Source: Ferroglobus placidus DSM 10642 (GTDB lineage: Archaea > Halobacteriota > Archaeoglobi > Archaeoglobales > Archaeoglobaceae). Taken from it: a stretch of 32,000 bases of DNA. Below the pieces are notes generated by a model, which was not told the origin of the DNA, made no database searches, and saw only the letters and a list, made by a program, of their open reading frames with translations. This document shows positions 1 through 32,000 of the stretch, piece after piece. The position numbers were made by a program, and so were the translations under genes. The stretch spans positions 570,001 to 602,000 of the forward strand of contig NC_013849.1 of NCBI RefSeq assembly GCF_000025505.1. Reading direction: 5' to 3'. Position 1 is the stretch's first letter; each line of letters starts with the position of its first letter.

Positions 1-2
1 AG

Positions 3-944
3 GGGTTTATAGTTCTCTCGAAAAATAACTATGTTCTCGGAAGTGGGGGCGTTTCGAACGAAAAGCAGGGAAATCCAAGTTTTCCGACCGGTGAATACGA
101 TATGAACAGAGATAATGCGGCTAAAATGATTACCAATATCTTAGCCTACACTTGGCAAAAGGTGAATGGAAAAGGAGATATCGACGTTGCACTCTACATA
201 AAAAGCGACGATAGAGCTGAGAAAGTTTTGCCAGAGTTATTAGAGTACATTAGCAAGATCAGTGGTGCACCGATAAAATATAAAGGGGTAGTAAGTAAAG
301 ACGAGCTTGAAGATGTTGATGTACTCTTTTACGTTTCTCCTCATCCCGATTTGAGTGATTTGGAAGAGTTTGTAAAAAAAGGTGGAATTCTCATCGTTGA
401 TGTATCTACTTACTGGCTACAAATATCGTATCCCTATGACTTTAGAGAAGTCGAGGACTTGTATAGGAGCTTTTTCGATTTTAGCAGTTTAAACAAAACT
501 GTTTTTATAAAATTAGTTACCGAACTCAAGCTACCCCCTGAGTTAAAGTATGAGAATTTAACGCTGAGCGATTTCCTCGTTAATGTTGGAGAAGAAGTAA
601 AGATTTCGTTTGACGTGAAAAATGTAGGAGGACCCGGGAAAGTTCCGATTTCGGTTTTTGTGAACGATGAGGAGGTATACAACGAAACAGTGGAATTTTT
701 CCCGAATGAGCAAAAGCACATAGAACTCACTTACGTTCCGCAGAAAGAGGGAGCATACAAAGTTACGGTTGACGGTATTTCGAAAGTCTTCTTTGCAAAA
801 GAAATTAAGAAAGAAAACGTTACGGCAAAAGAGAAGGCAACTCCGAAACCTGAAATGAAAAGAAGGGAAAATGCAGCACTTGTAGTAGCACTGGTTGGAA
901 TTTTAGCAGTTTTAATCGCAATAAGATTGTATTTGAGAAAATGA
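3..944 (+). CDS. Hypothetical surface or membrane protein with a CARDB-like beta-sandwich and a C-terminal TM anchor; possibly 5'-partial
   Basis: The ORF track gives 102..944, but the same frame has no stop back to base 3, so the gene may start left of the window. The segment LTLSDFLVNVGEEVKISFDVKNVGGPGKVPISVFVNDEEVYNETVEF...YKVTVDG resembles a CARDB/Ig-like domain. The C-terminus AALVVALVGILAVLIAIRLYLRK is a TM helix with a basic tail. Its stop overlaps the next ATG (ATGA at 941-944). Confidence 0.55.
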   Translation, partial: GFIVLSKNNYVLGSGGVSNEKQGNPSFPTGEYDMNRDNAAKMITNILAYTWQKVNGKGDIDVALYIKSDDRAEKVLPELLEYISKISGAPIKYKGVVSKDELEDVDVLFYVSPHPDLSDLEEFVKKGGILIVDVSTYWLQISYPYDFREVEDLYRSFFDFSSLNKTVFIKLVTELKLPPELKYENLTLSDFLVNVGEEVKISFDVKNVGGPGKVPISVFVNDEEVYNETVEFFPNEQKHIELTYVPQKEGAYKVTVDGISKVFFAKEIKKENVTAKEKATPKPEMKRRENAALVVALVGILAVLIAIRLYLRK

Positions 945-1188
945 CGCTCTCCGATTACGAGATACTCGTCTTAAAAAAGTTAAAAAAGGGAAAAGTGTTG
1001 GGGAGATTGCTAAGGAGCTTGGTTTGCCTGAGCCGATAGTAAGAATAGCGATAGAGAGAGTAAAAAATAAAGAGCTGCCAAAAAAAAGAATAGAATTGAC
1101 GAAAAGTGCCATATTTTTACTTATCGATGCGATAATTCTTTATGTTTTATTGAAGATATTAATAGAGGTGGCAAAATGGTTCCTTTAA
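941..1188 (+). CDS. Small LuxR/sigma-70 region-4-like HTH protein with a C-terminal TM helix, intact only if a -1 frameshift occurs at A_AAA_AAG (alternatively a pseudogene or homopolymer sequencing error)
   Basis: ATG 941 reads MTLSDYEILVLKKLKKGK and then stops at 1037-1039. The -1 frame from ~982-994 continues KSVGEIAKELGLPEPIVRIAIERVKNKELPKKRIELTKSAIFLLIDAIILYVLLKILIEVAKWFL, with a stop at 1186-1188. Joined, the two parts form one canonical HTH. The downstream frame has no ATG, GTG or TTG before 1024. In-phase slippery heptamers A_AAA_AAG lie at 973-979 and 982-988. Confidence 0.4.
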
Positions 1189-1853
1189 TAGAGGTACTCG
1201 TAGCCATCCTTGGAGTTTCGTTAGTTCTCCTCTACAACTATAAGGAGGATTTGGTGCTGGTGTTAAGGTTTTCAAGAATCAGGAGTAAGGTAAAAGATGT
1301 TATCAGAGAAAAACCATCTGTGAGAAAAAAGATTGTTATTGCGGCGATTGAACTCTCTGTTTTTGTGTTCTTAATTTATCTTGTGTTGACAATGAAAATC
1401 TTTTGGACGGTCGTCGTGTCTAACAGCATGTATCCGACTTTCGAGAGAGGAGACATGGTCCTCGTTCAAACAATATTTGTCGAGCCTGAAAAGGGAGATA
1501 TCGTTATGTTCGTTAGAGAGGATGTGAATTTGCCAGTGACTCACAGGGTCTTAGATGTTAAGGATGGGCTCGTTTATACAGGAGGTGACGCGTCCGGTCC
1601 GGATTCGACGCCGGTACCTAAAGACAAGATCATTGGTGAAGTTGTGACGATTTTCGGAAAACCTGTAGTCGTTAAGGGTGTCGGAAACTATTTTATTTTA
1701 GATGCTAAAGAACTGAGAGACATCACGCCCTTTGGCGAGGAGTATCTCTTCTATAAGAGTTTGGTTGAAGTTTTTAGAACCTATGCTCTGGCAATAATTG
1801 TTATAGCGATTGCGGCTTATCTCTACTTGAGTTTTAGAGAAATTACTTTTTAA
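1176..1853 (+). CDS. Signal peptidase I, archaeal/eukaryotic Sec11 type (S26B)
   Basis: The catalytic-Ser box VVVSNSMYPTFERGDMVLV and the His box LPVTHRV are present, flanked by TM helices. The start overlaps the preceding small gene, which suggests an operon. Confidence 0.85.
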   Translation: MVPLIEVLVAILGVSLVLLYNYKEDLVLVLRFSRIRSKVKDVIREKPSVRKKIVIAAIELSVFVFLIYLVLTMKIFWTVVVSNSMYPTFERGDMVLVQTIFVEPEKGDIVMFVREDVNLPVTHRVLDVKDGLVYTGGDASGPDSTPVPKDKIIGEVVTIFGKPVVVKGVGNYFILDAKELRDITPFGEEYLFYKSLVEVFRTYALAIIVIAIAAYLYLSFREITF

Positions 1854-2619
1854 TATTTTTTAAATTGGTTATCCCGTTTTTCAAAGATTCAGTTAGAGAG
1901 TTGTTCGCGTTTCCTCCTACAAGCTTCTTTGCCAGATTATAGTAGTAGTATGCGTAAAAGGCGGATGCTAAAAACATCACGCCCTGTGCAGCAGCAACTC
2001 CTAAGGCTATCCTAAGAAGAATGTATAGTGAGGGGGCTATTAAAACTGGTGCAGCTAACATGACTAAAGCCTCACTTTTGTGGAAAATGTTATATTCGTA
2101 AGTAATAAACAACCACCAGTATAAAAACAAAAGTATAGATATTAGATACAAGTACGGAAGGGTATACTGAGTCATGAAAACAAACGTCCCTAAATAAAAG
2201 AGCATGACTATTAACGCTTTGAAATAAAAGTTTATTTTTTGCTCTGGCGTGAGCTTTTGTGTAGTTGCGAGTTCTTCAACTATCGACACTTTCTTTTCGA
2301 CATCTTCAAGCTTCTTTTTCAGGGCATTAATTTCGATAATTCCCAGAGCGACCTCGTCCATTACAGGTTTAATTTTCGAGTAAACGACTTCATCGAAAGC
2401 TTTTTCGGCTGCAACTTTGTATCCCACGAGCTTTTTTCTAAGGTTGAGACTTCCGCCAACTATAATCGAAGACAGAATTAACAGGGTTAAATCTATTAGA
2501 ATGTTCAATGCAGGTTTCCCGGCTGAGTAATCAATGTAAAAAGAGTAAAGTGATGCTACAAAGAGCAATACGCCTACGATAACAGCGCTTAAGGTCGAGA
2601 TATTTTCGAGGGTATTCAT
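1843..2619 (-). CDS. Hypothetical polytopic membrane protein with a central coiled-coil segment
   Basis: A 258-aa ORF with several hydrophobic helices (N-terminal pair, then 4-5 C-terminal) around a charged segment, EINALKKKLEDVEKKVSIVEELATTQ. I do not recognise the family. Confidence 0.55.
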   Translation of the reverse strand: MNTLENISTLSAVIVGVLLFVASLYSFYIDYSAGKPALNILIDLTLLILSSIIVGGSLNLRKKLVGYKVAAEKAFDEVVYSKIKPVMDEVALGIIEINALKKKLEDVEKKVSIVEELATTQKLTPEQKINFYFKALIVMLFYLGTFVFMTQYTLPYLYLISILLFLYWWLFITYEYNIFHKSEALVMLAAPVLIAPSLYILLRIALGVAAAQGVMFLASAFYAYYYYNLAKKLVGGNANNSLTESLKNGITNLKNIKK

Positions 2620-2642
2620 TGTGATTATTTTAATTTTGTTGG

Positions 2643-2658
2643 AATTTAAATTTTTTCG
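2643..2658 (-). promoter_or_regulatory. Putative BRE/TATA promoter for the 1843..2619 gene (leaderless)
   Basis: The minus strand reads CGAAAAAATTTAAATTCC. The TATA centre is ~28 nt upstream of the ATG at 2619. It shares the core TCGAAAAA-TTTAA with the promoter at 3913-3928. Confidence 0.4.
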
Positions 2659-2682
2659 AGTTTCAAAAGTGAAATATTCAAT

Positions 2683-2691
2683 TTGTCTTCG
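2683..2691. repeat. Target-site duplication (left copy) TTGTCTTCG
   Basis: It is identical to the 9-mer at 3906-3914 and directly abuts the IS terminal inverted repeat. Confidence 0.8.
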
Positions 2692-2706
2692 GACTTTGGG
2701 ACAAAA

Positions 2707-3675
2707 TTACCTCATCACCCTCACAGCAAATATGTTGTGCCAAAGCCCGACAGCAAACAAAGCCATCTCTCTCCTGTCCTCCCTCCTCTGCCTTATCAAC
2801 CATCCAAATCTCCTCTTATCAGCAGAAAATCCTGCCTCACTTAAGTTCCTCTTGAAGTACCTCTTCAGAAACCTATAAGGAGCTTCAACAATCCTCTCGA
2901 TAACCCTCAACCAGTCAAATCCTATTCTGGCAAGATTTCGCTTTGGAATGACGTAGACAGCTGTCTCAGCATCAAACAGCCTCAGAGTCTTCCTACTGCT
3001 GTAATACTTATCCAGAGAAATCGAGTTTACCTTCACCCCCATGCTTTTGAGCATTCCTAAAGCCTTCTCAAAGGCATCTTTCTCAGATCTGTCAGAATAG
3101 CCAAAGCCAACGTACATTCCCGTATCGATGTCAATTATCCTGAAAACGTATCTGAAGTCTTTACCTTTCCTTTTAGGATTGCTTCTATAGTGCTTAGTGA
3201 TGGTTAGGCTGTATCCTGTCCCATCTCCTGAAAAATCTCCTGAAACTCCTTCCTCTCTAAGCAGAAGGATGAAGAGGTTGTGTAAAGCCATTCTAACTTC
3301 TTCATCCGAGTATAATCTTTCTATCGTTTTGTAGCTAACCTTTATCCCGAATAAAGGTTCAAACAGCTCTAAAAGCTCCTCAATATCTCTGTTTGATTTG
3401 TCCATCAGCCTTGCAAACAGAAAGAGCATAACTCTCTTCTCCAGATCAACTTTCTTTGGTCTTCCCACCCTCTTTTGCACGGTTATCACAGAAATAGCCT
3501 CTCTAACGTATTCAGGGAGTTTTCTCAGCCTTTCCTTAACAACTTCTCTCTTCCTCTCCCATTCTGTGTACGGATACTTTTCCTTCTCCTCCTGTCTTAT
3601 CTCCTCTGCAATTTCATCCAAAACATCCAGAAGTTCCCTTACAAACTTCCCTGTCACTCTGAATCCAAGGTTCAT
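2707..3675 (-). CDS. Transposase, ISA1214 family
   Basis: A 322-aa ORF fills the IS. An N-terminal HTH-like region (VGRPKKVDLEKRVMLFLFARL) is followed by a catalytic-like core (FSGDGTGYSL ... IDIDTGMYVGFGY ... SISLDKYYSS ... AGFSADKRRFG). Confidence 0.85.
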   Translation of the reverse strand: MNLGFRVTGKFVRELLDVLDEIAEEIRQEEKEKYPYTEWERKREVVKERLRKLPEYVREAISVITVQKRVGRPKKVDLEKRVMLFLFARLMDKSNRDIEELLELFEPLFGIKVSYKTIERLYSDEEVRMALHNLFILLLREEGVSGDFSGDGTGYSLTITKHYRSNPKRKGKDFRYVFRIIDIDTGMYVGFGYSDRSEKDAFEKALGMLKSMGVKVNSISLDKYYSSRKTLRLFDAETAVYVIPKRNLARIGFDWLRVIERIVEAPYRFLKRYFKRNLSEAGFSADKRRFGWLIRQRREDRREMALFAVGLWHNIFAVRVMR

Positions 3676-3726
3676 GTTCTGATTCCAACCAAAAAGTATT
3701 TAAGTATTTCTATGGATATACTTAAC

Positions 3727-3885
3727 ATGAGGAGGGTTGAAGTGAAGAAGGGAGATTTTGTTCTGAAAGAGGAGGTTGAGGTTGTTTTCGAGAAGAGAGT
3801 CACGCCTTTCGGTAATTCAGCAAAGGTTGATGTGCCCAAGAGGTATATTGGGTGGAGAGCGTATGTGATTGTTGTCAGGGATTAA
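3727..3885 (+). CDS. Small IS-encoded protein (AbrB/SpoVT-like or DUF2080-like transposon protein)
   Basis: MRRVEVKKGDFVLKEEVEVVFEKRVTPFGNSAKVDVPKRYIGWRAYVIVVRD lies inside the IS, between the transposase start and the right IR. The longer track ORF 3475..3885 is antisense to the transposase over its 5' part. ATG 3712 is an alternative start. Confidence 0.55.
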   Translation: MRRVEVKKGDFVLKEEVEVVFEKRVTPFGNSAKVDVPKRYIGWRAYVIVVRD

Positions 3886-3905
3886 AGGAATTTTGTCCCA
3901 AAACC

Positions 3906-3914
3906 TTGTCTTCG
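3906..3914. repeat. Target-site duplication (right copy) TTGTCTTCG
   Basis: It is identical to 2683-2691. Confidence 0.8.
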
Positions 3915-3928
3915 AAAAATTTAATATA
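3913..3928 (+). promoter_or_regulatory. Putative BRE/TATA promoter of the first cytochrome gene
   Basis: CGAAAAA (BRE-like) plus TTTAATATA (3920-3928) lies ~35 nt upstream of ATG 3961. GGGGTG at 3950-3955 sits 5 nt before the ATG. The motif starts inside the right copy of the IS target duplication. Confidence 0.45.
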
Positions 3929-3960
3929 CTTAGAGAGCTAAACTTTATTGGGGTGTTTAA

Positions 3961-4707
3961 ATGAGTGTGAGCGGAAGAGTATTACTCGGGATCGTAATAC
4001 TTTTAGCTGTAGGAGTTCTTGTGTTGCCATCGACTGTATCGCTTTTCGCAGGACAGCACGACTGGTACAACATCGACAATCCGGAGAACGACATTCCGTG
4101 CCAGAAGTGTCATGCGGACGTGTTTGATGAGTTAAGTAATAGCCCGTATCACATCAACTTCAGCGGTGGGACTGCTAATCAGGCAGATGAGGCTGATTGC
4201 GGAGCATGCCATCAAGCAGCAGCTGTAGTTGGAGGTGGACTCACCCTCGCAAACGGTAGCGGCGCCTTTGGCTCACCTGGTAAAGAAGCTCATGCGGCTG
4301 CAAGCATAAGCTGTATGTGGTGCCATGGATATCCCGGTAACTTTACAGCCCCTACAGCTGGAGGTTTCGGTATCTCTGGAGACCCCGCAGATACTGGTGC
4401 CTATGCAGCCCACAGACCGTGGGTTCTTTCAGCGATGGCTGACAATCCAGCTAACAACACCGATTTGCTCACAGGACCAAACGAAGCTTGCATAGGCTGT
4501 CACACCCACGTTGCTGTGAGGATTAACTGGACTCATGCTGTAAGCCTTGAATTCAACGCCACCAACACTGGCACTGGCTGGACCACGGAGAACTACAACG
4601 CTAATGGAACAGCTGTAAGGATTGTCTGGGGTAATGCGGAGGGAACTGGTGGATTGCTGTACAACGGAACAACAACAAAGAGCTGGGGAACTGGAACTTG
4701 GCCTTAA
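3961..4707 (+). CDS. Tetrahaem c-type cytochrome with an N-terminal signal or anchor segment (small-cytochrome paralogue 1)
   Basis: Four CXXCH motifs: CQKCH, CGACH, CMWCH, CIGCH. The N-terminus is MSVSGRVLLGIVILLAVGVLVLPSTVSLFAGQHDWY. Conserved extra histidines (GQH, YH, EAHAA, AAHR, HTHV..WTH) would allow bis-His ligation. The C-terminus is WGNAEGTGGLLYNGTTTKSWGTGTWP. Confidence 0.93.
   Translation: MSVSGRVLLGIVILLAVGVLVLPSTVSLFAGQHDWYNIDNPENDIPCQKCHADVFDELSNSPYHINFSGGTANQADEADCGACHQAAAVVGGGLTLANGSGAFGSPGKEAHAAASISCMWCHGYPGNFTAPTAGGFGISGDPADTGAYAAHRPWVLSAMADNPANNTDLLTGPNEACIGCHTHVAVRINWTHAVSLEFNATNTGTGWTTENYNANGTAVRIVWGNAEGTGGLLYNGTTTKSWGTGTWP
3994..4077 (+). repeat. 84-bp block identical to 4841-4924 (signal/anchor region of paralogues 1 and 2)
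   Basis: Aligned by eye at a constant offset of 847 nt, I saw no mismatch. Confidence 0.8.
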
Positions 4708-4708
4708 A
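4588..4708 (+). repeat. ~121-bp block identical to 5447-5567 (C-terminal 39 codons plus stop of paralogues 1 and 2)
   Basis: Aligned by eye at a constant offset of 859 nt, I saw no mismatch. Similarity ends immediately after the stop codon. Confidence 0.8.
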
Positions 4709-4735
4709 TCATATAGCTTGAACGTTGCTTTATAA

Positions 4736-4742
4736 TTTTTTT
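4736..4742 (+). terminator. Oligo-T tract (T7), a candidate archaeal terminator after the first cytochrome gene
   Basis: TTTTTTT lies 29 nt after the stop at 4707. It is followed by an A/T-rich TATA-like tract (~4761-4776) and GGGGTG 5 nt before ATG 4808. Confidence 0.35.
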
Positions 4743-4807
4743 AAACAGCTTAACAAAAACAAAAATTTTTAATTTTGTTTGCATAACATTACTTTGGGGT
4801 GAATAAT

Positions 4808-5566
4808 ATGATGTTAACACCGCGTGTTATCCTTTCTATTGTAATACTTTTAGCTGTAGGAGTTCTTGTGTTGCCATCGACTGTATCGCTTTTCGCAGGA
4901 CAGCACGACTGGTACAACATCGACGCGCGGGGAAACGATATTCCTTGTGAGAAATGCCATGCGGACGTTTACGATGAGCTGAAGAACAATCCGTATCATG
5001 AGAACTTTACATGCGATTTATGTCACAGAGCAATCAACATTTCCTATGCAAGCGGATATAGCAATGGACCGGATATGAGCTATGAGTGGGGTGCTCATGC
5101 GGCATCTACTGTTAGCTGTCTGGTGTGTCATAGTGGACCAAACTCTGGCGAAGGTGCTATGCATGAACATCATGAAGTAGTTGCAGACTGTTCGGTTTGT
5201 CATTCACCAAGTCCTACTGACTATCCTCCAGTGGCAGGGGGATTTGGTTTGACTGGCGAAGCTAATGACACAGGAACTTACGCAGCACACAGGCAGTTCG
5301 TTTTAGATGCTAAAAACAACTCTCTCATGACCTCTGCAAATGAAGCTTGTATAGCCTGCCACACCCATGTTCCAGTAAGAATCAATTGGAGTCATGCTGT
5401 GAGCTTAGAGCTTAACGCCACTCAGATACTCAGCGAATGGACAACCGAGAACTACAACGCTAATGGAACAGCTGTAAGGATTGTCTGGGGTAATGCGGAG
5501 GGAACTGGTGGATTGCTGTACAACGGAACAACAACAAAGAGCTGGGGAACTGGAACTTGGCCTTAA
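4808..5566 (+). CDS. Pentahaem c-type cytochrome with an N-terminal signal or anchor segment (paralogue 2)
   Basis: Five CXXCH motifs: CEKCH, CDLCH, CLVCH, CSVCH, CIACH. The track starts at GTG 4799. I prefer ATG 4808 because GGGGTG lies 5 nt upstream, the same spacing as at 3961 and 12111. The N- and C-terminal coding DNA is identical to paralogue 1. Confidence 0.9.
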   Translation: MMLTPRVILSIVILLAVGVLVLPSTVSLFAGQHDWYNIDARGNDIPCEKCHADVYDELKNNPYHENFTCDLCHRAINISYASGYSNGPDMSYEWGAHAASTVSCLVCHSGPNSGEGAMHEHHEVVADCSVCHSPSPTDYPPVAGGFGLTGEANDTGTYAAHRQFVLDAKNNSLMTSANEACIACHTHVPVRINWSHAVSLELNATQILSEWTTENYNANGTAVRIVWGNAEGTGGLLYNGTTTKSWGTGTWP

Positions 5567-5616
5567 ACCTTCCATAATTTTATAATTATGATGACAATGA
5601 GATTTATTGCATTTAT

Positions 5617-5633
5617 GAAAACAAATTTTATAT
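5617..5633 (+). promoter_or_regulatory. Putative BRE/TATA promoter for giant cytochrome 1 (leaderless)
   Basis: TTTTATAT at 5626-5633 follows purine-rich GAAAACAAA. The TATA centre is ~28 nt upstream of ATG 5658, and there is no SD-like motif. Confidence 0.4.
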
Positions 5634-5657
5634 TCTAATTGTGAGCACTTATTTTTA

Positions 5658-8600
5658 ATGAACGTGGGAAGAATTTTACTGTTGCTAACATTCGTAGCAG
5701 TTCTTGCAGCGGTTTCAGCAGCACAAGAGTACGATGGAAGCGTGGCTAAAGTTGTTATACTGAAAAACGGAGTTCCGGAGCTCTACTTTTCGAAAGGAGA
5801 CAAGGTCGAGTTCAGAGTTTACAGCTACGTGGGAGATCAGAAAGATCTCAAGCTGAAACTGTACAACTACAAGGGCGATAGATTCAAAGAAATGAGATTC
5901 TCAAAGAAAGGTGACTACTACGTCGCTTACTGGACAGCAGACAGGGAGGGATGGATTTACTACGTGATAACTTCGAGGGACAAAATCAGGAACATCTGGG
6001 GCTACATTGTTGTTGGGAACAATGATATCGGAAGCATAAAGCTTTACAAAGACGGAGTGGAGAGCGAAAGCTTCGTTCAGGGAGATTACGTTTACGTCAA
6101 AATAAAGACCACCGACAAAGACAAAGTTCGTAGAGTTCTCATAAGCAACTGGGCGGGAGATGTAAGGAGTCTGGATGGAGATGAGGTAGAGATTATTTCT
6201 TCGACCGAAAACGAGCTTTACTTCAGATTCTACCTTGGCAACTATCTAACCGAGCACCTCTATCCTGACAAGTGGGCTTCACTCAGAGTCGAAACGGACA
6301 GAGGAATAAAAGCTTCCACACCGTTCTTCTTCGGAGAAGCCGCTCCAACTCCCACTCCGACACCTACCCCTACACCGACACCCACTCCTACTCCAACGCC
6401 TACTCCCACACCGACTCCTACTCCAACGGCACAGGGAGAAGTTTTGAAACTCTCTTTCGACAGGCTTGCTGTTCTTGACGATCCGAATTCTGGCAGTGCA
6501 GCTTCGGGATTTCAGAACCCGCCTAAAAGCTGGGGCTCGGACTGGTGGTACGGGAGAGCGACAACAATTACAGCATACGCACTTGTAATGAACGGAACTC
6601 CAGTAGCAAATGCACAGGTGACGTTTAAGCTGATAGCACCTGACGGAAGCGTGAAAAAGCAGGTAACTGCATATACCGACTCAAGCGGATTGGCAAAAGC
6701 GAGTTTCGATCTAAACAATGCGAATTTCTACGGCTACTGGAAAATCGTAGCTGAAAGCGGAGCTTTAAGTGCAGAGCAAACCTTCGTTTACAACTGGTGG
6801 GGATGTGCGTGGTGTCATGGAAACGAGAAGCTGACAGACCACGGCACCTACACGCCGAAATCACCATTCGTAATGGGCTACGACTTTCACAGGAATCCGA
6901 AGAAGGGTGAGCATGTTGATCCTATAGTGGACGGCAGGTGCACGGTATGCCACCAGAGCTACGATGCAATTCCCCACGACAGCTACGCTATGCAAGGCAA
7001 AGATGCAATTAAGAACGCTCCTCCTGCCGATCAGTATCCGGCTGGTATTCACAAGGATAAGGTTCAGTGCGAAGACTGCCATGAGCAATCAACTGTTAGA
7101 TATGCCCGTCCGGAAGTTCCAGGCTGTTACGACACGTGCCATCCACTAAAGAATTTCAACCTCACGGCAATTTTCACAACCACCGGCTACTCGGTTGGAG
7201 GCTCTTACAGATCCTTCTACGCCTACGATGTTAACACGGGAGAACCTGCTAAGGCTCACACATCTCAGAAAACCGTGCCCTGCTTGAGCTGCCACAACGC
7301 AGCTCATAACAACACCAAACCTTACGTCGGAGCAGACAACAGCTACACCGAAAACGAGCAGTGCCTGAGCTGTCACGGCTACAAGCACGGAACAAGTGTA
7401 ACGAACTGTGTCGGCTGCCACGGACAGGATGCTCACCTCGTCAAAGCACCGAAGGCAGGAAACTGTATAGAGTGCCACAAAGTTGGAGGCTTCGCACCTA
7501 ACGTTGACGTTGAGGCTTTCAACATCAGCGTTCACGCAAACCTGAATGCCAATGCAGCATCTTCATCAGGCTATCCTTCGGTGGTCGGAGCATGCTGGGC
7601 GTGTCATTATAACGGAACCGAACCTCAGTCGCACGACACGGCAGCGTTTAGAAATCCGAAGAAGTGCGAAGATTGCCACCTCTCAGGAAATTACGGAGCT
7701 CCAGTTGTAGAGGAACACATCAGGTTCGGAAGGGACATAACTGTCAACACATACTGCACGGACTGTCACAGCCTTGGTGAGATGCTGAACGCCTTTAAAG
7801 ATCCAGAAGTAACCAAGAACTCTACGGTCTCCCACTATGCCAGAAAGAGGATAGATTTGAGGACGTGGGATTCGGGAATTTCAGATAACTGTTCTTACTG
7901 TCATCAGAACACGACAACAGTATTCAGTATTGTAATGAGTGATGTCTGGAGCAAAAACGTTCCGCCTCACGCGACAAACTATCCGTCTCCATCGTGCACG
8001 AACTCCACATGTCACAACTCTGGACTGATACACAGCTCAAGCTTGACGAAACCGACACTCACTGACACATACTGTCAGAACTGTCACAGCAAGCAGTTCC
8101 ACAATAATGCCATTGACTGCAGCACCTGCCACCTCGAAAATGGAATGCCGAAAAACATCCACGGAATCAAGTACCTGACTTCTTCCGGAACATTTACATC
8201 GAATCCATCGGATGCTGTGGATTGCACCTCCTGCCATCAACCCGGAAGCTCGACATCTGGAATTCTGAACGCTCCTGTCATTCCAGATCCGCTAAAGCAC
8301 TCCTCAGACAGCAGCGGTCAGAAGTGGGGCAGTTACTGGATGACAGAACTTGAATCCTGCTACTACTGTCACGGTGATACGAAACACGAAGCAAAGGCTC
8401 TTGGAAACGTTTCAAACCTGACTCTCGATCCAGCGAATGTGATGAACTCGTCAAGCCTTACGACAAGGTGGTGTTACGGCTGCCATGTTGCGGGCTATCA
8501 GTATTACATGGGAACGTCATTGAACCCGCAACCTCCTGCAATCGACGTTAACAATCTCGGAAGCGCCAACTGGCTGAACCATTCAAGCTTCGTATCGGCT

Positions 8601-10856
8601 GACAGCACGGATCAAATCTGCATCGCCTGTCACAGCCTTAACGGTAGTTACGCATTAACAACTGCTAACTACGCTCACAGCCTCGATCCGGGAACTTCTG
8701 GCGGACCTGACTGTGTTGCCTGCCACGACATCGGTGGCTTCGCACCTAACGTTGATGTCATGGCTATGAAATCCGGAACTCATGCTAATCTGAACAGCGG
8801 TGCGTACAATGCAACCAAGCTGACAGACGAAATTGACAAAGCTTGCTGGGCATGCCATGGGGATGGAAGCGAGCCCGAGAAGCATCCGACCAGTTACAAG
8901 AATCCAAAGCAGTGCGAAGACTGTCATCTCAGCGGAGCATTCAATGCTCCAGTTGTAGCTAACCACTTCTCCAACGGAGCGAGCATAAAGGTGAATTCAA
9001 CATGCGTTGATTGCCACAGCAAGAACGAAATGCTTACCGCATACAGCGACTCTTCTGTAACAGTCATGTCAGCAGTTAGCCACTACGGCAAGAAGAGAGC
9101 AGACTTACTAACGCCTTCTCAGTACGACACTTACGACGTTAAATGCTCCTACTGCCACCAGAACACAACGACAGCATTCGCAGATGTCATGAAGAGCAGC
9201 TTCAGCTATAACGTGCCGGATCACTCAGATTCTCCGAACTCGCCGAGCTGTGTAGGATTGTGCCACGGATACGGAAGAATGCACGATGAAACGCTCAGCA
9301 AGAAGTCTCTGACAACTTCCAGGATGTGTCTCGACTGCCATTCTGCGGGAGGAAAGTTCAAGCACAACGGAACTGTTGACTGCTTCGTCTGCCACATGGA
9401 TCCCTCAGATTCGATAGGCAAGGCTCAAATACACGGAATTAAGTATCTCCAGAAAGACGGAAGCTTTGTAATGTATCAGCCAGCAAATGCGGTTGATTGC
9501 TACACATGCCATGCAACCGCCAACGTATCGCAAGTGCTGACATCTTATGGCTTAACAGCTCCTCAGATTACATGGTTGGGACACTCAACCGGGCAGAAGT
9601 GGGGAGTGTACTGGACAACAGATAACCAAGCCTGCGAATACTGTCATGGTGATACCAAGCACAACACAACTGCGCTTGGTAGAATCTCTCTCATAGCAGA
9701 CACATCAACGCTCGACAGCTTGGTATGCGCAGCTTGTCATGCAACAGACTCAGCCAACTACGCCGGAGATAAATGGTCTCCAACACCGCCAAGCATTGTC
9801 GGAACGGCTATAAATGAAGAATGGGTCAGCCACGACTTCCTCGGAGGAGATTACAGAGCCTCGAACTGTGCTGCATGCCACAATCCGGATGCTGCAGACG
9901 TTACCCAGCTTGCACACGACGTTAAAGCTGCAGCTGGAGGCTGTATTCAGTGTCATGCCAACCAGAGCGTTGCTTATGTTAACGTGAATGCAATGGGAAG
10001 ACACGCCAACGTTGACGGAGATGCAAATCTTACTGACAAAGACTGCACAACCTGCCATTTCGACATAAGCGGCAAATTCTCCGCTAACTACAAACCGATT
10101 GCCGGAGTTAACGTTTACAGCTGCGAAGACTGCCACGTTAACGGTAATCCGGTTAGCGTTCCGGCAGATGTGCAGATTTCGTCCTTCCAGCACGGTCTAA
10201 ACGACTGCAAGTCATGCCACATCGTCAGTTACGGATATCACTACGCTTCTCCGCTCGGTGATGTAGCAGCACTTCCAAGCTTCAGCTCGGATTATAGAAC
10301 GAATGAAGCAACGAGGGTTAACCTGTGCAACGACTGCCACCACAGAATGAACGCTGACGATGAGCCGTTCCACGCTCCCGGAATAACTCCAGCAATGGCG
10401 GGTTACTCCTCATGCGGCAGTGGAGGGTGGTGTCATGGTGGAAGCAGAGAAACGACGGATCCGCACTACGTTAAGCAGATATATCAATCGCCGTGGTTCT
10501 CATACTCGCTGAACATGCCCGATAACGTGTCCGGAAAGTTCAATGCATCTCTAAAGATATGGACAAACAACATACAGATGCACTACGGATATTACGAGGT
10601 GATTGACAGCTTCGGCAATGTAATCCTTAGAGCGAATCTCACTCCAGATGATGGAGAATGGGGACAGAGTTACGCAAACTGGGGAAGAGACAGCATTGAA
10701 AGCTTCACGATTTCAATCGATCCGTCTGGCTGGATGCCCGGCAACTACACCGTAAAGTTCTACGTGATGAGGGACGCTCCGAAAGTCGATCCGTCGAAGC
10801 CGTACTACATGAACGGCTACATACTGACTGTGAGCAAGCAGTTTGCAGTTCAGTAA
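5658..10856 (+). CDS. Giant secreted multihaem c-type cytochrome: 33 CXXCH plus 4 spacing variants, up to 37 haems
   Basis: The signal peptide is MNVGRILLLLTFVAVLAAVSA/AQE. Next come two Ig-like beta domains, a (PT)14 linker, and a Big/MG-like domain. The haem region starts at WWGCAWCH. I counted 33 CXXCH motifs plus CYDTCH, CTNSTCH, CVGLCH and CGSGGWCH. A C-terminal Ig-like domain follows. There are no Cys residues outside haem motifs. There is no TM or C-terminal anchor. Confidence 0.95.
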   Translation: MNVGRILLLLTFVAVLAAVSAAQEYDGSVAKVVILKNGVPELYFSKGDKVEFRVYSYVGDQKDLKLKLYNYKGDRFKEMRFSKKGDYYVAYWTADREGWIYYVITSRDKIRNIWGYIVVGNNDIGSIKLYKDGVESESFVQGDYVYVKIKTTDKDKVRRVLISNWAGDVRSLDGDEVEIISSTENELYFRFYLGNYLTEHLYPDKWASLRVETDRGIKASTPFFFGEAAPTPTPTPTPTPTPTPTPTPTPTPTPTPTAQGEVLKLSFDRLAVLDDPNSGSAASGFQNPPKSWGSDWWYGRATTITAYALVMNGTPVANAQVTFKLIAPDGSVKKQVTAYTDSSGLAKASFDLNNANFYGYWKIVAESGALSAEQTFVYNWWGCAWCHGNEKLTDHGTYTPKSPFVMGYDFHRNPKKGEHVDPIVDGRCTVCHQSYDAIPHDSYAMQGKDAIKNAPPADQYPAGIHKDKVQCEDCHEQSTVRYARPEVPGCYDTCHPLKNFNLTAIFTTTGYSVGGSYRSFYAYDVNTGEPAKAHTSQKTVPCLSCHNAAHNNTKPYVGADNSYTENEQCLSCHGYKHGTSVTNCVGCHGQDAHLVKAPKAGNCIECHKVGGFAPNVDVEAFNISVHANLNANAASSSGYPSVVGACWACHYNGTEPQSHDTAAFRNPKKCEDCHLSGNYGAPVVEEHIRFGRDITVNTYCTDCHSLGEMLNAFKDPEVTKNSTVSHYARKRIDLRTWDSGISDNCSYCHQNTTTVFSIVMSDVWSKNVPPHATNYPSPSCTNSTCHNSGLIHSSSLTKPTLTDTYCQNCHSKQFHNNAIDCSTCHLENGMPKNIHGIKYLTSSGTFTSNPSDAVDCTSCHQPGSSTSGILNAPVIPDPLKHSSDSSGQKWGSYWMTELESCYYCHGDTKHEAKALGNVSNLTLDPANVMNSSSLTTRWCYGCHVAGYQYYMGTSLNPQPPAIDVNNLGSANWLNHSSFVSADSTDQICIACHSLNGSYALTTANYAHSLDPGTSGGPDCVACHDIGGFAPNVDVMAMKSGTHANLNSGAYNATKLTDEIDKACWACHGDGSEPEKHPTSYKNPKQCEDCHLSGAFNAPVVANHFSNGASIKVNSTCVDCHSKNEMLTAYSDSSVTVMSAVSHYGKKRADLLTPSQYDTYDVKCSYCHQNTTTAFADVMKSSFSYNVPDHSDSPNSPSCVGLCHGYGRMHDETLSKKSLTTSRMCLDCHSAGGKFKHNGTVDCFVCHMDPSDSIGKAQIHGIKYLQKDGSFVMYQPANAVDCYTCHATANVSQVLTSYGLTAPQITWLGHSTGQKWGVYWTTDNQACEYCHGDTKHNTTALGRISLIADTSTLDSLVCAACHATDSANYAGDKWSPTPPSIVGTAINEEWVSHDFLGGDYRASNCAACHNPDAADVTQLAHDVKAAAGGCIQCHANQSVAYVNVNAMGRHANVDGDANLTDKDCTTCHFDISGKFSANYKPIAGVNVYSCEDCHVNGNPVSVPADVQISSFQHGLNDCKSCHIVSYGYHYASPLGDVAALPSFSSDYRTNEATRVNLCNDCHHRMNADDEPFHAPGITPAMAGYSSCGSGGWCHGGSRETTDPHYVKQIYQSPWFSYSLNMPDNVSGKFNASLKIWTNNIQMHYGYYEVIDSFGNVILRANLTPDDGEWGQSYANWGRDSIESFTISIDPSGWMPGNYTVKFYVMRDAPKVDPSKPYYMNGYILTVSKQFAVQ
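6345..6428 (+). repeat. (Pro-Thr)14 linker coding repeat
   Basis: It encodes PTPTPT...PT using mixed synonymous codons (CCA/CCG/CCT/CCC, ACT/ACA/ACC/ACG), so it is not a pure microsatellite. Confidence 0.9.
6774..7376 (+). repeat. ~603-bp block near-identical to 12543-13145 in giant cytochrome 2
   Basis: The offset is constant at 5769 nt with no indels. By eye I saw roughly 15 mismatches, almost all synonymous and clustered between ~6948 and ~7135. The last ~230 bp has one mismatch, giving F to L. The block covers haem motifs 1-5 plus CYDTCH. Confidence 0.85.
7458..8705 (+). repeat. Haem module copy A (~416 aa, 10 CXXCH plus 1 CX4CH)
   Basis: It runs from GNCIECHKVGGFAPNVDVEAF to QICIACHSLNG. 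It aligns position by position with copy B: CWACH, NPKxCEDCHLSG, CxDCH, SHYxxKRxDL, CSYCHQNTTT, IHGIKYL, GQKWGxYW, CxYCHGDTKH. Confidence 0.85.
8706..9941 (+). repeat. Haem module copy B (tandem duplicate of 7458-8705, diverged)
   Basis: It runs from PDCVACHDIGGFAPNVDVMAM to SNCAACHNPD. The first Cys codons of the two copies (7464 and 8712) are exactly 1248 nt apart. A third, truncated and degenerate start (GGCIQCHANQSVAYVNVNAMGRHAN) begins at ~9942. Confidence 0.85.
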
Positions 10857-10878
10857 AAAATTTTTAAAATTTTAATTT
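10857..10878. terminator. All-A/T spacer between convergent genes; candidate bidirectional oligo-T terminator
   Basis: The wider A/T tract at 10854-10895 reads TAAAAAATTTTTAAAATTTTAATTTTTATTTTAAAATTTTTC, with T4-T5 tracts on both strands. It lies between the stop of giant 1 (10856) and the stop of the minus-strand gene (10879). Confidence 0.4.
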
Positions 10879-12003
10879 TTATTTTAAAATTTTTCTCAAC
10901 ATTGCGGCTGAAGTAATTGAGAGGATTAATACTTCCACTCCAAGTGGGCTTTCTTTTGAAGTCTTTTCGTCGTTCCAGTATTTTACGGAAAAAGTCTCGG
11001 CTGGTATTTCGCTTTTGTTTACTATAGCCAGCCATATACTCCTGTTCTCCCTGAATATGGCTGACTGGTAAGCTACGATAACTCTGTCTTTTTCTATCAG
11101 AACGCTTTTTTGGTCGCATTTGAAGTTGAAAGGCTCTTCGAGCTGAGAAATGTACTCCACATTTCTCGACAGCTTTACAGGCTTGGTCCAGTTCACACCA
11201 TCTCTGCTGCTGATAAGATATACTTCCTCGTTGCCCTCCACTGTTGACGTGTAGGCAATCCAGATTCTCTCATCATCCGCCTTGGCATCGTTGTAGAGTG
11301 TGAAGTTTAGGGGAGGCGTGGAGGTTATTCTCGCGTGATTTTTCAGCTCGTAAGGTGAATCGCCATAGGCAATGAATATGTCGTGGTTGTTGAGGAGAGT
11401 CAGATTATCTTTGTCTCCTGTAAACTTCGCGTAGTTCATCCACCATTTTCCTTTGAATTCAAACAACTTTCCGAAAATGTATTCACCGTCTGGCGGAATT
11501 ACCACTTTCGCTTCGCTCCACGTTATGAAATCACGGCTTTCTCTTACGTAAATCCCGGTGCTTCCGTTCTCTTCAGCTACGCTGTACGTCAGCCAGAACT
11601 TTCCGCTTTTATCCTGATAAAGGTGTGGATACCAGTCTATCTTTTCGCTTTCCGCAACCGGATAAGGTTCGACCCAGTTCACACCATCGTAGCTGTAGGT
11701 CGCGTATATGTCGTAGTCGAATCCGTATTTTATCGACTCCGGATTTATTATCTCGTGCTTAACGTAAACGACTCTGAAAACTCCGTTTCTGTCGATGATA
11801 AACCACGGATGATAATCTCCCTGCTTCGTTCCGGGTATTTTCACAGGAGCGCTCCAGCTTTTTAAATCCTTCGAGCTTGTTATGTATATTCCGTCGTCGC
11901 CCTTGAAGACCATCCAGTAAGTGTCGTTAAATTTTTCCAGAACCGGATAACCTCCGTTGAACAGGTATATCAGCGTAACCAGAACAGCAGCAGTCTTCAG
12001 CAT
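10879..12003 (-). CDS. Secreted BNR/Asp-box repeat beta-propeller protein (sialidase-fold-like) with a C-terminal hydrophobic tail
   Basis: The N-terminal signal is MLKTAAVLVTLIYLFNGG. There are four Asp-box-like motifs: SSKDLKSWS, SYDGVNWV, SRDFITWS, SSRDGVNWT. The C-terminus is PLGVEVLILSITSAAMLRKILK. Confidence 0.75.
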   Translation of the reverse strand: MLKTAAVLVTLIYLFNGGYPVLEKFNDTYWMVFKGDDGIYITSSKDLKSWSAPVKIPGTKQGDYHPWFIIDRNGVFRVVYVKHEIINPESIKYGFDYDIYATYSYDGVNWVEPYPVAESEKIDWYPHLYQDKSGKFWLTYSVAEENGSTGIYVRESRDFITWSEAKVVIPPDGEYIFGKLFEFKGKWWMNYAKFTGDKDNLTLLNNHDIFIAYGDSPYELKNHARITSTPPLNFTLYNDAKADDERIWIAYTSTVEGNEEVYLISSRDGVNWTKPVKLSRNVEYISQLEEPFNFKCDQKSVLIEKDRVIVAYQSAIFRENRSIWLAIVNKSEIPAETFSVKYWNDEKTSKESPLGVEVLILSITSAAMLRKILK

Positions 12004-12025
12004 GTCTTCTGCTATGGTGCGGTGG

Positions 12026-12040
12026 TATTTATACTTTTTA
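12026..12040 (-). promoter_or_regulatory. Putative TATA promoter for the beta-propeller gene (leaderless)
   Basis: The minus strand reads TAAAAAGTATAAATA. The TATAAATA centre is ~27 nt upstream of the ATG at 12003. Confidence 0.4.
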
Positions 12041-12066
12041 AGACCCTCTCTATGATAAGCATAGTA

Positions 12067-12098
12067 ATTATATACTGGGATTACCAGAAATTATATAC
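12067..12098 (+). promoter_or_regulatory. Duplicated AATTATATAC TATA-like boxes upstream of giant cytochrome 2
   Basis: AATTATATAC occurs at 12067-12076 and again at 12089-12098. The distal copy is suitably spaced for a short leader containing GGGGTG (12099-12104), 6 nt before ATG 12111. Confidence 0.3.
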
Positions 12099-12110
12099 GG
12101 GGTGAATCCA

Positions 12111-15100
12111 ATGAAAACCCGCTTTTTAACTGAGGTAGCTTTATCAATTTTGCTTCTACTTGTAATCATCCCGATCACTGAGGCTCAGGAATTTAATGTA
12201 AAACTCTCTCTCGACAGGCTTGTTGTTCTTGACGATCCGAATTCTGGCAGTGCCGCTTCGGGATTTCAGAACCCGCCTAAAAGCTGGGACTCGGACTGGT
12301 GGTACGGAAGGGCAACGACGATAAAGGCGTACGCTGTAGTTCTTGGAGAAGAAGGTGCTTTGTCGGGTGTTCAGGTAACTTTTAGACTTATAAACCCGAA
12401 CGGTAATGTCGAATACACCACCACAGCAACGACCAACGCTGCGGGAATTGCGGAATTCGAATACGATATGAACAACAAGAATTACTACGGCTACTGGAAG
12501 GTTGAGGCTGAGGTAACCCTCGACGGAGTTACAAAGAGGGCGGAGCAAACCTTCGTTTACAACTGGTGGGGATGTGCGTGGTGTCATGGAAACGAGAAGC
12601 TGACAGACCACGGCACCTACACGCCGAAATCACCATTCGTAATGGGCTACGACTTTCACAGGAATCCGAAGAAGGGTGAGCATGTTGATCCTATAGTGGA
12701 CGGCAGGTGCACGGTGTGCCACCAGAGCTACGATGCAATTCCGCACGACAGCTACGCTATGCAAGGAAAAGATGCAATTAAGAACGCTCCTCCTGCCGAT
12801 CAGTATCCGGCTGGTATTCACAAAGATAAGGTTCAGTGCGAAGATTGTCATGAGCAATCGACGGTCAGATATGCTCGCCCTGAAGTTCCAGGCTGTTATG
12901 ACACGTGCCATCCACTAAAGAATTTCAACCTCACGGCAATTCTCACAACCACCGGCTACTCGGTTGGAGGCTCTTACAGATCCTTCTACGCCTACGATGT
13001 TAACACGGGAGAACCTGCTAAGGCTCACACATCTCAGAAAACCGTGCCCTGCTTGAGCTGCCACAACGCAGCTCATAACAACACCAAACCTTACGTCGGA
13101 GCAGACAACAGCTACACCGAAAACGAGCAGTGCCTGAGCTGCCACCTCAACGGTCAGCACTCCACAACAAATCCTGTTGATTGTGTTGACTGCCACAGTC
13201 AGGATGCCCATTCAATAAAGGTTGTGAAGAAGGGAGGAGGCTACGATTCTCCCTCTTCGAGCAATTCAGTACTTAAAAAGGATTGCGAGGAGTGTCACGT
13301 TTCAACAACCGGGAGCTTTTTCGAATCAAAAGGATACTCACCGAGGACTGACAGCTTTGGCAATAGCATAGCGAAGCACGCCGGAAAAGTTGATTGCAAA
13401 GACTGTCATGGAGATGAGAGCAGATTCCACAGAATAGCTTATCTGAGTTCTGACGGTAGTTTTGCTGACAAGCAGAGTGCATCGTACTGCTTCGACTGTC
13501 ACACGAATTCCGGAGCAAATTCTTACATAGAATCTAGAGGATACTATCCGCTAGCTATAACTTCCTTCCAGCATGGAAACGCGAGCTACGATGGTAAAAA
13601 CTGGGGCACTTACTGGAGTTCAGACAGAGAAGCATGTTACTACTGCCATCAGAGGTCTCCGCATGGAGATGTTAAAGGCAACGTTTCTGGACTGGATGTT
13701 AAAGCGGATTTATCTGGAAAAGCCTGTGCCGCATGTCACGTTAAAAGCTATTCGGGCTATATCGGAGACAGGTTGAACCCCGAACCTCCTGCAATTGACG
13801 TGAACAACACCGGCAGAGCTAAAAATTCAGCTGGAGAGGAATGGTATAACCATACGAGGTATCTTGAAGACTACAACGATGCAACGTGTTTTGGCTGTCA
13901 CGCACCTTCTCCGGACTTTCCGAGGGACTTCTACGCATTCGTCCACAACGTGGAAGAGGGATTAAGACCGGGGGCTGATTGCGCTTCTTGCCACGATCTG
14001 AACGAAAGACCGCCGAAAAGAGTGGATGTTTCAGCTTTTTCAAATTCGGTGCACGCCAATCTCAACAGCAACGCCTTAAACAGCACACCGGTAAATCCGC
14101 TGAGTAAAGCATGCTGGCTGTGTCATGGCGATGGGACTGAGCCGTCGGATCATCCCGACAACTATAAGAATCCGAAGAAGTGCGAAGATTGCCACCTCTC
14201 AGGAAATTACGGAGCTCCAGTTGTGGAGGAGCATATAAAGAGTGGAAAGCATGTTAAGGTTTCGGCGGAATGCTGGGACTGTCACGGCATTTCCGAGATG
14301 GTTGTTTTAAACTCGGACGAAGAAGGATCGAGTAAGGCTTTCGCAAGTCATTACGCGAAGCTGAGACAGGACTTATGGGTAAGAGGGTATTCGGGGGATG
14401 TCGGTCTGGATTGCTATTACTGTCACCAGAACGCAACATCGGCATTTAAAGCAGTAATGAAGAACGAGAATCACACCTACATGCCGGATCACGGTCTGAA
14501 TGACAGATCTTGTTGGGCTTGTCACGGGTTGGAGATGCATGTAAGATTGGACAAGCCTTCGGTTTCAAACACTTACTGCAAATCCTGTCATTCAGGCTAC
14601 GAGCTGCACAACGGAACTGTCAGCTGTTACGTCTGTCACATGGACGGAAGCGATACCACATACGACTCACCAAAAGCCCAGATTCACGGAATAAAGTACC
14701 CGTCTGCAAACGGCTACACTTCAGTAAAAAGCAAGGGGTGCTACGGATGCCATACGGGCAAGCTGAGCAAATCCACAAATGCCTGGGGAGTTTCTGTTCC
14801 AACAATTCCCGAATTCAGCCACAGCAACTATCCAAATAACGGAACGAGGTGGGGAGATTACTGGAATAGCGTTGATGATGCTTGCATATACTGTCACACC
14901 CCTGCCGTTCACAGCTCGAATTTGAAAGGAAACGTTTCGATTGTTAAAGGTTCGAACAGCTACAGAGCAGATTTAGCAAACTCATACTGGTGTTCCGCGT
15001 GCCACTACTCCTCGTACTCAGGATACAAAGGAGATTCCCTCAATCCTACGCCTCCTGACATCGCATCCTATTCAACCCCCTCAGACGGCATAAAGTGGTT

Positions 15101-17030
15101 CGATCACTCTTCCTATATCTCCTCAGATTATTCCGATGCGAAGTGCCTTGAGTGCCATGGAGAGAATGTCGTGAGAAGCAATGAGTTCGTCCATGCCGTT
15201 AAAGAAGGAGTGGGAGGAGCTTGCATGGATTGCCATACCGATCCTTATTATTCCTCGGTTGCTGTGAACGTTTCATCCTTTGGGAGGCATGCGAAGGTTG
15301 ATGGAAGAGAAGGCTTAGATGTCGATGACTGCAGGATCTGCCACTATTCTCCGTGGGAAATGCTCAGGAGTGGGTGGACTATCGTAAGCGTGACTTGCGA
15401 GGATTGTCATAAAGGAAACGTTCCAGAAGATGTCAAGATAACAGCTTTCCAGCACGGGAGCAACAGCTGTATTGATTGTCATGCGGGGGGCGGTTACGAG
15501 AAAGGTAAGCTTTACCACTATGACTTCTCCACGCCCTATGGATCTGTGAAGGATCCAGGGTGGAGCGAATGGAGCAAGAGCGTCGTTGACTGCTACGACT
15601 GCCATGTCAGCCATGCAAAGAGCGAGCCGTTCTACGCGATTGGAATAAGCAGCTACATGGCAACGAGCTTTTCATCCTGTGGCGGAGTTAACTGTCACGG
15701 AGGTGGAACTGTTCACAATGTCGTTAAAAGTCCGTACATGTATCCTCCGTTTGTCAGAGTCTCGATTGAGAGAAACATGGTACTCGAAGGAGAAACCGTT
15801 AGCGTTTCAGCCGATATATGGGGATACGACGTCCAGATTAACGATTCTTGGTATGAAGTGCTGGATGCAAAAGGCAACGTCCTTCTTTCCGGTAAAGCCT
15901 TACCGTCTGATGGCAGTTTCGGAGGACTCAAAAACGGATATGGATACGAGAGGGTTGAATTCAGCTTCAACGCAAACTTCGAACCCGGAGTTTACGAGGT
16001 AAGAGTGTATGCTGAGAAGGATACCGGTATGACTTCTTATGGCGAAGCCGAGCTCATTGTTGGGGCTGCTGGCAGCTCTGCTGCGAACTTCTACTTCGAA
16101 TCATGGAATCTCGACGGAACGCTGACGAACTGGGCTTTCGGAGGTAGCGGAACGCTTGAGAAGAGCAGCATTTCAAAGTCCGGATACTCTGCCAAGATCA
16201 CAGCAACCAGCGAGGCTTGGATCGAGAGCATAAAATTCCCTGTTGAAAGCAATAAAGAATACCTCGTAATCGTGTTCGCCAACTTCAGCAATAAGGTCGG
16301 TCTGACAGTGAAGAAGTGGAGCAATAATGCTCTACTGGAAACGACCCCAGAGGTCGTGGCTGAAGGAAATCCGGGAAGGTGGATAGCTTTTGGAACGGTG
16401 GTGAATTCCGGAAACGCCGACAATCTTTCAATACTGCTTAAGGTTTACAGCGGATACGCTTACTTCGACAACGTGTCTGTCGTAGCAGTTCCTCTGCTTG
16501 AGAACAGGGCAGTAAACGGGGAATTTGAAGAGGATGAAGATGCTTATGCGAGCTACGAAAAATCTGACGAGAACGTAAAAGCCTGGGAGCCGAAGAAGGT
16601 TAGCGGTTTCGTTTTGCCGGCAAAATATCCGGGGAGAGGTAGAGTTCTGGCTGTGCTTGGAACGGGATACTGGACTTCAGCGTATCAGGACGAAAGCTTC
16701 AGCACAGCTGCGAGAAGCTACGCAAGGGATTACGGGATAAGGATGTCTGGCGAATTCATCATCCTCGCGGACATCTACAAGTCATCCGAAGGTTTCGGAG
16801 GAGTTGAGCTGACATTCTGGGACTGGAGTTTCGATCAGGCGAAGAATAACCTTGTAGAGGATGGCTCTTACAAAGTTGGATTCTACGACAGTACCGACTG
16901 GAGAACTGTGGTAATCATAGACGACATGAATAATGCGAATTTGCTCCAAATAAAACTCAAGGGAGAGAACGTTAAAGAGCTAATGTTCGATAGAGTCAGA
17001 TGCTACTTGAACGAGGGAGTGGTAAACTAA
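12111..17030 (+). CDS. Giant secreted multihaem c-type cytochrome (29 CXXCH plus 2 variants) with a C-terminal Ig-like domain and two CBM4_9-like jelly-roll domains
   Basis: The track starts at GTG 12102. ATG 12111 is preferred (MKTRFLTEVALSILLLLVIIPITEA/QE). I counted 29 CXXCH plus CYDTCH and CGGVNCH. After the last haem motif (~15690) comes an Ig-like domain. Two domains then follow, starting N.xFE..W-like and ending YFDNVSVV and MFDRVRCY. There is no TM anchor. Confidence 0.95.
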   Translation: MKTRFLTEVALSILLLLVIIPITEAQEFNVKLSLDRLVVLDDPNSGSAASGFQNPPKSWDSDWWYGRATTIKAYAVVLGEEGALSGVQVTFRLINPNGNVEYTTTATTNAAGIAEFEYDMNNKNYYGYWKVEAEVTLDGVTKRAEQTFVYNWWGCAWCHGNEKLTDHGTYTPKSPFVMGYDFHRNPKKGEHVDPIVDGRCTVCHQSYDAIPHDSYAMQGKDAIKNAPPADQYPAGIHKDKVQCEDCHEQSTVRYARPEVPGCYDTCHPLKNFNLTAILTTTGYSVGGSYRSFYAYDVNTGEPAKAHTSQKTVPCLSCHNAAHNNTKPYVGADNSYTENEQCLSCHLNGQHSTTNPVDCVDCHSQDAHSIKVVKKGGGYDSPSSSNSVLKKDCEECHVSTTGSFFESKGYSPRTDSFGNSIAKHAGKVDCKDCHGDESRFHRIAYLSSDGSFADKQSASYCFDCHTNSGANSYIESRGYYPLAITSFQHGNASYDGKNWGTYWSSDREACYYCHQRSPHGDVKGNVSGLDVKADLSGKACAACHVKSYSGYIGDRLNPEPPAIDVNNTGRAKNSAGEEWYNHTRYLEDYNDATCFGCHAPSPDFPRDFYAFVHNVEEGLRPGADCASCHDLNERPPKRVDVSAFSNSVHANLNSNALNSTPVNPLSKACWLCHGDGTEPSDHPDNYKNPKKCEDCHLSGNYGAPVVEEHIKSGKHVKVSAECWDCHGISEMVVLNSDEEGSSKAFASHYAKLRQDLWVRGYSGDVGLDCYYCHQNATSAFKAVMKNENHTYMPDHGLNDRSCWACHGLEMHVRLDKPSVSNTYCKSCHSGYELHNGTVSCYVCHMDGSDTTYDSPKAQIHGIKYPSANGYTSVKSKGCYGCHTGKLSKSTNAWGVSVPTIPEFSHSNYPNNGTRWGDYWNSVDDACIYCHTPAVHSSNLKGNVSIVKGSNSYRADLANSYWCSACHYSSYSGYKGDSLNPTPPDIASYSTPSDGIKWFDHSSYISSDYSDAKCLECHGENVVRSNEFVHAVKEGVGGACMDCHTDPYYSSVAVNVSSFGRHAKVDGREGLDVDDCRICHYSPWEMLRSGWTIVSVTCEDCHKGNVPEDVKITAFQHGSNSCIDCHAGGGYEKGKLYHYDFSTPYGSVKDPGWSEWSKSVVDCYDCHVSHAKSEPFYAIGISSYMATSFSSCGGVNCHGGGTVHNVVKSPYMYPPFVRVSIERNMVLEGETVSVSADIWGYDVQINDSWYEVLDAKGNVLLSGKALPSDGSFGGLKNGYGYERVEFSFNANFEPGVYEVRVYAEKDTGMTSYGEAELIVGAAGSSAANFYFESWNLDGTLTNWAFGGSGTLEKSSISKSGYSAKITATSEAWIESIKFPVESNKEYLVIVFANFSNKVGLTVKKWSNNALLETTPEVVAEGNPGRWIAFGTVVNSGNADNLSILLKVYSGYAYFDNVSVVAVPLLENRAVNGEFEEDEDAYASYEKSDENVKAWEPKKVSGFVLPAKYPGRGRVLAVLGTGYWTSAYQDESFSTAARSYARDYGIRMSGEFIILADIYKSSEGFGGVELTFWDWSFDQAKNNLVEDGSYKVGFYDSTDWRTVVIIDDMNNANLLQIKLKGENVKELMFDRVRCYLNEGVVN
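12543..13145 (+). repeat. Partner of the 6774-7376 near-identical block
   Basis: See the 6774-7376 feature. A second, shorter similar patch is 12201-12335 versus 6447-6580 (LDDPNSGSAASGFQNPPKSW). A ~60-bp patch at 14167-14235 matches 7651-7720 (NPKKCEDCHLSGNYGAPVVEEH). Confidence 0.85.
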
Positions 17031-17058
17031 ATAAACTTCAGTGTAGATACGCAGTATA

Positions 17059-17787
17059 ATGATGAAGAGAACTCTTACTTTAATCCTTGTAATTTTTTCG
17101 TTTTCGATTTACATACTTCCGTCTACCGTCTCATTATTCCCCGGAGAGCATTTATGGTACGATCTTGAGCAATCCGGAACGGGAGTTCCGTGCGTTAAAT
17201 GTCATGCCGACATTTACGATGAACTCAATAATTCTGCCTATCACAAAATATGGGGAGATCCGAACAAAGCTGACAGCCAAGATTGCTACACGTGCCACAC
17301 GATAAACCAAAGTATAACCTATGCCGATGCTGATATTGGTGTTACAGGCAAAGAGGCTCACGCAGCTTCGACTATAAACTGCGGATACTGCCACTTCAAC
17401 TCGTCGATAGCCTCTGCAATGGGTACAATTGTGGCTGGAGGTTTTGGAAAGAGCGATTTGACTGGAGACACAGGAGAGGTTGAAGCTCACAGAGAGTTTC
17501 TGGAGAGCGCTATGCTTGACGATCCGGTCTACGGATCTAATTTATTGGAGAAGGAAAACGAGGCTTGTATAGCTTGCCATTCTGCTGTTCCAGTAAAAAT
17601 TCACTTCGCTCACAGGGAAAAGCTGAGCTTCAGGGCTGAGAAGAACAGCAAGGGATTGTGGAACCATCCGAGCTTTGGGTCTTCTGGCTACGTTAATACG
17701 ACCGTCTGGGGCAATGCGATGGGAAGCGGAGGTTTTTACAACAATTCAACCACCAAAAAGGCTTGGGGTGATGCCACATGGCCTTGA
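17059..17787 (+). CDS. Tetrahaem c-type cytochrome with an N-terminal signal or anchor segment (paralogue 3)
   Basis: CVKCH, CYTCH, CGYCH, CIACH. The N-terminus is MMKRTLTLILVIFSFSIYILPSTVSLFPGEHLWY. The C-terminus TVWGNAMGSGGFYNNSTTKKAWGDATWP is shared with paralogues 1 and 2. It lies only 28 nt after giant 2, so it is probably co-transcribed. Confidence 0.92.
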   Translation: MMKRTLTLILVIFSFSIYILPSTVSLFPGEHLWYDLEQSGTGVPCVKCHADIYDELNNSAYHKIWGDPNKADSQDCYTCHTINQSITYADADIGVTGKEAHAASTINCGYCHFNSSIASAMGTIVAGGFGKSDLTGDTGEVEAHREFLESAMLDDPVYGSNLLEKENEACIACHSAVPVKIHFAHREKLSFRAEKNSKGLWNHPSFGSSGYVNTTVWGNAMGSGGFYNNSTTKKAWGDATWP

Positions 17788-18404
17788 AAAAGTTCTTACT
17801 GCTTTTGATGATAGCTGTAGCCTCTTTCAGCATAGTCAAAACGACCTCCCTATTCGTTGGGCAGCACTTCTTCTATGACATCTCCTCCGGCTACAACGAG
17901 AAATGTTTGAAATGTCATGCTGATATTTACGATGAAATGCTCTTCACACCCCATCATCGCTTAGTTGATGGAGAGGCGGGATTGAGCGGAAAGGAATGCT
18001 ACGTCTGCCACAGAAGCGAGGATGTTCAGTACGGCAACGCTTCAACCCCAGGAAAAGAGGCTCATTCAGCGAGCATCATGTACTGCGGAAACTGCCACCT
18101 CAATGCAACGATAGCGGCAAAGTACAACGCTCCTCTCGCTGACGACATATACAACACAAAAGAGGTCCACAAGCTGCTTGCCTTTCACGCCTCTTTGGAT
18201 TACTCTACAACGGGAAGCGATTTGCTGAGAAAAGAAAGCGAAGCCTGCGTAGCGTGTCACGCTGATGTTAGAGTAAACATTACGTTCGTGAGCGACAACG
18301 AGACGACCATTACCGTCAGCAACCTTGACAGGGGCGGTTATTCGGCTTACTCAGTGGATAATGTTGTTATATCCGAATTCAAGCAGTGGAGCGTGGAAAA
18401 ATGA
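17778..18404 (+). CDS. Tetrahaem c-type cytochrome with an N-terminal signal or anchor segment (paralogue 4; lacks the TWP tail)
   Basis: CLKCH, CYVCH, CGNCH, CVACH. The N-terminus is MALKKFLLLLMIAVASFSIVKTTSLFVGQHFFY. The start overlaps the previous gene by 10 nt. Confidence 0.9.
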   Translation: MALKKFLLLLMIAVASFSIVKTTSLFVGQHFFYDISSGYNEKCLKCHADIYDEMLFTPHHRLVDGEAGLSGKECYVCHRSEDVQYGNASTPGKEAHSASIMYCGNCHLNATIAAKYNAPLADDIYNTKEVHKLLAFHASLDYSTTGSDLLRKESEACVACHADVRVNITFVSDNETTITVSNLDRGGYSAYSVDNVVISEFKQWSVEK

Positions 18405-19555
18405 GGATGCACTTGCTTTTAATAGGCTTAATCGTATTTGCCGTAGCTCTAATCTACTCCACTCCATCGGTCTCAGTTCTGTACGGCAGCCACAAGCTTT
18501 ACAACTTAACAGGAGCTGGAAACGATGTCGATTGCGTTTCGTGCCATCCTCAGGCTGCCGACGAACTTTCTCAATCTGCTTACCACAAAACTCTAACCTG
18601 CGAGGACTGTCATCGAAATCCCTACATGAAGAGCGTCGCTTTCGACAACGGCAGCGTTGTGACCAAAGGTAGCTACGCACACGCAGCCTACAAGCCGAGG
18701 TGTCTGGACTGTCATTCGCAGACGAGCATAACGAAAGCTGACGGAACTGTCGTTTCAGTGAGAAAAGCCGACGCTTTCGGAGATCCCGGTTATGGGAGCG
18801 ATTATTCTGCCCATAAAAAGTTCGTGGAGGGGTCGCTGAACTACAACATCTTTGAGGGAGAGAACGAAGCGTGCATCTCATGTCATACGGATTACAAAAT
18901 CAGGTTCGAATTTATAAGACCGCTGTACGTTGAATACACGATTCAAAAAGATGCTAACGGAAACTGGTATGTTGATAGCAGCTCGATAACCTACGGAGCT
19001 GACAACACAACTCTAATTCTCAAACCGGGAAGCGGAAAGAAACATCTCTTTATTCCGCTCAACCAGATCAAATGCGAAAACTGCCATTCAGACATATGGG
19101 CAACTGTTCAAACGGGATACAACCATATAACCACCGGATGGAAAAATCCTCCGATCCACGACTACACGAGAGTTGGAACTTCTTACTCAAACGTAACAGA
19201 ATACTGCCAGCTTTCATGCCACAATCCGATTGTTTCAGGTTCTCCTCCGGCTGCTTTGAGCGAGACAGTGCATGCTGCAAGGAGATTGTCCTGCTATGAT
19301 TGCCACAACACTGCCGGGAATAATGGAGTATTTACCGTTTATTCAAAACCCGGCAATATTTATAGAAATCCACCTTGGAGCGACAGAGCTATGGGCAACT
19401 TCGACGATTACGCAATAAACGCTCCTCTTTTCATTCAGGGAAACACATGCGTTGACTGTAAGGAGGTTAGACAATCTACTGGAACATGGTATACGCCACC
19501 GGTAACCTTCAAGTCCTATTTCGAGCCAACTACAGTCCCACCAAGCAAGATATGA
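18401..19555 (+). CDS. Hexa- to octa-haem c-type cytochrome with an N-terminal signal or anchor segment (paralogue 5, extended)
   Basis: CVSCH, CEDCH, CLDCH, CISCH, CENCH and CYDCH, plus CQLSCH (CX3CH) and CVDCK (CXXCK). The track starts at GTG 18386. I prefer ATG 18401, which forms an ATGA overlap with the upstream stop (MRMHLLLIGLIVFAVALIYSTPSVSVLYGSHKLY). Confidence 0.9.
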   Translation: MRMHLLLIGLIVFAVALIYSTPSVSVLYGSHKLYNLTGAGNDVDCVSCHPQAADELSQSAYHKTLTCEDCHRNPYMKSVAFDNGSVVTKGSYAHAAYKPRCLDCHSQTSITKADGTVVSVRKADAFGDPGYGSDYSAHKKFVEGSLNYNIFEGENEACISCHTDYKIRFEFIRPLYVEYTIQKDANGNWYVDSSSITYGADNTTLILKPGSGKKHLFIPLNQIKCENCHSDIWATVQTGYNHITTGWKNPPIHDYTRVGTSYSNVTEYCQLSCHNPIVSGSPPAALSETVHAARRLSCYDCHNTAGNNGVFTVYSKPGNIYRNPPWSDRAMGNFDDYAINAPLFIQGNTCVDCKEVRQSTGTWYTPPVTFKSYFEPTTVPPSKI

Positions 19556-19611
19556 AGGTGGAAAAGCTTAAATCCATAAATATTGTTATACTAATAATTA
19601 GGGGATAATTC

Positions 19612-22600
19612 ATGAGGCTGAAAGCAATCGCCTTGGCAATAATAATTTTCTTCTCACTTGCTTATCTGACAGAAGCGAAAGGTGTTCCGTCGAAAGTGAT
19701 CGTGTGGACTGATAAGAAGTTGTATCATCCGTGGTATATCTATTCCGATAGAGGAATGAAGACAGGGAATGTTGATTATGCCACGATGAAAGTTTACGTT
19801 GCAGTCTTAGATGACGATGGAAACTTCATGTCTGGCAGAAATGTTAGGGTGTACATAGTGGATGAATACAGATATGACCACTACGATAAAGGAGATTCGT
19901 CTTATCATCACAATAATCAATCTACGGGTGGCTTATTTATTAATACATTTATATCTCTATCTGATTCAGATGGGGACGGTGTTTATGAGGGCACAGTCAG
20001 CTTAGATAGTTATTTAGATAACGATTATTCTAACTTAAAGGACGATCACCTAAGGATAAAAGTTGTGGCTGAAGATGTGGATTCTGGTTTAATCGGTTTA
20101 ACATACATACTTGCATCGCCTTTAAGCTGTATATGTCATAAGGATTATTCGGACAAATACGATCCCACAAATAAAGAACCGACGAAAGACCTGGCCCATG
20201 GAGATCATGTGAATGAACAACAAGATAAACCCTCTGATATATGTACGGTTTGTCATTATGGCTATGAGCACTTCTACGAAAACATTACTGATACGATTCC
20301 AGATGGTTACAAGGATGTGCACTTTTATAAACAGAATCCACCTGATGTGACCTACTCTGTTAAGGGAGGTGAGTTTGCAAATTATGATTGGAACTCAACT
20401 TGGATTAATACTTCACTGAACTCCTTCTCGTGGGCGGAAAAAAGCGGAGGTGGAGCACCATACTGTGCCAACTGCCACATTAACTCATCAACCGGGCAGG
20501 TTTACGATTGGGACTCAAGCAGCGAAATAGTTCAGTGCACGAACTGCCACAGCGAAACAGGGATGGAAAATACAGTTCCACCTTCAGCTTACAACTCTTA
20601 TGGCACGGCTGGTAAAGGCGACGTTTCCCACTACAACTCTTCGAGAAGCGGAGCGTTAGGAAGGGGTGTTGCCTGCGGCGTCTGTCACAATTCGGTTCAC
20701 AGCCTGCAACTTCCCAACGAGAGCTATAAAGAATACTACATAGCCGAGCAGTGCTGGAGCTGTCATAATGTGAGTGGTGGCATTGATCTTGATTCTTCTG
20801 ACTCAATTCCTAACAGTGTTTCCACCCATCCTGAGGTGACAAATGATTGCAGAGCTTGCCATCTCGATAATAACCTTGCTTTAGATTCTCATTCCGTTCC
20901 AGTAGCCGAACCTCCATCTCCGAACTGCGTTAAGTGCCACGACATTGGAGGAAAATCCCTCGTGCATGTTGACGTTTCAGCCATGAACACCACAGAGAAC
21001 AGACACTACAACCTGAACAACAGAACTGATCCGACTGCCAACGGCTTGAGGTGGGAAAACAGACTTTGCTGGGCGTGTCACGGAGAAGACGACAACGGAG
21101 ATGGAGTGATAGAGTATTCCGAGCAGCCCCCCGATCAGCATCCCGCTAAATACAGAAATCCGAGGATGTGCACTGACTGCCACAAAAACGCTACTTACGG
21201 AAGCTTAATCGGAGCCCCTCAGGTTTCGAGGCACACTTGGTACGATAGCGTAATAAATACTCCCGCTGTAACTTACTGTGGTGACTGTCACGGATTGCCG
21301 GAAAACGTTCTGCCAAATGCGGATGAAGAATTTACGTACGAAAGCGCTGCAGCCCACTATGGAAGATACAGATACGATCTGATAAATCTCTTAGAAACCG
21401 ATCCTGACGCATTCTGCAACTACTGTCACCAGAACGAAACATCTCCTTATCCCTTCGCGAATCCAGAGAACAAAATAAGACCCGAGCATTCGAACACCGG
21501 CACGCCTCCGGAGTGCGTTGAGTGTCACGGTCTGGGCAACATACACAGCACAAATCTTACCATTCCTTCTGTAAACGACCAGCTCTGCCAGAAGTGCCAT
21601 CCCGATAAGCAACCACACAACGGAACGATAGGTTGCGTCGAATGTCACATGAACAACACTCCAAGCTACATCCACCCGATGACGTTTTTGCAGCCTGACG
21701 GCAGCGTTTCCACGTCGAAGCTAACTGCCGTAAGTTGCTACGACTGCCACAAGTCTAACAAGCTCGACAACCTGCTGATAAGCTGGGGAGCAACGAGGTT
21801 GCCAAAAGTTAAGAATCAGCACCACAGCGAGTCTCCCATAAACGGCTCGAAGTGGAACGACTACTGGAGCTACCAGCCGAGGTATCTTACGTTCGCATCC
21901 TCCTACAGCGTCTCAGAAGGCTACGTTCAGGATTTCAGCAACATGATGAGCGTGAGCAACAACTTCTCCATTATTTACGAAGCTCCGAAGGGCGGAATCG
22001 CGGCTTTCAAGGGAACGTTTCCGTCTAATCAGGGATTCGACTCGAACTATGATGGATGGAGCTACAGTGCTGAATCTCCCGCAACAGCCGGATACGATCC
22101 ATCTTACGGAAATCCAGCCGGCTCGATCTACTCCTACATCTACACAAGGCTGAGAACAACGAGCTATTACTCGACCGAATGGGTTTCTGCATTCGTTTAC
22201 GAGAAGAACAAACCGGTAGCCTACGCCAAGTTCAGCTTCGATTACAGAGTAACGGCAACCACAAGGCTGAATGAAATTAAAATCACAGCATACATCGAGG
22301 ATCCTGATGGAATAAGGTATCAGGTTTATCAGGTTTCCAAAACCTCTCCGGATGTGACCTGGAATAAAGTGGAAGTTGAGATGTCTAACCCCGATTCCGT
22401 CTTCTCAAAAAGCGGAGTTTACAAGATCATTCTGAAGACGGAGTTCGGATTGACCACATACAAGGGAAGCAAGGAAGGCAAGGTTTACTTTGACAACGTG
22501 AAGCTTGAAATTAACGAAGAGGAGTATCAGCAGTACGAAGTCGTCGTGCAATTTGAAAACGTCCCTAACACTCAGTACACCCTCAACCTCGAGGGAGAGT

Positions 22601-25206
22601 ATCTCGTTAGTAAGGAGCCGGCTGTTCTCTACATCTACGATTATTCTTCAAATTCCTGGGGAAGAAGTTTCGAGTTAAACGCCACAGCCTGGAAGAAGTT
22701 CAGAATTCAGCTGAATCCAAACGAGTATCAGGGTGGTGTAGTCAAGATAAAAATTGACGACAAAAACAAGGGAATTGACACGATTCAGGATTACGTGAAA
22801 TTCAAATATCTGCTTGTTCAAAGCGACACCGGCAAACCCTATCCGTGCGAGCAGTGTCACGCCTCAGAAAAACACGAAAATCCAGCTCTTGGAAGCATAA
22901 TAGCGATTATGGGTAGCAACAAGATAAACACGACCGATCTGAACAACTCTTACTGGTGCATCCAGTGCCACTGGAAGAATGCTGCAAACTACACCGAGAT
23001 GATAAATGAATACAACTTAACGAGGGGATTACCGGTTCCGCCCGAAATAACCAACGGAACTTACGCCTATCCGGTGGCGAGGGACGGGACTAAGCATGTG
23101 GATCACACAGACTGGATCAATCAGTACGGCTACTCAGACAGAGCGTGTGCTTTATGCCACGCAACCTACTTCGTTGACGGGGTTACGACGACTACTGAAA
23201 TCATCCACGACACTGAGGTTGGAACGAACTGGACGAGAGACTACCTCTTCGCTGAGTGCATAAACTGCCATTCAACCGACGTCAACACTTCCAACTTCGG
23301 CAGACACGTAAACCTTGAGAGTGACGGAGGATTAACCTACAAGGATTGTATTAAATGCCATTACAAGCTGGGAGGGATGGGATATAACTACACCGCTACG
23401 GTGGGACTGAATCTGTACGATTGCAGGAGCTGCCACACGCCAGAGGGAGAGTCCAATTTAAAACCTGCCGATTCAAATCTCATAATTGTCAACTTCTCTC
23501 ACGGAACCAATCTCTGCTCCAATTGCCACTATCCGAAGGGAGACTACCACAACGATTATTCCGATCCTCTCGGCACTGTCGAAGCTCCCGGGTGGAGCGG
23601 ATGGGTTAACGGCACTCCTGTAAGCTGTAACGACTGTCACTTTGAGAGAAACCTTGATGACGAGCCATTCCATGCCCCGGGAATAAGCAGGTTTAAAGCT
23701 TCTTACAGCTCCTGTTCCGGTTCAAACTGCCACGGAGACGGTAGGATACATAGCGTAAAGCCAAGAGATCTGGATGTTGAGCCATTCGTAAGCGTAAGCC
23801 TGAACAGAACGTGGATAAATCCGGGAGAATCCATACTTGTTACAGCAAAGGTAAGTGGTAAGGGGTCACAGATCAGCTACGCCTATTATGAGCTGTTGGA
23901 CATGGACGGCAAGGTAATCTCTTCAGCAGATCTCTATCCAAAAGACGGTGAGTGGGGTGGCGTTGATAGTACTATTTTAGGAAACGGTTACGAGGAGTTT
24001 GAGTTCGTGATAAATGGCTCGGTAACTTCTGCACTTAAAGCCGGAATTTACAAAGTTAGAGTTACTGCAATGCAGGACGCTCCTAAGAGCAGAGAAGGAA
24101 GTTACTACCCAAGAAACGGAGCTTACGGAAGTGGTTACGCTGAATTCAGCGTCGGAGAGGCTGGAAGCCTTGCCACAAACTTCGACTTTGAGGCTTTAAA
24201 CGTTTCCGGGTGGTTCGTTAACTGGAAGAAAGTAATTGTTTCAGGAAACCCCGTTATTGAGAGCAGTGATGCGGTATATCACTCTTACAACCACTCCCTT
24301 CACATATCCTCTTCAGCGGGAGATGACTGCTATGTTCAGTCGATAAACGTGAGCGTGACTGAAGGAGAGAAATACTTACTTCTCGTGTGGGTTAAAGGAA
24401 GTGCCGATTTTGCCGGGATAAGCATTAATCAGTGGAATTCATCAAACCTTGTCTCTTCAACCGATCCTGTAGGTATAATCGGCTCCACAAGCGACTGGAC
24501 TCAGTTCGGAATAATCTTCGATGCATTAGGAGATTTGATAAACGTTCAGCTGCACGTTAAAGGAAACGCTGACATCTATTTCGACGACGTCAAGTTATTG
24601 AGAATGCCTTCATACAAAGTGGTCGGACCAGTAAACGGAGATTTCGAATATAATGAGGATGATCTTACCCTGAAAAACGCTGAGGAGTGGCAACAGTATT
24701 ATGGATACGTTAACGGAAAAGATCCGGCTGTAAAAGCCTGGGAGCCTTACACGAGTGATGCGGGAATAAATGTGAGCAAAGTATATTCCGGAGTTCAGGC
24801 TGTCGAGATCGACGGAACAGGCTTCTGGGTTTCACCGGGAGGTTACGACAGGATGCAGGATGACAGCAGTGGAGTTTGGTTTAACGCTTCGAAGTATTAC
24901 GTTGACAAATACGGCATCTTCGTGGATAAACCGTACTACCTCGTCTCGTTTGCGATGTTCGCAGATAGAATTAATGACTACGCAGGAATGAACATTACGT
25001 TCTGGGTATACGATAAAAGCAATGGTGATTACTTCCAGATTTCTGATCTCGGCTTCGTTGTCGGAACGAGGGAAAACATGTCCGACTACGTTGTCGGAGT
25101 TGTCAATGTCACCATACCCTTCATCTCCAACCTGATGGAGATAAGGCTTGAAGCATCTAACAGCCACGTGGTGTTCGACGATGTCAGGATTTATGAAGTT
25201 CAGTAA
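19612..25206 (+). CDS. Giant secreted multihaem c-type cytochrome (23 CXXCH plus 1 CX4CH) with an internal jelly-roll insertion and a C-terminal Ig-like domain plus two CBM4_9-like domains
   Basis: The signal is MRLKAIALAIIIFFSLAYLTEA/KG. An N-terminal Ig-like domain follows, then 15 CXXCH motifs and a ~326-aa Cys-free insert (21868-22845). After the insert come 8 CXXCH motifs plus CSGSNCH and an Ig-like domain. The two C-terminal domains end in YFDDVKLL and VFDDVRIY. Confidence 0.95.
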   Translation: MRLKAIALAIIIFFSLAYLTEAKGVPSKVIVWTDKKLYHPWYIYSDRGMKTGNVDYATMKVYVAVLDDDGNFMSGRNVRVYIVDEYRYDHYDKGDSSYHHNNQSTGGLFINTFISLSDSDGDGVYEGTVSLDSYLDNDYSNLKDDHLRIKVVAEDVDSGLIGLTYILASPLSCICHKDYSDKYDPTNKEPTKDLAHGDHVNEQQDKPSDICTVCHYGYEHFYENITDTIPDGYKDVHFYKQNPPDVTYSVKGGEFANYDWNSTWINTSLNSFSWAEKSGGGAPYCANCHINSSTGQVYDWDSSSEIVQCTNCHSETGMENTVPPSAYNSYGTAGKGDVSHYNSSRSGALGRGVACGVCHNSVHSLQLPNESYKEYYIAEQCWSCHNVSGGIDLDSSDSIPNSVSTHPEVTNDCRACHLDNNLALDSHSVPVAEPPSPNCVKCHDIGGKSLVHVDVSAMNTTENRHYNLNNRTDPTANGLRWENRLCWACHGEDDNGDGVIEYSEQPPDQHPAKYRNPRMCTDCHKNATYGSLIGAPQVSRHTWYDSVINTPAVTYCGDCHGLPENVLPNADEEFTYESAAAHYGRYRYDLINLLETDPDAFCNYCHQNETSPYPFANPENKIRPEHSNTGTPPECVECHGLGNIHSTNLTIPSVNDQLCQKCHPDKQPHNGTIGCVECHMNNTPSYIHPMTFLQPDGSVSTSKLTAVSCYDCHKSNKLDNLLISWGATRLPKVKNQHHSESPINGSKWNDYWSYQPRYLTFASSYSVSEGYVQDFSNMMSVSNNFSIIYEAPKGGIAAFKGTFPSNQGFDSNYDGWSYSAESPATAGYDPSYGNPAGSIYSYIYTRLRTTSYYSTEWVSAFVYEKNKPVAYAKFSFDYRVTATTRLNEIKITAYIEDPDGIRYQVYQVSKTSPDVTWNKVEVEMSNPDSVFSKSGVYKIILKTEFGLTTYKGSKEGKVYFDNVKLEINEEEYQQYEVVVQFENVPNTQYTLNLEGEYLVSKEPAVLYIYDYSSNSWGRSFELNATAWKKFRIQLNPNEYQGGVVKIKIDDKNKGIDTIQDYVKFKYLLVQSDTGKPYPCEQCHASEKHENPALGSIIAIMGSNKINTTDLNNSYWCIQCHWKNAANYTEMINEYNLTRGLPVPPEITNGTYAYPVARDGTKHVDHTDWINQYGYSDRACALCHATYFVDGVTTTTEIIHDTEVGTNWTRDYLFAECINCHSTDVNTSNFGRHVNLESDGGLTYKDCIKCHYKLGGMGYNYTATVGLNLYDCRSCHTPEGESNLKPADSNLIIVNFSHGTNLCSNCHYPKGDYHNDYSDPLGTVEAPGWSGWVNGTPVSCNDCHFERNLDDEPFHAPGISRFKASYSSCSGSNCHGDGRIHSVKPRDLDVEPFVSVSLNRTWINPGESILVTAKVSGKGSQISYAYYELLDMDGKVISSADLYPKDGEWGGVDSTILGNGYEEFEFVINGSVTSALKAGIYKVRVTAMQDAPKSREGSYYPRNGAYGSGYAEFSVGEAGSLATNFDFEALNVSGWFVNWKKVIVSGNPVIESSDAVYHSYNHSLHISSSAGDDCYVQSINVSVTEGEKYLLLVWVKGSADFAGISINQWNSSNLVSSTDPVGIIGSTSDWTQFGIIFDALGDLINVQLHVKGNADIYFDDVKLLRMPSYKVVGPVNGDFEYNEDDLTLKNAEEWQQYYGYVNGKDPAVKAWEPYTSDAGINVSKVYSGVQAVEIDGTGFWVSPGGYDRMQDDSSGVWFNASKYYVDKYGIFVDKPYYLVSFAMFADRINDYAGMNITFWVYDKSNGDYFQISDLGFVVGTRENMSDYVVGVVNVTIPFISNLMEIRLEASNSHVVFDDVRIYEVQ

Positions 25207-25246
25207 TGGAAAAAACTTAAAGTCCATTTCAACATTTCGAAGTTCC

Positions 25247-25678
25247 ATGAAAAAGCTACTCTTTACAGCTATTATTCTTTCATTGTTTCTATCCTTTGGC
25301 TGTATTCAAAGGGAAGTTCAGAAAGCTCCGGTAATTGAGGTGAATTTTACTCATTATGTTATTGAAGGACATCATTTGCTTAAGATAAGTGATGCTAAGG
25401 TTAGGTACATAGAGGTCGATAAAGTTAGCTTAAAAAAATACCCGGATTTCCCCGGAATTCATGTTTTTGGAGTGTACAGTAAAGGAGTTACCCCCGTTTA
25501 CGTGCTACCGGTGGAGGTGGAAGGTAATTTAACTGGTTACGTGGGGTTCGAAAAAGATAAGGTTCCGGAAAATAACCAGAGCGTTCTTATTGTTGTTGCT
25601 GTTAGAGATGCAAAAGGGAACGATTTGGCTGTAGCTCGGAAGGTGATAGTATGGCAGTTGGAAGAAAAACAATCTTGA
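25247..25678 (+). CDS. Small putative lipoprotein, hypothetical
   Basis: [21 protein letters not shown] has a lipobox-like LSFGC. The track ORF from 25148 would overlap the end of giant 3, so in-frame ATG 25247 is preferred. Confidence 0.6.
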
Positions 25679-26811
25679 CTTTATTTTTAGTAGTTTTTGC
25701 ATTATCCGTTGCCTCGGCATATGTGCCGTATTTTCCTGTGAAGGTTTACCCTTCAAATCCCGATAATGGCACAGTAGTTTACGTTTCCGTTGAAAACACC
25801 GGAGGTTACGGGAAGTATTGCATTTTCAGCTGGTATCACAATAACCAGCTGGTTCAGCAAAACAAAATTGAGATTACCGGAAGTTCAGCGGAAGATTATA
25901 GAATAGTCACCTACGGAAGCTGGAGAGTGAGAGTGGACGTTTACGACTATTACGATCAGCTGATAAACTTCACCGAAGTTTCATTTGCAGTTATACTTTA
26001 TCAAGCTCCGGTGGTAGATTTTACTTTTTCACCTCAAAATCCCGAGGCTGGAGATGTTGTAGAGTTTGACGCTTCAGCAAGCTACGATCCTGATGGAGGA
26101 GATATTGCTGAATACTCTTGGGATTTCGGTGATGGGGCAACGATAACAACAGGTGATCCAGTGGTCACGCACATATACGCTGAAGAAGGTGAGTACGTGG
26201 TTACGCTTAAAGTAACAGATGACGAAGGAGTATCTTCCGAAATTTCGAAGACTGTTAGAGTCGTTGCTACTCCGACACCCACGCCAACACCAACTCCAAC
26301 TCCGACACCAACCGCAACGCCAGAAGTTACGCCAACTCCAACACCGACTCCAACTCCGATGGAGACTGTAACGCCAACTCCAACACCGGCAGAGGAGACA
26401 CCCACGCCAACTCCTACTCCAACCCCAACTCCGACACCCACATCATCAACATCAGGTGGATTTTCTGGAAGTGGAGGCGGTGGAGGAAGCTATACTACCA
26501 CGCCAACTCCGACACCAACTCCATCTCCCACACAATCTCCTACTCCAACCCCAACACCAAAGATCACGCAAACTCCAGCACCTACTTCGACTCCAACGCC
26601 AACTCCAACAGCTACGCCGGAAGCAACACCAACCGCTGAAATAGTTAAAACTGAAACCCCCAAACCGGAAAAAGCGCAGGAGAAACCAACTCCAACGCCT
26701 TTCAATGAAAGCAAAGAAATCCCCGTGAGAGAAGAGAAGAAACGAATTCCCGCTTTAGAAGCACTGTACGCGTTGCTGCTAATTGTTGCGGTAGCTTTGC
26801 TGAGAAGGTAG
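25651..26811 (+). CDS. Surface protein: signal peptide, beta domain, PKD domain, long Thr/Pro linker, C-terminal TM anchor
   Basis: The signal is [23 protein letters not shown]. The PKD signature is [70 protein letters not shown]. The TP-rich tract is ~140 aa. The C-terminus is [21 protein letters not shown]. Confidence 0.85.
26269..26700 (+). repeat. Thr/Pro-rich low-complexity linker coding region, interrupted by a Gly/Ser patch at ~26446-26490
   Basis: TPTPTPTP runs use mixed codons. The antisense GVGVGV ORFs (26082..26441 and 26490..26714) are artefacts of this tract. Confidence 0.9.
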
Positions 26812-27654
26812 TCAGTAAATCAGCCTTTGTATCGGCAGAATGAGTATGTCCTTGGCTCCAATTCTTTTTAACTCCTCAACCACCTCGAGTAACCTGTCTT
26901 CGTGGATAACAACATGAACAGCCATCATTCCGTCAGCGTCAACCTTCATTATCGTCGGTCCCTTCAGTCCGGGGGCAACTTTTTTCACTTCTTCAAGCCT
27001 GCTTTCGTGGACGTTCATCATCAAATAAACCATTCCCCTCGCGTTTATCACGCTTTGCAAAGCCGTAATTAAAGCTTTGACGTGGAAGTTCTCTTTCTCC
27101 TTTTTGTTCACTATCAGAACAGCCTCAGTTTCAAGAACCTCCTCAACAACTTCGAGCCCGTTCATTCTAAGAGTTGTGCCGGTGGAAGTTAAGTCGAGGA
27201 TTGCATCGGCAACGCCAATAGCTGGAGCGTTTTCGCAGGCTCCGCTGACTTTTATTATCTCAACGTTAACTCCCTTCTCGGAGAAAAACTTTTTCGCAAT
27301 GTTCTCGAATTCCGTAGCAACTCTTTTTCCTTCGAGATCTCTTAAGCTTTTTATCCCGGAATCTCTCGGAGCCGCAACAACAAGCTTAGCCTTCCCAAAT
27401 CCGAGTTTTAAAGCTACATCAACGTCGAATCCGCTCTCAACAACTATGTCGTAGCCAGTAATTCCAGCCTGAGCGGCGTTCATGTAAACGTACTCTGGAA
27501 TGTCTCTCGCTCTCGCGAAGAGAATCTTTATGTTCTCGTTGTTCGTGTTGGCTATAAGCTTTCTGTCTTCGCTCTCCACTTTTATTCCAGCTTCTCTCAG
27601 CATTTCCATAGCCGGAGAGCTTAGCCTTCCCTTGTTTGGCACGGCTATTATCAT
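26812..27654 (-). CDS. hisG: ATP phosphoribosyltransferase, long form
   Basis: MIIAVPNKGRLSSPAMEMLREAGI, ARARDIPEYV, GITGYDIV and DLTSTGTTLRMNGL are present, along with a C-terminal regulatory domain. The stop abuts the stop of the PKD gene with zero spacer. Confidence 0.92.
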   Translation of the reverse strand: MIIAVPNKGRLSSPAMEMLREAGIKVESEDRKLIANTNNENIKILFARARDIPEYVYMNAAQAGITGYDIVVESGFDVDVALKLGFGKAKLVVAAPRDSGIKSLRDLEGKRVATEFENIAKKFFSEKGVNVEIIKVSGACENAPAIGVADAILDLTSTGTTLRMNGLEVVEEVLETEAVLIVNKKEKENFHVKALITALQSVINARGMVYLMMNVHESRLEEVKKVAPGLKGPTIMKVDADGMMAVHVVIHEDRLLEVVEELKRIGAKDILILPIQRLIY

Positions 27655-27707
27655 TGAAATTGAAGTTGGGGGAATAGCTTTAAAACTTTTTCAAGTTAAA
27701 GAATTGT

Positions 27708-28106
27708 ATGAAAGTAAGCGAAGCACCGAAAACCTCTACCTCCATTATAGTCAGAAGTGCCGCCAACGCGAGAGTTTCCCAGTCGAAGAACCCTTTTTTG
27801 GAGCTAATGAGAAGGGTGTTCAGAAAGGAGGAAGTTGCGCTAAAAGCCGTGAAGTTCGTTACGATGATAGAAGAGAGGCAGAAAAGCGGAAAACCGCTTA
27901 GAGTTGAAGAGTGGGAGGAAATAATGAAGGAGCTGGGAATGAATCGATCCTCTTTTTATTCTATGCGAAACAAACTGCTCGGAGCCGGAATGATATCTAT
28001 AAGAAACGGAGAGTACAGGCTTTCGGGAGCTTTTAGCAAGGATCTCGTTGACATGGCGAGGTGGTGGTGGACGGCAGTTCTGGGAAATGATCCGGAAACG
28101 CTATAA
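27708..28106 (+). CDS. Hypothetical small winged-helix-like protein (start uncertain)
   Basis: [30 protein letters not shown] resembles a wHTH. An internal ATG near 27806 (MRRVFRKEE) is an alternative start. Confidence 0.5.
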
Positions 28107-28144
28107 TTCGCTAAGGTTTTAAGGGTAAGCGGCGAGATGAGTTT

Positions 28145-28438
28145 ATGAAAGTCGCAATTCCAACGGACGACGGTGTTAGAGTTTCGGAGCATTTCGGCAG
28201 AGCAAAATTCGTTTACATAACCGACGGAAAGGAAAGCAAGTTAGTAGAAAATCCCCACGTGCCTAAGAGAGGTCACAAAGCTCTACCAAGGCTTTTGAAA
28301 GAGGAAGGTGTTGAAGTGGTTTTTGCGAAACACGTGGGAGAGGGAATGAGAGAAAATTTGAAGGAGTTCGGGATAAGAGTGGAGATAGTGGGAGAGGATG
28401 AGATCTCAAAGCTCGTCGATCGCCTTAAGAGTTCTTGA
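28145..28438 (+). CDS. NifX/NifB-C-terminal-like protein (dinitrogenase FeMo-cofactor biosynthesis domain family)
   Basis: MKVAIPTDDGVRVSEHFGRAKFVYI ... GVEVVFAKHVGEGMRENLKEFGIRV is typical of this ~100-aa family. Confidence 0.8.
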   Translation: MKVAIPTDDGVRVSEHFGRAKFVYITDGKESKLVENPHVPKRGHKALPRLLKEEGVEVVFAKHVGEGMRENLKEFGIRVEIVGEDEISKLVDRLKSS

Positions 28439-29537
28439 AGAGCTGATAAAGATCGACACGAGAAACCCTCCGGGGAGAACGAGCGAAGCTGTCGACTTCC
28501 TTGAGAACGTTTTTTCGAGCTACGAAACGAGAGTTTACGAAGCTGAAGAGGGCAAGGAGAACCTTGTGGTCGAAATAAGCAAAGGGAAGAAAACTCTGAT
28601 GTTTAACTCGCACCTCGACACGGTTCCGGCGAAGGGGATCCTTTTAAATCCTGTTTTCGTTGACGGAAAGGTTTACGGAAGAGGTAGCTGCGACGCTAAA
28701 GGGTGCGTCGCTGCAATTGTGGAAGCTTTCCTGAACTTCGAACCGGAAGTTGGAGTAAAGCTGAGCTTCACGGCTGACGAGGAGGTTGGTGGAAAGCTCG
28801 GCTTAGACTACGTTCTTGAAAAAGAAAGAGCTGATTATGTAATAGTCTCTGAGCCTTTCGGCAGCGACAGCATTGGAGTAGCTCAGGCGAAGGTTTATTC
28901 AGTGGATGTGATTGTGAAGGGAAGCTCCGGACATACAGCTTCGGCGGACGTTAAAAGAGGAGCGATTTACAAAGCTTCAAAACTAATAGTAAGTGCGGTG
29001 GATTTCTTCAGCTCGATTGACAGAAGAGACCTCGAAAGTCTTCAAAAACTCCTTGAAGTTCCGGTGGAGATAAGAGGGAGAGGTGTTGCAGCATTTAATC
29101 CGGCGATAATAGAGGGAGGAGTTAAGAGAAACGTCGTCGCTGAGAAATGCGTAATAAAAGCTGATGTAAGGATGATGCCTTGGATTAGCGAAGAAGAAAT
29201 TTTCTCGAAGCTAATCGATAAAGATGTCGAGCTTATTGTTCAGGGAGTTCTGAAACCTTACGGAATAAGCTTCGACGGAGTCGATTTGAACGAGGATCTA
29301 AAATTTTTCGAAATTATAAAAAGTTCGATAGCTTCCTTCGGCTTAAAACCCAAAGCCACCGTCTCTCTCGGCGTGGGAGATATAAGACATGCGAGAAAAA
29401 GGGGAATTCCAGCTTTTTACCTCGGTCCTAAAGGAGAAAATCTGCACGCCGACGATGAATTCGTTTACATCGACGAGATTTTTAGAGTTGCGAAAATCTA
29501 CAGAAAAATTGCCGAGAAGCTTGCCGAGATCACTTGA
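28398..29537 (+). CDS. M20 family metallopeptidase (ArgE/DapE/LysK-like deacylase)
   Basis: The metal-binding boxes are NSHLDTVPA, GRGSCDAKG and ADEEVGG, with a GSSGHTA dimerisation-domain region. Substrate specificity is not assignable from sequence. Confidence 0.85.
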   Translation: MRSQSSSIALRVLEELIKIDTRNPPGRTSEAVDFLENVFSSYETRVYEAEEGKENLVVEISKGKKTLMFNSHLDTVPAKGILLNPVFVDGKVYGRGSCDAKGCVAAIVEAFLNFEPEVGVKLSFTADEEVGGKLGLDYVLEKERADYVIVSEPFGSDSIGVAQAKVYSVDVIVKGSSGHTASADVKRGAIYKASKLIVSAVDFFSSIDRRDLESLQKLLEVPVEIRGRGVAAFNPAIIEGGVKRNVVAEKCVIKADVRMMPWISEEEIFSKLIDKDVELIVQGVLKPYGISFDGVDLNEDLKFFEIIKSSIASFGLKPKATVSLGVGDIRHARKRGIPAFYLGPKGENLHADDEFVYIDEIFRVAKIYRKIAEKLAEIT

Positions 29538-30231
29538 GAAATATAACGTTGCCTCTCCCTTTCTTGTACTTCTCTATAATCCCTCTCCTTTCCAGATCCG
29601 CAAGCATTAAACTAAGCTTAGCTTCGCTAACTCCGAGCCTTTCCCTCAGCTCTTTTTGAGTTATCCTTCCTCCGGCAGCTTTAATCTCTTCAACGACCCT
29701 CTTCAAATCTTCTGGAAGTTCTTCTCGTATTTCCTCCTCTTTCGCTCTTTTCATTCTCAACGCAAAGTAAAAAATCGGAGCCGCTAATAGGAGCAGAGAG
29801 TAATAAATCGTGACATCTTTTTCCTCTTTCACCTCGACTTCTTCGAAGGTTATGTTCCCGAGCTTCGGCTCCTCTATCTCTATAACTGGCACGAGCAGCA
29901 AATCTATTCTGTAAACACCTTCCTTCACGACAGTGACGTTCTCCTCAGCCATCATCACGAGTTCTCCGTCTTCATAATACTTAGCCACGATCTTGTAACT
30001 TCCCGGAGTAACGTTGAAAGAGTAACTTCCGTCCTTGCTCAAAATCTTCTGCTCCGGAGTTGTGTTTATTTCTACAATAACGTTCGAAAGAGGCTCGAAA
30101 TTTTCCCAGGAGTAGACTTTACCCTCTATGATCGCAGCTGAGGACAATTTTATTAAAAGTAGAAATAGCAAACTAAATTTCAAAGCTTTCGAGATCGTCT
30201 GGAAAGCTCGCATCGACACCATGTTTCTCAA
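29530..30231 (-). CDS. Membrane-tethered wHTH regulator with an extracellular CarboxypepD_reg-like beta-sandwich
   Basis: A signal or anchor is followed by IIEGKVYSW...VIVEINTT...DGSYSFNVTPGSYKIVAKY (carboxypeptidase-regulatory-like fold). A TM helix (IYYSLLLLAAPIFYFAL) comes next, then a cytoplasmic wHTH (ITQKELRERLGVSEAKLSLMLADLERRGIIEK). The exact start is uncertain (M1, M4 or M7). Confidence 0.7.
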   Translation of the reverse strand: MRNMVSMRAFQTISKALKFSLLFLLLIKLSSAAIIEGKVYSWENFEPLSNVIVEINTTPEQKILSKDGSYSFNVTPGSYKIVAKYYEDGELVMMAEENVTVVKEGVYRIDLLLVPVIEIEEPKLGNITFEEVEVKEEKDVTIYYSLLLLAAPIFYFALRMKRAKEEEIREELPEDLKRVVEEIKAAGGRITQKELRERLGVSEAKLSLMLADLERRGIIEKYKKGRGNVIFLK

Positions 30232-30862
30232 CGAACTCTTTTATTTTACTTCTATTTTCGTAAGCTTCCGGATACATGTGAACGAAGTAAGCTTTTTTTA
30301 CTCTCGCATTCTCCACGAAGTTTTCTGGAGTCGTGTGGTCTACAGCTTTATATCCGAAGTTCAGAGACATTTCGTGAATCGCTATTTCTACATCTTCGTA
30401 GAGTTCGGGAAAGCTTCTAGTGTCTCCGCTTATCAGCAAATTCTCTATTTTGTAGGCGTAGTTGATTATCGCGTGCTTTCCTTCTCTCACTTCGAACTTC
30501 ATCGAGCCGAATTTTGGCTTATCCTTCGTTACAACCTTCACTTTTGTTCTCAAATAAGGGTACGCTTCTAAAACAGCTTCGAGATTTTCTTTCGCAAATG
30601 GAGCAAAAAGATCGATTTTTTCGTCGCTCTCAAGCCACCTCGCTTTCAAAATCCCTATGAGTTCTCCGCAGTGATCTGTGTGAAAGTGGGTGATTAGTAT
30701 TGCGTCCAAATCCGAGGGAGAGTAGCCAGCCTCCTCCAGCCTGAGCATGCATCCGAATCCGCAATCGACGAGAATGAGCTTGTCGTCTTCGATGAGCAAG
30801 CTGCTCTGGGCTTTTTTAGCGAGAGGTACAGCTACGCCAGTGCCAAGAAATGTGACCTTCAT
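30173..30862 (-). CDS. MBL-fold metallo-hydrolase
   Basis: It contains the ILITHFHTDHCGEL (HxHxDH) motif and the N-terminal MKVTFLGTG. Its start overlaps the cca stop by 4 nt, and it overlaps the downstream gene by ~40-60 nt. Confidence 0.8.
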   Translation of the reverse strand: MKVTFLGTGVAVPLAKKAQSSLLIEDDKLILVDCGFGCMLRLEEAGYSPSDLDAILITHFHTDHCGELIGILKARWLESDEKIDLFAPFAKENLEAVLEAYPYLRTKVKVVTKDKPKFGSMKFEVREGKHAIINYAYKIENLLISGDTRSFPELYEDVEIAIHEMSLNFGYKAVDHTTPENFVENARVKKAYFVHMYPEAYENRSKIKEFVEKHGVDASFPDDLESFEI

Positions 30863-32000
30863 GCTTTAAGCTTTAGGAATTCCCATATAAATTCTTTCGT
30901 TTCCGGTGATGGAGTTATCACTCTTTTCACGACTCCGCTTCTTATTTTCTCCCCCACGTCAGCTCCCAGAGATTTCCAGTGATTCCTTATGCAATCTCTA
31001 ATAGCTTCGTCAGCTTGAGTGTATTTTCTCCTAACGTAAGTTACGTACTTTCCATCCTCGAAAAAGTGCTTGTATTCTCTCTCTTTCTTTATAAACCTCA
31101 TAGCATGCTCGTAAACCTCGAAGGGTGGTCCGAAGTGCTTTTTAATTTTACCAAGCCTTTCAAAGGCTGTCTCTACGTAAATTAAGCAAGTGTCGTCTTT
31201 CACGAAGTGCCCGGTTTTTATTACTTCAAAATCGTTGTTTTCCAAAAACTCGGAAATTTTTCTGCAAGCTCTTTCAAGCTGAGGATATAGGTTGTCTTCA
31301 ACGATTGCCGGCTTTTCAAAGCTTATCTCGTAAACAAATCTACTTTCAAGCTCTTTTTCGAGCTTTTCATCGTTTATCTTCTCTCTTTCTGGATAAAAGA
31401 ACTCTTTGGATGGATTTTCTATGAAGAGTCTGCACTTCTCGACGAATTTAGCCAGGTTGTCAACGCTTAAATTTGCTGCCACGTTTCTCTTCTCGTCAAC
31501 CGGATCGACGACGAAGATGTTCTTCAATCCCTTTTTTCTGTAAACTTTTCCCTTCGCAACGTCTATCACCAAATCCCTTCTCCATTTTGCAGCTTCTTTA
31601 ACGAGGTTTTCGAAGCTTCCGTAGAAAACTACGAGCAGCTCGCAGAGGTAGCCGGAGAAGCCTCTCACTTTGTACTCGGCTCCGTATAAATTCGAAGCTT
31701 TCAGGAACCTTTTCAAAAGCCTGACGTCGTTTTCTTTTCCTTTTATCCTATCTTTGAGCCACTCGTGGTGAAAAGGAGTCCTGTCAACTGCACTTTTAAT
31801 TTTCTCGGCGCTTCTCAGCTTGTAGCATGGAACGACGTCTGCTTCAACTCCTAAAACTTTACCGTGAACGTAAGGATGTGCAGCGTATCTCAACTCAAAC
31901 TCGTCGAGAACGCTCTTTCCGATTTCAAGCCCGATTCTTTCAAGTTCCTCTTCAGTGTAGCTTTCGGGAAAGAGAACGAAAACGTCTATCTCCAAACTTT
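30859..32000 (-). CDS. cca: tRNA CCA-adding enzyme, archaeal class I nucleotidyltransferase (N-terminus beyond the window edge)
   Basis: DVFVLFP..., AAHPYVHG, GVEADVVPCY and SAVDRTPFHHEWL are characteristic of archaeal CCA-adding enzymes. The frame stays open to the window end, so the catalytic N-terminal ~60-80 aa are missing. Confidence 0.88.
   Translation of the reverse strand, partial: SLEIDVFVLFPESYTEEELERIGLEIGKSVLDEFELRYAAHPYVHGKVLGVEADVVPCYKLRSAEKIKSAVDRTPFHHEWLKDRIKGKENDVRLLKRFLKASNLYGAEYKVRGFSGYLCELLVVFYGSFENLVKEAAKWRRDLVIDVAKGKVYRKKGLKNIFVVDPVDEKRNVAANLSVDNLAKFVEKCRLFIENPSKEFFYPEREKINDEKLEKELESRFVYEISFEKPAIVEDNLYPQLERACRKISEFLENNDFEVIKTGHFVKDDTCLIYVETAFERLGKIKKHFGPPFEVYEHAMRFIKKEREYKHFFEDGKYVTYVRRKYTQADEAIRDCIRNHWKSLGADVGEKIRSGVVKRVITPSPETKEFIWEFLKLKA

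Follow-up and report, generated by a model that had tools for sequence, protein, structure and literature searches.

A multihaem cytochrome island of Ferroglobus placidus encoding relatives of an archaeal nanowire subunit and secreted giant cytochromes

The locus described here, analyzed by homology, motifs, topology, synteny and domain folds, lies in a 32-kb window (the whole stretch of 32,000 nucleotides analyzed) of the Ferroglobus placidus DSM 10642 genome, and is the published multihaem cytochrome (MHC) island of this iron-respiring archaeon; it is notable and real, and largely known already. Its cytochrome genes are Ferp_0668–0676, with 100% identity for Ferp_0668 and Ferp_0672, and likewise for the membrane-protein neighbor Ferp_0665; Ferp_0664, Ferp_0670, Ferp_0671, Ferp_0673, Ferp_0674, Ferp_0675 and Ferp_0676 were assigned by numbering. 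A first-pass annotation had bounded the cluster at 3961–25206, which holds for the cytochrome genes but is too narrow, because conserved accessory genes lie at 1–2619 and 25244–26811. The system, including an archaeal-type signal peptidase, a polytopic membrane protein, and CARDB and PKD proteins, spans about 1–26811. The features are as follows.

1–944, + strand: up1, CARDB/Ig-like surface protein of ~610 aa, of which the C-terminal ~314 aa are encoded inside the window and the 5′ end beyond it
941–1188, + strand: frameshift-split ORF pair (941–1039 and 1024–1188), counterpart of a Geoglobus 87-aa ORF between CARDB and peptidase genes
1176–1853, + strand: Ferp_0664, archaeal-type signal peptidase I (S26) with extra N- and C-terminal transmembrane (TM) segments
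1843–2619, − strand: mem (Ferp_0665), polytopic membrane protein with five hydrophobic stretches
2707–3885: mobile-element remnant, with an IS5-like transposase ORF (2707–3675, − strand) and a DUF2080 ORF (3727–3885, + strand)
3961–4707, + strand: s1 (Ferp_0668), tetrahaem AvECN-family cytochrome, candidate major nanowire subunit
4799–5566, + strand: s2 (Ferp_0669), pentahaem AvECN-family paralogue whose fifth CXXCH is an insertion, 57% identical to s1
5658–10856, + strand: G1 (Ferp_0670), secreted, anchor-less 1732-aa giant with 33 CXXCH and 3 variants
10879–12003, − strand: Ferp_0671, Asp-box (BNR-like) beta-propeller with an N-terminal signal-like segment
12102–17030, + strand: G2 (Ferp_0672), giant with 29 CXXCH, 2 variants and a 449-aa haem-free C-terminus
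17059–17787, + strand: s3 (Ferp_0673), tetrahaem AvECN-family paralogue, 43% identical to s1
17778–18404, + strand: s4 (Ferp_0674), short tetrahaem AvECN-family paralogue without a C-terminal tail
18386–19555, + strand: s5 (Ferp_0675), AvECN-like N-terminal domain fused to a multihaem NrfB-like C-terminal domain
19612–25206, + strand: G3 (Ferp_0676), 1864-aa giant with 23 CXXCH, 1 variant and a CBM-like C-terminus
25244–25678, + strand: d1, small secreted or lipoprotein-like protein of no assigned family, with a hydrophobic N-terminal segment
25651–26811, + strand: PKD-domain surface protein (PKD_4, 82.2 bits) with a signal peptide and a C-terminal TM anchor

The database entries for Ferp_0669 (252 aa) and Ferp_0672 (1639 aa) indicate that s2 and G2 probably start at 4808 and 12111, respectively.

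The eight co-oriented + strand ORFs contain, in order, 4, 5, 33, 29, 4, 4, 6 and 23 CXXCH motifs (108 in total), together with eight variants (four CX3CH, three CX4CH and one CXXCK), reproducing every count of the first-pass annotation. No haem motif occurs in the 14 other translated ORFs of the window, and the clustering in eight genes is thus far beyond chance. Cysteines outside the motifs number 2, 1 and 3 in the three giants, which were previously said to have virtually none, and zero in the small proteins. Kyte-Doolittle scans show a single hydrophobic segment, N-terminal, in each of the eight cytochromes and no internal or C-terminal TM segment in any of them; the giants have signal peptides, and their description as secreted and unanchored stands. 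Profile searches of the 32-kb window found no Ccm genes, as noted before.

Several accessory genes flank or interrupt the cytochromes. The up1 product has weak CARDB/Filamin matches and a hydrophobic C-terminal segment (254–280) serving as a TM anchor, and is 56% identical to residues 292–612 of a G. acetivorans CARDB protein; positions 3–146 contain no stop codon, and homologues adjoin signal peptidase (SPase) or mem genes in four loci (L002, L079, L101, L102). In tblastn the Geoglobus 87-aa proteins match 1006–1188 in a different frame from 941–1039, the ORF that carries their N-terminus, MT(L/A)SDYEILV. Ferp_0665 belongs to no Pfam or NCBIfam family, and its homologues share a conserved WW(L/I)(F/L)I(S/T)xE(F/Y) motif. 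The PKD protein has hydrophobic segments at 1–30 and 364–386, and its homologues adjoin cytochrome or SPase genes (L001, L002). Homologues of d1 lie between CARDB and PKD/SPase genes (44% identical; L002) and, more weakly matching, beside cytochromes in Methanoperedens (L065), so that d1 co-occurs with the accessory module. Ferp_0671 was described earlier as a BNR propeller; four Asp-boxes (S-x-D-x-x-x-W) agree with this, although the BNR_2 score (30.3 bits) falls just under the 31.4 cut-off. A 49%-identical homologue adjoins a 31-haem giant (L001), and a 376-aa one lies between the two G. acetivorans giants. The remnant at 2707–3885 (transpos_IS5_2, 45.8 bits, under cut-off; DUF2080, 63.8 bits against 21.5) is absent at the equivalent position in G. 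acetivorans and G. ahangari, and interrupts the locus without being a functional part of it.

All five small paralogues have a sole PDB match, 8E5G, the Archaeoglobus veneficus extracellular cytochrome filament (AvECN), with E-values against 8E5G_A of 2.8e-48 for s1 (residues 5–238), 2.2e-41 for s2, 3.6e-33 for s3, 5.5e-20 for s4 and 2.9e-15 for s5 (residues 8–191). For s1, AF2 gave a low-confidence model (pLDDT 56) whose one significant Foldseek match is 8e5g; agreement in fold is thus presumptive. In the printed alignment s1 is, by eye, ~50% identical to AvECN along the whole chain, including both termini and all inter-subunit His ligands. s1 has four CXXCH motifs and conserved H33, H61, H111 and H151, and across the family the four motifs, H33, H111 and H151 are invariant and H61 nearly so. 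AvECN is reported to have bis-His haems and inter-subunit His ligation, and the conserved His set of the F. placidus small family is consistent with both. On sequence grounds, then, the small cytochromes are relatives of the solved archaeal cytochrome nanowire subunit, and not membrane quinol-linked proteins.

The first-pass annotation had instead proposed that the small paralogues link membrane quinol oxidation to the giants, which would make them CymA/NapC-like relays that take electrons from menaquinol and stay in the cytoplasmic membrane through an uncleaved helix. Each does have a single N-terminal hydrophobic segment of ~20 residues, there are faint Cytochrom_NNT and NrfH matches, and the paper on the G. 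ahangari genome lists the orthologues among membrane-associated proteins, with one TM segment. Against this, none of the five reaches a NapC/NirT/NrfH cut-off in profile searches (17–26 bits, far short of cut-offs of 24–134), and the full-length homology is to an extracellular filament subunit. Moreover, an LPSTVSLFxGQH motif, with small residues where −1 and −3 of a cleavage site would lie, follows the segment throughout the family (125 unique sequences). This gives the segment the look of a signal peptide, and the small-cytochrome genes are syntenic with one for a signal peptidase. Relatives also have a separate cytochrome b and MHC module suited to quinol oxidation: some Archaeoglobaceae loci have a 9-haem MHC, a cytochrome b561 and CcmF in the vicinity of an s4/s5-like pair, a set that is plausibly a quinol:cytochrome c module, showing that the quinol link can come from other proteins. 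The quinol-oxidizing step is not encoded at the Ferp_0663–0678 island, and we consider a membrane relay highly improbable.

The preferred reading is of exported, processed subunits. The small cytochromes would be cleaved just past the hydrophobic N-terminus, at LPSTVS/LF(A)/GQH, most likely by the neighboring Ferp_0664. Two cleavage sites are predicted as possible in this motif (slashes), with s3–s5 fitting the TVS/LF site only; 220 residues are modelled in 8E5G versus 262 in the deposited sequence. Ferp_0664 scores 66.6 bits for TIGR02228 (cut-off 51.85), and its S84, H123, R124 and D138, among them the catalytic S/H/D residues, are invariant across nine syntenic homologues. Synteny of this type of peptidase with AvECN-like genes holds at eight genome loci, at metagenome loci and in the two Geoglobus genomes, making Ferp_0664 a candidate dedicated processing enzyme of the small cytochromes.

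More broadly, synteny between AvECN-like genes and SPase and/or mem extends over Archaeoglobales, ANME-1, Syntrophoarchaeum and Methanoperedens (Fisher p=7e-4), and a reciprocal mem-seeded metagenome scan found an adjacent multihaem cytochrome gene in 14 of 22 loci. Both Geoglobus genomes (G. acetivorans and G. ahangari) have the same module directly beside small cytochromes. s5-like genes (8–11 haems) occur in 16 of 78 small-family loci, where SPase neighbors are enriched; the peptidase lies within 10 kb in 6 of the 16, so the association is strong, not universal. Chadwick 2022 (PMC9012536) reports a peptidase and an ‘8x TMH’ protein restricted to ANME, Geoglobus and Ferroglobus, probably the same pair as Ferp_0664/Ferp_0665, with Ferp_0665 probably the 8x TMH protein, and reads them as general MHC maturation factors beside ANME MHC-B/CcmF2, not nanowire-specific. 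On that reading the pair would handle maturation or haem for every large MHC in these archaea; the ANME-2/3 pair does adjoin ANME MHC-B and a CcmF paralogue (PMC9012536), Ferp_0665 has a conserved Trp-Trp motif, and giants also neighbor the pair in this window. However, the G. ahangari, ANME-1 and Syntrophoarchaeum loci combine the module with AvECN-like and s5-like genes and no giant, and the small family has its own conserved motif whereas the signal peptides of the giants are of the ordinary AxA type. A general role is a possibility we take seriously while doubting it.

Export and processing could also yield monomeric or loose carriers, between membrane and S-layer or in the matrix, with only some members such as AvECN polymerizing. 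Chadwick 2022 proposes a ‘small MHC intermediates’ role for small ANME MHCs (PMC9012536), the five paralogues are divergent (4, 5, 4, 4 and 8 haems, with the tail missing from s4), and a Ferroglobus filament is absent from literature reports. This is nonetheless unlikely given the whole-chain similarity of s1 to AvECN with termini and inter-subunit ligands kept, and the tandem arrays and conserved subtypes resembling systems of major and minor subunits. The s4 ORF shares 10 nt with s3 and 19 nt with s5, opening a conserved overlapping s4–s5 pair with equivalents in eight loci (L002, L005, L033, L056, L062, L066, L069, L077). s5 has six CXXCH, a CX3CH and a CXXCK, and residues 230–313 match Cytochrom_c_NrfB-like (27.3 bits, cut-off 27), making it a candidate adaptor or minor subunit.

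We therefore return to filament subunits. The s1–s5 products would be exported by Sec and receive haem through Ccm genes located elsewhere; the s1/s2 type would polymerize, forming an insulated wire of bis-His haems that resembles the A. veneficus filament. In this division of labor the s4–s5 pair would supply minor subunits, and the extra NrfB-like haem domain of s5 would be the wire's connection to other cytochromes.

The giants have 24–36 haem sites each, which in G1 and G2 comes to about 34 aa per haem, and MtrC-like haem domains. G1 has an Ig-like (MG2/Big_1) N-terminal region, scores 130.9 bits for PF22113 and 117.9 bits for Cytochrome_C7, and is 41% identical to G2 over 982 aa; G3 and G2 are 31% identical over 798 aa, C-terminus included, and the G3 motifs form two blocks around a 370-aa haem-free insert. 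The CBM-like jelly rolls noted previously are borne out for G2, whose haem-free C-terminus is modelled as tandem CBM-like beta-sandwich domains (AF2, pLDDT 76.5) matching a CBM22 tandem, CBM61, CBM4 and a porphyran-binding CBM in Foldseek (TM 0.76, target-normalised), while the G3 CBM_4_9 match (residues 1519–1647) is below cut-off (22.7 versus 25.9 bits). The giants would conduct electrons at the cell surface or serve as the terminal reductases of Fe(III) oxide, docked by CBM-like jelly-roll and Ig-like domains to glycans of the S-layer, filament or mineral surface; no haematite-binding motif was found, which counts against this. MHCs with at least 10 haems occur in 7 of the 78 small-family loci and G. 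ahangari has none, so a physical interaction of giants with the filament is speculative.

That the locus is a candidate extracellular electron-transfer apparatus in a porin-less archaeon is supported by the literature: published work names Ferp_0670 and Ferp_0672 as genes that matter in Fe(III) oxide respiration (Smith 2015, as cited in PMC13104607), the Geoglobus orthologues GACE_1846 and GACE_1847 are “iron reductases” in FeGenie (PMC8446621), and oxide reduction is reported to need direct contact. The first-pass annotation knew of no characterized system of this kind. It missed AvECN (2023), published work on giant MHCs of ANME, Geoglobus and Ferroglobus (PMC9012536), and Smith 2015, which deals with these same genes.

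Haem wires are bidirectional in principle, and the island could work mainly in reverse, taking up electrons from Fe(II). At neutral pH F. placidus oxidizes Fe(II) using nitrate, and nitrate-dependent Fe(II) oxidation is the phenotype behind its first isolation. But the same island occurs in Geoglobus spp., which reduce Fe(III) and make no use of nitrate, and Ferp_0670 and Ferp_0672 are linked to Fe(III) reduction in the work cited above; we give mainly reverse operation very little credence. Electron uptake is compatible with the main reading, which we judge reasonably probable: Ferp_0663–0678 would be a surface electron-transfer island of F. placidus in three layers, comprising AvECN-type small cytochromes, secreted giants, and accessory surface and membrane proteins (Ferp_0665, the CARDB and PKD proteins and the Asp-box propeller).

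Eight co-oriented ORFs on the plus strand (3961-25206) encode multihaem cytochromes (MHCs), and a recount agrees exactly with the 108 CXXCH motifs of the first-pass annotation (4, 5, 33, 29, 4, 4, 6 and 23 per gene) and with the eight variants that it claimed (four CX3CH, three CX4CH and one CXXCK). CXXCH is absent from all 14 of the other window ORFs that were translated. Cysteines outside haem motifs are few in the giants, as had been stated (2, 1 and 3), and none occur in the small proteins; in each of the eight a single hydrophobic segment was seen, at the N-terminus. Pfam scans of the window ORFs likewise bear out the claim that cytochrome c maturation genes are lacking from the window; CcmF and CcmH of F. 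placidus have been placed elsewhere, at Ferp_1362 and Ferp_1364 (PMC4600277). By numbering, the eight cytochromes and a BNR-like ORF together are Ferp_0668-0676, comprising small cytochromes s1-s5 (Ferp_0668, Ferp_0669, Ferp_0673, Ferp_0674 and Ferp_0675), giants G1-G3 (Ferp_0670, Ferp_0672 and Ferp_0676) and the BNR-like Ferp_0671. The limits of the system are wider than first given, at about 1-26811, and the main features in and near it are:

941-1039 and 1024-1188: overlapping frames into which the 87-aa ORF of both Geoglobus genomes is split
1176-1853: archaeal-type signal peptidase I (S26), Ferp_0664; TIGR02228, 66.6 bits against a cut-off of 51.85
1843-2619, minus strand: Ferp_0665, polytopic membrane protein of no known family
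within 2707-3885, minus strand: IS5-like transposase ORF; 45.8 bits, below cut-off
within 2707-3885: DUF2080 'transposon-encoded' ORF of 52 aa; 63.8 bits
3961-4707, plus strand: s1, 100% identical to Ferp_0668 of F. placidus DSM 10642
10879-12003, minus strand: BNR-like ORF; BNR_2, 30.3 bits against a cut-off of 31.4
12102-17030, plus strand: G2, Ferp_0672
17778-18404 and 18386-19555, plus strand: s4 and s5
within 25244-26811: d1, a small secreted or lipoprotein-like protein, and a PKD protein
29530-30231, minus strand: ORF about 3 kb from the island

The G+C content is ~39% in window 1-4000 (accessory and IS region) versus 44-50% across the cytochrome genes (4000-25000), which show a strong positive AT skew. 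The accessory module is separated from the first cytochrome gene by an IS remnant (2707-3885), and both Geoglobus genomes are free of a mobile-element insert at the corresponding position. The split of the 87-aa ORF reflects a frameshift or else an error in sequencing. The ORF at 29530-30231 has a signal-like N-terminus, a sub-threshold CarboxypepD_reg-like domain and a C-terminal DUF7343/MarR-type winged helix, and may be a membrane-tethered regulator.

The locus is striking, yet it has been published before as a candidate for extracellular electron transfer (EET), and each component is of a known kind. Smith et al. (2015), as summarised in a 2026 paper (PMC13104607), linked the giants Ferp_0670 and Ferp_0672 to Fe(III) oxide reduction, and the most highly expressed cytochromes of Methanoperedens are closest to Ferp_0668, 0669, 0670, 0672 and 0676 (Arshad et al. 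2015, PMC4683180). Archaeal cytochromes of comparable size are confined to ANME, Geoglobus and Ferroglobus (Chadwick et al. 2022, PMC9012536), and the FeGenie iron reductases include Geoglobus GACE_1846 (4 haems) and GACE_1847 (22 haems) (PMC8446621). The first-pass observation is confirmed and its interpretation partly supported. Because the locus and its general EET role are already in print, the value here is one of re-annotation rather than discovery: the small paralogues are re-annotated as nanowire-type subunits, the system boundaries widen, and a testable assembly model is put forward.

The five small cytochromes form one family (pairwise identity 25-57%), and in a search of all PDB sequences the sole match of each was 8E5G chain A, AvECN, the subunit of the extracellular cytochrome nanowire of Archaeoglobus veneficus (F2KMU8; Baquero et al. 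2023). The homology is full-length for s1 (E=2.8e-48, residues 5-238), s2 (E=2.2e-41) and s3 (E=3.6e-33), and N-terminal or domain-level for s4 (E=5.5e-20, N-terminal half) and s5 (E=2.9e-15, N-terminal domain). AvECN and the small family have in common four CXXCH, four distal histidines, an N-terminal hydrophobic segment and an LPST.SLF.GQH motif. A 19-member family alignment shows C47/C50/H51, C80/C83/H84, C118/C121/H122 and C177/C180/H181 to be invariant, as are H33, H111 and H151, with H61 nearly so by eye; four CXXCH and four distal histidines are enough for four bis-His haems. The AvECN haems are bis-His ligated, and its filament requires axial histidines from neighbouring subunits. An AlphaFold2 model of s1 built without haems (pLDDT 56) is too poor for fold comparison; 8e5g was its only significant Foldseek match (E=9e-9), with a TM of just 0.27-0.30. 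Where F. placidus departs from AvECN is in its island of five paralogues, which carry 4, 5, 4, 4 and 8 haem sites and are interleaved with three giants and a putative propeller protein. A. veneficus is not known as an Fe(III) respirer.

The first-pass annotation had taken the small cytochromes as membrane-anchored quinol relays that link quinol oxidation to the giants, a role with which a single N-terminal hydrophobic segment would agree. Profile scores do not favour it: Cytochrom_NNT (Pfam) gave 17.4 bits for s1 and 23.3 for s5 against a cut-off of 24.1, and NrfH (NCBIfam) gave 18.5 and 25.9 against 134.2. With all scores under cut-off, assignment to the NapC/NirT/NrfH/CymA quinol dehydrogenases was rejected and the tie to quinol oxidation is left unsupported; we consider relays of this kind very unlikely. 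The AvECN-like family itself is small: a search of 1.84 billion proteins gave 123 representatives at E<=1e-30 and 314 at E<=1e-10. Its members occur in Archaeoglobaceae, ANME-1/Methanophagales, Syntrophoarchaeum, Methanoperedens and related MAGs.

The s1 and s2 genes share 83-84% DNA identity at both ends (3991-4160 with 4838-5007, and 4450-4708 with 5309-5567). Their last ~43 residues are identical, the central parts have drifted apart, and a fifth CXXCH has arisen in s2. The likeness of the termini, which may form subunit interfaces, could reflect constraint or gene conversion.

After the hydrophobic stretch, 125 unique family sequences carry the motif L-P-S-T-V-S-L-F-[A/S/G]-G-Q-H-x-W-Y-[N/D]-[L/I], in which G and H are invariant. 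The -3/-1 small-residue rule is satisfied at two candidate cleavage points, after TVS or after LF[A/S/G], and the TVS site fits all five window paralogues. The deposited AvECN sequence has 262 residues, of which 220 are modelled in 8E5G, consistent with loss of a leader. The signal peptides of the giants are of an ordinary A-x-A-like type, unlike the putative leader of the small family. We regard processed but monomeric shuttles as an unlikely reading of the small cytochromes.

Upstream of the region first reported are three genes, for a CARDB-like surface protein (truncated at the edge of the window), the signal peptidase and Ferp_0665. The peptidase has the catalytic motifs SNSMYPT, THR and GGDAS, with S84, H123 and D138 invariant in the homologue alignment, together with extra TM segments and a C-terminal extension that is conserved. 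The TapA-SipW-TasA system of Bacillus subtilis reserves a signal peptidase for the subunit of an extracellular fibre, and by analogy an archaeal/ER-type S26 peptidase gene lies here among genes for secreted, putatively polymerising subunits. The systems differ in that the candidate substrates here are cytochromes, not TasA-fold proteins, and in the extra TM segments of the peptidase, which was rejected as a SipW equivalog at 32.3 bits against a cut-off of 190 (NF046067). A dedicated role for Ferp_0664 on the neighbouring subunits is a candidate suggested by synteny.

When reference genomes were scanned with the small-family profile, 78 loci resulted, the source genome not among them, and 50 of these have at least two small-family members within 10 kb. 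Eight of the 78 contain a peptidase homologue and five of these eight a Ferp_0665 homologue too, usually in the order subunit, peptidase, s4-like tetrahaem cytochrome, s5-like 8-11-haem cytochrome and membrane protein; they belong to ANME-1, Syntrophoarchaeum, Methanoperedens and Archaeoglobus MAGs. The peptidase is enriched where an s5-like gene is present (6/16 loci, versus 2/62 without; Fisher p=7e-4). A reciprocal scan of metagenomes seeded with the membrane protein gave 22 loci, with an MHC gene directly adjoining the membrane-protein gene in 14 and the remainder mostly on 1-3 kb contigs. The G. acetivorans GACE_1846/1847 and G. ahangari GAH_00504-00511 clusters are orthologous to the island (identities 62-69%), and in both complete genomes the order is that of F. 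placidus: CARDB protein, 87-aa ORF, S26 peptidase and membrane protein, directly beside the small cytochromes. F. placidus differs in having the IS remnant between membrane protein and s1 and the frameshifted 87-aa ORF.

Several further observations concern these neighbourhoods. In the product of d1 a lipobox-like LSFGC follows the hydrophobic N-terminus, and the C-terminal end of the PKD protein is a TM segment with a basic tail, reminiscent of a signal for sorting or anchoring. In locus L002, homologues of both are flanked by the CARDB gene and the peptidase gene. At L002:9170-9931, a product taken by position as a Ferp_0665 homologue was rejected, having no alignment with the family and an unrelated GPGDPELLT-type N-terminal motif. 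A tetrahaem cytochrome of ~180-200 aa is encoded directly downstream of the Ferp_0665-like gene in metagenome loci L082, L084, L087, L089, L090, L096, L098 and L100, where a CARDB-like gene and one for a 5-haem cytochrome frequently come next; the AvECN-family profile found no match to this tetrahaem protein.

A conserved signal peptidase and an '8x TMH' protein have been described only in ANME, Syntrophoarchaeum, Argoarchaeum, Geoglobus and Ferroglobus, with a proposed role in cytochrome maturation (Chadwick et al. 2022, PMC9012536). The ANME-1 pair of that study, BSM_13360 and BSM_13380, is one gene apart, a spacing that matches the loci found here. The two pairs are probably the same; the '8x TMH' protein is probably Ferp_0665, judged from distribution and gene order rather than by accession. 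What appears to be new is the tie of this pair to AvECN-type subunits and their leader motif: the literature searched, which did not include Baquero et al. (2023), held no paper treating AvECN together with a signal peptidase. General MHC maturation factors would accord with the published proposal; we see general maturation as a possible but doubtful reading of the pair.

The small paralogues are not recent copies. Distinct best-hit classes recur in distant lineages: s1/s2-like, s3/s4-like (about 215-235 aa) and s5-like (360-520 aa, 8-11 haems), with s5 itself joining an AvECN-like N-terminal domain to an NrfB-like multihaem domain. Genes of the s4-like and s5-like classes mostly overlap one another, and the F. 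placidus pair is no exception. Our inference is that the major subunits are s1 and s2, with s4 and s5 in the role of minor subunits or adaptors. In several Archaeoglobaceae MAGs an s4/s5-like pair lies a few kb from genes for a 9-haem cytochrome bearing TM segments, a cytochrome b561 (Ni_hydr_CYTB) and a CcmF homologue (L066 14396-18013, L069 16042-19575 and L077 14709-18250, with Pfam run on L069 only), a set with the look of a quinol:cytochrome c oxidoreductase accompanied by a haem lyase of its own.

The giants G1, G2 and G3 are homologous to one another, with MtrC/MtrF-type and c7-type haem modules, 36, 31 and 24 haem sites respectively (about one per 34 residues in G1 and G2) and an N-terminal signal-like segment in each. 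As first proposed, they are without a C-terminal anchor: no C-terminal hydrophobic segment is present in G1-G3. Pfam detects no S-layer domain PF07752 in them, though some homologues carry one, and BLAST self-comparison finds no recent internal repeats at E<=1e-3. Sequence searches with the giants and the BNR-like ORF gave no meaningful relatives of solved structure. Homologues of the giants are 62% identical in G. acetivorans, ~40% in Archaeoglobi MAGs and 26-32% in Methanoperedens, ANME-2 and Methanocellales, some in these last three groups having S-layer domains. In G3, a C-x-C pair (C173/C175; window 20128-20136, residues 173-175) lies outside haem motifs, upstream of the first CXXCH.

The haem-free C-terminus of G2 (449 aa) was modelled as tandem beta-sandwiches (pLDDT 76.5), with Foldseek matches to the CBM22 tandem 4xup (E=7e-10) and to the porphyran-binding CBM 8xmz (TM 0.76, target-normalised; rmsd 3.6); CBM61, CBM22, CBM4 and surface glycan-binding proteins are also close. 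The CBM-like jelly rolls of the first-pass annotation are thus upheld at the level of the predicted fold, and sugar binding is putative. G3 shares this region, with a Pfam CBM_4_9 match below cut-off. Four S-x-D-x-x-x-W Asp-boxes were read in the BNR-like ORF, homologues of which adjoin giants in locus L001 and in G. acetivorans. No cytochrome of the island contains [ST][hydrophobic][ST]P[ST], the haematite-binding motif that GACE_1847 is reported to have. A cytochrome with at least 10 haems lies nearby in only 7 of the 78 small-family loci, and in G. ahangari the small family and accessory module occur without a giant; giants are an optional layer. The G. acetivorans order continues with giant, BNR and giant, two giants being present in the part of the locus retrieved.

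Comparison with known systems places the giants close to those of ANME-2/3 and Methanoperedens (ANME MHC types A, B and C), which share a homologous haem-rich core at 26-32% identity, tens of haems, signal peptides and variant CX3-4CH sites, and which have been proposed to conduct electrons across or beyond the S-layer in cells without an outer membrane (Chadwick et al. 2022, PMC9012536). Types A and B have PF07752 (DUF1608) and a C-terminal TM helix, both lacking in the Ferroglobus giants, in which Pfam also finds no type C-like pectin-lyase domain; Ig-like N-termini and CBM-like C-termini are present instead. Geobacter OmcS/OmcE are alike in concept – a small multihaem subunit polymerising into an insulated haem wire – with no detectable sequence relationship. 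Additional multihaem cytochromes are likewise encoded in OmcE clusters, as are beta-propeller proteins, which parallel the BNR-like ORF, but those systems are bacterial with an outer-membrane beta-barrel, and the OmcE cluster genes described include none for a dedicated signal peptidase. Like Shewanella MtrCAB/OmcA, the giants are proposed to be surface-exposed terminal metal-oxide reductases, and PF22113 (MtrC/MtrF domain II/IV-type) matches G1 with 130.9 bits in four stretches and s1, s2 and s5 with 31.2, 31.6 and 33.5 bits against a cut-off of 30. The island proteins differ in being 3-4 times larger, in an archaeal envelope and without the haematite-binding motif; neither a beta-barrel porin, the lack of which had been anticipated for an archaeal host, nor an MtrA-like periplasmic decahaem partner was found among the Pfam-scanned window ORFs.

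These elements suggest a route in which electrons from the menaquinol pool would exit via a complex encoded outside the island, a plausible quinol:cytochrome c module in some Archaeoglobaceae being the 9-haem cytochrome, cytochrome b561 and CcmF encoded beside the s4/s5-like pair. The small cytochromes would be exported, cut by Ferp_0664 and polymerised into AvECN-like wires, and the giants would be kept at the surface by their lectin-like domains and hand electrons to Fe(III) oxide, which fits the reported need of Fe(III) oxide reduction for direct contact. Homologies, motifs, topology, synteny and domain folds are the findings behind this route, and processing, polymerisation, the roles of the subunits and docking are its proposed steps. 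Fe(II) oxidation as the main direction would be compatible with the same arrangement; the published link of the giants is to Fe(III) oxide reduction, and we hold the reverse direction to be highly improbable. Tentatively, and as a possible rather than a probable reading, the island and its flanks may be a full parts list for an archaeal nanowire, in which Ferp_0664/Ferp_0665 would process and launch subunits, s4-s5 would nucleate, anchor or cap an s1-s2 filament, and the giants would dock via their CBM-like domains onto a glycosylated filament or the S-layer as mineral-contacting ends.

Archaeal EET underlies hyperthermophilic iron respiration and, in ANME/Methanoperedens relatives, anaerobic methane oxidation. 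For no organism is there a known account of how such nanowires are processed and put together, or of how they are anchored and linked with other cytochromes, and no dedicated assembly pathway for cytochrome filaments is known to have been defined. One locus here unites nanowire-type subunits and the peptidase that probably processes them with giants already tied to Fe(III) oxide reduction and with a membrane protein found only in EET-capable archaea. Because F. placidus is culturable and the parts lie together, it offers a practical test bed for assembly hypotheses that are untestable in uncultured ANME. If the parts-list reading is true, cytochrome filaments would have an assembly pathway dedicated to them, common to F. 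placidus and the unculturable ANME archaea.

Follow-up and report, generated by a model that had tools for sequence, protein, structure and literature searches.

Five genes in a 32,000-nt stretch of the Ferroglobus placidus DSM 10642 genome (NC_013849.1, positions 570,001 to 602,000; hereafter the window) probably specify c-type cytochromes that are secreted and belong to the AvECN family, the nanowire subunit family of Archaeoglobus veneficus. F. placidus serves as a model for hyperthermophilic Fe(III) reduction and has to be in direct contact with the mineral. The five open reading frames, named below by the window position at which each begins, are as follows.

3961..4707, forward strand: cytochrome ORF of 248 aa with 4 CxxCH, 100% identical to Ferp_0668
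4808..5566, forward strand: Ferp_0669 cytochrome ORF, 252 aa counted from the ATG, with 5 CxxCH
17059..17787, forward strand: tetrahaem cytochrome ORF of 242 aa with 4 CxxCH and a WGN..TWP tail
17778..18404, forward strand: short tail-less tetrahaem cytochrome ORF of 208 aa with 4 CxxCH
18401..19555, forward strand: extended cytochrome ORF of 384 aa with 6 CxxCH, one CX3CH and one CVDCK

These proteins are paralogues, with pairwise BLASTP E-values between 1e-13 and 2e-101 and 26 invariant columns in the five-paralogue alignment. A preliminary description of the window had given them one common layout, and all five ORFs were present as claimed. Each paralogue carries one N-terminal hydrophobic segment, followed, as described, by LPSTVS-LF.G.H.WY, KTTS-LFVGQH or TPSVS-VLYGSH; no second hydrophobic segment or C-terminal anchor was found in any of the five. 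The proposed C.KCHAD(I/V)(Y/F)DE(L/M) motif was recovered in four paralogues, but the fifth reads CVSCHPQAADEL. The tail WGNA.G.GG....TTK.WG..TWP-stop is indeed common to three of them (3961, 4808 and 17059). The statement that all five are tetrahaem proteins, on the other hand, has to be corrected: the CxxCH counts are 4, 5, 4, 4 and 6, the last with the additional CX3CH and CVDCK. The paralogues are not equivalent, and comprise 4-haem, 5-haem, short tail-less and extended 7-8-haem forms. N-glycosylation sequons number 4-16 per paralogue, with 8 in Ferp_0668.

Two further elements lie close to 3961, both recognized by reading the sequence only.

3913..3928, forward strand: putative archaeal promoter-like element, CGAAAAA plus a TTTAATATA box (box at 3920-3928), 33-48 nt 5' of the 3961 ATG
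4736..4742, forward strand: T7 run resembling an archaeal oligo-T terminator, 29 nt past the 3961 stop codon

Relationship to the A. veneficus nanowire subunit

The sole significant match among solved structures was 8E5G, both for the four paralogues searched singly (3961, 17059, 17778 and 18401) and for the profile built from all five. AvECN (UniProt F2KMU8, PDB 8E5G) is attributed to Baquero et al. 2023. It was named MmcX in a study of Methanocellales, and PMC12203936 describes 8E5G as the A. veneficus filament, in which the distal His of three of the four haems come from another subunit.

Ferp_0668 is the closest of the five paralogues to this solved subunit, matching chain 8e5g_A with a phmmer E-value of 2.8e-48 over residues 5-238 and a BLASTP identity of 45%. 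The match of 17059 (E 3.6e-33) was aligned up to the final residue of the chain, while 17778 matched at E 5.5e-20 and 18401 at E 2.9e-15 over residues 8-191, which represent its N-terminal half only. The five-paralogue profile gave an E-value of 8.3e-53, and 4808 was compared with the reconstructed AvECN sequence (BLASTP E 1e-53). At the level of fold, the AF2 model of Ferp_0668, the sole paralogue modelled, was compared with the PDB by Foldseek, and no match other than 8e5g came up at E <= 0.001 (probability 1.00, E 2.7e-10). As the quality of this haem-free model is moderate (pLDDT 69.6), its TM-score to 8e5g reached no more than 0.43-0.48. Beta strands occupy residues 186-243 of this model, and the C-terminal beta-rich domain with the (W/F)GN..G.G...WP tail was found in 3961, 4808 and 17059. 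The AvECN-type tail is absent in 17778, and in 18401 it is replaced by extra haem sites.

Filaments from two archaea had been mentioned in the preliminary description, and only the A. veneficus structure matched. PcECN (8E5F) of Pyrobaculum calidifontis did not appear in PDB searches at E <= 10 with either a single sequence or the profile, nor did OmcS, OmcE and OmcZ. In Methanoperedens, no cytochromes are expressed more highly than the Ferp_0668 homologues, whose predicted signal peptides are 25-28 residues long (PMC4683180). The literature that we reached contained no text naming Ferroglobus together with AvECN, and no experimental evidence of filaments, cleavage or location for F. placidus.

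Predicted haem ligands and signal-peptide cleavage

We then consider the residues expected to bind haem. Across 55 homologues, exactly eight His are either fully invariant or conserved to at least 98%, namely the four in CxxCH together with His33, His64, His111 and His151. The same four CxxCH and four additional His are invariant across the five paralogues, and all four of the latter align to His in AvECN. These eight residues fit four bis-His haems. The His of the LF.G.H segment, suggested earlier as a haem ligand, behaves as a ligand would: it is invariant in 55 of 55 homologues and is one of exactly four conserved His outside CxxCH.

The suggestion that the T/S-x-S position fits the signal peptidase I rule also extends to the whole family. 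Across 138 relatives, the PSTVS-LF site has S, A, T or G at position -1 in every case, T, S or A at -3 in 132 and P at -5 in 127, with a median signal length of 26 residues. For Ferp_0668, residues 1-27 are the predicted signal peptide; cleavage there would leave Leu28 as the mature N-terminus, with LFAGQHDWYNIDNPENDIPCQK as the expected peptide. In the copy of the 8e5g structure, 220 of the 262 deposited residues are present, which is compatible with loss of a signal peptide. The sequence pattern favours cleavage over a retained anchor, but the hydrophobic helix shows a degree of conservation that is unusual in a signal peptide (A16 in 50 and G18 in 52 of 55 homologues, and also L22 and P23), and could be a retained anchor or have a second role.

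Other forms of processing or anchoring were also considered. A class III (pilin-like) signal peptide was rejected, as none of the five N-termini has a conserved [KR]G ahead of the hydrophobic stretch, and a PGF-CTERM or other C-terminal anchor was rejected on the lack of a C-terminal hydrophobic segment. A cut behind the conserved A16-x-G18 is a less likely option, as the hydrophobic core would then shrink to just ~9 residues.

Gene neighbourhood, subfamilies and a possible assembly pathway

The small cytochrome genes are accompanied in the window by the following features.

1176..1853, forward strand: archaeal (ER-type) signal peptidase I (TIGR02228, Pfam S24/S26, SNSM and VTHRV motifs)
1843..2619, reverse strand: conserved Ferp_0665 membrane protein (~6 helices, long helical loop), a partner of the peptidase
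2707..3885, no single strand: IS-like insertion with a 322-aa transposase-like ORF (reverse) and a small ORF at 3727-3885 (forward)
5658..10856, forward strand: giant multihaem cytochrome Ferp_0670, 33 CxxCH
12102..17030, forward strand: giant multihaem cytochrome, probably Ferp_0672, 29 CxxCH
19612..25206, forward strand: third giant multihaem cytochrome, 23 CxxCH

The peptidase scored 66.6 bits against NCBIfam TIGR02228 (sigpep_I_arch; cut-off 51.85) and is a candidate for the enzyme that removes the cytochrome signal peptides. Ferp_0665 had no Pfam match, and its AF2 model was of low confidence (pLDDT 60.7); the protein may act in assembly or maturation. The IS-like insertion separates this gene pair from Ferp_0668. 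It is absent at the syntenic locus of Geoglobus acetivorans (L081), where the Ferp_0668 orthologue lies 116 nt beyond the membrane gene. The peptidase and Ferp_0665 genes directly adjoined the cytochrome genes before the insertion, and this order is kept in G. acetivorans. The description of 3961 as the first gene of the cluster is correct as the locus now stands, but only because the IS element separates it from upstream genes of the same conserved cluster.

The same genes are associated elsewhere. Peptidase homologues adjoin family cytochromes at seven loci (L002, L032, L037, L043, L049, L052 and L081), homologues of Ferp_0665 adjoin the peptidase or a 9-haem gene at five (L032, L043, L052, L079 and L081), and orthologues of the pair formed by 17778 and 18401, a short 4-haem gene followed by an extended 8-10-haem gene, occur at six (L002, L032, L037, L043, L049 and L057). 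The peptidase is associated with the 9-haem gene of such pairs (Fisher p = 5e-6). The scan of genome contigs did not return F. placidus, the Geoglobus isolates or A. veneficus, and the Geoglobus synteny was found through the peptidase search. That search used a word index and overlooks relatives with less than ~35% identity; it yielded 48 clusters, and the named ones were all from Geoglobus or Archaeoglobi. The peptidase had earlier been described as a maturation factor by Chadwick et al. 2022 (PMC9012536).

Subfamilies were assigned by best match among the paralogues; hierarchical clustering of 159 family ORFs with a single cut did not resolve them, whereas best-hit assignment did. Ferp_0669 matches Ferp_0668 in its N-terminus and tail and carries an extra haem site, CSVCH, within an insertion that separates haems 3 and 4. 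It is the best match of 76 related ORFs at other loci, most with 5-6 CxxCH and often in tandem behind a 4-haem copy. The 17059 gene sits directly behind the second giant cytochrome, a placement repeated at another locus (L001). It is overlapped by 10 nt by 17778, the first gene of the conserved pair, and the ATG of 18401 in turn overlaps the 17778 stop codon (ATGA). Aligned with nine 8-10-haem homologues, 18401 shows an AvECN-like N-terminal half with 4 haems and the four distal His, and a C-terminal half with the extra haem sites CENCH, CQLSCH, CYDCH and CVDCK; its residues 230-313 match a Pfam NrfB-like model (27.3 bits). The 17778 and 18401 proteins fall into different subfamilies and perhaps do not serve as filament subunits. 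Since the five paralogues represent at least three subtypes, they cannot all be the bulk subunit.

The giant cytochromes of F. placidus have drawn the attention so far. Ferp_0670 is likely a cell-surface electron conduit, and in PMC13104607 it is cited, second-hand, as important for Fe(III) reduction. A 609-nt stretch with 97% identity is common to the genes at 5658-10856 and 12102-17030.

Homology, conservation of the ligands, the pattern at the cleavage site and synteny are thereby shown, and from them we infer cleavage, polymerisation and a physiological role, as follows. The precursors would be exported by Sec, and the N-terminal hydrophobic segment would hold each of them during haem attachment. 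A type I signal peptidase, likely the one encoded at 1176-1853 in the cluster, would then cut after (T/S)-x-S and release the N-terminal arm L-F-x-G-Q-H, whose His would serve, with the three other conserved His, as distal ligands of the four haems. If the proteins behave like AvECN, in which three of the four distal ligands go to haems of the neighbouring subunit, a polymer with a continuous haem chain would result. Homology makes Ferp_0668 the likely main subunit of a conductive, glycosylated filament, and the tail-bearing 4808 and 17059 are probably filament subunits too. Electrons would pass along such a filament between insoluble Fe(III) and the giant surface cytochromes whose genes lie beside it. 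The pair 17778 and 18401 is a distinct, conserved, peptidase-linked module, for which a role as adaptor or base, or as a membrane-to-surface carrier, seems more likely than bulk filament.

We propose only tentatively that the cluster as a whole is a dedicated nanowire assembly pathway, made up of the peptidase as a specialised enzyme, the 6-helix membrane protein and a base or adaptor formed by 17778 and 18401. In such a pathway cleavage would trigger polymerisation, because the N-terminal His arm, once freed, would ligate the haem of the next subunit. Filaments of mixed or alternative make-up could then arise from the 4-haem and 5-haem paralogues.

Alternative readings and comparison with known systems

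One alternative is that the five are monomeric or small-oligomer secreted electron carriers that form no long filaments, and that instead move electrons through the space separating the S-layer from the cytoplasmic membrane, or sit as decoration on the giant cytochromes. This role has been proposed for a widespread, highly transcribed family of small multihaem cytochromes in ANME and Archaeoglobales (Chadwick et al., PMC9012536), and it would suit the separate conserved pair of 17778 and 18401, which lack the family tail. We nevertheless consider it unlikely. The solved homologue, which is 45% identical along its entire length, forms a filament. All four distal His show little or no variation; three of them are exchanged between AvECN subunits, whereas a monomer would have to satisfy them internally. 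In favour of free carriers, the small genes are interleaved with giant cytochromes in F. placidus, Geoglobus and L001, but giant cytochromes accompany only 5 of the 79 family loci.

Alternatively, the filament might be heteropolymeric, with the paralogues as alternative or mixed, condition-dependent subunits rather than a major subunit with accessories. A 5-haem variant might, for example, give a branched or exposed haem. Tandem pairs of 4-haem and 5/6-haem genes occur at a dozen loci or more, and the N-terminal arms and C-terminal tails of 3961 and 4808 are 86-87% identical in DNA while the middles diverge, as expected if contact surfaces must stay compatible. Cytochrome filaments reviewed in PMC11936953 are described as homopolymers, however, and we regard this arrangement as decidedly doubtful.

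It is highly improbable that the five are membrane-anchored tetrahaem quinol dehydrogenases of the NapC/NirT/NrfH/CymA type with an uncleaved N-terminal helix, the other reading offered in the preliminary description, as profiles, PDB matches and gene neighbours all speak against it. The likeness lies in a small protein with a lone N-terminal hydrophobic helix, here of unusually high conservation, followed by four c-type haems within ~200 residues, and in weak, partial profile matches. Those to PF03264 (Cytochrom_NNT) covered only the last third of the model and scored 17.4, none, 13.7, 12.1 and 23.3 bits for the five paralogues against a cut-off of 24.1; those to TIGR03153 (NrfH equivalog) scored 18.5-33.2 bits against 134.2. 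NrfH, NapC and CymA chains were absent from the PDB searches at E <= 10 with a single sequence and with the profile. The 32,000 nt contain no nap, nrf, nir, tor or dms partner reductase genes; the neighbours encode giant multihaem cytochromes, the signal peptidase, surface proteins (CARDB-like, PKD, BNR-like) and housekeeping functions. The F. placidus proteins also differ in having ~100 more residues, including the beta-rich C-terminal domain, and a cleavage-type c-region that obeys the -3/-1 rule family-wide, and their homologue AvECN is an extracellular filament. The competing proposal of secreted, filament-type subunits is supported by the sequence and fold match to AvECN, the conservation of His and the cleavage-site pattern.

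If Ferp_0668 and its paralogues do form AvECN-type wires, they would supply the missing long-range element of the Fe(III) pathway. The conserved neighbours are of even greater use: through their recurrent linkage, the restricted signal peptidase I, the membrane protein and the pair of short 4-haem and 9-haem cytochromes become concrete, testable archaeal candidates. Part of this linkage (Chadwick et al. 2022) and the spread of the family have already been published, and the advance is therefore incremental.

Among known systems, AvECN is the closest. The likeness comprises full-length homology (highest for Ferp_0668), an identical order of four CxxCH with the same four distal His, a shared N-terminal LPST(T/V)SLF.GQH.WYNI segment, and the C-terminal beta-rich domain with its tail, and both source organisms belong to the Archaeoglobaceae. 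The F. placidus cluster differs in holding five paralogues of several subtypes, interleaved with three giant 23-33-haem cytochromes, and its filament is a prediction. The subunits PcECN, OmcS, OmcE and OmcZ carry four to eight haems and also form haem wires by polymerisation, with a reportedly similar stacking geometry, but they have no detectable sequence similarity to the F. placidus paralogues.

A further parallel concerns maturation. In TasA/SipW of Bacillus subtilis and OmcZ/OzpA of Geobacter, a dedicated peptidase processes the fibre subunit ahead of assembly. The F. placidus cluster resembles these systems in placing an ER/archaeal-type signal peptidase gene beside genes for putative fibre subunits, and processing would likewise bare a segment that engages the next subunit. 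The subunit folds are unrelated, processing in F. placidus is a prediction, and what is exchanged would be a His arm that ligates haem instead of a donor strand.

AvECN-like identity of the five small cytochromes

The preliminary description reported five small cytochrome genes and read them either as NapC/NirT/NrfH-like membrane quinol dehydrogenases or as secreted filament-type subunits. All five ORFs are present, and they are paralogues (BLASTP pairwise E 1e-13 to 2e-101) with 26 invariant columns in their alignment. The ORF at 3961-4707 matches Ferp_0668 of Ferroglobus placidus DSM 10642 at 100% identity, and Ferp_0669 comes after it. The shared layout was likewise recovered: each protein has a single hydrophobic segment at its N-terminus and none further on, then (P)ST(V)S-LF.G.H or a close variant, with the first haem motif about 10 residues later, and three of the five end in the tail WGNA.G.GG...TTK.WG..TWP. 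That all five are tetrahaems was not borne out, as haem-motif counts differ among the genes. Subtypes were drawn from best-hit assignment and alignments.

The five genes, with haem motifs, subtype and match to chain 8e5g_A
3961-4707, Ferp_0668: 4 CxxCH; subtype 1, 4-haem AvECN-like with tail (45% identity to AvECN); E 2.8e-48, near full length
4808-5566, Ferp_0669: 5 CxxCH; subtype 2, a widespread 5-6-haem variant with the extra haem inserted between haems 3 and 4
From 17059: 4 CxxCH; subtype 3, 4-haem and preceding the extended gene, tail kept; E 3.6e-33, reaching the last residue of the chain
From 17778: 4 CxxCH; subtype 3, tail lost; E 5.5e-20
18401-19555: 6 CxxCH plus CQLSCH and CVDCK; subtype 4, an extended protein keeping four haems and four distal His in its N-terminal half; E 2.9e-15, N-terminal half only
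Profile of all five: E 8.3e-53

We searched solved-structure sequences with four paralogues singly (3961, 17059, 17778 and 18401) and with a profile of all five, and each query gave one significant match, 8e5g_A. This chain belongs to 8E5G, the extracellular cytochrome nanowire subunit of Archaeoglobus veneficus (AvECN), a filament determined by cryo-EM. An AlphaFold2 model of Ferp_0668 (pLDDT 69.6) likewise returned 8e5g as its sole Foldseek match at E <= 0.001 (E 2.7e-10). The TM-score was modest (0.43-0.48), which is no surprise when the haems are missing from the model and the protein has little secondary structure.

The main rival to a filament is that some or all of the five serve as carriers from membrane to S-layer without forming polymers, a reading most plausible for 17778 and 18401. 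The quinol dehydrogenase reading failed each of the membership tests that were run: NapC, NrfH and CymA chains were absent from the solved-structure matches even at E <= 10, PF03264 (NapC/NirT) was below cut-off in all five proteins, which gave only generic multihaem domains in Pfam, the NCBIfam NrfH model scored 18-33 bits (cut-off 134), and partner reductase genes were not found within the window. Chains of OmcS, OmcE, OmcZ and the Pyrobaculum calidifontis nanowire PcECN (8E5F) were also absent from those matches at E <= 10.

Within the family, 17059 and 17778 share 40% identity, and 4808 is the best match for 76 related ORFs, often in tandem 3' of a 4-haem copy. The 3961-4707 and 4808-5566 genes are 86-87% identical in DNA over the 5' 160 nt and the 3' 230 nt around a diverged middle, a pattern resembling gene conversion between paralogues; their N-terminal arms and tails remain matched. 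In 18401-19555, CQLSCH (CX3CH) stands at the place of a CxxCH in homologues, and the C-terminal NTCVDCKEV has CVDCK, against C(M/V/L)(G/D)CH in nine homologues; judging by sequence, this haem site either is of the Lys type, as at the active site of NrfA, or has decayed. A further 4-haem subfamily, with no window counterpart, occurs as a second gene (~305 aa) after the AvECN-like gene in Archaeoglobaceae MAGs (L006, L009, L013, L019, L028, L030); its N-terminus differs and has no LF.GQH arm.

Haem ligands and the N-terminal cleavage site

When 55 homologues are aligned, the His that are invariant or nearly so number exactly eight. Four lie in CxxCH, and the others, His33 (LFAGQH), His64, His111 (AHAA) and His151, each align to an AvECN His. 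Eight is the number required for four bis-His haems, and His33 therefore belongs to the mature protein. AvECN subunits take three of their four distal His from another subunit (PMC12203936), an exchange that holds the polymer together. Residues 25-37 have the lowest confidence in the Ferp_0668 monomer model, which would fit an arm that gains order only on assembly.

We place the putative cleavage site directly before L28. Among 138 members of the family, drawn from 78 loci, position -1 is S/A/T/G in all, position -3 is T/S/A in 132 and position -5 is Pro in 127, with a predicted removed part of median 26 residues. Signal peptides of 25-28 residues were independently predicted for Methanoperedens homologues (PMC4683180). 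Of the 262 deposited residues of 8e5g, the structure-library copy contains 220, which is compatible with, and no proof of, signal-peptide loss. The hydrophobic core is unusually conserved for a signal peptide (A16 50/55, G18 52/55, L22, P23 54/55), which may reflect recognition by a dedicated enzyme or a role before cleavage.

Neighbouring genes and linkage across loci

Other features of the window
3-944: CARDB-like surface protein, C-terminally anchored
941-1039 and 1024-1188: overlapping frames of a split gene
1176-1853: archaeal-type signal peptidase I (TIGR02228 66.6 bits, cut-off 51.85; SNSM and VTHRV motifs)
1843-2619: Ferp_0665, conserved membrane protein, convergent to the peptidase, about six helices and a long helical loop
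2707-3885: IS-like element between this pair and Ferp_0668, with a 322-aa transposase-like ORF (- strand, no Pfam match) and a 52-aa ORF at 3727-3885
5658-10856: giant cytochrome Ferp_0670
10879-12003, - strand: 374-aa BNR-like (beta-propeller) gene
12102-17030: giant cytochrome, probably Ferp_0672
25148-25678: lipoprotein-like surface protein, 165 aa
25651-26811: PKD-domain surface protein with a long Pro-Thr linker and C-terminal anchor

The syntenic locus of Geoglobus acetivorans (L081) runs CARDB-like surface protein, 87-aa gene, signal peptidase, membrane protein (opposite strand), Ferp_0668 orthologue, 5-haem paralogue, giant cytochrome, BNR-like gene (opposite strand), giant cytochrome. 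The IS-like element is missing there and is therefore a recent insertion; in the ancestral arrangement, the genes for the peptidase and the membrane protein thus lay directly beside those of the family. The "own" promoter context of Ferp_0668 may stem from the element; a TATA-like box and a T7 run, putative signals, flank the gene. The 87-aa gene (MTASDYEILV...) is the one split in the window, by a frameshift, pseudogenization or sequencing error.

The related loci (78-79) come from Archaeoglobaceae, ANME-1, Syntrophoarchaeum and Methanosarcinales, and 51 of 79 carry more than one family paralogue in tandem. A peptidase homologue directly precedes a pair consisting of a short 4-haem gene and an 8-10-haem extended gene in L032, L037, L043 and L049 and lies nearby in L002 and L052; a Ferp_0665-like membrane gene follows the pair in L032, L043 and L052. 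The peptidase is present in 6/10 loci with the 9-haem gene vs 1/69 without (Fisher p = 5e-6). Genes 17778 and 18401 are the window's copy of this pair and are probably co-translated, given their overlap with one another and with the gene before them. A word-indexed search for the peptidase, in which relatives below ~35% identity are missed, gave 48 clusters, the named ones being Geoglobus or Archaeoglobi. Chadwick et al. 2022 described a signal peptidase and membrane protein beside cytochrome clusters, restricted to ANME, Ferroglobus and Geoglobus, and read both as maturation factors (PMC9012536); their membrane protein may differ from Ferp_0665, as it has eight helices.

Giant cytochromes in the window carry 33, 29 and 23 CxxCH, and a secondary citation implicates Ferp_0670 and Ferp_0672 in Fe(III) reduction (PMC13104607). 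The genes at 5658-10856 and 12102-17030 are 97% identical over 609 nt, and 96-98% identical over shorter stretches, in otherwise diverged sequence, again resembling gene conversion between paralogues. BNR-like homologues lie beside giant cytochromes in L001 as well as in Geoglobus acetivorans, and in L079/L080 near the peptidase/membrane pair, with no giant cytochrome there. Homologues of the three surface-protein genes, which sit at either end of the window cluster, occur in L002 (Archaeoglobus sp. JdFR-37; 4853-9180). There they form an uninterrupted run with the signal peptidase, downstream of family cytochromes, and the three may be part of the same surface system. Long (Thr-Pro)n linkers in the first giant cytochrome (residues ~240-265) and the PKD protein look like the typical extended spacers of archaeal surface proteins, probably O-glycosylated.

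Proposed assembly and relation to known filaments

In the best-supported account, the subunits would be exported by Sec and receive haems while the N-terminal segment tethers them. The peptidase of the cluster would then probably be the enzyme that cuts them after T-V-S27. Head-to-tail assembly would follow, with His33 and two other distal His ligating the neighbour's haems as in AvECN. The product would be a glycosylated haem wire, given 4-16 N-glycosylation sequons per subunit, through which the giant cytochromes at the surface would be connected to Fe(III) oxide. The analysis demonstrates homology, conserved ligands, the cleavage-site pattern and synteny; cleavage, polymerization, the choice of bulk-subunit paralogue and this physiological role are what we infer.

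The AvECN filament was reportedly solved by Baquero et al. in 2023. Later papers on Methanocellales and Methanoperedenaceae named homologues MmcX or "homologues of AvECN", and Chadwick et al. reported where the family occurs and that it is highly transcribed (PMC9012536). Our profile search of 1.84 billion representatives returned 467 clusters at 50% identity, 296 with E <= 1e-10. Because family and filament are published and a Ferroglobus-AvECN link was not found in the literature searched, the Ferroglobus members are new within a known family. To this we add the subtype structure and a quantified linkage to the restricted signal peptidase, the membrane protein and the 4-haem plus 9-haem pair, which gives candidates for the unsolved assembly step.

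Follow-up and report, generated by a model that had tools for sequence, protein, structure and literature searches.

Probable old in-frame duplication of a copy-number-variable 12-haem cassette in a giant multihaem cytochrome of Ferroglobus placidus

Results

The analysed window is a 32,000-nt stretch of Ferroglobus placidus DSM 10642 DNA (contig NC_013849.1, positions 570,001 to 602,000) that encodes, on the plus strand, three giant proteins assigned to multihaem c-type cytochromes by motif content (12 haem motifs per module; 37, 31, and 24 motifs in giants 1, 2, and 3, respectively). Giant 1 (nt 5658–10856), as characterized by its open reading frame, translation, motif count, and Pfam matches, is a 1732-aa protein comprising a signal-peptide-like N-terminus, an Ig-like domain, a PT-rich linker, 37 haem motifs (33 CXXCH; 37 when counted as C(X2-5)CH), and a haem-free C-terminal domain. 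Giant 2 (nt 12102–17030) has 1642 aa with 31 haem motifs, and giant 3 (nt 19612–25206; ADC64847) has 1864 aa with 24 haem motifs, a CBM_4_9 match, and an annotation as a carbohydrate-binding CenC domain protein. By gene numbering these are Ferp_0670, Ferp_0672, and Ferp_0676, the locus tags being derived from neighbouring tags and accession order since a protein look-up returned no record with the exact start of giant 1. Smith et al. (2015), as cited in PMC13104607, identified Ferp_0670 and Ferp_0672 as cytochromes key to Fe(III) reduction. Judged by eye from the translations, all three giants carry signal-peptide-like N-termini and none has a C-terminal hydrophobic or membrane helix; Pfam searches of the three proteins gave no S-layer, peptidase-M6-like, or pectin-lyase match. 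Homologues of AvECN are encoded adjacent to the giants, and neither a tRNA nor an Rfam match was found within the window.

Giant 1 contains two module copies on the plus strand, A (nt 7458–8705; aa 601–1016; profile positions 2–446, E = 1.9e-135) and B (nt 8706–9941; aa 1017–1428), each with 12 haem motifs, B directly abutting A in register. A preliminary description of this DNA had proposed a tandem duplication of a ~416-aa unit with first Cys codons 1248 nt apart, and both points are borne out: the copies align end to end with 41.5% identity over 426 columns (E = 9e-104), and their first Cys residues, C603 and C1019, are 416 aa (1248 nt) apart. The order of motifs that it listed for both copies is correct on reading the translations, and its count of ~11 haems per module is to be raised to 12, the final CXXCH in either copy (C988, C1404) having been overlooked. 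Masking every haem motif leaves A and B with 40.1% identity over 332 columns, and their alignment score of 858 compares with a mean of 196 (SD 26; z = 25) for a null in which residues between motifs were shuffled and motif positions kept; the chance recurrence of CXXCH, which the same description had named as the possible undoing of the repeat, thus fails to account for it. A DNA repeat search of the window did not detect the A/B repeat at the nucleotide level, by which the duplication is judged old and an assembly artefact is ruled out.

Reuse of the module across all three giants, likewise proposed at the outset, is confirmed by profile matches in each of them. Giant 2 has a full module (nt 13974–15218, plus strand; aa 625–1039; profile positions 1–446, E = 3.5e-121), 38–40% identical to A and B, together with the preceding half-copy that had been suspected, which corresponds to the C-terminal half (nt 13368–13961, plus strand; aa ~423–620; profile positions 236–443, E = 8.3e-47; BLASTP ~1e-32 against modules A, B, and M). 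N-terminal to the modules, the haem region of giants 1 and 2 is mostly 95–100% DNA-identical over ~570 nt. The single copy of giant 3 is split by an insertion, as first described, and ends near nt 23232 rather than at ~23000. Its first part (nt 20920–21891, plus strand; aa 437–760; profile positions 1–320; nine haem motifs; E = 2.5e-78) and last part (nt 22819–23232, plus strand; aa 1070–1207; profile positions 325–444; three haem motifs; E = 7.7e-27) flank a haem-free insert of ~310 aa (nt 21892–22818, plus strand; aa 761–1069), which has no Pfam match; in relatives, homologous inserts interrupt the module at the corresponding point. The profile matches themselves run over aa 437–754 and aa 1077–1205.

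The modules are followed by a cap, located on the plus strand at nt 9942–10457 in giant 1 (aa 1429–1600; six haem motifs; module-like at its start and ending DDEPFHAPGI...CGSGGWCHGG), nt 15219–15731 in giant 2 (aa 1040–1210; ending KSEPFYAIGI...CGGVNCHGGG), and nt 23233–23766 in giant 3 (aa 1208–1385; ending DDEPFHAPGI...CSGSNCHGDG). The motif (D/S)EPF(H/Y)A.GI...SSC...CHG, initially described as a shared protein end, is present in all three giants; it is not the end of the proteins, 130–480 haem-free residues lying downstream of it. Residues 1429–1501 of giant 1 match module profile positions 3–83 (E = 5e-10), and the cap is a degenerate partial module.

The module profile was built from 52 full copies taken from relatives. 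It describes a unit of ~415 residues with 12 haem motifs, the sixth being a variable CX2-4CH site. Across the 52 full copies all 12 motifs are invariant and 11 His outside the motifs are fully or almost fully conserved (one in 51/52), and a twelfth candidate-ligand position is occupied by His in 44/52 and by Met in 5/52 copies, amounting to 12 conserved candidate distal ligands per module, a number sufficient for one His or Met per haem. Many non-haem residues are also invariant, and GxxWxxYW and PP motifs are conserved. A natural boundary is indicated by 227 of 286 profile matches, which begin at module position 1. Two further ideas on module architecture were discarded. Ligation of a haem by the neighbouring module had been considered when a first count set 12 motifs against 11 His, a need that the twelfth position removes. 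Internal homology between the N- and C-terminal halves, seemingly convincing by hhalign (96.6% probability, E = 5e-10, haems 2–6 vs. 8–12), reflects motif recurrence only, the score of 68 falling within the range of 37–77 given by 20 controls whose inter-motif columns had been shuffled.

No Pfam or NCBIfam model spans the whole 415-aa unit, parts of which match the generic Cytochrome_C7 and Cytochrom_c3_2 models. PF22113 (MtrC/MtrF domain II/IV; cutoff 30 bits) scores 62.8 bits on module B, covering module residues 205–349 (the C-terminal five-haem part), and 51.9 bits on the giant-2 module, and on copy A it matches just an N-terminal fragment at 31.4 bits. The candidate new domain family of the preliminary description is thus not of unknown fold throughout. 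Neither of two known architectures was recognized in the giants: for the four-domain MtrC/OmcA type, TIGR03507 reached 17.6 bits against a cutoff of 209, in giant 3 only, the NCBIfam OmcA/MtrC and DmsE models stayed far below their cutoffs, and no beta-barrel domain is present within the module; for the c7 polymers, TIGR04257 is absent among the giants' matches, which include only generic PF14522 ones. PF07752 (DUF1608), which together with a C-terminal membrane helix would indicate the S-layer fusion cytochromes of ANME types A and B, matches none of the three giants. A PDB sequence search with the module gave only a chance-level match, a reaction-centre cytochrome.

An AlphaFold2 model of a single module (29-sequence alignment) has a pLDDT of 57 and is poor over residues 86–236. 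The model across the A/B junction reaches pLDDT 76.9 and pTM 0.68, with block means of 74–94 before, across, and after the junction, and so fits a packed junction as opposed to a flexible linker. Foldseek comparison with the PDB returned no match for the single-module or the junction model.

Homologues of the module (325 clusters at 50% identity matching at E <= 1e-30) come mainly from Methanoperedens and ANME-2, and are also present in Geoglobus, Hydrothermarchaeum, and a few metagenome-assembled genomes labelled bacterial. In the loci examined, in-register arrays contain one to four full copies, and five are present in one protein of 3294 aa with 69 CXXCH (P0100); at array junctions the next copy begins 0–6 residues after the end of the preceding one. 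Neighbouring copies are 44% to 99% identical across arrays, and in different genomes adjacent copies are mutual nearest relatives at 99.3, 97.5, 72, 70, 68, 65, and 52% identity. At the DNA level, repeat periods of 1323 and 1350 nt were found, with adjacent copies 99.3% and 99.8% identical, and recent duplicates extend over the entire unit, as in a 1320-nt stretch at 99.3% identity. These long repeats were located by a DNA repeat search and BLASTN, Tandem Repeats Finder being blind to a unit of this size (longest period 500 nt), and copy numbers in metagenome-assembled genomes are to be taken as approximate since near-identical repeats can be mis-assembled there. The hallmarks of a tandem repeat made by duplication are thus all present, namely head-to-tail register, variable copy number, and young copies still visible in DNA, and the module has been duplicated repeatedly and independently across genomes.

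The orthologue of Ferp_0670 in Geoglobus acetivorans (P0166) is 414 aa shorter and has one module. It is syntenic, in that its accession and that of the orthologue of giant 3 are six genes apart, the same spacing as in F. placidus, and its flanks are 71–80% identical to those of Ferp_0670. Its module shares 80% identity with A over residues 1–75 and 79% with B over residues 76–412, with the crossover from A-like to B-like sequence near module residue 75. This A-head/B-tail chimera implies that one unit has changed in register between the sister genera. The conserved NPKKCEDCHLSGNYGAPVVEEHI stretch of copy A (nt 7653–7720, plus strand), 95.6% identical in nucleotide sequence to nt 14169–14236, is a candidate recombination site, in that it would combine a conversion tract with giant 2 and the switch point of the Geoglobus chimera.

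Discussion

The region at nt 7458–9941 is best explained as a real duplication of a family-wide, copy-number-variable 12-haem cassette, a reading to which we assign a probability of about 0.8. The growth of haem wires via unit duplication, put forward in the preliminary description, has gained strong independent support from arrays whose copy number runs from one to at least five, from DNA identities of up to 99%, and from the one-unit difference between orthologues. That multihaem cytochromes grow by modules is an established principle (PMC11492766, PMC9250108); what this analysis adds is the 12-haem unit, hitherto uncurated, and the variation in its copy number.

An alternative that retains some standing, though we consider it doubtful, holds that the true units are smaller, an N-terminal part of ~5–7 haems and an MtrC-like five-haem C-terminal part being shuffled, with the 415-aa unit as one frequent combination. 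Ends of profile matches cluster not only at position 418 but also at ~105, ~155, ~190, and ~215; the N-terminal part is also found by itself, in L047 and L048 as three successive repeats, a C-terminal half stands on its own in giant 2, arrays as a rule follow a C-terminal half and are trailed by an N-terminal part, and PF22113 spans the C-terminal part only. Set against this, recent duplicates cover the whole unit (the 1320-nt duplicate and the periods of 1323 and 1350 nt), Geoglobus and Ferroglobus differ by exactly one whole unit, and 97 of the 286 profile matches extend to the module end. The N-terminal part occurring alone makes the 415-aa unit a composite cassette, and partial copies along with arrays of the N-terminal part mean that it is not the sole unit of exchange. 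The smaller units complement duplication of the whole unit and do not replace it.

It is unlikely that A or B came in from a paralogue among the giant cytochromes, through recombination or gene conversion, instead of being duplicated within Ferp_0670. Exchange between paralogues is visible, both in the ~570 nt of near-identity between giants 1 and 2 and in the 68-nt module tract, and the 44% identity between A and B does not exceed what they share with modules in other genera (45–46%), so that paralogue recombination is a possible source of one copy and we infer, rather than observe, duplication in situ. However, no donor is identifiable, A being only 38% identical to the giant-2 module, and local duplication is the simpler explanation, since the register is perfect and relatives show many duplications in situ.

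With two orthologues and no outgroup to fix the direction of the change between the two genera, Ferroglobus might have gained a unit (an A-tail and B-head inserted into a single-module ancestor) rather than Geoglobus having lost one, but this is improbable, since a fresh duplicate would be near-identical, whereas A and B are 42–53% identical compared with 71–80% for the orthologous flanks. By this measure the copies are much older than the genus split, and the A/B duplication predates the divergence of Ferroglobus and Geoglobus. As to chance recurrence of CXXCH in a haem-rich protein, its probability is negligible: motif recurrence alone can give convincing profile alignments, as between the module halves (E = 5e-10, controls equal), but the masked identity of A and B and the shuffle test (z = 25) already refute it, and the non-haem residues invariant over 52 copies also speak against it.

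Under the favoured explanation of whole-unit duplication, Ferp_0670 is a secreted giant multihaem c-type cytochrome in which a self-contained cassette was long ago duplicated in tandem and in frame. This cassette is the repeat unit of a whole family of giant extracellular cytochromes in archaea, and its copy number would change by unequal homologous recombination between neighbouring copies, each event adding or removing exactly one unit in register. Each unit would extend a single unbroken haem chain by 12 haems, most of them bis-His, and copy number would then set the length and electron-storage capacity of a covalent wire that takes respiratory electrons from the envelope of the cell to minerals. 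The homology, the limits of the unit, the in-register arrays, the differences in copy number, and the chimeric orthologue are direct observations, whereas haem occupancy, an unbroken haem chain over junctions, and the link between length and function are what we infer from the sequences, and for the proposition that copy number sets wire length the odds seem to us roughly even. More speculatively, and with the balance tilting clearly against it, the cassette might be a genetically adjustable length unit of archaeal extracellular electron conduits with a new fold, recombination at NPK.CEDCH adding or removing exactly one rigid 12-haem segment so that lineages, or even populations, could tune their wires to how thick the envelope is or how far away the mineral or partner cell lies. 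If true, the giants would be covalently built counterparts of the nanowires that form by polymerisation, and the cassette would represent a multihaem fold of new structure without a solved relative.

Iron-reducing Archaeoglobi are presumed to release their electrons through giant multihaem cytochromes, and the same role is presumed for these proteins in methane-oxidising Methanoperedens and ANME-2, archaea that help control methane emissions; the proteins are usually described by haem count and accessory domains alone. The 12-haem repeat profile splits these proteins of 1,500–5,700 residues into comparable parts, and one unit or a two-unit junction is a natural construct for expression and structural work. 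A dependence of wire length on copy number is a testable hypothesis, for which the Ferroglobus/Geoglobus pair, differing by one unit and represented by two cultured hyperthermophiles, offers an experimentally tractable comparison.

Among known systems, the Geobacter c7 polymers (the GSU1996 dodecahaem and GSU0592-type 27-haem proteins) are also covalent wires of concatenated multihaem domains. The c7 unit is a three-haem domain of ~75–80 aa, whereas the archaeal giants use a 12-haem unit of ~415 aa and, unlike these bacterial proteins, carry Ig-like and CBM-like domains. The c7-domain polymers have been described as arising via module duplication (PMC11492766). Of the cell-surface terminal metal-oxide reductases of Shewanella (MtrC/MtrF/OmcA), MtrC itself is built of a duplicated pentahaem domain, and PF22113 is common to these proteins and the C-terminal five-haem part of the module; the giants differ in having neither the flanking beta-barrel domains I/III nor, in an archaeon, an MtrAB porin partner.

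The large ANME cytochromes of types A, B, and C and the F. placidus giants are members of one sequence family of giant cytochromes in archaea; some module-bearing relatives carry the S-layer domain PF07752. In the part of Chadwick et al. (2022; PMC9012536) concerned with these proteins, only Ferroglobus and Geoglobus are noted as having comparably large archaeal cytochromes, and types A, B, and C are classed by accessory domains, with no description of a repeated 12-haem unit. Finally, the OmcS, OmcE, OmcZ, PcECN, and AvECN nanowires likewise form micrometre- to nanometre-scale extracellular chains of close-packed haems, but as non-covalent polymers of 4–8-haem subunits, whereas in the giants length would be set genetically, by the number of times that a unit is repeated within one polypeptide.

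Results

Tandem duplication of a 12-haem unit

The tandem duplication proposed for giant 1 (Ferp_0670) in the preliminary description is a solid observation: copies A (7458-8705; aa 601-1016) and B (8706-9941; aa 1017-1428) align over their full length with 41.5% identity (E 9e-104), and their first Cys codons do lie 1248 nt (416 aa) apart. A check for chance recurrence of CXXCH left this collinearity standing, the copies remaining 40.1% identical over 332 columns with all haem motifs masked, and scoring 858 against a null (mean 196, SD 26; z = 25) in which inter-motif residues were shuffled while motif positions were held fixed. Each copy contains 12 haem motifs, rather than the ~11 first counted from a list that left out the last motif, and A, B and the full giant-2 module show near-equal spacing between one motif and the next. 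Because the repeat is no longer recognisable at the nucleotide level, the duplication is old and cannot be an assembly artefact.

The other two giants were also described correctly in outline, as one full copy plus a preceding half copy in giant 2 (Ferp_0672; full copy at aa 625-1039, the half being C-terminal) and as one split copy in giant 3 (Ferp_0676), broken after the ninth haem by ~310 haem-free residues (21892-22818, +; no Pfam match). This insert is an uncharacterised domain family, kept at the same module position in relatives (80% in the Geoglobus orthologue), with counterparts in several Methanoperedens-type giants (P0124, P0214, L032, L039 and L040; 24-28%). All three giants share the capping motif, (D/S)EPF(H/Y)A.GI...SSC...CHG, but do not end with it, since large haem-free domains lie beyond.

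Composition and predicted structure of the unit

The candidacy of the unit as a new multihaem domain family holds in part: no Pfam or NCBIfam model covers it as a whole (searched with the window giants) and a PDB sequence search returned no related solved structure, but parts of it match generic multihaem models, and the MtrC/MtrF domain II/IV model scores above threshold on the C-terminal five-haem part. Most arrays are capped by the N-terminal part (profile positions 1 to ~150-212), which also occurs alone and is self-repeated in some proteins; in giant 1, what follows copy B starts like a new unit (profile match, E 5e-10). Thus, the cassette is a composite of separable parts; young copies nonetheless show duplication of the whole unit. 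We claim no homology between the halves of the unit, as an apparent hhalign match (E 5e-10) failed a shuffled-column control.

An AlphaFold2 model of a single module was poor (pLDDT 57). A haem-free model of the A/B junction (aa 806-1260, covering the final six haem sites of A and the initial eight of B; 55 aligned sequences) reached pLDDT 76.9 and pTM 0.68. Block means are 74-94 across the junction and immediately on either side of it, which fits a junction that is defined and packed, rather than a flexible linker. Foldseek found no match in the PDB for either model.

A family of cassettes in relatives

Among 1.84 billion representative proteins, 325 clusters match the unit at E <= 1e-30, the longest matching protein having 5724 aa. 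A profile built from the three copies in the window finds relatives in Methanoperedens, ANME-2, Archaeoglobi JdFR-42, Geoglobus, Hydrothermarchaeum profundi and Methanocellales, as well as in a few MAGs labelled bacterial. The N-terminal boundary originally drawn is the natural one, with 227/286 matches starting at profile position 1. ORFs of 78 fetched loci contain head-to-tail arrays of one to four full copies in register, each copy beginning within a few residues of the preceding copy's end; the relative P0100 has five. Across 52 full copies all 12 haem motifs are invariant, 11 further His are invariant or nearly so, and a twelfth extra position carries His in 44 copies and Met in 5. Conservation extends to non-haem motifs (e.g., SHYG, GxxWxxYW, PP). 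Proximal and distal ligands alike, 12 of each, thus appear to be supplied by the unit itself.

Module-bearing or related proteins from the bacterial-labelled MAGs (L008, JBBITV010000022.1; P0018, P0093, P0096, P0097; labels Chloroflexota, Aquabacterium, Proteobacteria, Gemmatimonadetes and Symbiobacteriaceae) may stem from horizontal transfer or from errors in binning. The two full copies in L008 are 72% identical to each other.

Copy-number change, probably by recombination

In several genomes neighbouring copies are mutual closest relatives, at 99.3%, 97.5%, 72%, 70%, 68%, 65% and 52% identity, so the unit has been duplicated repeatedly and at different times. At the DNA level, locus L003 has three repeats at exactly 1323-nt spacing (copies 1 and 2 99.3% identical over 1320 nt) and locus L004 a period of 1350 nt (99.8% over 1291 nt); some copy pairs are mosaic, with near-identity in just part of the unit.

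The most direct evidence for copy-number change comes from Geoglobus acetivorans, whose orthologue of giant 1 (P0166, WP_193806472) is 414 aa shorter (1318 vs. 1732 aa). By accession it sits six genes away from the giant-3 orthologue, the same arrangement as in F. placidus, and its flanks are 71-80% identical to Ferp_0670. Residues 1-75 of its single module are 80% identical to A (54% to B), and residues 76-412 are 79% identical to B (42% to A). As A and B have diverged far more than the orthologues, both copies were most likely present in the shared ancestor, and A x B recombination most likely removed one unit in the Geoglobus lineage. The crossover sits in the conserved NPK.CEDCHL stretch, also a 68-nt conversion tract (95.6% identical) between copy A and the giant-2 module.

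Giants 1 (6447-7376) and 2 (12201-13145) are 87.6% identical over 949 nt in the haem region that precedes the modules, and from ~6807 to 7376 of giant 1 the DNA is mostly 95-100% identical (one 60-nt block, 88%). The modules downstream share only ~40% protein identity. This looks like recent gene conversion.

The cytochrome island

Giants 1 (5658-10856, +; 1732 aa), 2 (12102-17030, +; 1642 aa) and 3 (19612-25206, +; 1864 aa) contain 37, 31 and 24 C(X2-5)CH motifs, respectively. Their locus names were assigned via gene order and accession numbering. Exact matches to database proteins place the window in Ferroglobus placidus DSM 10642: ORFs 3961-4707 and 17059-17787 are Ferp_0668 and Ferp_0673, and giant 3 is ADC64847, which carries the annotation carbohydrate-binding CenC domain protein. 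Giant 1 has 33 strict CXXCH motifs, equal to the published maximum for an archaeal protein, which was reported for F. placidus (PMC4429474). The giants have signal-peptide-like N-termini and Ig-like and CBM-like haem-free domains; a Pfam search found no S-layer domain in any of them.

Among the giants lie one BNR-like gene, one PKD-domain gene and five small multihaem cytochrome genes (3961-4707, 4799-5566, 17059-17787, 17778-18404 and 18386-19555, all +). The latter encode proteins homologous to AvECN, the extracellular cytochrome nanowire subunit of Archaeoglobus veneficus (PDB 8E5G); Ferp_0668 matches it with E 2.8e-48 (nearly full length) and ORF 18386-19555 with E 2.9e-15. The island thus pairs subunits of polymerising nanowires with giant wires built covalently. 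Stretches of DNA in the two upstream paralogues are 86-88% identical.

The BNR/sialidase-like beta-propeller gene lies between giants 1 and 2 on the opposite strand (10879-12003, -; Pfam BNR_2, E 3.6e-7, just below cutoff). The Pro-Thr linkers of giant 1 (6343-6428) and of the PKD-domain protein (26286-26609 within 25651-26811) are encoded by short, imperfect DNA repeats; in the PKD gene, two such stretches match each other in DNA. One flank of the island holds housekeeping genes (hisG, CCA-adding enzyme), the other a signal-peptidase-like gene and, immediately upstream of the cytochromes, an IS5-family-like transposase (2707-3675, -; NCBIfam NF033579, E 5e-12, below cutoff). The peptidase gene (1176-1853, +; Peptidase_S24/S26) adjoins that of a multi-pass membrane protein matching no family (1843-2619, -). 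This pair may correspond to the signal peptidase and unannotated 8-helix membrane protein that Chadwick et al. (PMC9012536) confine to ANME, Ferroglobus and Geoglobus and propose to mature large cytochromes.

Discussion

F. placidus requires direct contact with the oxide (PMC8280799), and Ferp_0670 and Ferp_0672 are, as cited in PMC13104607, among three cytochromes that Smith et al. (2015) named as key to Fe(III) reduction. A 2015 paper (PMC4683180) tabulated homology to Methanoperedens cytochromes with high expression. On our best account, every cassette would add 12 mostly bis-His haems to a single chain, and the number of units would set the reach of a covalent wire from envelope to mineral. 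The 12 haems and ligands per unit are apparent at the sequence level; we infer both an unbroken chain and an influence of its length.

In a search of the open literature, we found no description of the 12-haem unit or its copy-number variation. The family-level generalisation is useful. In MtrC, a pentahaem domain is duplicated within the protein. Large ANME cytochromes have been classified via accessory domains (PMC9012536). Growth of haem wires by unit duplication, as originally suggested, is supported by the arrays, the young DNA repeats and the one-unit orthologue, but the principle is unsurprising: in Geobacter c7 polymers, haem wires built from a repeated domain are established and discussed as modular evolution (PMC11492766, PMC9250108). 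Beyond this principle, the question of wire length becomes testable through the unit, the evidence for recombination and the pair of orthologues that differ by one unit.

Follow-up and report, generated by a model that had tools for sequence, protein, structure and literature searches.

Two giant multihaem cytochromes of Ferroglobus placidus end in a tandem of CBM_4_9-derived jelly-roll domains

MtrC and OmcA of Shewanella are decahaem cytochromes that act as cell-surface terminal Fe(III) reductases. Their haem-free beta barrels (domains I and III) alternate with the haem domains and do not belong to the CBM_4_9 type. Both proteins are lipoproteins, and an outer-membrane porin complex, not found in archaea, retains them. 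The present analysis touches on the question of how giant extracellular cytochromes are retained, oriented and aimed in archaea that have no outer membrane. In ANME archaea, MHC-A and MHC-B contain 20–80 haems, and their accessory domains are thought to place the haem wire within or across the envelope (PMC9012536). In the ANME archaea S-layer domains appear to serve this end; the Archaeoglobi giants described here carry CBM-type jelly rolls instead.

The window analysed, a stretch of 32,000 nucleotides from F. placidus DSM 10642 (NC_013849.1), encodes three giant cytochromes on the + strand. Giant 1 (G1; 5658..10856) is Ferp_0670 by gene order, giant 2 (G2; 12102..17030) is 100% identical to Ferp_0672 (P0001), whose database record starts at the ATG at 12111, and giant 3 (G3; 19612..25206) is 100% identical to ADC64847.1/WP_012965191.1; its locus tag, Ferp_0676, was inferred from gene order and a table in PMC4683180. 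A motif scan gave 33, 29 and 23 CXXCH motifs for G1, G2 and G3, respectively, with 3, 2 and 1 additional CX3-4CH motifs, and the 24–31 haems assigned to the wires in the preliminary description fit G3 (23 + 1) and G2 (29 + 2). The giants matched the Pfam families Cytochrome_C7, c3_2 and CIII; the Pfam content of G2 and G3 consisted only of cytochrome families and an N-terminal MG2-like domain, and G1 also had an Mtrc-MtrF_II-IV match. Like MtrC and OmcA, the giants combine haem domains with haem-free beta domains. By their many CXXCH motifs, a Sec signal peptide and homology to the Geoglobus, Methanoperedens and ANME giants, G2 and G3 belong to the giant archaeal extracellular multihaem class, and they are secreted giant multihaem c-type cytochromes.

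The order of elements at the C-termini of G2 and G3 is the same: the last haem motif (CXXCH 1164/CX4CH 1193 in G2) is followed by a shared beta domain and then by two further domains, A and B. Domain A spans 16068..16505 in G2 (+ strand; aa 1323–1468, 146 aa) and 24160..24624 in G3 (+ strand; aa 1517–1671, 155 aa); domain B spans 16506..17027 (+ strand; aa 1469–1642, 174 aa) and 24625..25203 (+ strand; aa 1672–1864, 193 aa). The N- and C-terminal strand motifs quoted previously were all found in frame in both domains of both proteins, as ANFYFE (aa 1328, nt 16083), YFDNV (1454), NGEFE (1472) and MFDRV (1628) in G2 and as TNFDFE (aa 1522, nt 24175), YFDDV (1656), NGDFE (1675) and VFDDV (1854) in G3. 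The domain start given earlier for G3 (24175) is exact; that for G2 (16085) lies 2 nt downstream of the actual position (16083). The A domains of the two proteins are related with a BLASTP E of 1e-13 and the B domains with an E of 4e-10, the latter at only ~25% identity between the paralogues. Chance motifs or non-coding sequence as the source of the pair were ruled out by the homology statistics. All four domains are acidic (pI 4.2–4.9, net charge −3 to −16), and in an alignment of 10 proteins none of the Cys, His and Met residues of A and B is invariant. A redox role, such as the haem b binding of DOMON/CBM9-like domains, was rejected on the lack of these residues and of structural matches of that kind.

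The family of domain A was assigned from several types of comparison. Scored alone, G3-A matched Pfam CBM_4_9 (PF02018) over profile positions 6–130 of 136 with 27.6 bits (E 4e-6), above the gathering threshold of 25.9 bits; scored inside the whole protein it reached 22.7 bits, below that threshold. G2-A, G2-B and G3-B gave no direct Pfam match when scanned as single domains, and the CBM_4_9 model was matched by 2 of the 10 family members. G2-A scored 49 bits (E 6e-15) and G3-A 88 bits against a profile built from 41 CBM_4_9 modules, and hhalign related G2-A to such modules at 99.7%. The remote homologues, weak matches from an exhaustive profile search, are surface proteins with multiple CBM_4_9 domains. 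Domain A is thus very probably a distant, divergent member of the CBM_4_9/galactose-binding-like jelly rolls. Beyond the fold framework, the alignment and a consensus comparison revealed no family-specific invariant surface residues in A, an argument against strong conservation of any ligand site in this domain.

Domain B had no match in Pfam or NCBIfam, and the NCBIfam search of the pair and of the G3 insert (see below) matched no family. By hhalign, B was related to A (94%, E 2e-8) and to CBM_4_9 modules (96.7%, E 4e-10). In the 10 homologues, KAWEP, GxGYW, a D and a Y are invariant, together with the terminal FDxV; by alignment numbering, the cluster includes K174, W176, E177, W205, D211 and Y221. 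Domain B is highly likely to be a clade-specific derivative of the fold of A, which carries loop insertions and a short helix, and its invariant KAWEP/GxGYW/D/Y loop cluster would be the best candidate for a ligand site.

The AlphaFold model of A+B was all-beta (pLDDT 81.2, pTM 0.84) and has the jelly-roll (galactose-binding-like) fold of about 130–170 aa that characterizes CBM_4_9. Domain A was modelled with a pLDDT of about 90–97; domain B, all-beta with one short helix, was mostly at 70–95 from KAWEP onward, and the A-B linker including the NGEFE strand (G2 aa 1467–1492) was of low confidence (pLDDT < 50; 29–39). NGxFE...W and (Y/V)FDDV are invariant in the 10 homologues and occupy the same consensus positions as in generic CBM_4_9; within the framework of the fold, NGxFE forms the first strand and FDDV the last. 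Because NGxFE...FDDV is common to every generic CBM_4_9 module, it is a framework signature and not a ligand-site signature. In CBM4-type modules, the last-strand Asp coordinates a structural Ca2+. Sequence searches against solved structures gave nothing significant; the best were a spurious match to PapE (E 0.055) and one to 4mgq, a GH10 CBM (E 0.08). The CBM4/9 or galactose-binding-like fold proposed earlier is borne out by the Pfam match of G3-A, the profile and hhalign scores, and AlphaFold with Foldseek; the profile search that had been suggested as a check recovered a jelly-roll/CBM fold, and not the lack of one that was to count against the proposal. The last ~320–350 residues of G2 and G3 are two non-catalytic, cofactor-free jelly rolls descended from CBM_4_9 (CenC/CBM4/CBM22-type).

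The best Foldseek match of A+B in the PDB was a tandem of CBM22-1/CBM22-2 (4xup, E 1.7e-9, 368 columns), and the best single-module match was a porphyran CBM (8xmz, TM 0.71, rmsd 3.6, 133 columns). Since the tandem is that of a xylanase, and G3 is publicly named 'Carbohydrate-binding CenC domain protein', one could suppose that the pair directs an enzyme to the polysaccharide that it degrades. The architecture effectively refutes this highly improbable reading: neither G2 and G3 (Pfam) nor the neighbouring genes scanned contain a glycoside hydrolase or other carbohydrate-active domain, and the remainder of each protein is haem-binding. A and B do not form part of a carbohydrate-active enzyme, as CAZy requires of a CBM. 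F. placidus is not known as a polysaccharide degrader.

The next Foldseek matches were the CBM-like domains of GH101, Cry1Ac and Vip3, and SGBP-B. The packaging-type jelly rolls among these (Cry1Ac protoxin, Vip3) are in line with a structural or protein-protein module, which would serve in packing, oligomerization or docking (to other giants, to the neighbouring small cytochromes or to a membrane-anchored BNR-like propeller) or would cap the haem chain. The absence of conserved surface residues in A and the gene neighbourhood point the same way; a BNR-like membrane protein (10879-12003 in this window) is syntenic in 3 of the 4 loci and small cytochromes in all 4. A PKD protein is encoded at 25651-26811. 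The invariant cluster of B is more ligand-site-like, even if a protein interface could be conserved likewise, and we consider this structural role unlikely.

The haem-free beta domain that precedes A lies at 15702..16067 in G2 and, from BLASTP and homologue comparison, at 23737..24159 in G3 (both + strand). The G2 copy matched that of G3 with an E of 5e-19, and the C-terminal beta domain of G1 (10398-10853, + strand) aligned with the pre-A domains of G2 (E 1e-10) and G3 (E 7e-13). G1 ends directly after this domain; an HMM scan in all six frames found no copy of A or B in G1, and the Geoglobus G1-type protein P0010 has the same end point. The earlier statement that G1 stops after an Ig-like domain and lacks the pair thus holds for the stop and the absence; the label Ig-like has no Pfam support, as the pre-A domain had no significant Pfam match (best PKD, E 0.11, and Wzt_C, E 0.16).

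A further haem-free segment is nested within the haem region of G3 (21826..22845, + strand; aa about 739–1078), between the CXXCH motifs at 709 and 1079, and was missing from the preliminary description. The first half of this insert runs from FDSNYDGW to VYFDNVKLE, with a YFDNV-type motif at aa 959. The model of the insert (pLDDT 63, core 70–94) matched SGBP-B (E 3.5e-6), MAM/meprin, CBM22 and PNGase F. Tentatively, the insert probably comprises a third jelly-roll-like domain and, after it, another beta domain, the second of the protein. An equivalent haem gap of 360–490 aa is present in P0059, P0085, P0087, P0088, P0084 and P0089.

A and B are conserved together in 10 proteins. The pair was found in only about 4 clusters among 1.84 billion representatives, and the clusters with a traceable source are Archaeoglobi giants; it is confined to relatives of the giants of Ferroglobus and Geoglobus, both Fe(III)-respiring Archaeoglobi, and was absent from all Methanoperedens and ANME homologues retrieved. 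A word-indexed search with the C-terminus of G2 alone was empty and missed even the identical Ferp_0672, which we take as an index artefact and not as a sign of absence.

Apart from the N-terminal signal peptide, whose cleavage site is good, G2 and G3 have no hydrophobic segment. A hydrophobicity scan showed no C-terminal membrane anchor or TM helix in either protein, and Pfam showed no S-layer domain PF07752. With the signal peptide as the only hydrophobic segment, neither end can be assigned as cell-proximal, and the term 'distal', applied earlier to these C-termini, is unproven. Once the signal peptide is cleaved, no membrane anchor, S-layer domain or sorting signal is left, so that something must retain and orient the giants. 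A binding or tethering function in general is a reasonably probable role of A+B, and a lectin-like tether formed by the CBM_4_9-derived tandem is the best overall explanation, one that we favour slightly. Through the tandem, the haem chain would be fastened at one end to a surface that bears polymers. The targeting proposed earlier, to a mineral, the S-layer glycan or a partner cell, is plausible, though weakened by the framework nature of the quoted motifs, the lack of an attached carbohydrate-active enzyme and the unproven distal position. The likeliest ligand would be a glycan of the organism's own envelope or matrix (N-glycans of the S-layer glycoprotein or an exopolysaccharide), an assignment that is plausible but less than probable; among the scanned neighbours, no glycan-metabolism gene was linked to the giants, save for the sub-threshold BNR-like propeller. 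G1 is presumably retained without A+B, and retention may thus be the work of the shared domains instead. Against a tether, CBM-like jelly rolls are also purely structural elsewhere, as in the Cry1Ac protoxin.

The main alternative ligand would be the surface of Fe(III) oxide. In this case A+B would bind Fe(III) (oxyhydr)oxide or its organic coatings, with the terminal haems within electron-transfer distance. Iron oxides are near-neutral or positive at pH 7, and the acidity of the A and B domains would promote adsorption to them; the whole proteins are acidic as well, so the charge is not specific to A and B. The restriction of the pair to giants related to those of Fe(III)-respiring Ferroglobus and Geoglobus agrees with mineral adhesion, as does the direct contact with Fe(III) oxide that F. 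placidus requires (PMC8280799). Ferp_0672 is implicated in Fe(III) reduction in PMC13104607 (citing Smith 2015), but so is G1 (Ferp_0670), which is without the pair. Our literature searches gave no precedent of CBM_4_9-type modules binding iron minerals, a motif scan of A and B found no Ser/Thr-Pro-Ser/Thr hematite-type motif, and no end of the protein is assignable as cell-proximal. Mineral adhesion is a minor possibility. It is still more doubtful that domain B represents a new specificity class derived from the CBM scaffold, which would recognize Fe(III) oxide or a specific S-layer glycan and set the polarity and contact point of the 30-haem wire. In that case archaeal extracellular electron transfer would have its first dedicated 'targeting module' in domain B, and the nested third jelly roll of G3 would be a second contact point.

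For G3, a CBM annotation already exists in public records, and with it one of the four domains is known as CenC-like; new here are the second protein, domain B, which had been hidden, the third domain nested in G3, and the narrowness of the phylogenetic distribution. Literature searches for CBM, CenC or galactose-binding domains on multihaem cytochromes found no paper discussing the A+B domains. The gain over current knowledge is moderate. Ferp_0672 has already been implicated in Fe(III) oxide respiration. If A+B bind envelope glycans or mineral, the polarity of the haem wire would be defined, and the domains would offer small, expressible, haem-free handles (about 150–190 aa) for binding, localization and structure work.

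Overall, the tandem most resembles CBM22-1/CBM22-2 of Paenibacillus barcinonensis Xyn10C (4xup) and the CenC-type CBM4 modules, with which it has in common two consecutive ~150-aa jelly rolls, the NGxFE first strand and the FDDV last strand. It differs in being fused to a 23–31-haem cytochrome and not to a glycoside hydrolase, the sequence identity is only about 10–12%, and domain B, missed by the Pfam model, has extra loops, a helix and the clade-specific invariant cluster. Vip3, the Cry1Ac protoxins and Bacteroides SGBP-B are further surface or secreted proteins that are not enzymes and contain jelly rolls of the CBM type; these are joined to unrelated partner domains, and their roles, in binding receptors or glycans or in crystal packing, are not transferable. 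P0055, an unrelated giant cytochrome from a Methanosarcinales MAG, has an N-terminal CBM_11 (30.9 bits, cut-off 27) and thus also fuses a carbohydrate-binding-type jelly roll to a giant archaeal multihaem cytochrome. The family is a different one (PF03425), present as a single N-terminal copy and not as a C-terminal tandem, and this looks like an independent fusion. MHC-A and MHC-B of ANME archaea (Chadwick et al. 2022, PMC9012536) are, like G2 and G3, giant, extracellular and equipped with haem-free accessory domains, and the haem regions are homologous; G2 and G3 lack PF07752 and the C-terminal TM helix and have CBM-type jelly rolls in their place.

Giants 2 and 3, two of the three giant multihaem c-type cytochromes encoded in the window, end in two consecutive haem-free domains (A, followed by B), for which sequence profiles and structure prediction point to a jelly-roll fold of the carbohydrate-binding module (CBM) type. 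Giant 2 (ORF 12102-17030) is 100% identical to Ferp_0672 (P0001), whose start in the database is an ATG three codons inside the ORF. Giant 3 (ORF 19612-25206) is 100% identical to ADC64847.1/WP_012965191.1, publicly named 'Carbohydrate-binding CenC domain protein' (NCBI, UniProt). From gene order and the table in PMC4683180, giant 1 (5658-10856) corresponds to Ferp_0670 and giant 3 to Ferp_0676. The CXXCH motifs total 33, 29 and 23 in giants 1, 2 and 3, respectively, with 3, 2 and 1 additional CX3-4CH motifs, and the final CXXCH is at residue 1164 of giant 2 and 1339 of giant 3. The three genes belong to an island that also contains genes for small multihaem cytochromes (3961-4707, 4799-5566, 17059-17787, 17778-18404 and 18386-19555).

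The signature motifs claimed for A and B were all found, and all in frame: ANFYFE (residue 1328, nt 16083), YFDNV (1454), NGEFE (1472) and MFDRV (1628) in giant 2; TNFDFE (1522, nt 24175), YFDDV (1656), NGDFE (1675) and VFDDV (1854) in giant 3. Because BLASTP aligned the two A domains (E 1e-13, 28% identity) and the two B domains (E 4e-10, 25% identity) significantly, A and B are judged to be homologous units, which rules out chance motifs. A beta domain preceding A is common to all three giants (E 5e-19 to 1e-10); its earlier 'Ig-like' label was not confirmed, the best Pfam matches having E-values of 0.11-0.16. Giant 1 terminates after this shared domain, as had been proposed, and its Geoglobus counterpart (P0010) ends at the same point; a six-frame HMM scan of the window placed A and B in giants 2 and 3 only. 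Giant 1 has an extra haem-free N-terminal region (residues ~23-228; 5658-6428 encodes residues 1-257), followed by a (PT)n linker (residues ~229-257, nt 6342-6428), both of which giant 2 lacks; this region may be the counterpart of an accessory binding module at the opposite protein end. Giants 1 and 2 also share a 609-bp block of 97.2% nucleotide identity (6768-7376 versus 12537-13145) and two shorter blocks of 96-98% (6447-6553 versus 12201-12307; 7653-7714 versus 14169-14230). The identity of these blocks far exceeds that of the remainder of both genes, which suggests recent gene conversion between the paralogues.

Only domain A of giant 3 matched Pfam; it scored 27.6 bits against CBM_4_9 (PF02018; E 4e-6, profile positions 6-130 of 136, gathering cut-off 25.9 bits) when taken alone and 22.7 bits inside the whole protein, and no match was obtained for either domain of giant 2 or for domain B of giant 3. 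When 1.84 billion representative proteins were searched exhaustively with a profile of A+B, the complete pair turned up in four clusters only (P0001, P0059, P0007 and P0003), besides one domain-B fragment (P0060) and about 20 weak matches that cover the domain-A part only. Seven of the eight weak matches inspected contain 1-5 CBM_4_9 modules each, adjoining SLH, FG-GAP, Big or fn3 domains. Against a profile of 41 CBM_4_9 modules, domain A scored 88 bits in giant 3 and 49 bits in giant 2; a caveat is that these modules had been collected with the domain-A HMM, although Pfam assigns them to the family independently. Profile-sequence methods gave no match for domain B. In profile-profile comparison, it was related to A (94% probability, E 2e-8) and to the 41-module profile, which contains no B sequence (96.7%, E 4e-10). 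Relative to a generic module, B has an insertion behind the first strand and a second one (GxGYW...D...Y) that includes a short helix.

An AlphaFold2 model of giant 2 residues 1320-1642, based on an alignment of 10 sequences, consisted of two all-beta domains (mean pLDDT 81.2, pTM 0.84); the only weak part was the A-B linker with the NGEFE strand (residues 1467-1492, pLDDT 29-39). The first-ranking Foldseek match in the PDB was the CBM22-1/CBM22-2 tandem of Xyn10C (4xup; E 1.7e-9, 368 columns), followed by CBM-like domains of GH101 enzymes, Cry1Ac protoxin and Vip3 toxins, and then by Bacteroides SGBP-B. As a single module, a porphyran-binding CBM was matched (8xmz; TM 0.71, rmsd 3.6 Å, 133 columns). 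CBM22 and CBM4 fall into one Pfam family. The fold predicted in the preliminary description is thus supported for all four domains, and the outcome that would have refuted it, an absence of any jelly-roll or CBM fold, did not occur.

A further haem-free insert of ~340 residues (~739-1078, nt 21826-22845) interrupts a haem repeat of giant 3 after its W-x-D-Y-W loop and before the CXXCH that follows (flanking motifs CXXCH 709 and CXXCH 1079). Its first half starts with FDSNYDGW and ends with VYFDNVKLE, the FDxxxxGW...YFDNV signature of A and B, and it is conserved at the same site in Geoglobus and in several Methanoperedens- and Methanocellales-type giants. The AlphaFold model was of moderate quality (pLDDT 63; core 70-94) and matched SGBP-B (E 3.5e-6), meprin MAM domains, a CBM22 tandem and PNGase F; tentatively, the insert may be a third jelly-roll-like module.

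In alignments, the opening NGxFE...W and the closing FDDV fall on the first and last consensus strands of generic CBM_4_9 modules; they make up the framework of the fold and do not determine specificity. The last-strand Asp of CBM4-type modules helps to bind structural Ca2+. In a set of 10 homologues, A is invariant at little more than the framework positions; B has in addition an invariant cluster (in alignment numbering, K174, W176, E177, P178, G201, G203, W205, D211 and Y221), despite only ~25% identity between the paralogues in this domain. By inference, this cluster is the best candidate for a ligand site. Neither A nor B has an invariant Cys, His or Met in these homologues, and a role in redox-cofactor binding is therefore unlikely.

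The A+B pair is invariably C-terminal, right after the shared beta domain. Besides Ferp_0672 and giant 3, it is carried by their orthologues in Geoglobus acetivorans (P0002, 62% identity; P0059, 74%), whose accession numbers differ by four, which hints at an identical gene spacing; by P0004 of the Archaeoglobi MAG JdFR-42 (locus L001); and by five metagenome or MAG proteins (P0003, P0005, P0006, P0007 and P0012). None of the haem-region homologues from Methanoperedens, ANME and Methanocellales has the pair. A word-indexed search with the C-terminal 320 residues of giant 2 missed the identical Ferp_0672, which was found with the whole sequence; negative results of such searches with C-terminal sections of very long proteins are therefore unreliable.

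The gene neighbourhoods are conserved: small cytochromes are found downstream in all loci, and a divergently transcribed, membrane-anchored BNR-like propeller upstream in three of the four. In the window this is a 374-residue protein (10879-12003, minus strand), divergent from giant 2, with hydrophobic segments at both termini and a sub-threshold score against BNR_2 (sialidase-like propeller; 30.3 bits, cut-off 31.4). Homologues (41-48% identity) occupy the same position beside A+B giants in loci L001 and L003 and are absent from L002; the protein may be a partner of the giant cytochrome. Immediately 3' of giant 3 are a 176-residue ORF with no Pfam match (25148-25678) and a 386-residue PKD-domain protein (25651-26811). 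In L002, homologues of both follow the giant and small cytochromes on the downstream side, and the two genes thus seem to be part of the conserved cytochrome island.

Giants 2 and 3 begin with a Sec signal peptide of typical form (small residues at -3 and -1); beyond it, no further hydrophobic segment, S-layer domain or sorting signal was found. As the cleaved proteins would have no other anchor, a non-covalent tether would be needed for them to stay at the cell, and the preferred explanation is that A+B serves as a lectin-like tethering module. The foremost candidate ligand, tentatively, is a glycan from the envelope or matrix of the cell itself. In principle, the pair could adhere directly to mineral: F. 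placidus has to touch Fe(III) oxide directly (PMC8280799), and a passage in PMC13104607 citing Smith et al. 2015 implicates Ferp_0670 and Ferp_0672 in the reduction of Fe(III). Every domain of these proteins is acidic, so that A and B do not stand out by their charge, and we consider mineral adhesion rather unlikely. A purely structural or protein-docking role, likewise improbable in our view, would fit a domain A that has no conserved surface; the invariant cluster in B is more suggestive of a ligand site, although an interface with another protein could conserve it as well. That giant 1 does without the pair also cautions against over-reading a tethering function, although it has haem-free domains of its own at the N-terminus, joined by a (PT)n linker. 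The classical role of a CBM is excluded, because no carbohydrate-active enzyme is attached. The 'distal' placement of the pair is putative, as either end of the protein could face the cell.

The fold, and the public annotation of one of the four domains, were already known. New are the recognition of domain A in giant 2, of the two B domains as a derivative restricted to one clade, of the nested third module, of the narrow A+B distribution and of the contrast with S-layer-domain ANME giants; no papers treating these domains were found in the searchable literature collection. Although not surprising in kind, the pair gives experiments a concrete and workable point of entry to the question of how haem wires are positioned in archaea. 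In P0055, an unrelated giant multihaem cytochrome of a Methanosarcinales MAG, a CBM_11 is present at the N-terminus (residues 53-180; 30.9 bits, cut-off 27). Here a CBM-type module was apparently fused to a haem wire independently, and such fusions would therefore have arisen more than once. The accessory modules of other giant archaeal cytochromes include S-layer, carboxypeptidase-regulatory-like, beta-helix and fn3 domains (Pfam); whereas the ANME giants have S-layer domains, giants 2 and 3 carry CBM-type jelly rolls.

Follow-up and report, generated by a model that had tools for sequence, protein, structure and literature searches.

In the surface cytochrome MtrC, beta-barrels are placed between five-haem domains, in series, and flavin docking is the role proposed for beta-barrel domains I and III of MtrC and OmcA. 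On the archaeal side, relatives of Methanoperedens couple methane oxidation to metals. To our knowledge, electron transfer from archaea to minerals or partner cells is known almost wholly from gene lists, and we know of no giant archaeal cytochrome with a defined contact site. Meanwhile, an S-layer domain has been found embedded within the haem chain of giant cytochromes of ANME archaea (PMC9012536). In addition, Ferroglobus placidus and Geoglobus depend on contacting Fe(III) oxide directly (PMC8280799), and in neither of them is there any sign that shuttles are secreted (PMC8280799, PMC13104607).

In this study, we analysed a window of the iron-respiring archaeon F. placidus DSM 10642, that is, one whole stretch of 32,000 nucleotides (NC_013849.1), which encodes three giant cytochromes (giants 1, 2, and 3). 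We found that giant 3 carries a long haem-free cassette inside one of its haem modules. The alignments and structure predictions below point to two nested beta domains in this cassette.

Giant cytochrome 3 and its insert

The gene, the module that holds the insert, and the motifs on both sides of the insert are as follows (positions in the window).

19612 to 25206, plus strand: giant cytochrome 3 of F. placidus, 1864 aa with 23 CxxCH motifs
21574 to 23016, plus strand: host haem module, about aa 655-1135, with C659, C675, C709, the insert, C1079, and C1116
21844 to 21867, plus strand: GSKWNDYW (aa 745-752), the last conserved motif before the insert, in the upstream half
22846 to 22860, plus strand: CEQCH (aa 1079-1083, preceded by YP), with which the haem motifs of the downstream half begin

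The public record "Carbohydrate-binding CenC domain protein" of F. placidus DSM 10642 is identical to giant 3, which by gene order is probably Ferp_0676. Gene order also suggests that Ferp_0670 and Ferp_0672 correspond to giants 1 and 2. In PMC13104607 (citing Smith et al. 2015), these two genes of the cluster are reported to be important for Fe(III) reduction, and giant 3 is not among the key Fe(III)-reduction cytochromes named there. The giant-cytochrome gene cluster is syntenic in Geoglobus acetivorans. Giant 3 has a signal-peptide-like N-terminus, and no C-terminal membrane anchor (helix or sorting signal) was found. Giants 1 and 2 likewise have no anchors, and neither of them has the cassette.

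The insert includes 326 aa (aa 753-1078, nt 21868-22845), and the limits given in an earlier note on this DNA are exact to the base. The conserved ..KH...ALG comes after CEQCH. The reading frame is continuous through the insert, and the GC and GC3 contents of the insert match those of its flanks. Fifteen haems lie upstream of the insert and eight lie downstream. This position is mid-chain, whereas for a terminal contact site one might rather expect the distal end.

As the earlier note had observed, the insert includes no Cys and no haem motif; in addition, it has no His in all 326 aa. Cys makes up 5.7% of the haem-bearing part of giant 3, and by simple calculation the chance of a Cys-free run of 326 aa is then about (0.943)^326, roughly 5e-9. 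Together with the bimodal junction spacing described below, this value indicates that the stretch did not arise by chance. The insert had also been described as rich in Tyr, Ser, and Asn. This is true for Tyr (10.4% vs 6.4% in the remaining protein) but not for Ser, Thr, and Asn taken together (23.0% vs 22.5%, not enriched). Furthermore, the hematite-binding motif [ST][AVILMFYW][ST]P[ST] is absent from all three giants.

The host haem module and its loop

Giants 1 and 2 contain four W(G)xYW motifs, each of which is followed by C.YCH after 6 residues, in agreement with the earlier observation. These insert-free junctions are listed here.

8319 to 8372, plus strand: giant 1, QKWGSYW, 6 aa, CYYCH
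9594 to 9647, plus strand: giant 1, QKWGVYW, 6 aa, CEYCH
13596 to 13649, plus strand: giant 2, KNWGTYW, 6 aa, CYYCH
14844 to 14897, plus strand: giant 2, TRWGDYW, 6 aa, CIYCH

The module of giant 3 was aligned with MAFFT after the insert was removed. The insert-deleted sequence was collinear with the four insert-free modules of giants 1 and 2, with 28-38% identity over about 185 columns, and the flanks are thus the halves of one module, as had been supposed. In this alignment, the junction is a short loop separating W..YW from C..CH, and the five CxxCH motifs of giant 3 match the order and spacing of those in the insert-free modules. In addition, a Cytochrome_C7 profile match crosses the junction solely in insert-deleted giant 3. 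As judged from these alignments, the insert site is a surface loop of 6-12 residues between haem-binding motifs 3 and 4 of a five-haem module.

The same loop was surveyed in homologous junctions of other archaea. It has 6-12 aa in 54 of the 66 junctions, and the remaining 12 have 147, 320-345, or 449 aa, so the spacing is sharply bimodal. Furthermore, aa 1220-1412 of giant 1 scored above the threshold of PF22113 (MtrC/MtrF domain II/IV; 44.5 bits vs a cut-off of 30), whereas aa 822-1022 of giant 2 stayed under it (24.9 bits), and insert-deleted giant 3 gave no PF22113 match at E up to 0.1. The module of giant 3 would therefore be tied to PF22113 transitively, through its 28-38% identity to the modules of giants 1 and 2. 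No insert-free orthologue of giant 3 was found, and the insert-free modules compared here are paralogous ones. When the whole module was modelled together with its flanks, AlphaFold2 gave a poor result (pLDDT 58, with haem flanks below 50). In our reading, the haem chain would stay continuous past the cassette.

Fold and nested architecture of the cassette

The cassette can be divided into three segments.

21868 to 22005, plus strand: N-seg, aa 753-798, the first piece of an outer discontinuous beta-sandwich, with 4 short predicted strands
22006 to 22515, plus strand: inner CenC/CBM-like jelly roll, aa 799-968, which starts with PSNQGFDSNYDGW and ends with KVYFDNVKLE
22516 to 22845, plus strand: C-dom, aa 969-1078, the second outer piece, with 7 predicted strands, which ends with KFKYLLVQSDTGKPYP

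AlphaFold2, run on an input alignment of 14 sequences, predicted an all-beta structure for the insert with a mean pLDDT of 91.3, so the insert is not disordered. In a Foldseek search against PDB, this model matched the jelly rolls of carbohydrate-binding modules (CBMs) with a probability of 1.0, including 4xup (tandem CBM22, E 2e-8), 2xom (CBM61, TM 0.73 on the target), 1v0a and 6r3m (both CBM11), and CBM4. The earlier note had proposed a binding-type beta-sandwich. The jelly-roll class is the one that was proposed, but the insert is not a single jelly roll, and two nested domains are predicted instead.

The profiles that we built for the three segments matched giant 3 at aa 755-794 (N-seg, 9e-18), aa 800-968 (inner jelly roll, 2e-57), and aa 971-1072 (C-dom, 5e-34). 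The order of the segments is invariable, with N-seg or N-segs, inner jelly roll, and C-dom or C-doms. There is one copy of each segment in 14 complete carriers, whereas P0038 and P0041 have two N-segs, one inner jelly roll, and two C-doms. In addition, P0011 and L028 have two N-segs and two C-doms around a different centre. Furthermore, L015 from Methanocellales has an insert of only 147 aa in the same loop, and this insert consists of N-seg and C-dom alone, aligned to insert residues 2-51 (E 2e-6) and 241-326 (E 6e-12). Because the copy numbers of N-seg and C-dom match and a form without the inner domain exists, the two pieces are best read from their sequences as one discontinuous outer beta-sandwich of about 155 aa, which holds the nested inner jelly roll.

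The N-seg contains an invariant Glu (E38 in insert numbering). The inner jelly roll has a conserved GNPAGS loop together with W64, W105, F109, D125, W165, Y185, and D209 (insert numbering). The residues conserved across the family are mostly glycines and aromatics of the core; acidic ones are few among them and could be structural only.

Relation to known families and species distribution

There was no family model in Pfam or NCBIfam for the insert or its relatives, and the insert gave no match in a PDB sequence search. In addition, PF02018 (CBM_4_9/CenC) matched neither the insert nor any of 14 family members at E up to 1, and the S-layer domain PF07752 matched neither the insert nor its relatives. 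On the basis of these searches and of the segment profiles, we regard the cassette as an unnamed domain family composed of N-seg, inner jelly roll, and C-dom.

The C-terminal part of giant 3 was used only as a comparator.

24166 to 25203, plus strand: two C-terminal CBM-like domains of giant 3, aa 1519-1666 and aa 1670-1864

The region of aa 1519-1647 shows a weak match to PF02018 (22.7 bits vs a cut-off of 25.9). The earlier note had likened the insert to these domains through the strand KVYFDNVKLE, which is indeed present in the insert (aa 957-966, nt 22480-22509). The likeness holds for this last strand but not for the rest. We rejected the idea that the insert is a paralogue of the CBM-like domains at the C-termini of giants 2 and 3, as BLASTP aligned only VYFDNVKL and hhalign aligned only 11-13 columns with a probability below 2%. 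Meanwhile, neither giant 1 nor giant 2 was recruited by a local jackhmmer search. The insert and the C-terminal CBM-like domains are related in fold class and not as paralogues.

The cassette is not peculiar to giant 3, since a family of archaeal cytochromes has kept it at this loop. Carriers were found in G. acetivorans, Methanoperedens, Methanocellales, and Methanosarcinales, with at least 12 same-loop loci in other archaeal orders. The inserts of Ferroglobus and Geoglobus share 80.4% identity without gaps, and the haem parts share 74% and 85%. For the inner jelly roll, the identity is 78% between Ferroglobus and Geoglobus and about 25-30% across orders, where the GNPAGS loop is kept. In addition, the cassette is found at the C-terminus of haem-free archaeal surface proteins, for example in Methanogenium with Big_1 stalks. 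These carriers have pilin-like N-termini and Ig-like (Big_1) repeats, and their cassettes show 22-30% identity. The distribution also includes Thermoleophilia proteins, which are encoded in a cell-surface gene cluster. One further candidate from the exhaustive search, P0036 with FN3-like repeats, was rejected as a spurious, repeat-driven match.

Possible function of the cassette

We lean slightly towards the view that the haem-free two-domain cassette in the module loop serves as a docking or adhesion unit, which would fix the wire to a surface. This role is suggested because the cassette tips haem-free surface proteins and its fold is lectin-like. Without Cys and His, the cassette is unable to bind c-type haem and most likely lies outside electron transfer. 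The termini of each layer would lie in one domain and could therefore meet. Since each layer begins and ends in one domain, the cassette could fill the short loop and leave the halves of the module unseparated. The middle of the haem wire would in this way be fixed to a glycan-coated or mineral particle, or to a cell surface. Docking would suit organisms whose reduction of Fe(III) oxide requires that they touch it. Analogy with the surface proteins suggests both that the cassette binds something and what kind of partner this may be, and no ligand or binding site was identified among the family-wide conserved residues.

Other explanations should also be weighed. The cassette might bind the S-layer of its own cell, or the glycans of this layer, and hold an anchorless secreted cytochrome in or across the envelope. 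We consider this possible but rather unlikely. It agrees with the N-terminus of giant 3, with the lack of a C-terminal helix or sorting signal, and with the mid-chain position of the cassette; an S-layer domain is embedded within the haem chain in ANME giant cytochromes (PMC9012536), and Cys-free gaps of about 204 aa are present in the PF07752-bearing homologues P0014, P0020, P0025, and P0030. A lectin-like fold would also suit the binding of a glycosylated S-layer. However, the cassette has no similarity to PF07752, and giants 1 and 2 are equally anchorless, yet they do without it. Furthermore, the haem-free carriers have the cassette farthest from the pilin-like N-terminus, which argues that it points outward and not to their own envelope. 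This outward position at the tips of stalked proteins, typical of binding units, also speaks against a cassette that binds nothing specific and only makes the wire stiffer or sets its orientation, helps the cytochromes to self-assemble, or shields exposed haems. Such a role would explain why conservation falls mainly on residues of the core and the turns, why there is no evident ligand site, and why the centre is exchangeable or dispensable (L015, L028, and P0011) while the outer domain is always kept. Nevertheless, the conservation of the inner jelly roll within and across orders, including its GNPAGS loop, speaks against a spacer, and we think that this explanation is improbable.

Even less probable is a site for a cofactor or shuttle, with flavin docking as in MtrC/OmcA, or an electron-hopping path formed by a tyrosine relay. 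The insert is rich in Tyr, five-haem domains are paired with beta-domains in MtrC-family cytochromes (known from that family), and a paralogous module matches PF22113. However, the high Tyr content is not a family trait (2.1% to 9% in the other carriers), the Foldseek matches are CBM jelly rolls with MtrC/OmcA chains absent from the top 50, and the cassette is also present in haem-free proteins. The lack of any sign of secreted shuttles in F. placidus and Geoglobus is not in favour of this role either. Finally, a mis-assembly, a gene-fusion error, or a recent functionless mobile insertion is hardly credible. Nothing beyond the existence of a large insertion favours it, and the continuous reading frame, the identical public protein, the gapless Geoglobus insert with 80% identity, and the same-loop loci in other orders are all against it. 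A recent mobile insertion in particular was rejected, as the GC and GC3 contents are like those of the flanks and the insert is conserved.

Returning to docking or adhesion, we tentatively suggest a more general form, which is possible but for now doubtful. The loop between haem motifs 3 and 4 might be a dedicated docking port, repeatedly plugged with a nestable adhesin cassette in archaeal extracellular cytochromes. The variants plugged in would be the outer sandwich alone, the outer sandwich with the CBM-like jelly roll, and doubled outer layers with other centres. If this is true, the cassette marks where electrons pass from the wire to a mineral or partner cell that is bound there, and it stands for a new adhesin domain family with a wide distribution among archaea.

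The cassette, which is conserved, free of haem, and binding-type in its fold, offers a well-defined target that can be separated from the haem module into which it is wired, either as a whole (aa 753-1078) or as the inner domain (aa 799-968). It bears on what the wires touch, both in the direct-contact reduction of Fe(III) oxide by Ferroglobus and Geoglobus and in the relatives of Methanoperedens. In addition, a domain family without a name is brought to light, and domain-in-domain insertion is clearly illustrated at three levels. This is useful for annotation because the label of giant 3 comes only from its C-terminal CenC match.

Comparison with known systems

The inner domain of the cassette shares the beta-jelly-roll fold class with CBM4/9 "CenC", CBM22, CBM11, and CBM61. 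It opens with "xGFD...GW" and closes with "YFDNVxL", both of which are strands usual in CBM jelly rolls, and like CBM modules it is non-catalytic and belongs to an extracellular protein. However, no sequence model of the CBM families matches the inner domain, and sugar binding there is putative. The arrangement is also different, as the jelly roll is here nested in a beta-sandwich and this pair is nested in a haem module.

The same cassette ends the haem-free proteins that resemble tip adhesins on stalks. This analogy gives the architecture and not a proven function, because those proteins are themselves uncharacterised. Giant cytochromes of the ANME MHC-A/B type, some of which are distant homologues of giant 3, also have a haem-free beta-rich domain that interrupts the haem chain. 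The cassette is not mentioned in the survey of these cytochromes (PMC9012536), and their inserted domain differs, being PF07752 of about 204 aa at another site with a proposed S-layer-crossing role.

MtrC, MtrF, OmcA, and UndA of Shewanella likewise combine haem domains and beta-domains on a cell-surface metal reductase, and their five-haem modules are those of PF22113, to which the paralogous modules in giants 1 and 2 are also assigned, with the module of giant 3 itself falling short of the threshold. In contrast to the serial arrangement of MtrC, the beta-domains of the cassette lie within a five-haem module, where they follow haem motif 3 and precede haem motif 4. Furthermore, the folds are different, with a split barrel in MtrC and a predicted jelly roll in the cassette of giant 3.

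Gene cluster encoding giant 3

The window, from Ferroglobus placidus DSM 10642, encodes a multi-haem cytochrome cluster. Besides three giants and five small cytochromes, it has one BNR-like and one PKD-domain gene. The features needed here are as follows.

5658..10856: giant 1, 33 CxxCH motifs
12102..17030: giant 2, 29 CxxCH motifs
19612..25206 (+): giant 3, 23 CxxCH motifs
25148-25678 (+): family-less 176-aa ORF downstream of giant 3
25651-26811 (+): 386-aa PKD-domain protein downstream of giant 3

Giant 3 (1864 aa) is 100% identical to the public F. placidus 'Carbohydrate-binding CenC domain protein'. Judged by gene order, the three giants are probably Ferp_0670, Ferp_0672 and Ferp_0676. The first two are reported to be important for Fe(III) reduction in a passage of PMC13104607 that cites Smith et al. 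2015. Each giant has a signal-peptide-like N-terminus, and neither a C-terminal transmembrane helix nor an obvious sorting signal was found in any of the three.

A syntenic cytochrome cluster is present in Geoglobus acetivorans. It keeps the position of the BNR-repeat-like (sialidase/GH-like beta-propeller) gene, which in F. placidus lies between giants 1 and 2 on the opposite strand (10879-12003, -). In addition, Geoglobus has genes of 136 aa and 490 aa at the places of the 176-aa ORF and the PKD-domain protein. The TTG start of the 176-aa ORF overlaps the end of giant 3, and thus its true start may lie further downstream.

Giants 1 and 2 share 95-100% DNA identity in register over ~610 nt spanning the CAWCH...CLSCH haem block (6768-7380 and 12537-13150; offset 5769); outside this block, the DNA on either side is unrelated (about 25-30% identity). 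The pattern resembles a recent event, either gene conversion between the giants or a segmental duplication. Furthermore, giant 1 carries a (Thr-Pro)n linker (PTPTPT...) of ~28 residues (6345-6430, aa ~230-257), with haem-free N-terminal beta-domains on one side and an MG2/Big_1-like domain and the haem chain on the other.

The insert and its host haem module

In giant 3, the motif GSKWNDYW (aa 745-752) ends at nt 21867, and the first Cys of CEQCH (aa 1079) is at nt 22846. Between the two lie 326 residues (the insert, or cassette, aa 753-1078) with neither Cys nor His, which therefore cannot ligate a c-type haem. An earlier note had placed this Cys-free stretch exactly to the base. For giants 1 and 2, it had also put C.YCH within about eight residues of the corresponding W(G)xYW motif; in all four cases, the gap is six residues. 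Since Cys makes up 5.7% of the haem-bearing part of giant 3, the probability of a Cys-free run of 326 residues is ~5e-9; this run is no chance event. The same note had called the insert rich in Y, S and N. This holds for Tyr (10.4% versus 6.4% in the remainder of giant 3), but the composition count showed no enrichment of S+T+N over that remainder.

With the insert in place, MAFFT mis-aligned the giant modules. After removal of aa 753-1076, aa 655-1185 of giant 3 were collinear with four insert-free modules (giant 1 aa 802-995 and 1220-1412; giant 2 aa 410-605 and 822-1022), with 28-38% identity over about 185 columns. The five haem motifs, IH..K(Y/F)L, W..YW, C..CH...H, ALG and PP.I were all in register, the junction fell within the short loop that links YW to C, and a Cytochrome_C7 match spanned it. 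In the Pfam profile search, giant 1 aa 1220-1412 passed the threshold of PF22113 (MtrC/MtrF domain II/IV) and giant 2 aa 822-1022 scored just under it. The giant 3 host module did not reach it even with the insert deleted, and its putative PF22113 membership is transitive only, via the paralogue modules. The collinear alignment and the paralogue's PF22113 match indicate that the host is a five-haem module of the paralogue type and that the insert separates haem motif 3 (C709) from motif 4 (C1079). Thus, the proposal that the flanks are halves of one module was borne out.

A scan of one genome per species agrees with this, giving 53 related loci in genomes of Methanoperedens, Methanocellales, Methanosarcinales and other archaea. 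The distance from G..W..(Y/F)W to C..CH was 6-12 residues in 54 of 66 junctions and 320-345 in ten, the other two measuring 147 and 449 residues; this bimodality is plain, although the sample is biased by search patterns drawn from the flanks of insert-bearing modules.

Fold and nested architecture

The AlphaFold2 model of the insert, based on a 14-sequence alignment of its family, has a mean pLDDT of 91.3 with no segment below 50, and consists of 23 strands and only two short helices. Its pTM of 0.68 is expected, because the mutual orientation of the two domains is loosely defined. A Foldseek search of the PDB gave 126 matches at E <= 0.001. The top match was the tandem CBM22-1/CBM22-2 of Xyn10C (4xup, E 2e-8); others were CBM11 (1v0a, 6r3m), CBM61 (2xom, target-normalised TM-score 0.73), CBM4, reelin repeats, the MAM regions of meprin and enteropeptidase, and Vip3 domains. 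No MtrC or OmcA chain was among the top 50 matches. The insert was checked for disorder in this way, and the model and its CBM matches show that it is folded.

The strand KVYFDNVKLE had been matched to the C-terminal CBM-like domains of these proteins. This match is real, but nothing beyond it agrees: BLASTP aligned VYFDNVKL alone, and profile-profile comparison gave 11-13 columns with a probability below 2%. What the two share is a fold class.

Local iterative searches divided the insert into three separable pieces (insert numbering).

1-46: N-terminal segment
47-216: central CenC/CBM-like jelly roll, from PSNQGFDSNYDGW to KVYFDNVKLE
217-326: C-terminal domain

The order of the pieces is constant across carriers. 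Fourteen complete carriers have one of each, and two homologues (P0038, P0041) have two N-terminal segments, one centre and two C-terminal domains; P0041 also has unassigned gaps sized to fit a third outer pair. A protein, P0011, and a locus, L028, have the doubled outer pieces around a different centre. These variant cassettes occupy the same loop and measure 486 aa in P0011 and 449 aa in L028 (Euryarchaeota MFD03899), with an alternative centre of about 130-150 aa. Most telling is Methanocellales CSMAG_2511 (L015), where the equivalent loop of a homologous module holds an insert of only 147 aa, in which the N-terminal segment is fused straight to the C-terminal domain; the 1637-aa frame is uninterrupted. 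In BLASTP, it matched giant 3 insert residues 2-51 (E 2e-6) and 241-326 (E 6e-12) and skipped the centre. Because the outer pieces occur there alone, they appear to be two parts of one outer beta-sandwich, within which the CenC-like jelly roll is inserted. On this sequence evidence, one domain of the giant 3 insert sits within the other, and a haem module encloses both. The single jelly-roll domain of the earlier note stands as to folding and CBM jelly-roll matches, but the piece order and L015 point to two nested domains. In a whole-module model of giant 3 of poor quality, the confidence of the two outer pieces dropped jointly and the centre kept a pLDDT of 82-96, which is weak evidence consistent with nesting.

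Distribution and conservation

When 1.84 billion representative proteins were searched exhaustively with phmmer, only 17 matched the insert at E <= 0.001, and one of these (P0036) was rejected as a spurious repeat match. A word-index search with the 326-aa insert gave no match, though its database contains both the identical protein (P0001) and P0002, an orthologue with 81% identity; with short or low-complexity-like queries, negatives of this method are untrustworthy. No Pfam or NCBIfam model covers the cassette, and we found no mention of it in those papers on archaeal giant cytochromes that we read.

The carriers form three groups. The first consists of giant cytochromes with the cassette in the loop equivalent to that of giant 3. 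The insert of Geoglobus acetivorans is 80.4% identical to that of giant 3 without gaps, and those of Methanoperedens, Methanocellales and Methanosarcinales are about 25-33% identical; some genomes have three copies. The second group consists of haem-free archaeal surface proteins that end in the cassette at the C-terminus. They begin with a pilin-like N-terminus, and Ig-like Big_1 repeats precede the cassette, as in Methanogenium. The third consists of bacterial proteins of about 490 aa, from Thermoleophilia (Miltoncostaea). In Miltoncostaea oceani (CP064356.1, 2170628-2184100), the 490-aa protein lies amid small unannotated genes with one weak WxL-interacting peptidoglycan-binding (cell-surface) domain and one weak Big_7 match, bordered by GGDEF/HD-GYP signalling genes. 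Possibly, this run is an operon for a cell-surface complex.

Between Ferroglobus and Geoglobus, the identity of the insert lies between those of the haem parts (74% and 85%), and it agrees with the flanks in GC and GC3. The insert is old and under purifying selection rather than a recent accident. G18, E38, F57, W64, G81, G85, S86, W105, F109, D125, W165, Y185, D209, V232, P233, L241 and G290 are conserved across the three groups; they are mainly core or turn positions, with a few acidic ones among them. Many CBMs bind a structural calcium through the Asp of their final 'FDxV' strand together with an acidic residue close to strand one, which offers a possible lead here.

Proposed role

The cassette is haem-free, folded, two-domain and conserved, and it occupies a loop normally 6-12 residues long. 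Its architecture is nestable, every layer starting and finishing in one domain. Stalked surface proteins carry the cassette too, at their outer ends. On these grounds, we propose that its two ends would meet, so that the haem module could close around the loop with the haem chain continuous. The cassette would be redox-inert and may serve as a docking unit that attaches the wire at its middle to an extracellular surface, either glycan-bearing or mineral. Such a device is plausible because Fe(III) oxide reduction by F. placidus and Geoglobus requires direct contact (PMC8280799).

On the other side, the cassette is mid-chain, away from the distal end; a hematite motif is absent; and no ligand site was recognised. 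The main rival is that the cassette ties giant 3, secreted and anchorless, to the cell's own S-layer. A pure spacer or shield, a site for flavin or electron hopping, or an artefact would each be less likely.

Comparison with known systems

Beta-domains beside five-haem modules are already known from MtrC, and the CBM jelly-roll fold is likewise known. In giant archaeal cytochromes, S-layer, peptidase-M6-like and pectin-lyase-like haem-free domains have been described inside or attached (PMC9012536). Four homologues (P0014, P0020, P0025 and P0030) carry PF07752 (S-layer domain), and their haem chain is broken by a Cys-free insert of ~204 aa (CH.K....KYTVIDR...) that differs from the cassette. 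The arrangement is apparently that of ANME MHC-A/B in PMC9012536. What is new is this unnamed cassette family with its nested construction, and the fact that it keeps one position within a five-haem module in several archaeal orders. The cassette offers a concrete, testable candidate for the site where archaeal electron wires make contact or are anchored.
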